From Mobula hypostoma (lineage: Eukaryota): a DNA stretch of 64,000 nucleotides. This document shows positions 1 to 64,000 of this stretch, one piece after another. The position numbers were made by a program, and so were the translations under genes. The notes below the pieces were generated by a model. The model worked only from the letters and a program-made list of their open reading frames with translations. It was not told the origin of the DNA and did no database searches. The stretch is taken from assembly GCF_963921235.1 (NCBI RefSeq), contig NC_086097.1, forward strand, positions 92,196,001-92,260,000. Reading direction: 5' to 3'. Position 1 is the first letter of the stretch. Each line of letters begins with the position of its first letter.

Positions 1-859
1 TCACATCGTCCAAATCACCAGTTATCCTGTACACAGTCAAATTCCCCCAAATCACCAGTAATTCTGTAAACAGTCATACTCCCCAAATCACTGGTAATCT
101 TGTACACAGTCACATGACCCCCAAATCACTAGGAATCCTGTACACAGTCACATTCCTCCAAATCACTTGTTATCCTGTCCACATCACACACACTCAAATC
201 ACTAGTAAGTCAGTAAATAGTCACACTCCCCCCAAATCACTAGTAATCCTGTGCACAGACCAACACCCCTAAATCACGAGTAATCATGTACACAATCACA
301 AACGCCCCAAATCACAAGTAATCCTGTACACAGTCACACACCCTCAAATCACAAATAATACTGTACCCAGTCACACACCCTCCAAGTCAGTAGAAATTCT
401 TTATACAGTCACATTCCCCCCAACCACTAGTAATCCTGCACACAGTCACATACACCCAAATCACTAGCAATCCTGTACACAGTCACGGTGCCCTAAATCA
501 CTACTAATCCTGTATACAGTCACAGCCCCCCAAATCATTAGTAATCCTGTGCACAGTCACACTTCCTCGAAATCATCAGTAATCCTTTACACAATGACAT
601 TCCCCCCAAATTCCAAGTAATCCTGTACACAGTTACACTGCCTGCAAATCACTAATAATCCCGTACACAGTCACATCGTCTAAATCACCACTTATCCTGT
701 ACACAGTCAAATTCCCCCAAATCACCAGTAATTCTGTAAACAGTCATACTCCCCAAATCACTGGTAATCTTGTACACAGTCACATGACCCCCAAATCACT
801 AGTAATCCTGTACACAGTCACATTCCCCAAATCACGAGTAAATCTGTACACCTGCACAC
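1..859. repeat. Satellite array, ~37-38 bp monomer, segment 1 (runs off the left edge)
   Basis: Tandem diverged copies of AAATCACTAGTAATCCTGTACACAGTCACA followed by a C-rich variable linker. Confidence 0.97.
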
Positions 860-1759
860 TGTGACGAGAATACACATAGATTAAGATGTTAGCTGTCCTG
901 TGCTGGCACCAGTGGGATCAGCAGTTTGTCTGCCACCTGTCTTCAGGAGAAAGAGAGATAAGGAAAACAATGGAGGAGCATTTGGAGATGTTAATGAAGG
1001 GATGGGAGAGTTTAACGGAAGGAGAGCTGTCAAGATGGCTCCCCCTTTGAACCCTGAACTGTTTGAAGTGATGGACAGGCGATACCCCAGCAGGGGGATA
1101 AAAAGGGTCAGGTTTGCTAAGGCAAGACACACACGACACCCCGAGGTAACGAGACCCTGGAAGCGGTGCGTCTCCCACAAACCAGTGGGAAGTTTTGGAA
1201 GGCTGGTCGTGGGACCAAGCCATAGACGCATAGGGTGGAAAGGCATGATCAGCGGGAACCTGGTGTGTGTCCGCTCTTGCCTGGGTGCCAGGTTCACCGC
1301 AGAGAAACGATCGTATCTGGAAACGGAGGGGTCACGGTCAGTGACCTCAGAAGACATCACAAAGGGCTCGCCCGAAAGCTGACTGCGAAGAATATCGAAG
1401 GTCTGTGTGGAAGCCGTTTGAATATTCATTCGTTTTGCTCTCTCTCTCCCTCCTCCCACTGTCCATCTCCCACGGCAGTGATTACAGTGAACTGAATTGA
1501 ACTAAATTGAACTGAACTTTGTGTCACTTTGAAACTGGTCATTTACCCCTAGACGACAATAGAGCTTGATTGATCCTGTTATCCTAATTCTGAGTACATG
1601 TGTGTTTATCATTGCTGAACTGTTGCATTTATTATCCTTTTGATTAGAGTACTGTGTTGCTTGTTTCTTTAATAAAACTTTCTTAGTTCTAGTAATCCAG
1701 ACTCCAACTGAGTGATCCATTTCTGCTGGTTTGGCAACCCAGTTACGGGGTACGTAACA
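860..1759 (+). repeat. 5' LTR
   Basis: TGTGACGAGA...CGTAACA; TATA-like GATAAAAA near 1097; AATAAA at 1671; matches 4905-5804. Confidence 0.95.
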
Positions 1760-1763
1760 TAAG

Positions 1764-1781
1764 TGGGGGCTCGTCCAGGAT
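1764..1781 (+). other. Primer binding site complementary to the tRNA-Pro 3' end
   Basis: TGGGGGCTCGTCCAGGAT 4 nt after the LTR; one mismatch to the canonical TGGGGGCTCGTCCGGGAT. Confidence 0.9.
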
Positions 1782-1857
1782 TTTGAATGCTAAATTTGGG
1801 ACGGAGTAAATTGATTGGGTTAAAATTCCCAAAAGAAAGAAAAGACAAACAGCAGAA

Positions 1858-3114
1858 ATGGAGGTTAGGAATTTATAAAGGCGCCGACCTTGGAGGCATT
1901 AGAGGATGCCAGGAAAGCGGAATTGGCAGCTGTGGCCAAACGGTTGAATCTTGCTAAGGGGAAGTCAACAATGAGGAGAGAGGAGATACACAGAGCTATC
2001 GTAGAGCACTATGTATCTAAAGGTGTGTTTCCCCAAGGGGAGCTGGAGGTGGTGACTATTGAAAAACCTGCTGGAGACGCGGTACAGGTGCAGCTTGAAA
2101 AACTGAGACTCGAGCACGAGTTCCGGGTACAGCAGTTAGAACATGAAGAGGAAGCAGTTAGAAAGGCAGGAGAGAGAGTTAGAAAGGTGGGAGACAGAGA
2201 AACAGTTAGAAAGGCAGGAGAGCGAGAGACAGTTGGAGCGAGAAGAGAAAGAGAGGGACAAACAGTTGGAGAGAGAAGAGAAAGAGAGGCAATGGGAGCG
2301 AGAAGAGAGAGAGAGGCAGAGGGAAAGGGAATTTGAGCTGGAGAAGTTAATGATAAGGGCAGAGCAGGGGCCCGTGCCGAACCAAGGTGGAGGGTTCCGG
2401 GCGACCCAGGAGGTTAAGCTGGTTCCCCCATTTGATGATACCGACGTGGATCGGTACTTTCTCCATTTCGAAAAGGTTGCTACAAGTCAGGACTGGCCGA
2501 GGGATAAGTGGGCTGTTTTGCTTCAGAGTGTACTGAAAGGGAAAGCCCAACAAGCTTACTCAGCTTTGTCCGCGGAAGATGCCCAGAGGTATGAGGTGGT
2601 GAAGGAGGCCATCCTCAGGATTTATGAGTTGGTCCCGGAGGCATACCGGCAGAGGTTCCGGAATGCGAGGAAGCAGTGGGACCGCACGTATTTAGAGTTT
2701 GCCGGTGAGATGCAGACATATTGTGAGCATTGGTGCACCTCGAAGGGGGTAGAGGGGGATTATGACCGACTGCTACAGCTGATCCTGATTGAGCAGTTTA
2801 AAGGTTGTGTCCCTGAGGGTATGAGACCCTACCTAGATGAGAAAGAGGCAGCCACGTTAGCCGCAGCTGCTAAGTTAGCGGATGAGTATGCGTTGACGCA
2901 TAAAATGAAGTTTGCCCCGAGTAAAGGCTACCAGAAGGGTAGTCAGGACGGCGGGGAGAGTCCGCCAGAAAAGTCAGAAAGTAAGCCGGGGACTAGTGAG
3001 AAGGATAAGGTAGACCGGGAGCAGTCTGGTATAATTGCGGGAAAGTCGGACACTTTGCGTCCAGGTGCTTTGCCCCAAAGAAGGAGACGGGAAAAGGAAA
3101 AACGGGGATTTTGA
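1858..3114 (+). pseudogene. gag: gag, frameshifted: coiled-coil repeats, SCAN-like capsid domain, broken zinc knuckle
   Basis: ORFs 1890-2336 and 2143-3114. Motifs VPPFDD..VDRYFLHFE, LVPEAYRQRFRNARK and EQFKGCVP. An out-of-frame YNCGKVGHFASRC at ~3030-3068. Confidence 0.88.
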
Positions 3115-3179
3115 CTGGCTGTATCGAGCTGGTAAACGAACCGCTAGGAGAGGACAGGTCTGCCAAAGTTCAGGAAGGG

Positions 3180-4789
3180 CGCGAGAGGTTTACACGGGAG
3201 CGTGTCAGTCATTGATATTGAAGAGTGTATTAGAGTTTAGCTCAGAGACCCAGACTGGGGAGGTCAAGATCAAAGGTACTGGGGGAGGGACAGAGGCAGT
3301 CCCTTTGCACCAGATACACCTACAAAGCAACTTGGTCTCTGGACTAGTCACAATCGGGGTGAGGCCCGAATTACCGATGAAAGGCGTGGAAGTCTTGCTC
3401 GGTAATGACCTCGCCGGGGGAATCGTGTTCCCAGCCGTGAGATTGACAGGTCAGCCTGCCAGCATTGAGGCCCCGCCCATGGACTCACAGGTTCATCACG
3501 GGACTGCCGAAATAAATTTAGCTGAGACGTTTCTGCCAGCGTTGTACGAGAAGGGGGTAGAAAGTGAAAAGAAGGAGTGTAGTGAAACAAGAGGTAGTGA
3601 GGGAGCTGAGACAGACTTAGCATTAGCCAGGAAAGAATTTGTGCAGACGCAGGAGCGAGACGAGGGGCTGATGGTTTTGGCAGAGACTGCTCTCTCTGAC
3701 ACAGACTTAACAAGGGAACTAGTAGGCTATTGTGTGGAGGAGGAAGTGCTAAGGAAGAAAGGGAGACCAAGTACTGTGCCCGCAGATGAGGAATAGGGGG
3801 TGGTGCAAAAGAGTTATGGGGATGAGGTTTTTAACCTGGCCCACAAGGTACCCCCCGGTGGACATTTTGCGGTGCTGGAGGAAACAGTTGGTGGAATCAT
3901 GAAAGAGGTTTACCCGCAGGAAGGATATTATTGATTATGGCAGATGCGAACTGAGGCGGTCACAGGCTTTTGATATGCTAACAAATCTAGTCGGTGTTAG
4001 CGTAGAAATCAATGAAGCTAGGGTCCCCCTGATAAGAGAAGAAAACCATTTTAAAAAGATGAGTATGGTACCGACCAGATGGGAGAAGGCTATTGTTTTG
4101 GCCAGCTCTGCTGATAAGGTCTCTCCCTTAATCCCCGAACAAAGCGACTCTTTAGGAGAAGTAATTAAACGGCTTGCACACGTGTGTTTGATTGTCCCGA
4201 GGTGATGCAAAGAACTGGGACGTTGGGTGGTGTTTGTTACGCTAGTTCAGCCTGGTGAGCAACAACCCTATAGAATGAGTAATTCAGTGACGAAAGGGCT
4301 GACGAACACAGAGGTGTGTATTGGCAATGTAATACGGCTGTCTGAAGCCAGCTTGATAGTGAACCTTGAAAAAAATGAGTTCGGCCACACGAAGGTCACT
4401 TATCTGGGAATTGTGGTGACACAGGAGCAGCTGGCAGCGATGCAAGCTAAAGTGCAGGCTATCTCTGACATCCCAACCCCGACAGACAAGAGGGCCCTCA
4501 GAAGGCTCTTGGAGATGGTGGGGTACTGTAGGAAGTTTTGCAATAACTCTGCGGTTACTACCCCTCCCCCTCCTACTAAGCCCTTGCGAGAGAAAACTAA
4601 GTCAGAATGGGACGACCCTTGTTATTGTGGTCCGGGACGAAACCCAATGAGAAGTTACATTGATCGCAATTCATCAGTGTTTTTGGCCACTATGAAGTTT
4701 GCTAAGTTGGAGCCTGGTCTAAGGGATTATTAATAATACATATAAAAGGAACAGAAAATGTGATGGCTGACTGTCTGTCAAGGTGTTGA
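3180..4789 (+). pseudogene. pol: pol remnants in the order protease - integrase Zn finger - RT - RNase H
   Basis: YTGACQSLI and GVEVLLGNDL (protease); LAHKVPPGGH at ~3836 (integrase HH); QQPYRM, RLSEASLIVNLEK..VTYLG and VGYCRKF (RT); HIKGTENVMADCLSR at 4739-4783 (RNase H end). Confidence 0.82.
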
Positions 4790-4892
4790 CAACTTCAAAT
4801 TCGCTGTATTAGCCAAATAACTGATAAAGATGTATATTTGTGTATCAAATAATGTATTCATGTTTGTAATTTTTACCCCGGTAAAAATCCTT

Positions 4893-4904
4893 AAAGGTGG
4901 GAGG
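4893..4904 (+). other. Polypurine tract
   Basis: AAAGGTGGGAGG directly before the 3' LTR. Confidence 0.8.
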
Positions 4905-5804
4905 TGTGACGAGAATACACATAGATTAAGATGTAGCTGGCCTGTGCTGGCACCAGTGGGATCAGCAGTTGGTCTGCCACCTGTCTTCAGGAGAAAGAGA
5001 GATAAGGAAAACAATGGAGCAGCATTTGGAGATGTTAATGAAGGGATGGGAGAGTTTAACGGAAGGAGAGCTGTCAAGATCAGCTCCCCCTTTGAACCCT
5101 GAACTGTTTGAAGTGATGGACAGGCAATACCCCAGCAGGGGGATAAAAAGGGACAGGTTCGCTAAGGCAAGACACACACGACACTCCGAGGTAATGAGAC
5201 CCTGGAAGCGGTGCATCTCCCACAAGTCGGTGGGAAGTTTTGGAAGGCTGGTCGCGGAACCAAGCCATAGATGCACAGGGTGGAAAGGCACGATCAGCGG
5301 GAACCTGGTGTGTGTCCGCCCTTGCCTGGGTGCTAGGTTCACCGCAGAGAAACGATCGTATCTGGAAACGGAGGGGTCACGGTCGGTGACCTCAGAAGAC
5401 ATCACAAAGGGCTCGCCCGAAAGCTGACTGCGAAGAATATCGAAGGTCTGTGTGGAAGCCGTTTGAATATTCATTCATTTTGCTCTCTCTCTCCTTCCCC
5501 CCATTGTCCATCTCCTACGGCAGTGATTACTGTGAACTGAACTGAACTAAATTGAACTGAACTTTGCGTCACTTTGAAACTGGTCATTTACCCCTAGACG
5601 ACGATAGAGCTTGATTGATCCTGTTATCCTAATTATGTGTACATGTGTGTTTATCATTGCTGAACTGTTGCATTTATTATCCTTTTGATTAGAGTACCGT
5701 GTTGCTTGTTTCTTTAATAAAACTTCCTTAGTTCTAGTAATCCAGACTCCAACTAAGTGATCCATTTCTGCTGGTTTGGCAACCCAGTTACGGGGTTCGT
5801 AACA
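4905..5804 (+). repeat. 3' LTR
   Basis: Direct repeat of 860-1759 with scattered substitutions and small indels. Confidence 0.95.
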
Positions 5805-8800
5805 ACACTCACCCAAATCACAAGTAATTCCGTACACAGTCATATTCTCCCAAATCACTAGTAACGCTGTACACTGTCACACTCCCCCCAAATCACCACT
5901 AATCCAGTACACAGTCATACTCCCCCAAAATCACAAGTAATCCTGTACGCAGTCACACCCCCTTAATTCACTAGTAATCCTTTACCAGACACATCACACT
6001 AAATCACTAGAAATTCTGTACAAAGTCACATCCCCGCAAATCACAAGTAATCATCTACACAGTCACACTATCCCTAAATCACTAGTAATCCTTTACACAG
6101 CTATATACTTCCAAATCACCAGTAATATTGTACACAGTCAACTCCCTCCAAATCACTAGGAATCCTTTACACAGTCAAACTCCCTCAAAATCACTAGTAG
6201 TTCTGTACACAGTTACTTCCCACCAAATCAATTGAAATCCTGTACACAGTGACATCCCCCAAATCACTCATAATCCTGTACACAGTCAGATTCCCCCAAA
6301 TCACTAGTAATCCTGTACACTGTCACACTCCCCCAAATCACCATTGATCCAGCACACAGTCACAAGTAATCCTGTACACAGTCAGCCCCTCTAAATTACT
6401 AGTAATCCTTTACACAGTCACATCACACTAAATCACTGGAAATTCTGTACAAAGTCACATCCCCACAAATCAGTAGTAATCCTCTACACAGTCACACTCC
6501 CCTAAATCACTAGTAATCCTGTACAGAGCTATAGACTCCCAAATCACCAGTAATACTGTACACAGTCAAGTCCCTCCAAATCACTAGGAATCCTTTACAT
6601 AGTCACACTCCCCCAAAATCACTAGTAATCCTGTACAGAGTCACAATCCCCCAAATCACTAATAGTCCTGTACAGTTACACACCTCAAAATCACTAGCAA
6701 TCCTGTACACAATCACTCCCCCACAAATTACTAGTAATCCTGTCCACAGTCACACTCCCCCAAATCACTAGTAATCCTGTACACAGTCACATCACCACAA
6801 ACCACTGTACACAGTGACACACTGCTAAATCAGTCATAATCCTGTACACAGTTACTCTCCCTCCAAATCACTAGTAATCCTTTACACAATAACACTCACC
6901 CCAAATCACTAGTAATTTTGTACACAGTTACACTCCCCTCAAATCACTAGTAAAGCTGTACACAGTCACACTCTGGCAAATCACAAGTAATCCCATACAC
7001 TGTCACACACTCAAATCACTAATAACCCTCTACACAACCACATCCCCCAAAACCACTAGTAATTATTTACACAGTAACACTCCTGCAAAAAAACTAGTAA
7101 TCCTGTTGCAAAAAACTAGTAATCCTGTACAAAGTCACAACCCCCTAAATCACTAGTAATCCTGTGCACAGACCCACACCCCTAAATCACTAGTAATCCT
7201 GTACACAGTCACACACCCGCAAATCACAAGTAATATTGTACATAGTCACACATCCCCTAAATCACCAGTAATCCGGTACACAGTTAACACCCCCAAATCA
7301 CTTGTAATACTGTACACAGTCACACCTCCTTCAAATCACTAGGAATCATTTACACAGTCACACTCTCCCCTAAGCACCAGTAATCCTGTACAGAGTAACA
7401 CTCACCCAAATCACTAGTAACCCTGTACACAGCAACACACCCGTAAATCACTAGTAATTCTGTACACAATCACATTCCCCCAACTGACTAATAATCCTGT
7501 ACACAGTCACTCTCCCCCTAATCACCAGTAATCCTGTACACATTCACATCCCCCCAAATCAGCAGTAATCCTGTACACAGTCACATCCCCCCAAATCACT
7601 AATAATGATGTACAGTCACACTCACACAAATCACTAGTAAAGCTGTACACAGTCACATCTCCCCAAATCACTTGAAATCCTGTACACAGTCACATTCCCC
7701 AAATCACTAGTAATCCTGTACACAGTTACACTCCCTCAAAATACGAATGATCCTGAAAACTGTCACATCCCCGCCAAAACACTATTATTCCTGTACATAG
7801 TCACATTCCCCAAATCATGAGTAAATCTGTACACCTTCACACTCACCCAAATCACTAGTAATTCCATACACAGTCACATTATCCCAAATCACGACTAACC
7901 ATGTACACAGTCATATCCCCCAAATCACTGCTAATCCAGTATACAGTCACACTCACCCCAAATCACAAATAATCCTGTATACAGTCACACCCCTTTAAAT
8001 CACTAGAAATTCTGTACAAGTCACGTCCCCACAAATCACTAGTAATTCTCTACACAGTCACACTCCCCTAATTCACTAGTAATCCTGTACACAACTATAC
8101 ACTCTCAAATCACCAGTAATACTGTACAGTGACCCTCCTCTAAATCACTAGTAATCCTTTACACAGTCACACTCTCCTAAATTACTAGTAACCTGTACAC
8201 AACTATACACTCTCAAGTCACCAGTAATACTGTACACAGTCACACTCCTCCAAATCACTAGGGAACCTTTACACAGTCACACACCCCAAAATCAATAGTA
8301 ATCCTATACACATTCACACCCCCAAATTACTAGTAATCCTGTACACAGACACAAACCCCCCAAATCACAATCATTTTATACACAGTCACACACCACCAAA
8401 TCACTAGTAATCTTGTACACAGTCACACTCCCTCCAACCACTGGTAATCCTTTACAAAATGACACTCACCCCAAATCACTAGTAATCTTGTACACAGTCA
8501 CACTCCTCCAAATCACTAGTAATCCTGTACACAGTCACATTCCCCCAAAATCACTAGTAATCCTGTACACAGTCAGAGTCCCCCTAATCACAAGTAATCC
8601 TCTACAGAGTCACATACCCCCAAAGCACTAGTAATCATTTACACAGTCAAATTCCTCCCAAACCACTAGTAATTCTGTACACACTCACATCCCACCAAAT
8701 CACTTGTAATCCGGTACATGGTCACAGCTCCCCAAATCACAAGCAATCCTGTACACAGACACATTCCCCCCAAGTCACTAGTAATCATGTACACAGTCAC

Positions 8801-10114
8801 ATCCCCCAAAATCACTAGTAATCCTGTACACAGTCACATTCCCAAAAATCACTAGTAATCCTGTACATAGTCACATTTCCCCCAAACCACTTGTAATCCT
8901 GTACACAATCACATCACTCCAAATCACCCATACTCCTGTCCACATTCACACACCCCTAAATCACTAGTCATCCTGTACACAGTCATAACAGCACAAATCA
9001 CAACTAATCCAGTACACAATCACACTCCCCCAAATCAGTAGTAATCCTGTACATAGTCACATCACCCCAAATCACTACTAATCCAGCACACAGTCACACT
9101 CCCCCAAATCACTAGTAATCATATACACAGTCACACACCCACAAATCACTAGTTATCCTGTACTCAGTCATACACCCCCAAGTCACTAGTAATCATATAC
9201 AGTCACACACCCCCAAATCTCTAGTTATCCTGTACACAGTCGCATCACCCCAAATCACTAGTAATCCTGTACACAGTCACACTCCCTCCAAATCACTAGA
9301 AATCCTTTACACGATGACACTCACCCCAAATCACTAGTAATCTTGTACACAGTTACACTCCCCAAAATCACTAATAATTCTGCACACAGTCACACACCCC
9401 CAAATCACTAGTAATCCTGTACACAGTCACATTCCCTCAAAATTTACCTAGTCAAATTCTCCCCAAATCACTAGTAATTCTGTATGCAATCACATCCCAC
9501 CAAGTCACTGGTAATCCTATATACAGTCACAGCTCCCCAAATCACAAGCAATCTTGTACACAGTCACATTACCCCCAAACCACTAGTAATCCTGTACACT
9601 GTTCCATCCACCAAAATCACTAGTAGTCCAGTACACTGTAACACTCCCGCCAATCACTACCAATTCTGTACAGAGTCACATTCCCCCCAAATCGCTAGTT
9701 ATCCTGTATAGAGTCACACTCCCCCAAATCACCCATAATCCTGTCCACATTTACTACTCACGAGTATTTCTGTAAACGGTCACACCCCCCAAATCACTAG
9801 TTATCCTGTACATAGTCATATCACCCCAAATCACTAGTAGTCCAGTACACTGTAACACTCCTGCAAATCACTACTAATTCTGTACAGAGTCACATTCCCC
9901 CCAAATCACTAGTAATTCTGTACACAGTCACACTCTGCTAAATCACTAGTAATCCTTTACACAATGACACTCACCCCAACTCACTAGTAATCTTGTACAC
10001 AGTTTCACTCCCCCCAAATCACTAATAATCCTGTACACAGTCACACTCACCCCAAAACACTGGTAATCCTGTACACTGTCACATCCCCAAATTAACTAGT
10101 AATCCTGTACACAG
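5805..10114. repeat. Satellite array, segment 2
   Basis: Same monomer. Confidence 0.97.
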
Positions 10115-11070
10115 TGTGAGGGGATTCAGGAGTACCCCTATTAACTGTTTGGAGAGAGACATTTATCATTGATGGTTTGTTTGGAAAGGAGAGAGAGACA
10201 GAGTTATTTACCACTGATATGTTGCTTTTGAAAAGAGAGAGAGAGACGAAGATTAACGGTTGGACTGTCACTTTAAGGCATTGGAAGTAACTTTGGATTT
10301 TTACTGAGTTTGGAGTTGGAGACAGCACCGAGCAGCTCGAAGGTTGCTATGGTGACCGAAGGCTGGTTGTTGATGTTACTTCCAAGGACATGTTGCCTGC
10401 TTGTGCACTCCTTTACAGACAAAGGAAGGAGGGACTCTTTGAATGACAGGTGATGCTCAGCCTGGTGAAATAAATGGGAGATCAGATGATACAGACCTCA
10501 GGACACATGATCTGGACACTGAATGAGCATTGCTGTGCCCGCAGAGAAAGTGGGTTTTGGAGGATCGATCAGGTGGATCGATTCCAAATTGCTATTCCAT
10601 CAGTGAAGAAGGGGTTGACTGGTGGGGAGTTGTCTATGTGTCCACCCTTGCTGGGGTGTTAGCTCCACCACAGGAAGACCGGTCCCCCTGGTTAAAGTCA
10701 CAGTCGGTGACTTGTGAAGGATTTCGGAGGACGACGAGAAGATCGATGGCATCAGCTCACCTGAAGACTCAACTCACTCACTCTCTCTCTCCATCACTAC
10801 TCAACTAAATACCACGAACTGAACTGAACTTTACTCAACATCGTAAGACTGTATCTTTTTACCCCTAGACTGAAAGAAACTTGGTTTTTTCATACATATA
10901 TATTCCACACTTACTTTTATATATAATCATGCTAACCTGTTTGATTTATCTACACTCATATTACTGTATTGCGTAGTTACTAATAAATATTAGTAGTTTA
11001 TAGCAATACAAGACTCCAAAGTGTTTTCCGTCTCTGCTGGTTCTTTATCCCCGTCACGGGGTCCATGACA
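10115..11070 (+). mobile_element. Solo LTR, distantly related to the 860-5804 LTR family
   Basis: TGTGAG...TGACA ends, ACAG TSD (10111-10114, 11071-11074), AATAAA near 10982; shares GAACTGAACT, TTTACCCCTAGAC, AGACTCCAA, CTGCTGGTT and the ACGGGGT terminal motif. Confidence 0.88.
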
Positions 11071-11756
11071 ACAGTCACAACCCCCCCCCAAATCACTCGA
11101 AATCCTGCACACAGTAACACTCCCGCAAATTACAAGTAATTCTGTTCACAGTCACATCCCCCAAATCACTAGTAAGCCTGTAAACAGTCACACCCCCCCC
11201 AAATCACTAGTAATCTTGTGCACAGACCCACACCCCTAAATCACTAGTAATACTGTACACAGTCAAACTCCCTCCCAGTTGCTAAGAATCCTTTACACAG
11301 TCGCATTCCCCCCAAATCTCTGGTAATACTGCGCAGAGTCACACTCCTCCAAATCACTAGTAATCCTGCACACAGTCACACTGCACCAAGTCACAGCTAA
11401 TCCAGTACACATTGCACTCCCCCAAAATCAGTAGTAATCCTGTACAAAGTCACCCCCCCAAATCACTAGTAATCCTGTACACAGTCATATTCTCCCAAAT
11501 CACGAGTAACCATGTACACAGTCACATCCCCCAAATCGCTAGTAATCCTGTACACAGCCAAACTCCCCCAAATCACTAGAAATCCTGCACGCTGTCACAC
11601 TCCCCCCAAATCACCACTAATCCAGTACACAGTCACACTCCCCCCAAATCATAAATAATCCTGTACACAGTCACACCCCGCTAAATCACTAGTAATCCTT
11701 TACACAGTCACATCGCACTAAATCACTAGTAATCCTGTACAAAGTTACATCCCCAC
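11071..11756. repeat. Satellite array, segment 3
   Basis: Same monomer. Confidence 0.97.
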
Positions 11757-13052
11757 TGTCACCATGGGGGTGTTGGGAATGGACCCAAATGCACGACACA
11801 GACACTGAAGTACAAAGAACAGGACTTGACTAGAGGAGGGACGTGACAGGATACAGACAAGGAGCAGAGACAAGAATGCAGACTAGGGCTTGGACCCCAA
11901 GCCAGAGACTGGACAAGGACCCAGAACCTGGGTCTTGCCTCGGGCTCGGGCCACAGAACCAGGCATGGACATGACATGACTGCAGGACTGGAGGCTGGGG
12001 TCTTGAGGCTTGAGGCTTGAGTCTGGGGTCTTGGTCTTGAGGTTTGAGCTTGGAGACAGGCTGGGTTCTTGGTATTGAGGCTTCAAGCTTGGAGAGAGGC
12101 TTGGGGTCTTGGTCTTGAGGCTTGAGCTTGGGGACAGGCTGGGGTCTTGGCCTGGAGGGTTGAGCTTGGAGACAGGTTGGGGTCTTGGTCTAGAGGCTTG
12201 AGCTTGGAGACAGGCTGGGGTCTTGGTCTTGAGGCCTGCAGGCTGGGGTCTTGGGTCTTGGGTCTTGGGTCTAGGGTACTTCGAGGCTTGGGTATGGACT
12301 TTGAGCCAGAGACTGGGCAAGGACCCAGAACCTGGGACTTGACTTGGGCTCAGACTCCAGAACTAGGCGAGGACAAGACGAGGCTACAGGACTGGACATG
12401 GCTTGGGTGTGGAACTCCTGGGTAGGGTGAGACACAAGGACAGGACTCGGATAGGACTGGGCTAGGCACGACTGGACGAGGGCCTTCAGGAGCATGGAGC
12501 CTTGGACTAGAAGAGACAGGAACATGGAACACAGAGCCAGGACCACTACTTGGGAACAGGACGTAGGGCTGGGACTCATACACAGAACACTGAACATGAA
12601 AAGATGGATCCCAACACAAGGTGGCGGCAAACGGCCAGATCCACCTAGCGAGGATGTGGACACAGAGACAGATCCCAACACTAGGTAGCAGCAAACGGCC
12701 AGACCTACCTAGCAAAGGTGTGGACACTGAGAGACAATTCCACACAACAAAAGACAGTTCTTTATCTTGACCTAACAAGGCTCCGGTCTTGCTCAGCGAT
12801 ACAGGCTGGGTAAACAGGTGGGGTATCCAGGTTAGGTGAGCAGGCAGAGAGTTAGGCAAGTGGAGAAAGACAAGGAGGGGAACAGGACAGTCCAGCTGGG
12901 AATCCCTGGTTTGCAAAGGTATTTATGTCTCAGCCCCAAAATGAGAAATATGTGCCCACAACAGAAACTGGGGAAAACCAGAATCCCCGGAACAAGGAAC
13001 CATGGACTGGACTGTGAACCAGAACACGGACTTCACGGACCGGACTATGACA
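11757..13052 (-). mobile_element. Solo LTR (Gypsy-type, 5-bp TSD) with an internal tandem array
   Basis: TGTCA...TGACA termini and CCCAC TSD (11752-11756, 13053-13057). Minus strand shows a CATAAATA TATA-like motif and a GCATTTGGGTCC 3' end; orientation is inferred. Confidence 0.82.
12031..12270. repeat. ~38 bp tandem repeat, about 6 copies, inside the solo LTR
   Basis: Repeats of TTGGTCTTGAGGCTTGAGCTTGGAGACAGGCTGGGGTC. Confidence 0.85.
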
Positions 13053-15470
13053 CCCACAAATCACTGGTAATCCTCTACATAGTCACACTCCCCTAAATCA
13101 CTAGTAACCTGTACACAGCTATACACTCCCAAATCACCAGTAATACTGCACACAGTCAACTCCCTCCAAATCACTAGGAATCCTTTACACAGTCACACTC
13201 CCCCAAAATCACTAGTAGTGCTGTACAGAGTCACAATCCCCCAAATCACGAATAATCCTGTACAGAGTCACACTCCACCAAATTACTAATAATCCTGTAC
13301 ACAGTCACACCCTCAAATCACTAGTAATCATTTACACAGTCATATCCCCCCAAATCACTAGTAATCCTGTACACAGTCACTGCCCCCCCCAAATTACCAA
13401 TAATCTTGTACAGAGTCACATCCTCCCAAATCATTAGTAATCCTGTACACAGTCATATTCCCCCAACTCACTAGTAATCATGTACACAGTCACACTCCCC
13501 CCAAATCATTAATAGTCCTATACACAATCACACTCCCCCAAATCACTAGTAATCCTGTACAGAGTCTCATCCCCCCAAATCACCAGTAATTGTCTACACA
13601 GTCACATTCCCACCAAATCACTAAAAATCCTGTACACAGTCACACCCCTCCAAATTACTCGTGATCCTGTACATATTTACACCCCGCCAAATCACCAGTA
13701 ATCCTGTAAACAGTAACAGTCTCGCAAATCAATAATAATCCTGTACAGAATCACACTCCCCACAAATCACTAGTAATCCTTTACACAGTCACATCTCCCC
13801 AAATCACCAGTAATCCTCTACACAGTCACATTCCCCCCAAATCACTAAAAATCCTGTACACAGGCACATCCCTCCAAATCACTCGTGATCCTGTCCACAG
13901 TCAACCACCCCCAAATCAATAGTAAGCTTGTAAACAGTCATACTCCACCCAAATCACTAGTAATCCTATGCACAGACACACCCCTAAATCACTAGTAATC
14001 CTGTACAGTCACACACCCCCAAATCACCAATACTACTGTACACAGTCACAATTCATCCTAATCACTAGGAATCCTTTACGCAGTCACATTACCCCCAAAA
14101 TCTCTAGTATCCTGTGCAGAGTCATACTCCCCCAAATCACTAGTAATCCTGTACACAGTCACATCTCCCCAAATCACTAGTAATCCTGTACATATTTACA
14201 CCCCGCCAAATCACCAGTAATCCTGTAAACAGTAACAGTCTCGCAAATCAATAGTAATCCTGTACAGAATCACACTCCCCACAAATCACTAGTAATCCCT
14301 TACACAGTCACATCCGCCCAAATAACAAGTAATCCTGTACACAGTCACATCATCCCAAATCACTAGTAATTCTGTACACAGTCATTTCCACCAAATCATA
14401 AGTAATCCTGTATACAGTCACATTCCACCTAATCACTAGTAATCCTATACTCAGTCACATCCCCCAAAATCACTAGTAATGCTGTACACATCACATCCCA
14501 CCAAATCACTAGTAATCCTGTACATAGACACATCCCCCCCAAATCACTCATAATCCTGTCCACAGTCACACACACCCAAATCACTAGAAAGCCTGTAAAC
14601 AGTCACACTCCCTCCAAATCACAAGTAATCCAGTGCACAGTCACACACCCCTAAATCACTAGCAATCCTGTAAAAAGTCACACTTCCCCCAAATCAATAC
14701 TAATCCAATACACAGTCACATCCCCCCAATTCACAGTAATCTTGTACACAGTCATACACCCCCAAATCACTAGTAACCTTGTACAATCACATCCTCCCAA
14801 ATCACTAGTAATCCTGTATACAGTCACATCCCCCCAAATCACTAGTAATACTGTAAACCGTCACACACCCCCAAATCACTAATACTGATGTACTCAGTCA
14901 TAATTCGTCCTAATCACTAGGAATCCTTTACGCAGTCACATTACCCCCAAAATCTCTAGTATCCTGTGCAGAGTCACACTCCCCCAAATCACTAGTAATC
15001 CTGTACACAGTCACATCCCCCCAAATCACTAGTAATTCTGTACATATTTACACCCCGCCAAATCACCAGTAATCCTGTAAACAGTAACAGTCTCACAAAT
15101 CAATAGTAATCCTGTACAGAATCACACTCCCCACAAATCACTAGTAATCCTTTACACAGTCACATCCGCCCAAATCACCTATAATCCTGTATACAGTCAC
15201 ATCCCCCCAAATCACAAGTAATCCTGTACAGAGTCACACTCCCCGAAATCACTAATAATCCTGTACACAGTCAGACACCCCAAAATCACTAGTAATCCTG
15301 TACACAGTCATATCCCGCCAAATCATGAGTAATCCTGCACACAGTCACATCACCCCAAATCACTAGTAAACCTGTACACAGTCACATCCCCCCATCACTA
15401 GTAATCCTGTACACAGTCACACTCCCCGCAAATCACTAGTAATCCTGTACACAGTCATATACCCCCAAAT
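13053..15470. repeat. Satellite array, segment 4
   Basis: Same monomer. Confidence 0.97.
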
Positions 15471-17970
15471 AGACATTAGACAATAGACAATAGGTGCAGG
15501 AGTAAACCATTCGGCCCTTCGAGCCAGCACTGCCATTCACTGTGATCATGGCTGATCATCCACAATCAGTATCCAGTTCCTGCCTTATCCCCATAACCTT
15601 TGATTCTGCTATCTTTAAGAGCTCTATCCATCTCTTTCTTGAAAGCATCCAGGGACTTGGCCTCCACTGCCTTCTAGGGCAAAGCATTCCACATATCCAC
15701 CACTCTCTGTGTGAAAAAGTTTTTCCTCAACTCCGTTCTAAATGGCGTACCCCTTATTCTTAAACTGTAGCCTTTGGTTCTGGACTCACCCATCAGTGGG
15801 AACATGCTTCCAGCCTCCAGCATGTCCAATCCCTTAATAATCTTATATGTTTCAATCAGATCCCCTCTCATCCTTCTAAATTCCAGTGTATACAAGCCCA
15901 GTCGCTCCAATCTTTCAACATATGACAGATCTGCTATCCTGGGTATTAACCTTGTGAACCTACGTTGCACTCCCTCAATAGCAAGAATGTCCTTCCACAA
16001 ACTTGGAGACCAAAACTACACACAATACTCCAGGTGTGGTCTCACCAGAGCCCGGTACAGCTGCAGAAGGACCTCTTTGCTCTTACACTCAATTCCCCTT
16101 GTTATGAAGGCCAGCATTCCATTAGCTTTCTTCACTGCCTGCTGTACTTGCATGCTTGCTTTCAGTGACTGATGTACAAGAACACCTAGATCTCATTGTA
16201 CTTCCCCTTTTCCTAACTTGACTTCATTTAGATAATAATCTGCCTTCCTGTTCTTACCATCAAAGTGGATAACCTCACATTTATCCACATTAAACTGCAT
16301 CTGCCATGCATCTGCCCACTCACCCAGCCTGTCCAAGTCACCCTGCATTCTCATAACATCCTCCACACATTTCACACTGCCACCCAGCTTTGTGTCATTG
16401 GCAAATTTGCTAATGTTACTTTTAATTCCCTCATCTAAATCATTAATATATATTGTAAACAGCTGTGGTCCCAGCACTGAACCCTGCGGTACCCCACTGG
16501 TCACCGCCTGCCATTCCGAAAGGGACCCGTTAATCGCTACTCTTTGTTTTCTGTCAGCCAGCTAATTTTCAATCCATGTCAGTACTGTGCCCCCAATACC
16601 ATGTGCCCTAATTTTGCCCACTAATCTCCTATGTGGGACTTTATCAAAGGCTTTCTGAAAGTCCAGGTACACTACATCCACTGGCTCTCCCTTGTCCATT
16701 TTCATAGTTACATCCTCAAAAAATTCCAGAAGATTAGTCAAGCACGATCTCCCCTTCGTAAATCCACGCTGACTCAGACCAATCCTGTTACTGCTATCCA
16801 GATGTGTCGTAATTTCATATTTTATAATTGACTCCAGCATCTTTCCCACCACCGACGTCAGGCTAACCGGTCTATAATTCCCTGTTTTCTCTCTCCCTCC
16901 TTTCTTGAAATGTGGGACAACATTAGCTACCCTCCAATCCACAGGAACTGATCCCAAATCTATAGAACATTGGAAAATGATTACCAATGCGCCCACGATT
17001 TCTAAAGCCACCTCCTTAAATACCGTAGGATGCAGACCATCAGGACCCGGGAACTTATCAGCCTTCAGACCCAACAGTCTATCCAACACCATTTCCTGCC
17101 TAATATAAATTTTCTTCAGTTCATCCATTACCCTAGGTCCTTTGCCCGCTATTATACCTGGGAGATTGTTTGTGTCTTCCTTAGTGAAGACAGATCCAAA
17201 GTACGTGTTCAACTCGTCTGCCATTTCCTTGTTCCCCATAATAAGTTCACCTGTTTCTGTCTTCAAGGGCACAATTTTGGTCTTAACTATTTTTTTCCTT
17301 TTCACATACCTTAAGAAGCTTTTACTATCCTCCTTTATATTCTTGGCTAGTTTACCTTGGTACCTCTTTTTTTTCTCCGCGTATTGCCTTTTTAGTTATC
17401 TTCTGTTGCTCTTTAAAAGTTTCCCAATCCTCCGGCTTCCCACTCATCTTTGCTATGTTATACTTCTCTTTTATTTTTATACTGTCCATTACTTCCCTTG
17501 TCAGCCACAGCCTCCCTTCACTCCCCTTAGGATCTTTCTTCCTCTTGGGAATGAACTGATCCTGCACCATCTGCATTATTCCCAGAAAAACCTGCCATTG
17601 TTATTCCACTGTCATCTCTGCTGTGGTATTGTTCCATTGAACTTTACCCAGCTCCTCCCTCATAGCACCATAGTTCCCTTTGTTCAACTGTAATACCGAC
17701 ACTTCCGATTTTCCCTTCTCCCTCTCAATTTGTAGATTAAAACCTATCATATTATGGTCACTAGCTCCTAATGTCTCCTTTACCTCGAGTTCCCTGATCA
17801 AATCTGGTTCATTGCACGACACTAAATCTAGAATTGCATTCTCTCTGGTAGGCTCCAGTACAAGCTATTCTAAGAATCCATCTCGGAGGAACTCCACAAA
17901 CTCCCTTTCTTGGGGTCCAGTACCAACCTGATTCTTCCAGTCTCCCTGCATGTTGAAATCCCCCATAACA
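15471..17970 (-). mobile_element. CR1 LINE, 5'-truncated, ORF2 pseudogene
   Basis: Minus-strand ORFs with NYRPVSLTS, VYLDFQKAFDKVPH, GVPQGSVLGP and KFANDTKL; (TATTGTCT)n 3' tail at ~15471-15492. Confidence 0.95.
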
Positions 17971-18742
17971 AATCTCTACAAATCCTGTACACAATCACAT
18001 TCCCCCCAAATCACTAGTAATTCTGTACACAGTCACATCCTCCCAAATCACTAGTAATTCTGTACACAGTCACATACCCCAAATTACTATTAATCTGGCA
18101 CACATTCACACCCCGCCAAATTACTAGTAATCCTGTACACAGTCACATCACCCTATCACTAGTAATCTTGTACACAGTCACACTCTCCCCAAATCACCAC
18201 TAATCCAGTACACACTCACACTTCACCCAAATCACTAGTAATCCAGTACACAGTCACATCACCCTATCACTAGTAATCTTGTACACAGTCACATCCCCCT
18301 AAATAACTAGTAATCCTGTACACAGTTACATCCCCCTAAATCATGAGTAATCCTGTACACAGTTACATCCCCCTAAATCATGAGTAATCCTGTACACAGT
18401 CACATCCCACCCAAATCACTAGTAATCCTGTACACAGTAACACTCCCGCAAATCACTAGTAATCCTACACACAGTCACATCCGCCTAAATCACTAGTAAT
18501 CCTGTACACAGTCAAATTCCCCACAAATCATGAGTAATGCTGTACACAGTCACATCCCCGCCAAAACACTTGTAATCCTGTATACAGTCACACTCCCCCA
18601 AATCACTAGTAATCCGATACACTGCCACACTCCCCCAAATCACTAGTAATCCTGTACATAGTCACATCCCCCCAGATCACTAGTAATCCTGTACACAGTC
18701 ACACTCCCCCCAAATCACTAGTAATCCTGTACACAATCACAG
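17971..18742. repeat. Satellite array, segment 5 (right end of the array)
   Basis: Same monomer, ending abruptly at ~18742. Confidence 0.95.
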
Positions 18743-19044
18743 ACTCCCGTGCACTAGGATTACCATTTACAAAATCACCTGCCTCTTACACGACAGCTCG
18801 CTGTAGTCTGTTGAGTTCACATTCAGTGTTAGTTTATGTGTTGAGCGGCGCTACGTGATGCAGCTTGGATTGCTTAGGATATGATCCACAGAGTTTAGAC
18901 TAAGCTCTGTTAGACTAAGTGCTTATCTTGTGTGTGAGTGGAAGGGGATAGCTAAAGGAGTAGAATAGACTGCAACAAACAGGGATAAGATTATGTGCTA
19001 CAATTGGGAGCTCAATGTAAATCCTTTTCTGTTGTAAATGTGTG

Positions 19045-19160
19045 TGGAACTTTTCTGAGAGTTTGGTCTGGATGTATGTGCAGATAACCACACCTGGAAC
19101 TTTTCAGAGAGTTAGGAGTTGACATATGAGCAGGCAACCCTGCCTGGAACCTTTCCTGTG
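19045..19160. repeat. Diverged 50-bp tandem repeat, about 2.3 copies
   Basis: TGGAAC(T/C)TTT at 19045, 19095 and 19145. Confidence 0.7.
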
Positions 19161-19714
19161 CTAGGATAAGTGTGAGGTTTGCCTTATGGAATGAGCCTTA
19201 GGAGACTGTGGACTGCGCATCTCCATTTAATTGTAAATCTAATTCCTCACTTTATGCCTCTGGTAATACACGGCGTATGCTAATGAATAGAAAATTTCCA
19301 CTAATTATTGTCAGCACGTTAGCAAACTGATTGAAATCAGTTGATTCCTGTTAAACGATTAGGTTTCCAATCTTTAAGGTCATCAAATAGTTATTTGCAA
19401 GATCTGGATATGCCATAAGTAATCTAGGGGTTATTAAAGAACAACTCAGAGACTGTGAATTTAGTGAGAGGAAAGCTAATCACCTTCCCATGATATGCAG
19501 TCACATTATCATTGTCCTTTCTCTGACTGTCAGCGTCTTGAAGGGTCACATGGTTCTGAAATTCAATTGGTTCCAGTCCCAAAAACACCACAGCAAAAGG
19601 ACCCATCAGAGATTGAGTATAATGTGGCAATTCACTCATTTCCTTCCTCCTCAAAGCATTTGGAGGGCCCATTCAGGAGTGGGATAAACACTTCCCGCTT
19701 CTCTGGACAGTTCC

Positions 19715-20010
19715 AGGATCATTGGGGACCTGAGTCACCCCAACCACAATCTATTCCAGCTGCTACCATCTGAAAAACAGTACCACAGCGTAAAAGCCAG
19801 GACCAACAGTCCTGTTTTTCCACGAGGCCATCAGACTGATTAACTCACACTGATCTGATTGTATTTCTAATTTACAATGACTCTACTAATTATTATAAAT
19901 TATTATAAATTACTATGATTGCACATTTAGATGGAGATGTAACATAAAGATTTTTACTCCTCATGTATGTGAAGGATGTAAGAAATAAAGTCAATACAAT
20001 TCAATTCCAA
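19715..20010 (+). mobile_element. Rex/Babar-like LINE 3' fragment
   Basis: Translates as IIGDLSHPNHNLFQLLPS...KART; ends AATAAAG plus (CAATT)n. Confidence 0.6.
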
Positions 20011-20379
20011 AGGAAAAGAGTTCATGTGTCATTGATTGGAGGTGGATTTTTCTCTGTGGGGTAACAGCAGTGATCTGGGTCGGTTTATCTGTACGGGGTA
20101 TCGATACAGTTCTGAGATATGTCATCCTGTGTACAGCAAGTTTATTTTTACAGTGAGAGATCGGGCAGGAGGTGCAAGCAGGCACAATCGTGGCATTTTA
20201 GAGGCTTTTACGAGAAGGGAATAGAGGGGGAAAAATTCATCTGCAGATTAAAGATTAGCTTTATTTGTCACATGTAGATCGAAACAGTGTGCAATGCACC
20301 GTTTACACCAATGAGCAGCACTGCCCGTGGATGTACTGGGAGCAGCCATAAGCATTGCCATTCTTCTGTTGACAATATA

Positions 20380-20535
20380 ACTTGCCCACAACTAACTAAC
20401 CCTAATCTATATGTTGCTGGACTGTGGGAGGAAACTGGAGCACCCAGAGGAAACCCACATGGTTATGGGGAGAATGTACAGACTCCTTAAGGACAGCAGT
20501 GGGAACTGAACCCCCAATCGCTCATCGCTGGCACT
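20380..20535 (-). mobile_element. V-SINE-like fragment
   Basis: TGTGGGAGGAAACTGGAGCACCCAGAGGAAACCCAC, the reverse of the V-domain core. Confidence 0.7.
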
Positions 20536-20694
20536 ATAAAGTTTCACCATTCAATTCTTCTAAATCCAGGCAGATGGATTTAGTTTTGGTTGACATCATG
20601 ATTGGCCCCGACATTATGGGCTGAATGGTTTGTACCAGTGCTGTTCTATGTTCTAAATGTACTCAGTAAACATCATCAGTCACAAAAAGGACAG

Positions 20695-20850
20695 CAAAAC
20701 ACAGCAGATTTAAGAAATCTGAAATAAAAACAAAAATGTTAGGGATATTGAGACAGCATCTGTGGAGAATGAAATAGCTTCAGAACTACAAAGTTAATTC
20801 TGTTTCTCTCCCCACAGATGCTGCCTGATCTGCCTGGGAGTCCAGTATCT
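20695..20850. mobile_element. Degenerate Penelope-derived fold-back element
   Basis: Inverted arms CAGCATCTGTGGAGA / TCTCCCACAGATGCTG. Confidence 0.55.
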
Positions 20851-20909
20851 CTCATTATAGTTATCCACCAAGAATATCTACATAATTGGAACCCCATTGA
20901 TAACCTGCA

Positions 20910-21330
20910 AGCATCCTGTCTGGGTAGTCTCCAGCCCCTTGGCATGAACATTGAATTCTCCAACTTCCGGTAATTCCCTCCCCCTCCCTTCCCCCATTCC
21001 ATTTTCACTCTGTCCCCTCCTCTGGCTGCCTATCACCTCCCTCATGGTTCCGCCTCCTTCTACTGTCCACTGTGCTTTCCCCTATTCCTTCTTCACCTCT
21101 CCTGCCTACCACCTCCCTGTTTCCCCTCCCCCACCCCTTGACCCTTCCCCTTACTGGTTTTTCACCTGGACCCTACCAGCCTTCTCCTTCCCACCCTCCC
21201 CCCACCTTCTTTATAGGGCCTCTGCCCCTTCCCTCTACAGTCCTGACGAAGGGTTCCGGCCCGAAACATTGACTGATCGTTTCCACAGATGCTGCCCGAC
21301 CTGCTGAATTCCTCTAGCATTTTGTGCATG
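20910..21330 (+). mobile_element. Penelope-like element 3' fragment
   Basis: LGSLQPLGMNIEFSNFR (GIY-YIG C-terminus), pyrimidine-rich UTR, hammerhead motif and terminal repeat. Confidence 0.8.
21238..21275 (+). ncRNA. Minimal type I hammerhead ribozyme motif, partly decayed
   Basis: CAGTC-CTGACGA-AGGGTTCCGGCCC-GAAA-CATT-GACTG: helix I CAGTC/GACTG, helix II GGG/CCC, intact core boxes. Confidence 0.75.
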
Positions 21331-21934
21331 CTGCTCACTCCCTTAATCACCTTGTTACAACACTCCAAGTCTTCTTCAATAGCATCTCCCAAACTCCCAC
21401 GTCTACCACTAGAAACAGAACAACAAGATGTGCAGGAAATAACAATCTTTGCAGTGCCAGAGACCTGAGTTCAACCCTGAGTGACCTCAGATGCTGAGAT
21501 AGTGGCAAGGAAGAAGCACCAGTGGGTCTTCGGGCAAAGTGGTGTTAGTGTATGAAATAACTGGACATTGATGAATGAAGATCAGACATTCTGTTCTTTA
21601 TAATATATATGCCAATGACCTGATTATAATGATACTTCCTGATAAACTTCTCCAGCTGTAAAGAAGTGTATCTGCAGCCTGCTCTCCTGCACTCATGTGC
21701 TTTACGCATTTCACTGCACTAAGGAACATTGTACTGTTATTCTCAGACAGCAGATACGATCTCAGCTTTCCTTCCCAACACCCCAACTCTTAGAGCACGC
21801 GCTTGATTTTCAAGTATTTATCCAATGCCTTTTTGGAAGTTACTATTGACCACATGCTATACAAATGGAAATCTTTCTCAAGCACTTCACAGGCAGTGCT
21901 ACTTTAAAAGTTCAATTTGCCGCTGACTTGGGAA

Positions 21935-22795
21935 ATCAGCCAGCATAATCAAAGACCCCCCTCCGACCCTGGTCATTCTCTTATCACACCCCTCCCATCA
22001 GGCAGAAGATACAAAAATTTGAGAACACACAGCACCAGGTCCAAGGACAGCTTCTAGCTCAGTGTTAGAAGACTAGTTAGTGGACTTTTATACGAGGGGT
22101 GACTGATAAGTCCGTGGCCTAAGGTAGAAGGAGTCAATTTTAGAAAACCTAGCACAATTATTTTTTGCTACATTTACACAATTAGTCCAGCGGTTGTGGA
22201 ACATACAGATCCCTTCTTTGTAGAAGTTGGTGTCTTGGACCTTCAGAAAGTGGTCTGCAGCAGGGGTGATTGATAGGTTCGTGGCCTAATGTAGAAGGAG
22301 ATGAATTATTAACTTGAAACTTTCTACATTTTCACCCAAAGAGTTGAACTGCACGTGCATGTAACAAGAGCTATATAACCCATCTCCTTCTACCTTAGGC
22401 CACGAACTTATCAGTCACCCCTGCTGTGGACCACTTCTACAAAGAAGGGATCCGTATGCTCCACGATCGCTGGACTAAGTGTGTACATGTAGGAGGGGAC
22501 TATGTTGAAAAATAAATATGCTAGGTTTTCTAAAATTGACTCCTTCTACTTATCAATCACCCCTTGTACAATAAAATTGAACGCTTGATCTCTCAGTCCA
22601 CCTTGCAATTTACCTGTCTTTCTCTCCTGCACCTTCTCTGTAACTGTAACACATTACTCTGCATTCTGCTTTTGTTTTTCCTTTTGTAACACCTGGATAT
22701 ACTTATGTATGGGATGATCTGTCAGGGTTGCATCCAAATGAAAGCTTTTCATTGTATACAAGTACATATGGCAATAAACAAACTAATTCCCAATT
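21935..22795 (+). mobile_element. Rex/Babar-like 3' fragment, interrupted by the mariner MITE
   Basis: SIIKDP..LPSGRRY..TR.KDSF motif; AATAAA and short-repeat tail at ~22773-22795. Confidence 0.55.
22093..22566. mobile_element. Mariner-derived palindromic MITE
   Basis: TA flanks; TIR CGAGGGGTGACTGATAAG / CTTATCAATCACCCCTTG; the whole element is an inverted repeat; HFYKEGIRMLHDRWTKCVHVGGDYVEK* at ~22432-22514. Confidence 0.88.
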
Positions 22796-22829
22796 ACTGT
22801 TACGTCAGTAACCAAAGTGCACATCACAA

Positions 22830-23000
22830 GATCCCATAAAGAGCACTGGAGTGAAGCAGTTATATTTCGCAGAGTTAATTGAGTTGATTTGGCGCAGACT
22901 CTGGGAGAAATAGTCTTCTTCAAAGAGTGTCACAGGAGCATTTACATTCAGTTGAACCGTAGGTCTGGCCTTGATTTACCTTCCCGTTTCAAATCTGGAA
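22830..23000 (-). mobile_element. Deu-domain SINE relic
   Basis: Resembles the reverse complement of the Deu core also seen near 36650 and 47740. Confidence 0.4.
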
Positions 23001-24026
23001 GCTTTGAATATGCAATAAAGAAAAAGTTCAATTTTTGTTCATTTTTTTGCGCAGAGAGAGAGGGGCTTGGGGGCTGATGTTCTTGTGCTTTGTGTGGCAG
23101 GAGAAGGGTTTGGCGGGGATGATAGTGTTGCTGTTCGTTTTGTGTGTGGGTGGGTGTGGGAGTGTGGCATTGCTGTTTCCCTTGGACTGACTTCCATGTT
23201 TGTCTTTGTTCCGTAGTTATCTGGAGAAGATGAATCTCAGAGCTGTACACTGCTAACATACTTTGATAGTAAATGAACCTTTGAACATTTCAGTTCAGGA
23301 ACTGGTTCACCAAATGAACGACCCACCTTCTAACTTAGTGACATATGTTTCTCCATTGAACAAAGGAGGGCAGGTATAGGATCTCAGTTTGAGATGCACT
23401 TCAAGACAAAGTAACTTCTGGATGTGAAACTTTGAGTGATGATAAGGCAGCAGATCTGGAGCAAGATGATGTGATAAAGAGTTAGATTTCAGTAGAAGCC
23501 AGTGGCAGTTCCAAGTAAACAACATGATCTCTGTCACGTAAGATCGAACACAGAGATGACTGCAAAGAGTTGAAAGACATTGTAAACAACTAAGAAGAGA
23601 AAATGATTTGTAAATTACATAAAGAAAGTCCACTGACTTGCCAATAGTCACAAGATGCTAACTGCCTCGGCTCAATTAAAACACACAGACTTCTGAAGTA
23701 AAATTGAAAAGATGATGAAATTAATCATCAGACTTCAGACTTCGTGTTTGCTTTTGGAAGCTTTACCACCACTGGGACCTCATATTAAAACTCAGGTAGA
23801 CAATTACATTCATATAAGACCATAAGCTATAGGAGCGGAATTAGGCCATTGCCCTGACCAGTCAAGAATCTATCAACCTCTGCCTTAAATATACATAAAA
23901 ACCTGGCCTCCACAGCTGCCTGTGGCAAAGAATTCCACAGATTCACCAGTTTCTGGCTAAAGAAATTCAGGCTCATCTTCATTCTAAAATGATGCCCCTC
24001 TAGTCTGAGGCTTAATCTCAGGTTTT

Positions 24027-27000
24027 CAGTGGTGTATCTAAGGTATGGCAGGTATGGCACCTGCCCTGGGCGCCACTTGAAGGGGGGGGGGCACCACTGA
24101 GCAGTTTCTTTTACAGTCAGACAAGCCATCCTCAGATAATGAAAAAAGAATTTTCTTCAGATGTATAATCTGTCTTTGATTATCACAGGTGAGAAGCACT
24201 AGGATGGCCTTATTTCAGAGCATTGTGTAAGAAAACCATGAAATGTTTCTTCACGAAGAAAGAAAGTGGAGCTGAAAGACGGAAGAGATGAAAGTTGGAG
24301 GTGGAGGAAGCCAAGAAGTTGAGCAAGTTCCTCATGCCCTTCTTTGAAAAGCCCGGAACAAGTAGTTCGACACATTCCATAGAGTTGCCTGCAGCTGCTA
24401 CAAGTTTGTTAAAATCCAAAGGTGGATCAAGTACAAATGCGTCACAAGCCGAGGAGGAAGTCAAGTCAGATAAATCCGAGTATGACTAGATTAAGAGTGA
24501 GGATGCCACGGAGAACATGGACATGACAGGAGGGGATGACGGTGGTGGTGGTGATGTTGAGTTTATTGACAAGATTTTGCCTGACAAAATTGAACCTGAT
24601 GACACTGAACCTAGTGAACTGGATGGTATCAAAGAGCCTCGAACTGTCATACCAGGAGCGTCTGAACAGCATGACACTGGACTTCTGAAGTTCGACAAGG
24701 ACACTGGAAAAGCAATTCTGCCTGACGTGTTGAGAACAGAAATAATAAAGCTGGGTTTGAAGTATTTCCAGAACAGTGAGGGGCCTTTCCTACCAACAAG
24801 TAACCGCTCAATGAACAAAACTTGGTTCAAGAGGAAATTGGGAAATGGTCGTGGTGAGGAAGTGACTCGCTCATGGCTGGTCTATTCCCCTTCTAAAAAG
24901 TCTGCATTTTGTATCTGTTGTCTTCTCTATCCCTGGTCAGACCATCAATCCTCATTGCAGCAGGAAAGTGGATTCAACCAGTGGAAAGCACCTGAAAGGA
25001 TTAGTGTTCATGAAAATGCCAAGAATCATCAGGAATGCTTCACACAGTGGAAAGAAATGGAAAGAAATTTAGCTGGAAACGGACGAGTTATTGACATGGT
25101 ATTTCAGTCACAGGTTGAGAAGGAAAAGCAGAAGTGGTGTGATATCTTGACGAGAATCCTTCACTGCATAAAATTCCTTGTGACTCAGAACCTTGCTTTG
25201 CAAGGACACAGGGAGTCACTTCAGCTAGATGATGACTCCAATGTGGGAAATTTCCTTGGCTTACTGAAACTACTGGCCACCTTTGACCCTGTCATAAAAG
25301 AACACCTCACTCATTTGGAAAGTCATTCTGGATCCACGTCTTATCTTTCACCGGGTGTTCAGAACGAATTCATTCACATGATGGCATCCACTGTTCGCCA
25401 GAGTTTACTGAGAAGCACTCATAAAGCCAAGTACTATGGTCTCATGTTCGACTCGACTCCTGATCAGGCGCACCGTGAGCAGATGTCAGAATCAGCGAGG
25501 TATGTGGAAGTTGATTTTGAGAGGAAAACAGTCCGTGTTAGAGAGTCCTTCCTTGGTTTTATCCAGATAAGCCAGAAGGATGCTGACAGCTTGGTTGAAG
25601 ACATCTTGAAACAGCTAGAGAAGGACGAAATGGAGCTACAAGATTGTCGGTCACAGTGCTATGACAATGCTGCTGTGATGGCTGGACACAGAAGAGGTGT
25701 TCATCAAAGAATAAGTGAGAAAAATAACCTGGCAGTGTTTGTGAATTACGACAATCTCTCAATCAACTTGGTGGGTGTACAAGCAGCCAAGCAGGATACA
25801 ATGATGGTCACTGTTTTTGGAACTATCAAAGCTCTCTATGTGTTTTTCTCTCATTCAACACAGCGCTGGGAAAAACTCTAAAACGCCATGCCTTATGTTG
25901 TTAAGTTGGAATCCGAAACCAGGTGGAGTACAAGGACAGAAGCAGTGAAGCCCATCAACAAGTACCTTGAGGAGATAGTTCAAGTTCTCCAGGACACGAT
26001 AGACAATGAAAACGAGACCAGTGAAACAAGAAGTGACGCAAGGCAGCTGTACAACCGCATGTTGAGTTACAATTTTCTGATTTTGTTCGGATTTTGGAAC
26101 AAAGTACTCATTCACATTGACCGTATTCAAAAGAGGCTGCAGGATCCTAGCATGAACTTCCATGATGCTGCCCTGGATTTGAAAGCCCTCCAAGATGATT
26201 TTTATGATGAAAGAGAAGTGTTGGTCAGTGAGTCACTCGAAGAAGGAGTCGGTCTCTGTCAAGAATGGAATATTGAAGTTGAAAGACGTCAGAGACAAAA
26301 GAAACGAATGGCTGATGAGAACTAGAGAGACACTGGGTTAACAGCTAAGGAGAAAATGAAAAGAGTCATGAAGGGAACACTGCCATCTTCACAGAGAAAA
26401 GGACAAAAGGTTCACTCGCTTGCACGACAATGACACCAAGTTTGGGTTCCTTCTCGATGTCGAGGGACTGTGTTACGGCACCAACAGTAACGACCTAAAG
26501 AAGAAGTGTGAAAATTTGGGTGAATTGTATAGCTCTGATGTTGATGGATAGCAGCCATATGAAGAAATTTTGGATTGCAGAATGTTGCTATCAAGGCAGG
26601 TCAACATGAAAATATCAAGACCTGAAGAGCTTCTTGAATTTATTGTTCAGTATGGAGATGAGAGCGTCTTCCCCAATCTTCGAATTGTTATTCAGATAAT
26701 GCTAACCATCGCAGTTTCCATCGCCAGCTGTGAGAGATCATTCAGCAAGTTAAACCTAATACTTTCGTATTTGAGAGCCTCCATGGGTCAAGGCAAACTC
26801 TGTGATCTTGCTCTGCTGAGTGTAGAAATAGAAGAAACTGAAAAAAACGGACTTTGATCACATCATAGACCAATTTGCATCAGTGAAAGCAAGGAAGGTG
26901 TGGTTATAATTTTCATGTGGTGTCATAATTTGTTAATTAAAAGATTAACGAGCTTGACTTGTACTTCTGAGCTGATATTATGGTAAAATTATCTAAAAGA

Positions 27001-27075
27001 TGGGTGTCAGATGTTTGGACAGGGGCGCAATTTCAGTGCTTGCCATAGGCGCTATTTTCCGTAGATACGCCCCTG
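24027..27075 (+). mobile_element. hAT DNA transposon, full length
   Basis: TIRs CAGTGGTGTATCTA / TAGATACGCCCCTG (12/14 match); decayed 8-bp TSD CAGGTTTT / CTGGTCTT. Confidence 0.92.
24238..26910 (+). pseudogene. hAT transposase (ZMYM1-like; TTF-type Zn finger, DUF4371-like core, dimerisation domain)
   Basis: WLVYSPSKKSAFCICC, LMFDSTPD, CYDNAAVM, ETRW and SCERSFSKL; interrupted by stops and frameshifts. Confidence 0.9.
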
Positions 27076-29374
27076 CTGGTCTTAGACTCTCCTATCATGG
27101 GAAACATCCTCTTCACAGCCATTCTATCAAGGCCTTTCACCATTCGACAAGTTTCAAAGAGGTCACCCCTTATTCTTATTCATGTGAATACAGGCCCAGA
27201 GTCATCAAACGCTCTTCATATGACAAGATATTCAATCCTGGATTCATTTTCGTGAACCTCCTTTGAACCCTCTCCATGTTCAGAATGTCCTTTCTAAGAT
27301 AAGGGCCCAAACTGCTCACATACTTCAAGTGAGGCCTCACCTGTGCTTTATTGAGTCTCAACATTATATCCTTGCTTTTATATTCTAGTCCTCTTGAAAT
27401 AAGAGCTAACATCACATTTGCCTTCCTCACCACAGACTCAACCTGCAAATTAACCTTTAAGGAATCCTGCACAAGGACTCCCAAGTCCCTTTGCAGCTCA
27501 GATTTTTGTATTTTCTCTCCATTTAGAAAATAGTCAACATTTTCATTTTTTCTACCAAAGAGCATGATCTTACACTTCCTGATACTGTATTTCATCTACC
27601 ATTTCCTTGCCAATTCTCCTCATCTGTCTAAATCCTTCTGTACCCTCTCTACTTCCTCAAAACTACCTGCCCCTCCAACCATCTTCATACCATCTGTAAA
27701 TTTTGCATCAAAGCCATCAATTCTATCATCCAAATTAATATACAACGTAAAAAGAATCTGACCCTTGTGGAACACCACTAGTCATCAGCAACCAACTAGA
27801 AAAGGCTCCCCTTTATTTCCACTCTTTGCCTCCTGCCAATCAGCCACTGCTCTATCCATGCTAGAATCTTTCCTGTAATACCATGGACTTGTAACTTGTT
27901 AAGCAGCCTCATGTGTGGCACCTTGTCAAAGGCCTTCTGAAAATCCAAGTACACAACATCAACCAACTCTCCTTTGTCTATTCTGCTTGTTACTTTTTCA
28001 AAGACTTCCAGCAGAATTGTCAGGCTAGATTGAGGAAACCATACCAAACTGATTACGGCCTATTTTATCATGTGCCTCCAAGTACCCTGAGACCTCATCC
28101 TTAATAATAGACTCCAAAATCTTCCTAACCACTGACGTCAAACTAAATGACCTAGAGGTTTCTCCCTCTCTCCTTTCTCGAAGAGTGGAGTAACATTTGC
28201 AAATTTTCAGTCTTCCGGAACCATTCCAGAATCCAGTGATTCCTGAAAGATCATTACTAATGCCTCCACAATCTCTTCAGCCACCTCTTTCAGAACCCCG
28301 TGGGTGTACACCATCTGGACCGGGTGACTTATCTACCTTCAGACCTTTCATTTTCCCAAGAACCTTCTCCCTAGAAATGGTAACTTTATGCACTTCATGA
28401 CCCCTGACACCTGGGACATCCACCATACTGCTAGTGTCTTCCACAGTGAAGACTGATGCAAAATATTTATTCAGTTCATCCCCTATTACTATCTCTCCAA
28501 CATCATTTTCCAATGGTCCGATATCCACTCTCACCTCTCTTTTACACTTTATCTATCTGAAGAAACTTTTGATATTCTCTTTAATATTACTCATTAGCTT
28601 ACTTTCATATTCTATCTTTACCTTCTTAATGACTTTTTTTAGTTGGTTTCTATTGGTTTTTAAAAGCTTCCCATCCTCTAACTTCCCACTAATTTTTGCT
28701 CTATTAAATGCCCTCTCTTTGATTTTTAGCTTGGCTTTGACTATTCCTGTTAGCTACAGTAGTGTCATCTTTTCTTTAGAATACTTCTTACTCTTTGGGA
28801 TGTATCTATCCTGTGCCTTCCAAATTGCTTCCAGAAATTCCAGCCATTGCTGCTCTAATGTCATCCTGCCAGTGTTCTTTTCCAATCAATTCTGGCCATC
28901 TCCTCTCTCATGTGTTGTAATTCCGTTTACTCCACTAGAATACTGATGCATCTGACTTTAGCTTTTCCTTCTCAAATTTCTGGGTGAACTTGATCATATT
29001 ATGATGAATTTCCCCTAAGGGTTCTTTTACCTTAAGCTCTCTAATCAATTCCGGTTCATCACACAGCACTATCCAGAATAGCTGATCCCCAACTGGGCTC
29101 AGCCATGAGCTGCTCTAAAATGCCATCTTGTAGGCTGTCTATATATTCACCCTCCTGGAATATAACTCCCAAGTAACCATTTTTCAGTACAGTATTTGAG
29201 CATCCGAATTAGGCCCAGTTTTTAAACTCACTTCCAGGTATCCGGTAATATATGTGGATCCTTAGATTAGATTTCAGTCTAATATCCATCCACACCAGCA
29301 TCTAAAATACATAAATTATTCAAATCACTCAACTATAAACAAGGGTGATATATGTGTGGAAGTTGCAAATTCTC

Positions 29375-29560
29375 CGTATAATCATGTAGCTTTTCTGAGG
29401 GTAATCCAGTTTCCTCCATATCCCAAAGACATGCTGGTCAGTTGATTAACTGACCACTGTAAATAACCTCTTGTGTAGGTGAGCAGCAGGAGAATTGGTG
29501 GGAGTGGGGATATGAGAGAGAATAGGATGTGGGGAAATAAATTGGAGAATAGGACCGCTG
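29375..29560 (+). mobile_element. V-SINE-like fragment
   Basis: CCAGTTTCCTCCATATCCCAAAGAC...CACTGTAAAT core. Confidence 0.6.
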
Positions 29561-29584
29561 GTAATGGCCTGAGAGCCAATGTAT

Positions 29585-30300
29585 GATGTGAATGATCTTC
29601 TTCAATGATCGGAATAGTCTTCTTCAAAGTTATAGGACAAGATGAGAAATCATAGTACATGAGCTTGCTGCAAATTTTCCCAGGAATTCAGCTTTTTAGT
29701 CACGTTTGGATCAAGACTGTGGTCCTGATGAAATCCAAATTGGTCATTGGTAAGTGGTTATGGTAACACACAATAGCACTGCTGAAGACACCTTCCATCA
29801 ACATCCTAATGATTGTATTAGATTCGTTAGTTTTGGGGCCAATACATAATTGGGAAACTTTCCAAATTGTCAAGCTTGTTGTAATATACTGAAGGTATAG
29901 ATAGTTCTGGAGCACAAAACTGATCCCATGTTCTTTGCTGTGCCCAAAGTTCAGCAGTTTCTTGAAATCGTGTGGAATTGGGGTTACTATCTTTGTCTGG
30001 ATCTTTTCCAGCTGCTTCATCATGTGGTGTATTGCTTTGGAGGCCATTATATTTAATAATTATATGACAAAACTGTATGAATGACCCATCCCTGGGAGAC
30101 CCAGTTCAGGAACTACACTTTTATGGGTTCATCAATGCCACTGGTAATCGATATTGCTGGTGGACATTGGAATCTCCCACATGGAGAATGTGCCTTTGCT
30201 GTCATCACTGCTTCTTCCAAATGGCATTCATGCATGCATTCATCAGAGGAGGGAGGATGGAGGATGCCTTGTTTGCCTAAGTGACTTCATGTCATAAGGT
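29585..30300 (-). pseudogene. Highly decayed Gypsy pol relic
   Basis: Minus-strand SPCGRF (TPFGRY-like), ASKAIHHMMKQLEK (APxRIQRMML-like), YWP and PWE-like motifs in canonical RT-RH-INT order. Confidence 0.4.
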
Positions 30301-31034
30301 AACCAAAAGTCTGGGTTAAAGCTTATGATTATCAGTTGCTTTCTGCTCCCATTTGCACACCTTCTGCCTCTACGTAGTGGAGCCATTCAGTCAATGGCAC
30401 AGAATTTATCCAGAGACTGATGTGGAATATTGGTGGAGAGGCTTCACTCCTGGAATATGACCATATAAGGCTATTTTTTAACTATGGAGCATCTTCCTAA
30501 TATAAACTATAGCCCACAAATATGTATGAGAATGGTTTTACAAGGCTCACTGCAAGACAGGACTTTTCTCATGTTTTGTGTCCAGGGTTCCAGGGCCTAG
30601 TTAGATGACAAGTTGTTCAGATGGTTTGATTCTGATACTGGAGACACAAGAGTTCAAGTTCAATTATCATTCAACCATACATGAATATAGCCAAACAAAA
30701 CAGTGTTCATACTTGGCCAAGGTGATAAACACATTACCAGCAGCACACAGCACCTAGCACATACGATTGCAATTTCAGAAAAGCATACAGTCGCAAAGAA
30801 ATAAAAGATTGCTCAAGTCCGAGTGGCATGACTGTAGATTGTCCTGGTCCAGCTTGTTCTTCCATTGAGCAAACACCAGAGGGCAGCATCAATAGGAGGG
30901 GCCAGCCCCAACTTAGCATGGATTCTGTGTGCCCAGCAGAAGCCCCTGCTCTCTCCCTTGGGCTAAACCTCTCTCTTCCCAGACTGAAATTGAATCAATG
31001 AAGGACACTCAACAGTTGTGGTACGGTTTAAATG

Positions 31035-33307
31035 CTACCACCTCTTTTTCCTCCAAACATACCTTTGCTCATTGCAGCCAAAAAGTTCTATTTTAACTTT
31101 ATCTGTCCACAGGACTTGTTTCCAAAATGCATCAGGCTTGTTTAGATGTTCCTTTGAACCTTTTGAATAGAACTTTTTGGCCGCAATGAGCAAAGGTATG
31201 TTTGGAGATAAAAGGGTGCAGAATTTCATGAAAAGAACCCCTCTCCAACTGTTAAGCATGGGGGTGGATCGATCATGCTCTGGGCTTGTGTTGTAGCCAG
31301 TGGCAGTGGGAACATTTCACTGGTAGAGGGAAGGATGAGTTCAATTAAATACCAGCAAATTCTGGAAGCAAACATCACACCGTCTGTAAAAAAGCCAAAG
31401 ATGAAAAGAGGATGGCTTCTACAATGGGATAATGAACCTAAACACACCTCAAAATCCGCAATGGACTACCTTAAGAGGCGCAAGCTAAAGGTTTTAAAAT
31501 GGCCCTCACAGTCCCCCGACCTAAACATAGAAACATAGAAACATAGAAATAGGTGCAGGAGTAAGCCTTTTGGCCCTTCGAGCCTGCACCACCATTCATT
31601 ACGATCATGGCTGATCATCCAACTCAGAACCCTATACCTGTCTTCTCTCCATACCCCCGATCCCTTTAGCCACAAGGGCCTTATCTAACTCTCTCTTAAA
31701 TATAGCCAATGAACTGGTCTCAACTGTGTCCTGTGGCAAAGAATTCCACAGATTCACCACTTTCTGTGTGAAGAAGTTTTTCCTCATCTCAGTCCTAAAA
31801 GGCTTCCCCTTTATCCTCAAACTGTAACCCCTCATTCTGGACTTCCCCAACATCGGGAACAATCTTCCTGCATCTAGCCTGTCCAATCCCTTTAGAATTT
31901 TATACGTTTCAATCAGATCCCCCCTCAATCTTTGAAATTCCAGAGAGTATAAGTCTAGTCGATTCAATCTTTCATCATATGAAAGTCCTGCCATCCCAAG
32001 AATCAATCTGGTGAACCTTCTTTGTACTCCCTCTATGGCAAAGATGTCTTTCCTCAGATTAGGGGACCAAAACTGCACACAATACTCTAGGTGTGGTCTC
32101 ACCAAGGCCTTGTACAACTGCAGTAGAACCTCCCTGCTCCTGTACTCGAATCCTCTTGCTATGAATGCCAGCATACCATTCGCCTTTTTCACTGCCTGCT
32201 GTACCTGCATGCCCACTTTCAATGACTGGTGTACAATGACACCCAGGTCTCGTTGCACCTCCCCTTTTCCTAATCGGCCACCATTCAGATAATAATCTGT
32301 TTTCCTGTTCTTGCCACCAAAGTGGATAACCTCACATTTATCCACATTAAATTGCATCTGCCATGAATTTGCCCACTCACCTAACTTATCCAAGTCACCC
32401 TGCATCCTCTTAGCATCCGCCTCACAGCTAACACTGCCGCCCAGCTTTGTGTCATCTGCAAACTTGGAGATGCTGCATTTAATTCCCTCGTCTAAGTCAT
32501 TAATATATATTGTAAACAACTGGGGTCCCAGCACTGAGCCTTGCGGTACCCCACTAGTCACTGCCTGCCATTCTGAAAAGGTCCCGTTTATTCACACTCT
32601 TTGCTTCCTGTCTGCCAACCAATTCTCTATCCACCCCAATACCATGTTCTTTAAGTTTGCATACTAATCTCCTGTGTGGGACCTTGTCAAAAGCCTTTTG
32701 AAAATCCAAATATACCACATTCACTGGTTCTCCCCTATCCACTCTACTAGTTACATCCTCCAAAAATTCTATGAGATTCGTTAGACATGATTTTCCTTTT
32801 ACAAATCCATGTTGACTTTGTCCAATGATTTCACCGCTTTCCAAATGTGCTGTTATCACATCTTTGATAACTGACTCTAGCAGTTTCCCCACCACATCGA
32901 GAATCTGTGGATAGACCCCAAAAGAGCAGTACATGCAAGACGGCCCAAGAATCTCACAGAACTAGAAGACTTTTGCAAGGAAGAATGGGCAAAAATCCCG
33001 CAAACAAGAATTAAAAGACTCTTAACTGGCTACAAAAAGCATTTACAAGCTGTGATACTTGCCAAAGGGGGTATTACTAAGTACTGACCATGCAGGGTGC
33101 CCAAACTTTTGCTTCAGCCCCTTTTCCTTTTTTGTTATTTTGAAACTGTAAAGGATGGAGATAAAAAAGTTTTCTTGCTTAAAATATTAAAAAAATGTGT
33201 CATCTTTAACTTCATGCCTTTTGGAAATCAGTTCATCTTTTCCTCGCTTAGCTATTCACAGTAACAGAGGTTTTGACCAGGAGTGCCCAAACTTTTGCAT
33301 GCCACTG
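31035..33307 (+). mobile_element. Tc1 (DD34E, IR/DR type) transposon, 5' end lost or rearranged, interrupted by CR1
   Basis: VKHGGGSIMLW, QWDNEPKHTS, WPSQSPDLN / IENLW; right IR with GTGCCCAAACTTTTGC repeated at ~33097 and ~33283, ending CACTG plus TA. Confidence 0.9.
31529..32895 (-). mobile_element. CR1 LINE 3' part inserted in the Tc1 transposase
   Basis: ORF 31632-32561 with GVPQGSVLGP and FADDTKL; (TATGTTTC)n tail. Confidence 0.95.
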
Positions 33308-33309
33308 TA

Positions 33310-33487
33310 ATTGCACAGTTTGTTGACTTTTGCACACTGGTTGAAAACCCAGTTAGAATTGTCTTTCATTGATAATATTATGGTTATTATTCTATTATAG
33401 ATTTATTGTGCGCCTATACGAAAATGAATCTCAAGATTTTATATGGTGACATATATGTACCTTGATAACAAATTTACTTTGAATTTT
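33310..33487 (+). mobile_element. LINE/SINE 3' tail family (also at ~23228-23290 and ~56085-56157)
   Basis: ATGAATCTCA...TATGGTGACAT...TTTGATAATAAATTTACTTTGAA-like sequence recurs three times in the window. Confidence 0.6.
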
Positions 33488-33918
33488 GGGCAACCGTAAC
33501 AGGCTGCTGCATCCGAGGTGACCCCGTGACCGAGGCCTAGTCCTCGCCACAACCCAGGCAATGCAGCTCCCCCGCCATTGGTGCTTCCAATGAACCAGTA
33601 AACTTGACTTGCTGGATTCTATATTACCAATGTTCAACGATCCAAGTAAAAACATCCAAGGCAATCACTCGTTCTGTTTGTTGGATCGGATCCAACCAAC
33701 TGCAGATGCTGTAATCTGGAGCCACAAATAATCTGTACGGGGAGAAGGAATTGTCAGTGTTTCAACTCAAAATATAAACAGTTCCTCTACCTCCTCTGAA
33801 TGCTGCTAGACCTGTAGAGTTCCTCTAGTAGAATGAGCAACTTATCTTGTTTGACAATATAGATTAACAATTAACTGGACATCCGTAAGGCCAGGTCAAG
33901 TAAGAGAAAATAATACTT

Positions 33919-34424
33919 TTCTCAGACGATATTATGCTTGAATTTGGAGAAAATTAGAAGCAATCTTTATGATTCCTCACTTAAATTTGAACAGACCTGG
34001 AGATCTTTTATTCAATATTTTCATTTAATGTAATTTTTTTTTCTTTTCTTTTTTGCTCCATATTTATATACCCTTCTTGTTTTTTTTACTGTTTTTAATG
34101 GAGGTCAGGTTTGAGGATGTGATTTTAAGTTCTTTAACTCTACTTGGTTCCAAGTTAGCCTATTGCTTTGCTTTGCTTTTAGTTTAGTTGCACGGTGGGT
34201 TTTTTTTGGGTTTTTTTTTCCCTTTTCTCTATTGATATATATATATAAAAATTAGTATACTATTATGTTACCTTAGTATGTTATGTTTAAATTACATTGT
34301 TTGTATCACTTTTTTTTTCTGTATTAATATCTCCTGTAATTTTATTATATTCTAACAGTGTATTAGTGCCTATATGGCTTACCTTTTTGTATACTTATTC
34401 AATAAAAAGATTTAAAAAGAAAGA
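33919..34424 (+). mobile_element. L1-type LINE, 5'-truncated 3' end
   Basis: 17-bp TSD AAGAGAAAATAATACTT (33902-33918, 34425-34441); CLNLEKIRS..F...W..F ORF2 C-terminus; T-rich UTR, AATAAA and A-rich tail. Confidence 0.8.
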
Positions 34425-35369
34425 AAGAGAAAATAATACTTGATAATCAAACAAGCTTTGTGTACTTTCATGGTCACCATTACTGACAGCAGCTTTATTT
34501 TACCTACTGATTGTTTAATTAATTGCATTTAGGTGTCCCAGTATCCATGATGACATTTAAATTCATGTCATTAGGTTTACCCAGAAATCCTATACAAGAT
34601 CGATGGAGGTGTTTTGAAAAGAGTTTTTTTTTGAAAGATCTAAGAAATCAGGGTGATGGGGAATTGGTATTGATAAAGTCTGGGACACATCAGTTCTGAT
34701 CACATAGAATGACCCTTCAAGCTTGTCCTGACAGATACCTCCTCCTGCTCCTGCTCCCATTTTATGCCTTCTTGTGTTCAAATCAGAATCAGGGCCAAAT
34801 TGGAATCAGACTGACGTTACGTCATGAAATTTGTTGTTTTGTGGCAGCGGTACAGTACAAGATTAAAAAAAAAGTTGCTGTAAGTGAGGAATACTGAGGT
34901 AGTTAGTTTTCATGGACCGTTCAGAAATCTGATAGCAGAAATCTGATATTAGCTGTTCGTAAAACGTCAGGTGGGGATTTTCAGGCTCCTTGTAAATCAG
35001 GACAGATGGAATACTCATTCAATAACTTAACCACTACAACACCATTTCCTGTCACTGACACACAGAGATACTCCAGGGGTCTGGCAAATTCAGGGTCGCA
35101 TGAACCTATCCTTTCCACAACAACGAAAGCAACATATGGTGGGCTTACTGTCTGGATCACATTTCCTATTCAGCCTTTGCAGTAATCACTGGTGCCTGCA
35201 CAATGAATCAACACACATAAAAATCTTTCCTGAATTACATCATGGAGTACGGTATAGAAGCAGGCCCATCATCTCAAAACCAGCTGCTGGCCACTCATTT
35301 ATGGCAAGCTTACATCCATTCCAAAATTTACTTTCTGCACATCCTCAACTCATCCTAGATTCTTCGTCT

Positions 35370-35570
35370 CACCTGCACACCAATGGCCAATAACCTACTG
35401 ATCAGCATGCCTTTGGGACACAAGAAGAAATGGGAGCAGCAAGGGGAACCCATGGAGTTGCAGAGAGAATGTGCAAAACCCCACACAGCCAGCACCAGAG
35501 GCCAGGACTGAACGCGAGTCATTAGATCTGTCAGGCAGAGGCTCTACCAGTAGTGCAACTGCGCATCAGG
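35370..35570 (-). mobile_element. V-SINE-like element, decayed
   Basis: Reverse-strand similarity to 36120-36440. Confidence 0.5.
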
Positions 35571-36119
35571 GCAGAATATAAAAGCATAATAGAAGATATT
35601 ACCTACTGAATCTATTAGCTCTCAAAGTGATCCAAAGGTTAAAGAGCACCATTTCAGTACTGTAATTGAGAAAGTGAATTGTTGAATTCAGCCTTTTTAA
35701 CAGCTTGATGAAAGCATCAAAATAAGTCTTTGAGTGCACTTTGATGGCCCTGTGGGGCAGAACCAATTGAAATGACAGGCACATGAGAGCTCTGAAAGGC
35801 ACAAATACACTAACTCAGCGATGTGACCTTTGTGACCAACCACATCATGGCCTTGTTTTTAACTGAGGTGAACGCCTTTAACAATTTCCTTTATCCGTTC
35901 CACTTATTTCTCACTAAAGCCATTACTTCTCAATGCAGCAGGAACATTCTGATTGCCCTCTATTTTTCTGATAAGTGTCAAAGTTTCTTCTAAACCTTCC
36001 ACAAGTAGGTGACCAAAACCCTTGTGAATCTGGGGAGGACATTTACACACTCCCATTTATCTTCTTTGTGCCTCAAAGATTTCCCCGTTCTCAAAGCCTT
36101 TAAATAAATGTGCTGGTTG

Positions 36120-36440
36120 GTGTTGTGCTGCCAGCAGAGCTACTGCCTTACAGCCCCGGCAGCTCAGGTTCAATCCTGTCCGGTGTTGGCAATGTGGAGT
36201 TTGTATGTCCTTCCTGCAGCCTTGTGGGTTTCCCCTCGTACTTCAGCTTCCTCCCACATGCTAAAAGATGCACGGGTAGGTGTATTAGTTAGCTGCAGTA
36301 AACTACCCCCTAGTGCGTAGCGGAGGGGTAGAATTTGGTGGGGGTGAGAGGGGATATTTGATGGGAAAGTGGGGAGGGAAGAAGTAAATAATGGGCAGTT
36401 GATAGTCAATGAAGATTTGATGGGTTGAATATCCTTTTTC
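36120..36440 (+). mobile_element. tRNA-derived V-SINE-like element
   Basis: B-box-like GGTTCAATCC, then TGTGGAGTTTGTATG...GTGGGTTTCC...CCTCCCACA core. Confidence 0.7.
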
Positions 36441-36619
36441 AATAGAGTACCTCTCTGAGGCTGTACAGAACCAGTTTAATTTTCAGCAGTTCTCACAAGT
36501 CTTTCCTTATAGTATTACCTCTTTGTCAAACCTCCTGTCTCTTCTTCTTAGGTATCTAAGTCAGGTATCAGTCTTCCATTATTGAATACGTGTTTGCCTC
36601 CTCATTGTGGCCACAGGCA

Positions 36620-36810
36620 GAGTGTCGGGGTGCACACCAATGCAATGGGGTGGGAGTGCCACATTATTGCAGTGTCTTTTGGAGGAAGTGTTAAACCGTG
36701 GTCCGGTCAGCCCTCTCATGAATGTAAATAATGCTGTAAAATGTGAAGAGGGACAATGAAGATCTCCCCAACTGTTGGCCAATATATATCAGACACTCAC
36801 CATCAGTAAT
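36620..36810 (+). mobile_element. Deu-domain SINE relic
   Basis: GGGAGTGC..GTCTTTTGGAGGAAGTGTTAAACCG..GCCCTCTCA..GAAGAG..TGGCCAATAT resembles the DeuSINE/AmnSINE core. Confidence 0.55.
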
Positions 36811-37119
36811 CTAGTTTACCACCTCAGTATCTCATGACTGACTCTGTGTCTCTCTCCCGAGCTGCTGACTATTACAATTTCGATGTATTTTGTAGAGTTA
36901 CCCCTTGCATGTGACAGGATGGATTTCACTGAGCAAGGTAACAGAAAAACACAAGGCCAGTAAATGGAGTTATTGTTGAGAACAGCCACAGTCTCATCAC
37001 AGGAGCAGACTAGCCTGACCCTGTTTCTAAGATCCCCATTCCCTGAATTCCCATATACTGAGCCCCTCTGTGATATTCAGTGGCTGCTAGTCTATTCCCC
37101 TTTATTCACTCCTGCACTG

Positions 37120-37640
37120 AACATAGAATATAGGACAGCACAGCACAGGAAAAGGCAAAACTAATTAAATTGGCAGTTCAATGCCTAACTAAACTAATCC
37201 CTTCTGCCTACACGATGTCCATACCTCTCCATTCTCTGCACATTCATGTACCTAACTAAGAACTTCCTAAACTTCTGCCTCCTCCACCACCACCCTTGGC
37301 AGTGCATCCCAAGCACCCTACCCATCAATTCTGTTTTCAAAACCATGTTCCACAGACTTCCTTTGAACCTACCCCATCTCAGCTTAAATGCATGCCCCTA
37401 GTATTAGGTATTTCGACCCCGGGAGAATCTACTCCATAATCTTAAAAACTTCTGTCTCTCATAATCTTATGAACTTCTGTCAGATCTCCCCTCAACATTT
37501 GATACTCCAGAGAAAACAATCAAAGTTAAACAGATCTCTCCTTACAGCATATGCCCTTTAATCTAGGCAGCATCCTGGTAAACCTCTTCCACACCCTCTC
37601 TACATGCTTCCTATAATGGGGTGACAAGAACTGAATGTAG
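37120..37640 (-). mobile_element. CR1 3' fragment, old
   Basis: Reverse similarity to the CR1 3' ends in this window; (AACATAG)-type tail. Confidence 0.65.
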
Positions 37641-38734
37641 AGGGGAGAGGGAGAGGGAAGCTAGTGTGCTAGTGTGGAGGTCCGAGACGGCTGGTTGGAG
37701 GCGATCTCATGACCAGCAACATTATCTACTGTGTAGTAGATTGCTTCCGTGATCATTTGCACACAGGGTCTTAGCACATGTGAGGCTTAAATGGATTAGA
37801 AGGACCAGAGGCTAGTGATCTTTCTCTTCTGTGACATTTAACAAATGGTCCCTACCCAACCTTTCCTTGTGGATGCTCGGTTGGACCCTAATTGCTGGCT
37901 TCCGGTTTTGAGACAAAGGCAAGGACAAGGTGGATATGAATGATACCAGCAGGGAAGTATATTACACAATAACATCCACAATAACATCGTATGATTTTAA
38001 ATCCATCTTAATACAGGTTACCTGGGACAGGTCTGAGAGGAATGTGGTCTATGAAAAAAAAGTACAATAATTATCAGTGCATAATTACTTAAAGCAAACA
38101 AAATGAACGAATCACCTTGCACTGATATTTCCTCAACTGGTCAGACTGAAAAAAGGCCTTTTGATTTAAGACATTATCTCTGTTCCTCACTTCAGCAGAT
38201 GCTCTCTGACACACCAGGTGATCCTGGCATTGTCCATCTGTGCATGTGTGTATGTATGCATGTGCTTTGTGCACATGTGTGTAACCTTTCACTCCGTAAC
38301 ACACCAGAGGTATGCTAGTTAATCGGCTGCTGTAACATTGCATCTATAGTAGGTGGTTAGCAGAAGAATTGGTAGAGGGACTGAGTGGAGGGGGTGGAAG
38401 TTGATAGGGGTGCAAAAGGTTAAATGAGATTAGATTCATGTAGGATTTGTGTACTTGGGTGTCTTAAGGTCAGTGCAGATATAATAGGCCAAAGGGCTAC
38501 CTTTTTACTTTGTCTCATCTCAGCTACAGGCGTGAGTGGTGACCAAGTGCAGAAGATACCAGATTCACAGTCCTACCTAAAACTTAGTCTCAGGATACGG
38601 AGCACACATTTAGAACCACGGTTAGAAACTCCTCACTTAAAGTGCTATGAATATTCGATTCTCCTGTCCCAGAGGGCTGTAGGTGCTCTACTATGAAGTG
38701 TAATTAAGTTAGAGATGTAACTAAGGATGACAGA

Positions 38735-40032
38735 GTTCAGAGAAACTTTACAAGGATGGTGCTGGATCCACAGGACTTGAGTTACAAGGAAAGATCGAAC
38801 TGATCACAAACAAGAGGAAGTCCGCGGATGCTGGAAATCCGAGCAACACACACAAAATACTGGAGGGATTCAGCAGGCCAGGCAGCATCAATGGAAAAAA
38901 GTGCCGTCGACGTTACGGACCAAAACCATTCGGCAGGACTGAAGAAAAAAAGATGAGGAGTGCCCCACCCTCATAGGTGGGGGGAGAGGATGGAACAGCA
39001 CAAGGCAATGGGTGAAACCAGGACAGGGAGGGGTGAAGTAAGAAGCCAGAAAAAGCGGGATCTCCCAGTGGCCACCCATTTTAATTCCACGTCCCATTCC
39101 CATTCTGACATGGCAGTCCATGGCCTCCTCTACTGGTGTGATGAGGCCACACTCAGGTTGGAGGAACAACACCTTATATTCCATCTGGGTCGCCTTCAAC
39201 TTGATGGCATGAGCATAGATTTCTCCAACTTCAGGTAATGCCCCACCCTCTTCACCATTCCCCATTCCCTTTTCCTTCTCTCACCTCATCTTCTTGCCTG
39301 CCCATCTCTGGTGCTCCTCCTCCCTTTTCTTTCTTCCAGGGCCTTCTGTCCTCTCCTATCAAATTCCCCCTCCTCTAGCCCTTTATCTCTTTCACCAATC
39401 AACTTCACAGCTTTTTACTTCACTCCTCCCCCTTCCCCAGTTTCACCTATCACTTTGTGTTTCTTCTTCTCCCCACCCCCCCCAACCTTTTAATTCTCCT
39501 CCTCTTATTTTTTCTCCAATCCTGTTAAGGATCTCAGCCCAAAACGTAGACTGTACTCTTTTCCACAGATGCTGCCTGGCCTGTTGAGTTCCTCCAGCAT
39601 TTTGTGTGTATTGCATAGGTTAGGACTGTATTCCTTGAAACGTAGAAGATTGAGGGGAGAGATGATTGATTTGTATAAAATTATGAGGCATATAGGTAGG
39701 GTAAATGCAAGCAGGTTTGTTTTTACTGAGGTTGGGTAGGACTACGACCAGAGGCATGGGGTAAGGGTGAAAAGTGAGATGTTTAAGGGGAATATGAGGA
39801 GGAATTTCTTCACTCAGAGGGTAATGAGAGTGTGGAATGAGCTGCTGGCACAAGTGGTGCATGTAAGTTCGGTTTCAACATTTTAAGAGAAGTTTGGATA
39901 GGTACATGGATAGTAGGGATATAGAGGGCTATGGTCCCAGTGCAGGTCGATGGGAGTATGCAGCTTAAATGGTTTCAGTATGGACTAGATGGGCCGAAGG
40001 GCCTGTTCTGTGCTGTACTTCCCTATGACTCT
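38735..40032 (+). mobile_element. CR1 3' fragment interrupted by a Penelope element
   Basis: VQR.FTRM at 38735-38800 continues as LGLYSL.RRRLRG at ~39616; CTATGACT tail. Confidence 0.75.
38805..39614 (+). mobile_element. Penelope-like element with an inverted terminal duplication
   Basis: DLPVATHFNSTSHSHSDM...RLEEQHLIFHLGRLQLDGMSIDFSNFR (GIY-YIG C-terminus); 38805-39040 is an inverted copy of the 3' end; decayed hammerhead motifs at 38905-38941(-) and 39517-39553(+). Confidence 0.85.
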
Positions 40033-41081
40033 GGAGCAATAGATTTCTGAATAGTCCAGGGAATCAGTGGACCCTGGATATGGTGGAGTTAGATTGGTGC
40101 AATTGAGAAGATCAGCCAATGCTTTATTGAAGGTCAGAACAAGATCGAAGAACCAAGCGGCCTCGCACTGCTCTTCTGGAATCTCTGTGACCTACACACA
40201 TTCTGCCTTTGTCTTAGGCATTAACTTAGAAATATCCATAACAGGAACTCCTTGACTGTACATCGTGACTGAGAAATACTGGACTTCTACTCTAGGACAG
40301 AAACATGTGAAGTCCACTTTACCTCTTTAATGCTCTGGCTAAATTTGTTGTCATGTTGGAAGACAGCATGATTTTCATTCTTTGATTTAATTATGAGTAG
40401 GCCATGTGATCTGGGCTGGGAAGAGCACATGGGCCTCACTAACAGTTGGTCACTGTTTCCGTCACTTCTGATGAAACATACGAAATTACACGCCCATACA
40501 CATTGGATGTAATGGAGTGCTAGACAGGAATTTTCTGCACATGTACTCAATTTTCCGCCTTTGATTATATCCCTAACTTGCAAAAGCCCAATTCAAACAG
40601 GCAACTGACCAATTAGCTTCTACACCAGCATGCATCTAGTATCCATTTGTAGATTTTAGGCTGTAGGCAACATTATATTCTGCTCAGCCTGTCTCACAGT
40701 GCCAACTATTCATTCATAAGCTCCTATAACTCTGACAAAACAATATTTCTTCTGTCTTCTTCCTGTATTCTGTGTTTATTCTTGGTAAAGAAAGAGAGGT
40801 TCTGTTTTGCCATTTTATGGGAATACTTTCATTGTATCAGCTGTCTACTGAGATCATTGACAGTGTGGGGATTTAAGAGAAACTAAAATTAAACCAGAGT
40901 ATACAAGGCAGCAGACTACTGAATAAGAGGGGGGAAATCGGGGAGGGGGGGCGTGTGCCAGCAATTATCCATTATCCACCCTGCATAGTGAAAGTTGTCT
41001 ATCATGTGAAATCCAGAGTCGTTCTCTGTTGAGCAAAGAAATTAGAGAGATGTAGGAGAGGTTTACAAAATCAAGGATGCT

Positions 41082-41301
41082 CCACAAAAGGCACTGGAGA
41101 AACTCAGCAGGTCATGTGCAGGAAAATAGACAGCTGACACTTTGGGTCAAGACCCATTATCTGGGTCCTTCTTTATCCACATGAGGGGTCTCAAAAGGTC
41201 AACTGTACACTTCACTCTATGGACGGTGTCTGACCCCTGAATTCCTCGCGTGCTTTATCTATTGCTCCAGATTCCAGCAACTGCAGTCTCTTGCATCTCC
41301 A
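41082..41301. mobile_element. Old Penelope-derived fold-back element
   Basis: Decayed inverted arms; flanking AAGGATGCT repeat (41073-41081, 41302-41310). Confidence 0.6.
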
Positions 41302-41785
41302 AAGGATGCTGTCCCCTTTAAGAGTTAGGTCAAAGACCAGCAGCACTTATTTCAGGCTACAGATTGCATCATTACCCACTTTTTATGTTAAACCAGTGTT
41401 GCAGGTCATCCAAATATTGCTTATGAATGTTCCTAAAAAGACATACGTTCAATTGCAAAGCTGAGATCTCAGCAGTGTCGAGCTTCCTTGAGCAATGTCA
41501 TGCTGGAGCCAACATTTGATTCAGTATGGCACTCAGAACATTCTCCCATTCCTCAGCATTTGCCCAGCAGTTCCCACCTTTACAGTCACCTCTGCAATCC
41601 TACACACCACAGTAATGACCCATTTAATTTTGAATGACCCACTGTCAATTGCCCAGTGGGTGCAGTTTGACATTGAGTTGAGTGTTCGGGCAATCTAACC
41701 CACGTAATGCTGCTTTTATGCTCAATTTGTGCATGGAAAATAGATGTTAGTGGAACTAATTTCAAGGCAAATAAGAGCATAACTA

Positions 41786-42100
41786 CACTCAGTGGCCACT
41801 TTATTAGGTACACCCGATTCTTAATGCAAGCATCCAATCAGCCAATTATACGGCAGCAACTCAAGGCATGAAAGTGTGCAGGCATGGTCAAGAGGTTCAG
41901 TTGTTGTTCAGACCAATCATCAGATGGCGAATAAATGTGATATAAGTAACTTTGACCATGGAACGATTGTTACTGCCATACAGTGTGGTTTGAGTATCTC
42001 AGAACCTGCTGAGCTCCTGGGATTTTCATGCACGACAGTCTCCAGACTTTACAGAGAATGGTGCAAAAAAAAACATCCAGTGAGCAGCAGTTCTGTGGAC
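41786..42100 (+). mobile_element. Tc1 5' fragment (TIR plus paired-like HTH)
   Basis: TA-CACTCAGTGGCCACTTTATTAGGTACACC; KCDISNFDHGTIV...GLSISEPAELLGFSCTTVSRLYREW. Confidence 0.8.
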
Positions 42101-42706
42101 TGAGGAACAGCCTGGGAGAAGAATATAAAATGGACAGGGTGGACACTGAGAGGCTGCTCTTGTTGCTGAAGAGGACGAGGGGTCATGGACTTAAAATAAA
42201 GGGAAGATAATTAATAATGGCTTACGTCAGAGTGTGGTCAAGGTCTGGAATAGACTGTCTGCAACTAGGTTCCATTGTGGTTTTCAAGGGGGAGTTGGAT
42301 AAATGTACGGCATGGATGTGGAAAAAGGGAAAGGGTTTGGGAATGGAAACAGTGAATAGCTCTGATAGAGAGCTGGTGCATAGAAACTGAGCTAAACAAT
42401 GTCCTTCCAGTCTACAATATTTAGTTCAGCAGTGGCTGAAGTCATTATTTCTGACTTGAACTGCTCCCCTCTGTCCTTTGCAGTGTTTTTGCACAGACAT
42501 CTTTCCCAAACACTGATCAAGTGAAGATGGGTTTAGAAACAACTGGTTTTGAACCACTAAACTGTGCTATTGCACACTATATTGATATGCATAAGTCAAT
42601 ATTGCTCAGTTTAGTGGTGTAACTTACATACATTTAATGAGGCAAAATTCACAACATGTGATATTATTTCAATCTGACAGGTCATTTCAATTCATTTAAA
42701 CTGAAC

Positions 42707-42883
42707 ACAAACAAGAGAAAATCTGCAGATGCTGGAAGACCAAGCAACACACACAAAATACTGGAGGAACTCAGCAGGCCAGGCAGCAGTCCTGATGAAG
42801 GGTCTCGGCCCGATACATCGACTATTTACCGTTTTCCATAGATGCAGCCTGGCCTGCTGAGTTCCTCCAGCATTTTGTGTGCG
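42707..42883 (+). mobile_element. Hammerhead-bearing fold-back insertion
   Basis: 15-bp TSD TCATTTAAACTGAAC (42692-42706, 42884-42898); inverted arms; motif CAGTCCTGATGAAGGGTCTCGGCCCGATACATCGACT at 42787-42823. Confidence 0.88.
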
Positions 42884-43836
42884 TCATTTAAACTGAACTT
42901 AGTTTACATACAACACCTCATTAATCCAGTTTTAGATTCAGAACCCAGGAGGCAGCTATGCAGGGGATTTTAACTCTCTGAGACATGTTCTAAGGCACAT
43001 AGTTTAACTTATTCACAGCTAGGTCTGTCTGTATAAAAATTTCTCAAACAACTGTAAAATCTATAATATATTGAAAATCATTTAATTAAAAGTGGAACTC
43101 TTTAGGTCATTATAAACCCCTCATGCCCTCTAAAGTCATAATTTAACTCGTGGACTCTGGTGAACCTAAGGTCAAAATTTCATTTGTAAGATTTGGTGCC
43201 CAGTGAATGTTTAACTTCAACCTTCTCCTGAGATCTCCACTATCACAGACAACTGGCATCATGGTCAGTTCCATCCACAAAATGTGAAATACTGGAGCCT
43301 TACACCCAAAAGCACTCAGGCTATGGTGGCAAAGTAGTAAGTTATTGAACATGTAATTAGGAAACAGAGGTCTAGAACTCTGATCCAGAGACAGGGAGTT
43401 TGAATCCCAAAGTGAAAAGTGATAAAATAATTCTGGAATGCTGCCCAAACTGCCGAGTTCCTCCAACATTTTGTGCACGTTGCCCATCTGCTTCACTATT
43501 GCTTTCAGGGAGGAAGTTCTGCCTTTCTTCCACAACTTGGCCTGTGTTTGATTCTAGATCCACAAATGTGGTTGACTCTCAGCTGCCGCCTCAGCCCAAG
43601 AACAGTTAGGGTTGGGCAAGGTAGACCAGTGCTGCCCATGTGCCCAGATCCTGTAAGCTAGATTTAAAAGGACAAGGCAGCTAGATGAGTTGATGCAGGT
43701 AAGATACTGGCATCAGCCTGACAGCATGGAAAATTGGATAAACTCCCTATCCACACAAATTCAACTAGCCTGATACCCACCAAGTCAAACTGCTCTCAAT
43801 TACTAGTAATTATGACTTTAAATATTATTACCTTAG

Positions 43837-44151
43837 TGTGGGCATGTGGCCAAGAGGTTAAGGCATTCGACTTGTGACCTGAAGGTCGTGAGTTCAAGCC
43901 CCAGCCGAGGCAGCGTGTTGTGTCCTTGAGCAAGGCACTTAACCACACATTGCTCTGCGACGACACTGGTGCCAAGCTGTATGGGTCCTAATGCCCTTCC
44001 CTTGGACAACATTGGTGTCGTGGAGAGGGGAGACTTGCAGCATGGGCAACGGCCAGTCTTCCATACAACCTTGCCCAGGCCTGAGCCCTGGGGAGTGAAG
44101 ACTTTCCAGGTGCAGATCCATGGTCTCACAAGACTAACGGATGCCTTAATA
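43837..44151 (+). mobile_element. tRNA-derived SINE, copy 1
   Basis: A box TGGCCAAGAGG, B box GAGTTCAAGCC, 13-bp TSD ATTATTACCTTAG; paralog at 48498. Confidence 0.9.
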
Positions 44152-44166
44152 ATTATTACCTTAGAG

Positions 44167-44242
44167 TAAGGGTTCCCAACCTTTTTTTTCAAGCCATGGA
44201 GCCTTACTGAGGGATTCATGGACCCCAGGTTGGGAACACCTG
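44167..44242. mobile_element. 76-bp hAT-type MITE
   Basis: TIR GGGTTCCCAACC / GGTTGGGAACACC; 8-bp TSD CCTTAGAG / TCTTAGAG. Confidence 0.75.
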
Positions 44243-44250
44243 TCTTAGAG

Positions 44251-44608
44251 GTTATCATGAGGGGTATAGCTGAGGTGAATAGCTAAAGTTTCTTTTTTCG
44301 CACCCGGAGTACGGGAGTCTAAAACTAGAGGCCATTGGTTTGAGGAGAGAGGGGAGAGAATAGGGACGAGAGGGGCAACTTTTCCATACAGTGGGTGGAG
44401 CGTATGTGGAATGTGCTACTAGAGGAAAAGGTAGAGGCTGGCACATTAACAAAGTTTAAAAGATATTTGGGCAGGGACATGAATAGAGAAGATTTAGAGA
44501 GATATGGGCCAAGTACAGCAAATGTGGATTTGCTTTGTTAGGCAACTTGATCAGTACAGACAAGTTGAATGAGGGGCCCTTTTACTGTGCTGTATGGCTC
44601 TATGACTG
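44251..44608 (+). mobile_element. CR1 3' fragment, old
   Basis: Similar to CR1 3' ends; CTCTATGACT tail. Confidence 0.65.
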
Positions 44609-45269
44609 ATTTAAAACATTGTCAAAAGTACAGAATTTCAAAGATCAGGCGGATAAGCTAACTTCAAAGTAAAAGCGGGTTTAATTTCACATGATATCAA
44701 TGATTACTAATAAAATGGAAGCCTTGGGGAACCAGGGAAGATCTCTTCACTGGCTGGAACTGTGCACTGCAGATGGAAAGGAGGTTATATCCCAGAGAGC
44801 TATTAGCTCAGCCCATGAGCATTGCTTCAGATTTCCCTCAGGCCTCTAAGCTGCTTCATCAGTCACCTTCTCTTCACAATGAGGTCACACATTAGGACGT
44901 TCACTCATCGTTACATAGAAGCCAATTCCTCAGATAATGAAGCAATCCATGCCTCTTCAGTACATAAACTTGGACTATAAGTAATATTTTGTCCAGAAAT
45001 GGGTCCATGTACTTTGAGTCTGATCAATGTACCTTGACATTCAACAACACTGATCTTACAACTCTGCAAGTGTGCAGTACCTTCAGCTCACCAAGTTCAT
45101 GCTAACAATCAAACACTCATACTACATTAATCCCATTCTTTAAAATTCATCCTCCCCTAGACTTTACCACTTATGCACACACCAGGGGCAATTTACAATG
45201 GCCAATTAAACTACCAACCGCCCATCTTTGGGGTGTGACCAAAAAATAAAACAGTACCCAGAAGAAGCC

Positions 45270-47332
45270 AAATATATATTCCAAATAAGAAGAAATTTTC
45301 AATGGGAAGAAGGACATAACCATGGCTGACAAGTGAAGTCAGAGCCAAAGTAAAAGCAAAAGAGAGGGCATACAAGGAAACCAGAGCTAGTGGGAAGACA
45401 GAGGATTGGGGAGCTTTTAAAAACTTGCAGAAGGAAACTAAGAAGGTCATTCAGAAGGAAAAGGTGAATTATGAGAGGAAGCTGGTGACTAATATCAAAG
45501 AAGATACTAAAAGCTTTGTTAAGAATATAAAAAGGGTAAAAGAGAGTCGAGGGTAGATATAGGACCAATACAAAATGATGTTGGAGATATTATAATGAGA
45601 GATGCAGAGATGGCAGAGGAACTGGATGCTGATTTGCACCAGTCTTCATAGTGGAAGACATATGCAGTATACCGGACTTTCAAGAGTGTCGACGAAGTGA
45701 AGTTTGTGCAGTGAAAATTATGATTGAGAAGATGCTCAGGAAACTTAATGGTCTGAGGGTGGATAAATCTCCTGGATCTAATGGATTGCACCCTTGGGCT
45801 CTGAAGGAAGTAGCTGGACAGATTGCAAAGGCATTAATGATGATCTTTCAAGAATTGATAGATTCTAGCATTGTACCAGATGACTCGAAAATTGCAAATG
45901 TTACACCACTATTTAAGAAGGGTGGGAAGGAAACTATAGACCTGTTAGCCTGACATCAGTGGTTGGGAAGTTGTTGGAATCGATTGTTAGGGATGAGATT
46001 ACGGAGTACCTGGAGGCACATGACAAGATAGGCCAAAGCCAGCATGGTTTCCTGATAGGAAAATCTTGCCTGACTAACCTACTGCAATTCTTTGAGGAAA
46101 TTACAAGCAGGGTAGACAAAGGAGATGCAGTAGACGTGGTGTACTTGGATCTTCAAGCCGTTGACAAGTGCCGCACATGAGGCTGCTTAGCAAGATAAGA
46201 GCCCATGGAATTACAGGGAAGTTACTAGCGTGGGTGGAGCAATGGCTGGTCGGCAGAAAACAGAGAATGGGAATAAAGGGATCCTATTTTGGTCGGCTGC
46301 CGGTTACCAGTGGAGTTCCACAGGGATCGGTGTTGGGACCGCTGCTTTTTATGATGCAGCATATGATTTGGACTACGGTATTAATGGATTTGTGGCTAAA
46401 TTTGCTGATGGTATAAAGATAGGTGGAGGAGCAGGTAGTGTTGAGGAAACAGAGAGCCTGCAGAGAGACTTAGATAGTTTAGGGGAATGGGCAAAGAAGT
46501 GGCAAATGAAATACAATGTTGGAAAGTGTATGGTCATGCACTTTGGTGAAAGAAATAAACGGGCAGACTATTATTTAGATGAGGAGAGAACTCAAAATAC
46601 AGAAATGTAAAGGGACTTGGGAGTCCTCGTGTAGGATATCCTAAAGGTTAACCTCCAGGTTGAGTCAGTTGTGAAGAAGGCGAACGTAATGTTTGCATTC
46701 ATTTCTAAAGCTATAGCATATAAGAGCAGGGGTGTAATGTTGAGGCTCTATAAGGCACTCGTGAGACCACACTTGGAGTATTGTGTGCAGTTTTGGGCTC
46801 CTTATTTTAGAAAGGATATACTGACATTTGAGAGGGTTCAGAGAAGATTCACGAGAATGATTCCAGTAATGAAAGGGTTACATATGAGGAACGTCTGGCA
46901 GCTCTTGGGCTGTATTCCCTGAAGTTCAGGAGAATGAGGGGGGATCTCATAGAAACATTTCAAATGTTAAAAGGCCTGTATAGATTAGATATGGCAAAGT
47001 TATTTCCTATGGTAGGGGATTCTAGGTCAAAAGGGCACGACTTCAGGATTGAAGGACATCCTTTTAGATCTGAGATACGGAGAAATTACTTTAGTCAGAA
47101 GGTAGTAAATCTGTGGAATTTGTTGCCACGAGCAGCTGTGGAGGCCAGGTCATTGGGAGTACTTAAGGCAGAGATAGATAGGTTCTTGATTAGCCAGGGC
47201 ACCAAAGGGTATGGGGTGAAGGCAGGGGAATGGGGATGACTGGAAGAAGTAGATCAGCCCATGATTGAATGATGGAGTAGGCTCGATGGGCCGAATGGCC
47301 TACTTCTGCTCCTATATCTTATGGTCTTATGG
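45270..47332 (+). mobile_element. CR1 LINE, 5'-truncated, inserted in a minus-strand V-SINE
   Basis: RT fragments in ORFs 45651-47239; (CTTATGGT)n tail; the V-SINE at ~45100-45269 resumes at ~47333. Confidence 0.93.
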
Positions 47333-47679
47333 AAGCTCATGCAGCCACAGGGGCAATGTGCAAGAGAATATAAATGTCGGGACCTGGAGCTCAACGAACT
47401 ATGGAGGGAAATAGGAATAGACACTTTGCATGAGGACCCTCACCTAGACTGAAAAATACAGGGAAGACAACCTTTATAAAGAGGTGAGGGTAAGGGGTGG
47501 AGCAAATACTATGTAAAACTCTTTAGTGAGTGAATTCTTTCTGTGAATGTTTCTCTGTGCATGGTTAGGAGTTGATACTTGATCTATGCAGAAATGATTG
47601 TGAGGGTTATATGTCAAAAATTATAATTACTGCTCAAGTAAAAACAACACGTGGCAAGGTTCATTGGGAGTATTTATCT

Positions 47680-48110
47680 ACTCTGAGTTGGAAGATGGCG
47701 AGTTGAAGTCTCACTTCTTCAGTTGAGGTAATCTAAGCTGGCACTCCTGAGGGAGCATTGCATTACTAGGGGCTGGTCAGTTGGATGAGGGTGCTGTAAA
47801 CATGAGAAAATCTGCTGATGCTGGAGATCCAAAGCAACACACACAAAATGCTGGAGGAACTCAGTAGATCAGGTAGCATCTATAGAAATGAACAAACAGT
47901 CAATGTTTTAGTCTGAGTCCTGAAGGTGGTCTTGGCTCAAAACATCAACTGTTTATTAATTTCCATAAATTCTGCCTGACATGTTGAGTTCCTCCAGCAT
48001 TTCGCGGATGAGGCCAGAGACTCTCTGACATATGGACGTTAAAGACCCAAGAGCAATTCTGAGGAAGGACAGGGTAATGTTTTCTGGTGTGCTCAGCCTT
48101 AAATAAGCAT
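47680..48110 (+). mobile_element. Deu-domain SINE relic interrupted by a fold-back element
   Basis: GAGGGAGCATTGCA..TTGGATGAG | GGACGTTAAAGACCCA..TTTTCTGGTGTGCT core pieces. Confidence 0.55.
47800..48003. mobile_element. Penelope-derived fold-back element, decayed core
   Basis: Arms AAATGCTGGAGGAACTCA / TGAGTTCCTCCAGCATTT. Confidence 0.75.
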
Positions 48111-48497
48111 CATTAAAAGCAAGTCAATACCTTACTGATTTTTGAAGAACATTGTTTTATAACATTAAACATGTTGAAAAATACATCATCTGGGATGTCC
48201 CCAGAGTATCTTGATCCATTGTAGCATGCCTCTTTCTTTGTGCAAATTGCCTGATCATATGGCTAAACATGAGGGCCCACAGTCCAACTCCGGAACAAAT
48301 GGAATTGCAGGAGGTCATTTAGTGGGAGGAAACATCAAACAATCACCAAACCTGCTGTTGTAAGATGGCTTTCGGCGGAATGAAAAACAGGTGATTCACT
48401 TATTGTCCAGAAATAGGCACAAAGTGTTTTTTTAACTACTGTGAAGGCATGTACAGAGTTGTAATCATCCTATTTTAGCTGCTATTAACATTACTGT

Positions 48498-48811
48498 GGG
48501 CACGTGGCCAAGTGGTTAAAGCATTGGACTAGCAACCTGAAGGTCGTGAGTTCAAGCCCCAGCCGAGGGAACGTGTTGTGTCCTTGAGCAAAGGCACTTA
48601 ATCACACATTGCTCTGTGACGACACTGGTGCCAAGCTGTATGGGTCCTAATGCCCTTCCCTTGGACAACATTGGTGTCGTGGAGAGGGGAGACCTGCAGT
48701 ATGGGCAACTGCTGGTCTTCCATACAACCTTGCCCAGGCCTGCGCCCTGGAGAGTGAAGACTTTCTAGGCGCACATCCATGGTCTCGCAAGACTAACGGA
48801 TGCCTTTACAT
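48498..48811 (+). mobile_element. tRNA-derived SINE, copy 2
   Basis: A box TGGCCAAGTGG, B box GAGTTCAAGCC, 13-bp TSD TTAACATTACTGT. Confidence 0.9.
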
Positions 48812-49856
48812 TTAACATTACTGTTTTGAAATTAGATTTCACTTTTATCTGGCACACTGAACTGCTGACGTGCCCTTGTCTAAACGTCATTCGCAAAGTT
48901 GAGGAAATGTAGCTCTGAGAAAACTAATTAACATCATCTTCAGACTGCTTGCTGCATTGAAACATGTCCTGTGTCTTTCTCCACTGCAGCTGTCTGCCAG
49001 ATTGCTGACAGGAAGTGTATTGATGCTTTAGATACGCAAGAGGCTGCCATTGAGGTGAGTTGAAACTCGGCGGGGAGGGACTGTTTCCAAGATCGGCATC
49101 CTCCCAATCCAACCTCACCCTACTCACCCCCGACACTCCCCATTTCCTGAGTTCATCAGCACAAATGATGATTTGTGCAACAAAAGGAGCCATGCCAGTG
49201 CCTGGGTTCATCTCTGCGGAGATCACAGCTCTGCATTGCCGCAGCAAGCACTGCAAAACTGAGAAATGTGTGAAAAATACAGCAAGCAGTACGAGCTCAG
49301 GCAAGGTACTGCATATCAATAATCCGAGCAAGATCCTTTAGTTCACCTCTCCTATCTGACTTGTCAGGGTGGTTGCCCCCTGTTTTGTAAAAGTCACAGA
49401 CTGCAAATAATGGGTCCAATTTCTCTTAGTAAGGCAGAGACTAGCATTGTGCTTGCCAATGCTGTCATCATACATCGAATAATGTTAAAGAAATGTCAGC
49501 CACACGACTGCAAATCAAGTCTGGAGAAGTCCAGTTCAGTTTCAGAAAGTGTGAGATTTCAACCAGCATGACTCATAGGGTCATAGAGACACCCTGGAAA
49601 CAAGCCCGGCAGCCCATTGAGTTTGCACCTCATTTACACTAATATTACATTAATCTCATTTTCACTCTCCCCATATTCAATCACTAAGGACAGTTTATGG
49701 TGGTCATTGACCCCACCAATCCGCATTGGGCGGAAACTGGCACACCCAGAGGAAACCCCCACGGTCACAATGAAAATGTGGAGACACCACATAGACAGGA
49801 CTGGAGATCCGGATAAAAAGTGGGTCTCTGGTGTTGTGAGACATGGGCTCTGCTAG

Positions 49857-50066
49857 ACTCACAACATGCTGGAGGAACTCAGCAGGTCGGGCAGCATCCG
49901 TGGAAAAGATCAGTTGATGTTTTGGGCCGGAACCCTTCGTCAGGACAAAGGGTTCCGGCCCAAAACGTCAACCAATCTTTTCCACAGATGCTGCCCACCC
50001 TGCTGAGTTCCTCCAGCATGTTGTGAGTGTTGCTTTGACCCCAGCATCTGCAGATTATTTTGTGCT
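49857..50066 (-). mobile_element. Hammerhead-bearing fold-back insertion
   Basis: 13-bp TSD TGGGCTCTGCTAG (49844-49856, 50067-50079); two divergent motif copies meet at ~49940. Confidence 0.88.
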
Positions 50067-51019
50067 TGGGCTCTGCTAGTCTTTATCTGCAACTTACACA
50101 CAAAAAATACGCAATTCTTATGCTTCACTACCTTAAACCATCACGAGCACTGATGCATTTTCAAAAGAGCTGCCTCATCACACGTAAGAGTGCCATATAC
50201 TTTATTACGTTTGTTATTATTTGGGGATGTGCAAATTAATCCAATTAGTATTTGCAGTTCAATTAAACTCGCTTAGGTAATACTTTTAAATACAATTCTC
50301 GAACTCAAGAACTTCTGAAAATATTTTATAGGATATATGGGTCAGGAGGAGATGTCTCTTTCCAGAGACCAATATCAAAGGGGTTTCATCTGTTTCTTAA
50401 GATTTTTGGTGAACATATATCCAGAACTTGAAAAAAAAATTAAATAATTTAAAATACATTATTTAAAACCACATTCAACACCTTTTTTTTCAAATTCACT
50501 TGTTTGTGGCTGATGTTCACTGCTTCCAGCAGAGGATTTCAGTCAGAGCTTCCATTTAAAGTTGTGCCTGTAAATCTGGACATACATGGAGTATTGGGAA
50601 AATTTACTTTGGGTTGGGGGGGGGCAGTTATTAGCATGGTTTTCAGACTGTTTGTTACATTAAAACACGGCCCGTCGTATTTTCCACCATGGCTATTTAC
50701 AGAATCTGCAACATGCATCGTTGATGCCAGGATTTTTTGAAAGTGCCCTGTAGCCTTTTAAAACAAAAACAATATTGCTCTCCTGGTAGCCATACAACAG
50801 CAGTGTAAAATGTTACCATCAAAGGGAGTGACAGGGAAGGATTGTTTCCTGATCAACTCACTCGCCCTGCCGCAAGTTTGTCAGCTCAAGTTATGTCCCA
50901 TGAAAAGTGCAGCCCCCACCCGCTGGGAGGTACAGGTTCATCATACTGCAAGAGACGGCGCACTAAAGGAAGGAACTGGCAGCAATACAGAGGTTGTCTG
51001 CAACGGAGGGTTCTAGTTA

Positions 51020-51525
51020 TAATGAGAGGTTGGTTAAGCTGGGTTTATTCTCACAGTAATTCAAGAAGTTGAGAGGAGAACCTGTAGAGGTTTATTACAT
51101 TATGAGGGGTACAAGTCGGATAGAGTCTTTCTCTCAGGCCCAGGAGTTTAGAACAGGAGACTACAGATGTTGTACTCTGGAGCAAAAAAATGATATCCTC
51201 CAGCGGGTTGTCGTTTTTGTACAAGAACTGCATGGCAAGGATGTCCTTTACATTCCTCTCCTTTTGCAAACAGAATTTGAGGAATATCTGAGGGATAGGT
51301 TTTCCCACACAGAGGGTGGTAAATGTCTGGACTAAGCTGCCAGAGAAGGCAGATACAATTACGAGCTTTAAGAGACATTTGAACAGTTTATAGTAAGGAG
51401 AGCCAGTGAGGGATACAAACTTAATGTGGGAAAATGGGATTAGCATACAAAGGCATCACAGTCAGCATGGGGCAAGGTGGGCTGAAAGATTCCATTTCTG
51501 TGCTGCATGTCTGCATGATTCTGTG
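51020..51525 (+). mobile_element. CR1 3' fragment, old
   Basis: LRGE..EVY.IMRG..R motif and a CR1-type 3' UTR. Confidence 0.6.
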
Positions 51526-51977
51526 GCCCATGATAAAATCCAGCCCATTAATTCTTCCCCCTAACCTTTTCCATGGTCAGGGTTTCTCCAAGTTTCACAC
51601 ACAGAACCACATCCTTGGTTCCATTCTGGCAATCGGGTAACAGCAGCCCTTCCAGTGCTTTTGACTTCCCAAAACAGAGTGCCACACCAATGCATGTACA
51701 GGTTTAGGACAACATTGTTGCTGTGGTATTTTGTACCTCAACTTGTGTAATATTTTTCATTATTATTAGATTATTATCACATATACCAAGGTAGAGTGAA
51801 AACCTTGTCTTGCAAAATGTTATTACAGACCAATTCATTACATAGTACATTAAGGTAGCACAAAGTTAAACAATAGCAATGCAGAATAAAGAGTCCCAGC
51901 TACAAGGGAAGCCAAGTAAAGAATAAGACACAGGATAATAACGAGTAAGATTGTGAGATTGAGAGTCCATCTTATTG

Positions 51978-54900
51978 AGAGGACTGATAGAGATACCCGC
52001 ATGGTGTGTTGCCTCCCAGGTGCCAGGGTACGGGATGTCTCCGATCGGGTCCTGAATATTCTAAAGGGGGGGGAGCAGCCAGTTGTCTTGGTCCATGTTG
52101 GTACCAATGACATAGATAGGACAAAGGAGGAGGTCCTGAAGAGAGATTTCCAGGAGTTAGGAAGGAAGCTGAGAAGCAGGACCTCCAGGGTAGTAATCTC
52201 GGGATTGCTACCTGTGCCACGTGGTAGCGAGGGCAAGAATAGTCGGATCAGGCAGATGAATGCGTGGCTGAGAGACTGGTGTAGGGGGCAGGGCTTCAGA
52301 TTCTTCGATAATTGGGATCTCTTCTGGGGGAAGTATGACCTGTTCAAAAAAGACAGGTTACACCGGAACCTGAAGGGGACCAATACCCTGGCGGGAAAGT
52401 TTAATAGAGCTGTTAGGGAGGGTTTAAACTAATTTGGCAGGCGGATTAGAACCGGAATGACAGAGCGGAGGAAGGGGAAACAGAAATAAATCTAAGATAG
52501 TGAGCAGTAAAGTTGTCAAGAAAGACAGGCAGGTGATGGGGCAAATTTGTAGCCATTGGGATGAGTTGCAGTGAAATCAAAGAGAAAAGTATCAAATACT
52601 GGTCTTAAGGTGTTATACTTAAATGCACGCAGCATAAGGAATAAAGTGGATGATCTTGTCGTACAGCTACAGATTGGCAGGTATGATATTGTGGCCATCA
52701 CTGAGTCCTGGCTAAAGGATGCATGTCTCTGGGAGCTGAACGTCTAAGGATACACGGTGTATCGGAAGGATAGGAAGGTAGGCAGAGGGGGAGGTGTGGC
52801 TTTATTGGTAAGAAATGATATTAAATCATTAGAAAGAGGTGATATAGGATTGGAAGGTGCAGAATCTTTATGGGTTGAGCTAAGAAATAGCAGGGGGTAA
52901 AAGGACCCTGATTGCAGTTATTTATAGGCCTCCAAACAGCTGCAGGGATGTGGACTACAAATTACAACTGGAAATAGAAAAGGCTTGTCAGAAGGGCAGT
53001 GTTATGATAATTCTGGGGATTTTAACATGCGTGTGGATCGGGAAAATCAGGTCGGCACTGGATCTCAAGAGAGAGAATTTGTAGAATGTCTGCGAGATGG
53101 CTTTTTAGAACAGCTTGTTGTTGAGCCCACTAGGGGATCGGCTGTACTGGATTGGGTATTGTGTAATGAACCGGAGGTGATTAGAGAGATTGAGGTGAAG
53201 GAACCCTTAGGAGGCAGTGACCATAACATGATTGAGTTCACTGTGAAATTTGAAAAAGAGAAGCCGAAATCTAATGTGTCAGTATTTCAGTGGAGTAAAG
53301 GAAATTACAGTGGCATGAGAGAGGAACTGGCCAAAGTTGACTGGAAAGGGACACTGGGAGGAAGGACGGCAGAGCAGCAGTGGCTGGAGTTTATGCGAGA
53401 AGTGAGGAAGGTGCAAGACAGGTATATTCCAAAAAAGAAGAAATTTTCAAGTGGAAAAAGGATGCAACCGTGGTTGACAAGAGAAGTCAAAGCCAAAGTT
53501 AAAGCAAAGGAGAGGGCATACAAGGAAGCAAAAATTAGTGGGAAGACAGAGGATTGGGAAGTTTTTAAAACCTTACAGAAGGAAACCAAGAAGGTCATTA
53601 AGAGGGAAAAGATTAACTATGAAAGGAAGCTAGCAAATAATACCAAAGAGGATACTTAAATGCAAACAACAGGAATTCTGCAGATGCTGGAAATTCAAGC
53701 AACACACATCAAAGTTGCTGGTGAACACAGCAGGCCAAGCAGCATCTGTAGGAAGAGGTGCAGTCGACATTTCAGGCCGAGACCCTTCGTCAGTCCTGAC
53801 AAAGAGTCTTGGCCTGAAACGTCGACTGCACCTCTTCCTACAGATGCTGCTTGGCCTGCTGCATTCACCAGCAACTTTGATGTGTGTTGCAAAGAGGATA
53901 CTAAAAGCTTTTTCAAGTATATAAAGAGTAAAAGACAGGTGAGAGTAGGACCGATAGAAAATGATGCTGGAGAAATTGTAATGGGAGATAAGGAGATGGC
54001 AGAGGAACTGAACGAGTATTTTGCATCAGTCTTCACTGAGGAAGACATCAGCAGTATACCGGACACTCAAGGGTGGCAGGGAAGAGAAGTGTGCGCAGTC
54101 ACAATTATGACAGAGAAAGTACTCAGGAAGCTGAATAGTCTAAAGGTAGATAAATCTCCTGGACCAGATGGAATGCACCCTCGTGTTCTGAAGGAAGTAG
54201 CTGTGGAGATTGCGGAGGCATTAGTGATGATCTTTCAAAAGTCGATAGATTCTGGCATGGTTCCGGAGGACTGGAAGATTGCAAATGTCACTCCGTTATT
54301 TAAGAAGGGGGCAAGGAAGCAAAAAGGAAATTATAGACCTGTTAGCTTGGCATCCGTGGTTGGGAAGTTGTTGGAGTCGATTGTCAAGGATGAGGTTACA
54401 GAGTACCTGGAGGCATATGACAAGATAGGCAGAACTCAGCATGGATTCCTTAAAGAAAAATCCTGCCTGACAAACCTATTACAATTTTTTGAGGAAATTA
54501 CCAGCAGGCTAGACAAGGGAGATGCAGTGGATGTTGTATATTTGGATTTTCAGAAGGCCTTTGACAAGGTGCCACACATGAGGCTACTTAACAAGATAAG
54601 AGCCCATGGAATTACAGGAAAGTTACATACGTGGATAGAGCATTGGCTGATTGGCAGGAAACAGAGAGTGGGAATAAAGGGATCCTATTCTGGTTGGCTG
54701 CCAGTTACCAGTGTTGTTCCACAGGGGTCCGTGTTGGGGCCGCTTCTTTTTACATTGTACATCAACGATTTGGATTACAGAATAGATGGCTTTGTGGCTA
54801 AGTTTGCTGACGATACGAAGATAGGTGGAGGGGCCGGTAGTGCTGAGGAAACGGAGAGTCTGCAAAGAGACTTGGATAGATTGGAAGAATGGGCAGAGAA

Positions 54901-55712
54901 GTGGCAAATGAAGTATAATGTTGGAAAGTGTATGGTTATGCACTTTGGCAGAAGAAATAAATGGGCAGACTATTATTGAAATGGGGAGAGAATTCAAAGT
55001 TCTGAGATGCAACGGGACTTGGGAGTCCTCGTACAGGATACCCTTAAAGTTAACCTCCAGGTTGAGTCAGTAGTGAAGAAGGCGAATGCAATGTTGGCAT
55101 TCATTTCTAGAGGAATAGAGTATAGGAGCAGGGATGTGATGTTGAGGCTCTATAAGGTGCTGGTGAGACCTCACTTGGAGTACTGTGGGTAGTTTTGGTC
55201 TCCTTTTTTCAGAAAGGATGTGCTGACGTTGGAGAGGGTGCAGAGAAGATTCACTAGAACGATTCCAGGAATGAGAGGGTTAACATATGAGGAATGTTTG
55301 TCCGCTCTTGGACTGTATTCCTTGGAGTTTAGAAGAATGAGGGGAGACCTCATAGAAACATTTTGAATGTTGAAAGGCATGGACAGAGTGGATGTGGCAA
55401 AGTTATTTCCCATCATGGGGGAGTCTAGTACGAGAGGGCATGACTTAAGGATTCAGAACAGAAATGCGAAGAAATTTTTTTAGTCAGAGGGTGGTGAATC
55501 TATGGAATTTGTTGCCACGGGCAGCAGTGGAGGCCAAGTCATTGGGTGTATTTAAGGCAGAGATTGATAGGTATCTGAGTAGCCAGGGCATCAAAGGTTA
55601 TGGTGAGAAGGCAGGGGAGTGTGTCTAAATGGGAGAATGGATCAGCTCATGATAAAATGGCGGAGCAGACTTGATAGGCCGAATGGCCGACTTCTGCTCC
55701 TTTCTCTTATGG
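51978..55712 (+). mobile_element. CR1 LINE: ORF1 esterase C-terminus plus complete but disrupted ORF2
   Basis: HVGTND and D.LH (SGNH); YLNARSI, GDFN and SDH (APE); FADD (RT); 8-bp TSD TCTTATTG (51970-51977, 55713-55720). Confidence 0.95.
53657..53889 (+). mobile_element. Hammerhead-bearing fold-back insertion inside CR1 ORF2
   Basis: 13-bp TSD CAAAGAGGATACT (53644-53656, 53890-53902); near-perfect palindrome ~53698-53890; motif 53791-53828(+) and 53761-53793(-). Confidence 0.92.
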
Positions 55713-56689
55713 TCTTATTGTCCTAAGGAACCATTCAGTGGTCTTATAACCACTGGATAGAAGTTGTCCTTTAGCCTAGCTGTATGTGCCTTTAGGCTTC
55801 TGAATCTTCTGCCCATTGGAAGAGGAGAGAAGAGAGGATGTCCGGGGTGGATGGGATCTTTGATCATGCTGGTTGCCTTACAGGGGCAGTAAGTGTAGAA
55901 AAGTTTCGACACTTTCAACTCTACAACATTCTTGGATGTTCTTGGCTTTATATATTACTTATCTTTATTTACTTATTGCATTTGCTCATATTATCTTTTG
56001 CACATTAGTTGTTTGTCAGTCTTAATTCATGTGTGATTTTACATTGATTCTATTGTATTTCTTTGTTCTACTGTAAATAACTACAAGAGAATGAATCTCA
56101 GGTTAGTATATGGTGACATCTACGCACTTTGATAATAAATTTACTTTGAAATTTGAAGAAAAGGCAGGGCTGAACTGGAGGTCAAACACATTGTGGCGTT
56201 TTCAGATTATCTGTCCCTTAGCTCTAATTTTTGAATGTGAAAAAATATTCAGAGGTTTTACTTTACTTTGAACTTTGACAAGCCCATGGAGGGGAGGCTG
56301 GTTTGCGTGATGTGCTGAGCTCTGTACAGTTTCTAGTAGTCACTTTTAGAGAAGATGCCCAACCAAGTCCTGAAATATCAAGATAGGATGCATTTTCTCA
56401 TGGATCAATTAAAATTCCTAAGGATAGATAGGGCCATGGCAAGTTTCATTAACTTCTTGAGGAAAAAGAGCCATTGGTAGCTTTCTTGACCATATCGTCT
56501 ACATGATTGGACCAGGACAAGCAATCTGTGATTTTAACACCCAGGAGCTTAACTCTCTCAACCTCTGCACCATTGATGTAGACAGATGTAGGTGCATTGC
56601 CCCCTTCCTGAAGTCCATGACCAGCCCTTTTGTTTTGGTGACAGACAGTTGGAATATTATGTTTCAACTTTACATATTGACACCACACT

Positions 56690-57165
56690 ATTGAATATAA
56701 TTGCACTTGTGAGAATGCAAAGGAGATTCACCAAGGTGTTATGTAGATTTGAAGGACTTTGGTTATTGGGAGAGATTGGATAGGCTGTGCTTGTTTCTCA
56801 TTTTTGAAGGAGACAGAGACGATCTGAATTATATAGGATTATAAAAGGGTTGATAGTCAAAATTGTTTTCCTATGTTATGGACATTGAGAATAAGGCGGC
56901 CTGGGTTCAAGCTGAGAGGAACTTGAAAGGGGCAAGTGCTTTTTTAAAAAAAATATTTATAACAGACTAGCTTCCAGTGGTGATGGTTGAATCATATCCA
57001 ATTACTATGTTTATGATACATTTACACAGACACTTAAATAGGCAAGGCTTAGAAAGATATGGTCCTAATGTGAACAAATGGGATTAATGCAGATGGTCAA
57101 AAAAGGCCAGAATGTGATTTGCCGAAGGGCCCGTTTCTGTGCTCTACCACTCCATGACTCTATAA
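56690..57165 (+). mobile_element. CR1 3' fragment, old
   Basis: QRRFTK motif and CCATGACTCTAT tail. Confidence 0.6.
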
Positions 57166-57350
57166 CTCTTAAAACCCAGGTTGGTCATGTGAAACTTTGT
57201 AACAAACTTCTCAATTTCTTCTGAAATATCCATAGAGTAAAACCATTTCAAGAACCAAAGAACAGTGATCGGGTATAGCAGAAGAAGTGGACCGTTGTCC
57301 CACCTTGTCTGTGCTATCCAAGATGACAAATTAAACTAATTCTATTCTTC

Positions 57351-60300
57351 GGCAGTTGAACGGGGTATGACTGCACAAGCGCGTGAAAGTCGGACCATGA
57401 GGCAGTGGGAGAGTTTAAAAGTGAGAAGATTAACGGAGCGGGCGACAGAGTAGGGGGAGACAGAGTAGGAAGGCTTTGGCTCGAGAGGCTTCGGCGAGCA
57501 GAGGCTGAGGACAAGATTTACTCCGTGAGATAAGGCCAGGTAAGTTCCTTTAATTAATCTAATTAATTTAGGAGTAGGTAATGGAGGCAGCAGTTAGGGC
57601 AGTTGAGTGCTCTGTTTGCAGGATGTGGGAAGTCAGGGCGAGGACAATCATCCCTGATGACTACACCTGTAAAAGGTGCATCCAGCTGCAGCTCCTGACA
57701 AACCAAGTTAGGGAACTGGAGCTGGAGTTAGATGAACTTCGGATCATTCAGGAGGCAGAGGCAGAAATAAATAGGAGTTACAGGGAGATAGTCACCCCTA
57801 AGAGTCAGGAGACAGATAGCTGGGTGACTGTCAGGAGAGGGAAGGGGAATAGACAGAATGAGCAGAGCACCCCTGTGGCCGATCCCACCAATAATAAGTA
57901 TATCATTTTGGATACCATTGGTGGGGACGACCTACCAGGGACAAGTTGTGGTGGTTGTGTCTCTGGCATCAAGACGGGACCCTCAGCTCAGAAGGGAAGG
58001 AGGGAAAAGAGGAGAGCAGTAGTGATAGGGGATTGGGTACTTAGGGGGACAGATAAGAGGTTCTGTGGAAGAGATCGAGAATCCCGGATGGTCTGTTGCC
58101 TCCCTGGTGCCATGGTCCACGATATCTCGGATCGAGTTCTCAGTATTCTCAAGAGGGAGGGTGAGCAGCCGGATGTCGTGGTCCATGTAGGGACCAATGA
58201 CATGGGTAGGGAGAGTGAGGAGGTCCTGAAAGGTGAGTTTAGGAAGTTAGGGGCCAAGTTAAAGGACTGGACCTCCAGGATAGCAACCTCAGGATTGCTA
58301 CCAGTGCCACGTGCAGGCGGGTTTAGAAATAGTAAGATAGCACAGATCAACACATGGCTGAAGACATGGTGCAGGAGGGAGGGCTTCAGATTTATAGATA
58401 ATTGGGCAGTTTTCCAGGGAAGGTGGGACCTGTTCCGGCAGGACAGTTTACATCTGAACTGGAGGGGGACAAATATTCTTGCAGGTAGGTTTCTTAGAGA
58501 GTCTCCAGTGGACTTAAACTAGATACTGGGGGAGGGGAACCAGAGTGTTGGAAAAGATGTAGGAGAGAAGGAAGGAAAAGAAAATAGTGGAGTTGTTTGC
58601 ACCGTTAGTGATAAACAGAGAGTAAGAGGGGAAAATTTTCTTAAATGCATTTATCTTAATGCTAGGAGCATTATAAGAAAGGTGGATGAGCTTACAGCAT
58701 GGATTGATACCTGGAAGTATGATGTGGTAGCTATTAATGAAACATGGTTGCAGGAGAGGTGTGATTGGCAACTAAATATTCCTGGATTTCGTTGCTTCAG
58801 GTGTGATAGAATTGGAGGGACAAGAGGGGGAGGTGTTGCAATGCTGGTCAGAGAAAATATTACAACGGTGCTCTGGCAGGATAGATTAGAGGGCTTGTCT
58901 AGGGAGGCTATTTTGGTGGAATTGAGGAATGGGAAAGGTGTAGTAACACTTACAGGGGTGTATTATAGACTACCTAATGGAGGAGCAAATTTGTAAGGAG
59001 ATAGCAGATATGTGTAGTATGCACAAGGTTGTGATTGTGCGAGAATAGAGAAATGGAGGTCACTTTAAGGTGAAATTTTGAGGGTAAAGATTCTTCATGT
59101 TCCTGTTAGGTTGAAAGGAAAGGTTAAAAGTTTGAGAGTGCCATGGTTTTCAAGGGATATTGGATACTTGGTTCGGAAAAAGAGAGATATCTACAATAAA
59201 TATAGGCAGCATGGAGTAAATAAGGTGCTAGAGGAATATAAAGGATGTAAAAAGAATCTTAAGAAAGAAATTAGAAAAGCTAAAAGAAGATACGAGGTTG
59301 CTTTGCAGGTAAGGTGAAAATAAATCCAAAGGGTTTCTACAGTTATATTAATAGAAAAAGGATAGTGAGGGATAAAATTGGTCCCTTAGAGAATCAGAGT
59401 GGACAGCTATGTGTGGAACCAAAAGAGATGGGGGAGATTTTGAACAATTTCTTTTCTTCGGTATTCACTAAGGAGAAGGATGTTGAATTAAGGGAAACAG
59501 GTAGGGAAGTTATGACAACTATGATGATTAAAGAAGAGGAAGTACTGGCACTTTTAAGGAATATAAAAGTGGATAAGTCTCCGGGTCCTGACAGGATATT
59601 CCCTAGGACCTTGAGGGAAGTTAGTGTGGAAATAGCAGGGGCTCTGACAGAAATATTTCAAATGTCATAAGAAATGGGGATGGTTCCAGAGGATTGGCAT
59701 ATTGCTCATGTTGTTCCATTGTTTAAAAAGTGTTCTAAGAGTAAACCTAGCAATTATCGGCCTGTGAGTTTGACGTCTGTGGGGGTAAATTGATGGAAAA
59801 GTATTCTTAGAGATGGTATATATAATCATCTGGATAGACAGGGCCTGATTAGGAACAGTCAACATGGATTTGTGCATGGAAGGTCATATTTGACAAATCT
59901 TATTGAATTTTTTGAAGAGGTTACGAGGAAAGTTGATGAGGGTAGAGCGGTGGATGTTGTCTATATGGACTTCAATAAGGCCTTTGACAAGGTTCCAGAC
60001 GGAAGGTTAGTTAGGAAGGTTCAATCATTAGGTATTAATATTGAAGTAATAAAATGGATTCAGCAGTGGCTGGATGGGAGACGCCAGAGAGTAGTGGTGG
60101 ATAACTGTTTGTCAGATTGGAGGCTGGTGACTAGTGGTGTGGCTTAGGGATCTGTACTGGGTCCAATACTGTTTATCATATTAATTAATGATCTGGATGA
60201 TGGGGTGGTAAATTGGATTAGTAAGTATGCAGATGATTCTAAGATAGGTGGCATTGCGGATAATGAAGTAGGTTTTCAAAGCTTGCAGAGAGATTTAGAC

Positions 60301-61143
60301 CAGTTAGAAGAGTGGGCTGAAAGATGGTAGATGGAGTTTAATGCTGATAAATGTGAGGTGCTACATTTTGGTAGGACTGATCAAAATAGGACATACATGG
60401 TAAATGGTAGGGCATTGAAGAATGCAGTAGAACAGAGGGATTTAGGAATAATGGTGCATAGTTCCCTGAAGGTGGAATCTCATGTGGATATGGTGGTGAA
60501 GAAAGCTTTTGGTATGCTGGCCTTAATAAATCAGAGCATTGAGTGTAGGAGTTGGGATGTATATGTTAAAATTGTACAAGGCATTGGTAAGGCCAAATTT
60601 GGAGTATTGTGTACAGTTCTGGTCACCAAATTATAGGAAAGATGAAAACAAAATAGAGAGAGTACAGAGAAGATTTACTCGAATGTTACCTGGGTTTCAT
60701 CACCTAAGTTACAGAGAAAGGTTGAACAAGTTAGGTCTTTATTCTTTGGAGCATAGAAGGTTGACAGGGGACTTAATAGAGGTATTTAAAATTATGAGGG
60801 GGATAGATAGAGTTGACGTGGATAGGCTTTTTCCATTGAGAGTCGGGGAGATTCAAACAAGAGGATATGAGTTGAGAGTTAGGGGGCAAAAGTTTAGGGG
60901 TAACATGAGGGGCAACTTCTTTACTCAGAGAGTGGTAGCTGTGTGGAACGAGCTTCCAGCAGAAGTGGTTGAGGCAGGTTCGATGTTGTCACTTAAAGTA
61001 AAATTGGACAGCTATATGGACAGGAAAGGAATGGAGGGTTATGGGCTGAGTGCAGGTCGGTGGGACTAGGTGAGAGTAAGCGTTCGGCACGGACTAGAAG
61101 GGCCAAAATGGCCTGTTTCCGTGCTGTAATTATTATATGGTTA
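57351..61143 (+). mobile_element. Near full-length CR1 LINE (5' UTR, ORF1, disrupted ORF2 with an internal deletion near 59040)
   Basis: CpG-containing 5' UTR, ORF1, APE motifs (YLNARSI, ETW), RT (YADD) and (TATATGGT)-type tail. Confidence 0.93.
57581..58522 (+). CDS. CR1 ORF1p: Zn-finger/leucine zipper plus SGNH esterase-like domain
   Basis: 313-aa ORF with CxxC..CxxC, LELELDEL, VVIGDW, HVGTND and DSLH. Confidence 0.85.
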   Translation: MEAAVRAVECSVCRMWEVRARTIIPDDYTCKRCIQLQLLTNQVRELELELDELRIIQEAEAEINRSYREIVTPKSQETDSWVTVRRGKGNRQNEQSTPVADPTNNKYIILDTIGGDDLPGTSCGGCVSGIKTGPSAQKGRREKRRAVVIGDWVLRGTDKRFCGRDRESRMVCCLPGAMVHDISDRVLSILKREGEQPDVVVHVGTNDMGRESEEVLKGEFRKLGAKLKDWTSRIATSGLLPVPRAGGFRNSKIAQINTWLKTWCRREGFRFIDNWAVFQGRWDLFRQDSLHLNWRGTNILAGRFLRESPVDLN

Positions 61144-61459
61144 TCTGACTATATGTGGTCTCAACCTAACCCCCCACCTTACCGCCCATTCTTCATCTGT
61201 TCTTGTGTCTGCTTCAATGTTGCTAACCTATCTTCTTCCACTACCTCTTTGACGGCACATTCCAAGCACATCTGTGTAAAAGGAACTCCCCTCTTACATT
61301 AAACCTATACCTTCTCATGTTTGACATCCCCACCTGGGAGCAAATTTCAACAGCTAGGGCTGTTAAATCTTTGGAAATCTTTTCCCTCCTTCAATCCTAC
61401 ACTGTTGATCATTTTGTTTAAATGCTTTACGACTGAATATTGGTAACCTTAGTCCCAAC

Positions 61460-62690
61460 CTATGTTCCCTCTAAGCTGTACGCGTGTGCACACGCGCACA
61501 CACGTTTTTCAACCAGCGCACAAAGGAAATTAATGTGCTCAGAAAAGGTTACTTAAAATAATGTAGTAATTAATAATTATACTTATTGAAAATAATCTTT
61601 TAGCTAAATGTTTCTGTTAACTAGTTAGTCAGTTTTTCAAATACTATAATGCAAAGATCTGTTTCGAATCCTGTAGATAGCTTACTGAGTTTTTATTGAA
61701 AAAGATCAGTCAAATGACCCTGTGGCTAAATACTGTCACAAGAAAGTGATAAACATCACATACAAAGTAGCTTTACAGGTCTTAAGTGATGCCTTTGATG
61801 AACTGGCTGCACTGTGCAAGATTCTGCAAAAGAGTGACCTGACATCGATTGATTCACTTCATTTTGCGCGAGGCAAAATTAACAAGATAAGAGAGCAGTA
61901 TCTGGGCGACAATGTTTCGTGGAGTGACAAAGTTAAAGTTTTGCTAAGCCAACAATGTGAAGAAAACATCACAGTAGATACAAGTTCACTGTTGACTTTT
62001 ATAAATAGTCTTTGTGTTCATTTAGAAGAAAGGTTTCCTGAAGATGAGGTTCAAGAATGGTCAGCTTTTGATTCCTCCGCAATTGCAGATTGTGACTTCA
62101 CATTTGGTGATGAGCAAGTTAATGTCTTATGTCTAAAATATCATGATTTTCTAGCTGAAAATACTGTAATAGTTACACAGTTTAATGATTTCAAATTTCC
62201 TGTGCAAGAAAAAATTAAATCCAAACTGATTTCAAACTTTGCTCAAATGGTGGCATTTGTACTTCAAAATGAACAGTTTGCGACCTTGCACAGTTGATAG
62301 ATATTGGGGGAACCTTTCTTGCGTCTAGTGCGGACTGTGAACGAGGTTTTAGCCTAATGAATCAACTCAAAAACAAGCTGAGAAACCGTTTAGGTGAATG
62401 TCATTTGGATATGTTAATGAGAATTAAAAGCTATCAATTGGATGGAAGGATTAGCTTAGAAAGAATGAGTAAATGCCAAAGAGAGGAGAGAGAAAAAAAT
62501 AACTGAGTGACTTAAATATGTATGTTATTTTGTTGTTATTCTGTGCAGTTTTATGTCAAATATTTTGTAGACCTACATAAACTGTGCCATGTGTGCATTC
62601 AGTGCGCACATACTTTTGTCACAGGAAAAAAAACTTGCACAACATAAGATTTTTACACACACTGACTACTAAAAATTAGAGGGAACATTG
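61460..62690 (+). mobile_element. Internally deleted hAT transposon (ZNF862-like C-terminus)
   Basis: TIR CTATGTTCCCTCTAA / TTAGAGGGAACATTG; TCCCAAC on both flanks; SSADCERGFSLMNQLKNKLRNRL dimerisation motif. Confidence 0.88.
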
Positions 62691-62829
62691 GACTCCCAAC
62701 CTCTGGAATTCTCTGACTGAACTCTTCCTCTCCTACCTTCTGAATAGATCTCAAGGAGAAATTTAAATTATTAATATTTAGTTGTCTTCTGGGAACTAGA
62801 GAACAAAGCAGCACAAGAAATAGAAGCAG

Positions 62830-63040
62830 GATGGCACTGCAGGGCAGGCCGCTGACTCTGTGCTCTTGTAACCTGGGTTCAATCCAGACTTCCAGCGTTC
62901 TGTGTGTGGAGTCTGCCTGTGTTTCCCTCGTATGCTCCACTTCCATCCCACATCCCAAAGGTGTGTGGATTGGTGAGCTAATTGACCCCTGTAAATTGTC
63001 CCCGCTCTTTAGGTGAGTGATAGAATCAGGGATGGGAGTG
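62830..63040 (+). mobile_element. V-SINE-like element
   Basis: GGGTTCAATCC B box; TGTGTGGAG...CCCACATCCCAAAG core. Confidence 0.65.
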
Positions 63041-63374
63041 AGGGTGTTGTTTGTTTATCTACTTGACTATCTATCTATCAAGACAGTACAGAACAGACCC
63101 TCCCGGCCCTTTGAGCCACGCCGTCCAGCAACCCCTGACTTAACCCTAGCCTAATCACAGGACAATTACAACGACCAATTAACCTACCAACCAGTACCTC
63201 CTTGGACTGTGGGAGGAAACCAGAGCTTGTTGGTCAGCAGGAATTTGCAGGGTTAAAGGGCTTGTTTCTGCACTGTATGACTCTATGACAATGGGAGGAA
63301 GCTATTCATTCAATGAGTCCAACTGGCTATCAGAGCAATTCAATAAATCCCATTCGCCTAATTCTGTCACTTAA

Positions 63375-63885
63375 CCTGCTCTCCAAAAGCAGCACCTCTG
63401 TTCCTTAGAAGCTTGCAAACATTTGGCATGACATCTAAAGTGTTGACTAACTTTTATAGTTGTATGGTGGAAAGTGTATTGACTGGTTGTATCATGGCCT
63501 GCTATGGAAACACCAATGCCCTTGAATGAAAATCCTACAAATAGTGGATACTGCATAGTGCATCACGGGTAAAGCCCTCCCCAGCTCTGAGCACACCTAC
63601 ACGAGCATTGTTGCATTGGTGCATCCATCATCAGGGTACCCTACCACCCTGATCATGCTCTCTTCTCGCTCCCTGCCATTGGAAAGACAGGAGCCTCAGG
63701 ACCAAGATCACCAGGTCCAGGAACAGTTATTGGCCCTCAATCATCAGGCGTCTGAACCAAAGCAGTTATCTTCACTTGGCCGATCACTGAACTGTTCTAT
63801 AACCTATAGACTTACTTTTAAGGACTCTTCATCTCATGTGCTCGATATTCATTGCTCATTTATTTATTGTTATTACTTCTTTCTC
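63375..63885 (+). mobile_element. Rex/Babar-like LINE 3' fragment
   Basis: LTNFYSCMVESVLTGCIMACYGN-type (DUF1891-like) motif and TR..NSY region. Confidence 0.7.
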
Positions 63886-64000
63886 CCCCTGCCTCTGCAA
63901 CTAATGGGCTCCTAGATTGGGTGAGGCCATGGAGTCACTTCCATGAAATTCCGTTTTGAATGTTATTTGCTTACTTTTATTGTCTACATTAATTGTTTTT

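What the first reader, a model, noticed from the sequence alone, without database searches (positions are those of the whole stretch)
20695..53889. Mobile family of short fold-back elements built around a minimal hammerhead ribozyme (retrozyme-like Penelope derivatives)
Seen: related short insertions at ~20695, ~33695, 41082, 42707, 47800, 49857 and 53657, plus longer parents at 20910 and 38805. The best-preserved copies (21238, 42787, ~49910-49975, 53761-53828) give the consensus CAGTC CTGAYGA AGGGTYYCGGCCC GAAA C GTC GACTG. That reads as helix I (CAGTC/GACTG), the CUGANGA box, helix II (GGG/CCC), the GAAA box and a GUC cleavage triplet, with only a palindromic ACGT in place of helix III. Three copies have clean 13-15 bp TSDs. 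Established: Penelope-like elements carry minimal hammerheads in their terminal repeats, and these are thought to cleave as dimers. Inference: non-coding head-to-head derivatives were inserted by target-primed reverse transcription and are very dense here. They may be a propagating ribozyme-bearing SINE-like family or repeated products of one inversion mechanism. No single copy has a perfect core.
Basis: partly seen in the sequence, partly recalled or inferred. Interest (0 to 1): 0.72.

Follow-up and report, generated by a model that had tools for sequence, protein, structure and literature searches.

The report
Fold-back Penelope retrotransposon ends in ray
The short hairpin-shaped insertions with a tiny ribozyme motif are real, but they are the usual truncated, inverted leftovers of a very abundant Penelope-type jumping gene in a ray-like fish; the one unusual point is that one arm tends to begin at the same base, which may mark where the element's RNA starts.

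Summary
The copies, three 13-15 bp target duplications and the minimal hammerhead are real. They are 3' ends (pLTRs) of a Neptune-type Penelope-like element. Two longer copies carry its GIY-YIG C-terminus, 85% identical to a ray RT-endonuclease protein. Each fold-back is a tail-bearing arm head-to-head with a tail-less arm, the layout already described for PLE insertions. They are not one propagating SINE or retrozyme family: 4 of 4 short copies have different junctions and belong to different subfamilies, with no tandem units. In 3 of 4 the hairpin buries the ribozyme, and the fourth has a core mutation. No helix covariation was found. One point remains unexplained. The tail-less arm starts within 3 nt of the first base of helix I in 4 of 4 short copies. 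In contigs of two species, 8 of 26 listed joints end there too, with varied partners. This suggests reverse-transcriptase run-off at a fixed RNA 5' end, though alignment bias or a stall are not excluded. The scan found the same fold-back pattern before in two shark-type genomes. Mostly ordinary.

The parts
20918..21335 (+). 5'-truncated PLE copy: last ~17 codons of the GIY-YIG endonuclease (stop 20971-20973), pyrimidine-rich 3' UTR, hammerhead, tail-less end; no inverted arm, no TSD found
   Evidence: depth of paralogous contigs rises at 20917-20935 and falls after 21334
21238..21275 (+). Best-preserved minimal type-I hammerhead: helix I 21238-42/21271-75, CUGANGA 21243-49, bulged A 21250, helix II 21251-54/21259-62, GAAA 21263-66, predicted cut after 21270
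   Evidence: descriptor hit with 0 core mismatches; helix I and II pair probabilities 0.9-1.0 when folded alone; coordinates
21238..21241 (+). Reference position of the recurrent start of tail-less arms (first bases of helix I; preceded by a pyrimidine tract in long copies)
   Evidence: 4 of 4 short window copies; 8 of 26 listed joints end at 21236-21241
38799..39046 (-). Inverted, tail-bearing arm of the long fold-back (decayed hammerhead 38904-38941)
39047..39614 (+). Tail-less arm of the long fold-back: endonuclease C-terminus (39053-39238), 3' UTR, decayed hammerhead 39517-39553; the whole unit interrupts a CR1-like LINE (name by recall), no TSD found
42707..42883 (+). Short fold-back: 40-nt tail plus inverted arm (42707-42788), tail-less arm from 42787; hammerhead in the loop with A14 changed to U; 15-bp TSD 42692-42706/42884-42898
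47796..48005 (+). Short fold-back, older; junction at about 47916-47918; doubtful 8-bp TSD 47783/48006
49857..50066 (-). Short fold-back of the same subfamily as copy 21238; arms 90% complementary with a 2-nt loop; G12 changed to A; 13-bp TSD 49844-49856/50067-50079
53657..53889 (+). Short fold-back of a third subfamily; arms 94% complementary with a 2-nt loop; G8 changed to A in the tail-less arm; 13-bp TSD 53644-53656/53890-53902; sits in a LINE reverse-transcriptase frame
20695..20850 (+). Decayed fold-back of an older subfamily, centre largely lost
   Evidence: I10; E 2e-4
33695..33850 (+). Decayed fold-back
   Evidence: (E 7e-7)
41085..41290 (-). Decayed fold-back in the opposite orientation, tail at the right end
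   Evidence: (E 2e-6)
43437..43483 (+).
   Evidence: E 2e-8

Best explanation
These are independent, dead-on-arrival insertions of a very high-copy Neptune-type Penelope-like retrotransposon of a cartilaginous fish, most probably a ray. The hammerhead is the element's ordinary pLTR minimal ribozyme, carried along. Likely route (steps inferred, not shown here): the element's dimeric RT/GIY-YIG protein nicks both target strands 13-15 bp apart. Each nick primes a cDNA inside the pLTR RNA, one at the outer start site (giving the ~40-nt tail) and one at the inner site (no tail). The tail-less cDNA often stops at the first base of helix I, and its 3' end anneals by 2-3 bases to a variable place on the other cDNA. 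Repair then leaves a head-to-head palindrome between target duplications. Shown here: PLE identity, arm/tail asymmetry, TSDs, unique partner junctions with microhomology, several subfamilies. Inferred: two-sided priming, and why one end is fixed.
For: Endonuclease C-terminus in both long copies; best protein hits are ray RT-linker-GIY-YIG proteins at 85% and 77% identity over the whole 61 aa, with a CxxxxCxxC linker and a weak Pfam GIY-YIG match. Exactly one arm has a 38-45-nt tail in 5 of 5 well-preserved fold-backs. Tail arms end at 4 different places in 4 of 4 short copies, each with 2-3 bases shared with the start of the other arm. The two arms of one element are 92-93% alike in the 3 young copies, against 55-78% between short elements. 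Listed joints in public contigs have many different partner ends. Papers: inverted pLTR with a tail on one arm and an 8-10-bp TSD (PMC3846280 passages; PMC8557442 passages); minimal hammerheads 100-700 bp apart on opposite strands (PMC4209133); both strands nicked and extended, with two internal RT starts that define the tail (PMC11167929).
Against: No whole genome was held, so only 4 short copies could be read in full. One search showed 15 of 36 joints in one table and 12 of 13 in another. One joint (21239 with 21201) has depth 99.7 against about 15-20 for single joints, two more lie close to it, and the 21273 partner occurs in both species, so some junctions are shared or recurrent. [quoted passage not shown] Two long copies lack a TSD. 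The Pfam GIY-YIG match in the homologues is below the curated cut-off.
Confidence: 0.87

Rival explanations
1. [quoted passage not shown]
For: 4 of 4 short window copies start within 3 nt. 8 of 20 listed joint ends in 21230-21320 fall in a 6-nt stretch, 4 of them exactly at 21239 (P 1.4e-4 against uniform; 5 of 17, P 0.012, after collapsing look-alike rows). The site reads as an initiator-like YYANWYY (motif recalled) in copy 38799 and in about half of laid depth (21237 A>T), and as pyrimidine tract plus CAG. In D. virilis the intron's 3' end maps to the 5' end of helix I (PMC4209133), and PLE promoters lie in the pLTR (PMC2377424 passages).
Against: YYANWYY occurs at 1.25% of window positions and is absent from copy 21238 itself. 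The whole UTR is pyrimidine-rich. 21238-41 is also where other subfamilies begin to align with the reference, and only the best-supported joints were shown. Contigs show no RNA starts (table 6 empty).
Confidence: 0.45
2. Sub-model: the fixed end is a reverse-transcriptase stall at the ribozyme or at the start of the C/U-rich tract, trimmed back to a microhomology, plus detection bias.
For: Many copies read through this point (depth upstream is of the same order). Short inverted microrepeats recur inside the hammerhead. Partner ends also gather at 21263-21282.
Against: A polymerase moving from the 3' side meets helix I at its 3' strand (21271-75), not at 21239. The four window copies were read without a reference edge.
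Confidence: 0.4
3. Alternative route to the same structure: one cDNA folds back and primes on itself, and the endonuclease later trims one end (self-priming, as proposed for rotifer PLEs).
For: Palindromic junctions with microhomology. Model proposed in PMC3846280 (passages); the tail is ascribed to endonuclease resolution in PMC8557442.
Against: The fixed end is on the tail-less arm in 4 of 4, and a target-primed tail-less cDNA cannot supply the tail by copying itself. In 2 of 4 copies the snap-back would need a 3-bp stem with a 2-nt loop.
Confidence: 0.2
4. The fold-back itself is a propagating non-autonomous SINE- or retrozyme-like family that uses the ribozyme.
For: High density (10 related loci in 64 kb), clean TSDs, one multi-copy joint and one partner position seen in two species.
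Against: Unique partner junctions in 4 of 4 and different subfamilies. No tandem units. Hammerhead helices have probability 0 in 3 of 4 whole-element transcripts, and the fourth has a core change. 0 of 9 pairs covary.
Confidence: 0.05
5. MITE-like DNA transposons, or hairpins formed after insertion.
For: Long inverted repeats of 42-95 nt.
Against: Repeats are not terminal (the tail is on one side only). TSDs are long and vary in length. The arms are the 3' end of an RT-endonuclease element.
Confidence: 0.02

Closest known systems
Inverted-pLTR insertion units of endonuclease-positive Penelope-like elements (PMC3846280, PMC8557442, PMC2377424; passages read)
   Same: Head-to-head inverted 5'-truncated copy, a 30-40-nt tail on one arm only, TSDs, microhomology or palindrome at the junction.
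   Different: Most units here are pLTR-only (about 180-230 bp), TSDs are longer (13-15 bp against 8-10 bp in the rotifer), and one junction side is nearly fixed. I found no mention of that last point in the passages read.
Minimal type-I hammerheads of metazoan PLEs (PMC4209133, parts 1-2 of 4 read)
   Same: Helix I of 4-5 bp, a bulged base before helix II, G10.1-C11.1, palindromic 15.2-16.2 without helix III, opposite-strand pairs.
   Different: Helix II is 4 bp rather than the 7-8 bp of Schistosoma; cleavage was not tested here.
Neptune clade PLEs (clade features from PMC8557442 passages)
   Same: C-terminal GIY-YIG with a CX2-5CxxC linker in the closest proteins.
   Different: No full-length element in the window and no phylogeny run; Nematis shares the linker.
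Non-LTR retrozymes (PMC7229834 passages; bioRxiv 10.64898/2026.07.22.740005 part 1 of 5 and passages)
   Same: Short, non-coding, PLE-pLTR-related, with a type-I hammerhead.
   Different: Retrozymes are head-to-tail tandem repeats of 150-450 bp, mostly with canonical hammerheads, and give circular RNAs. These units are single head-to-head insertions.
L1 twin priming (recalled; seen only in the search listing)
   Same: Two target nicks prime two cDNAs that join by microhomology to give an inversion.
   Different: In L1 the two cDNAs cover different parts of one RNA; here they overlap, which needs two templates or two passes.

Membership tests
Endonuclease-positive PLE (Neptune type) | C-terminal GIY-YIG endonuclease upstream of the pLTR | tested here: met
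   39053-39238 matches the C-terminus of ray RT-GIY-YIG proteins, 85% over 61 aa, E 2e-25; the same end is in copy 20918
Endonuclease-positive PLE (Neptune type) | CX2-5CxxC linker between RT and endonuclease | tested here: inconclusive
   present in the closest homologues P0002, P0003, P0006; that part is not in the window
Endonuclease-positive PLE (Neptune type) | RT phylogeny places it in the clade | not tested
   no PLE RT in the window copies; no tree run
Endonuclease-positive PLE (Neptune type) | Inverted 5'-truncated pLTR with a 30-40-nt tail on one arm, and a TSD | tested here: met
   tail on one arm in 5 of 5 well-preserved fold-backs; clean TSD in 3 of 5
PLE minimal hammerhead | CUGANGA and GAAA boxes, NUH triplet, helices I and II | tested here: met
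   copy 21238 complete; 0 hits in 15 shuffles; no variant in either box among the 40 best-supported of 143 variant rows
PLE minimal hammerhead | Palindromic 15.1-16.1 in place of helix III | tested here: met
   ACGT in about 75% of laid depth in both DNA runs; intact in 4 of 10 window arms that cover it
PLE minimal hammerhead | Helix covariation | tested here: not met
   0 of 9 pairs with a two-sided change among 7 window copies; too few and too closely related to be a strong test
PLE minimal hammerhead | Self-cleavage as a dimer | not testable with these tools
   needs an in vitro assay; cofolding natural copies was uninformative
Non-LTR retrozyme | Head-to-tail tandem repeats, each with a hammerhead | tested here: not met
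   all window units are single or head-to-head
Non-LTR retrozyme | Circular or monomeric self-processed RNA | not testable with these tools
   only contigs were served; no RNA ends shown
SINE-like propagating family | Copies share one full structure, including the junction, and group together | tested here: not met
   4 of 4 different partner junctions; copies group with long parents or alone; a minority of shared joints is seen

The most novel reading that the evidence does not exclude
The propagating unit is not the fold-back but a short pLTR RNA (or the extreme 5' end of the element's mRNA) that begins exactly at the first base of the hammerhead. A dimeric PLE protein would copy two such RNAs from both target ends and build a new palindrome at every insertion, possibly with the RNAs held together by the ribozyme's palindromic dimer contact. 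The very many junctions in ray genomes would then map the RNA start, the ribozyme cut and the order of events in PLE integration, which remain open questions.
Probability: 0.25. Interest if true: 0.55.

Novelty: new member of a known kind. Interest (0 to 1): 0.27.

Why it matters
As a class of element it is ordinary: the layout and the ribozyme are described for PLEs. Its value is as material. Tens of thousands of distinct contigs (33,458 and 22,505 laid in two DNA runs) make ray genomes a large natural record of PLE integration. A fixed junction side, if it holds genome-wide, would separate two-sided priming from self-priming and locate the RNA's 5' end. Dense self-complementary insertions are also a likely source of double-stranded RNA and A-to-I editing, as reported for lizard Penelope and a palindromic frog repeat (PMC5625713 passages).

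Tried and rejected
No whole genome was held, so the genome-wide catalogue could not be made. A 21-base pattern gave 0 matches in viral contigs, 2 in metagenomes and 1 in prokaryote genomes; all 3 match only over about the pattern itself and are chance. Rfam: no hammerhead family; mir-3926 and Plastid-psbJ-4 hits are below gathering score and reflect the hairpin. Pfam on the 61-aa fragment gave nothing meaningful. No RNA holder was listed as such; two runs guessed to be RNA were laid, and contigs cannot show starts, ends or level. The higher RNA-run depth downstream of the cut site was rejected as evidence, because subfamily mix and alignment edges explain it. Loose ends at 21280-82 are a subfamily indel edge, not molecule ends. 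Consensus fold of 5 tail arms: 19 pairs, 0 compensatory; arm 38799-38941 folds no better than shuffles, z -0.01. Helix I indices were wrong and were redone. The arm alignment misplaces the first columns of two arms, so their identities are slightly low. A sequence look-up of earlier findings returned only unrelated notes and a relatives look-up nothing. The dimer-cleavage paper PMC5785218 is not held and was seen only as a reference title. Eight paper searches listed no description of this element in sharks or rays and no report of a fixed junction side; subscription papers, Repbase/Dfam and all supplements were not seen and may hold both.
Full report
Observation. The listed loci are real and related. 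A profile built from 11 arms finds 15 arms at E<1e-3, four of them not in the model. Exact TSDs flank three short copies (15, 13 and 13 bp), a doubtful 8-bp pair flanks a fourth, and none is convincing at the other six loci tested. A minimal-hammerhead descriptor finds two sites in the window and none in 15 of 15 shuffles. Copy 21238 has all invariant core bases and both helices, and lacks only the palindromic base. Many departures in other copies are CpG-type (23 of 65). Rfam models do not detect the motif.

Identity. Window 39053-39238 translates to the end of a GIY-YIG endonuclease, and copy 20918 carries the last residues of the same domain. One protein search gave 7 hits among 12 candidates. 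The best are ray proteins at 85%, 77% and 75% identity over the full 61 aa, and their sequences show RT, a CxxxxCxxC linker and GIY-YIG (the Pfam match is below cut-off). That layout fits the Neptune clade as described in PMC8557442 (passages); no tree was run. The host is therefore most probably a cartilaginous fish, likely a ray (inference). Laying contigs of four public runs on 20860-21400 at 80% likeness placed 33,458, 22,505, 2,551 and 1,821 contigs, so the family is very large in two species; depth there is not a copy number.

Anatomy. Each fold-back is an antisense arm that starts with a 38-45-nt tail, joined head-to-head to a sense arm that ends before the tail; this holds in 5 of 5 well-preserved units. 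This is the described PLE unit: an inverted 5'-truncated copy with a tail on one arm and a TSD (PMC3846280 passages; PMC8557442; PMC2377424 passages). Opposite-strand pairs of minimal hammerheads 100-700 bp apart were already noted (PMC4209133, parts 1-2 of 4). A purified lizard PLE nicks and extends both strands and starts at two internal sites whose distance is the tail (PMC11167929, parts 1-2 of 4 and passages).

Family or mechanism. In copy-21238 coordinates the tail arms of the four short copies end at 21243, 21245, about 21255 and 21290, each sharing 2-3 bases with the start of the other arm. Arms of one young element are 92-93% alike. Tail-less arms of different short elements are 55-78% alike, and copy 49857 is closer (87%) to the long endonuclease-bearing copy than to any other short one. 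There are no tandem units. In whole-element folds the hammerhead helices have probability 0 in 3 of 4 copies; in 42707 they can form (helix I 0.43-0.58, helix II 0.72-0.8) but A14 is changed. No pair covaries among 7 copies (0 of 9), a weak test. So the fold-backs are products, not a lineage. Against this stand one joint at depth 99.7 (single joints 15-20), two neighbours of it, and one partner position seen in both species: a minority of junctions are shared or recurrent.

The unexplained point. The tail-less arm begins within 3 nt of the first base of helix I in 4 of 4 short copies; the long fold-back starts far upstream, and the decayed copies were not counted. One search showed 15 of 36 joints in one table and 12 of 13 in another, 26 distinct. 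Eight have an end at 21236-21241, four of them at 21239, with partners at 21195, 21198, 21201, 21267, 21273 (twice), 21282 and 21319. Among the 20 ends in 21230-21320 (two 3' ends left out) this is P 1.4e-4 against uniform, or 5 of 17 and P 0.012 after collapsing look-alike rows. The caveats are real: only best-supported rows were shown, the joint kind is not given for the second table, and other subfamilies start to align with this reference at the same place. The site follows a pyrimidine tract (85-95% over 20 nt in 3 of 3 long arms) and can be read as a splice acceptor or as an initiator-like motif (recalled; 1.25% of window positions match, and copy 21238 does not). In D. virilis the intron ends at the 5' end of helix I. 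I put run-off at an RNA 5' end at 0.45 and a stall or bias at 0.4.

Mechanism. The most likely route is two-sided target priming by a dimeric protein: the tail-less cDNA stops at the fixed point and anneals to the tail-bearing cDNA. Self-priming (PMC3846280) fits less well, because the fixed end is on the tail-less arm and two copies would need a 3-bp stem with a 2-nt loop. It is not excluded if trimming follows. Ribozyme cleavage was not tested; the lizard study found it dispensable for insertion in vitro.

Comparison and novelty. It works like, and on the tested features belongs to, endonuclease-positive PLE insertion units with minimal hammerheads. It fails the tandem-repeat feature of non-LTR retrozymes (PMC7229834 passages; bioRxiv 10.64898/2026.07.22.740005 part 1 of 5 and passages). 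Eight searches listed no paper on this element in sharks or rays, and a recent ray genome preprint has no occurrence of Penelope or PLE in its main text. Repeat databases, subscription papers and supplements were not seen. After I had fixed my reading, two earlier scan notes on shark-type genomes gave the same ordinary verdict; they are unchecked notes, not support. Verdict: new member of a known kind, interest 0.27.

Noticed in passing
window 20860-21400, laid runs X15 and X17: The two runs guessed to be RNA list 16 and 16 places of A>G change against 4 and 3 in the DNA runs, with no T>C excess. A weak hint of A-to-I editing; individuals are unmatched and most rows were not shown.
   Followed up: partly
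window 21271 (run X15): One opposite-strand joint ends exactly on the first base after the predicted ribozyme cut, and several partner ends lie at 21263-21278; some templates may have been cleaved. Too few to judge.
   Followed up: no
window 20940-20948: A second cluster of joint ends (5 listed joints) inside the endonuclease end; may be an alignment edge or a second truncation hot spot.
   Followed up: no
window 21201/21239 (run X1): A joint at depth 99.7, several times that of single joints: possibly a small amplified or recurrent fold-back junction.
   Followed up: no
window 53644-53902: The 53657 insertion plus its duplication adds 246 bases, in frame, to a LINE reverse-transcriptase frame, but begins with a stop codon.
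   Followed up: partly
window 22095-22549 and 31044-31214: Nested long inverted repeats (39-62 nt arms) and a 171-bp element with 49-nt arms; MITE-like, unrelated to the PLE arms.
   Followed up: no
window 881-5474: Decayed retrotransposon with a SCAN-domain frame at 2140-3114 and two near-duplicate stretches at 881-1501 and 4930-5474; Gypsy-like by recall.
   Followed up: partly
window 24490-26325: Long DUF4371 frame (hAT-transposase-like by recall) interrupted by a stop.
   Followed up: partly
window 51920-52432 and 57578-61069: LINE copies with a GDSL-esterase first frame (57578-58522 scanned) and RT second frames; CR1-type by recall.
   Followed up: partly
protein P0007: A skate gene model named neuromedin-U receptor 1 contains this PLE endonuclease end (68% identity): an annotation artefact or an exonised insertion.
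   Followed up: no
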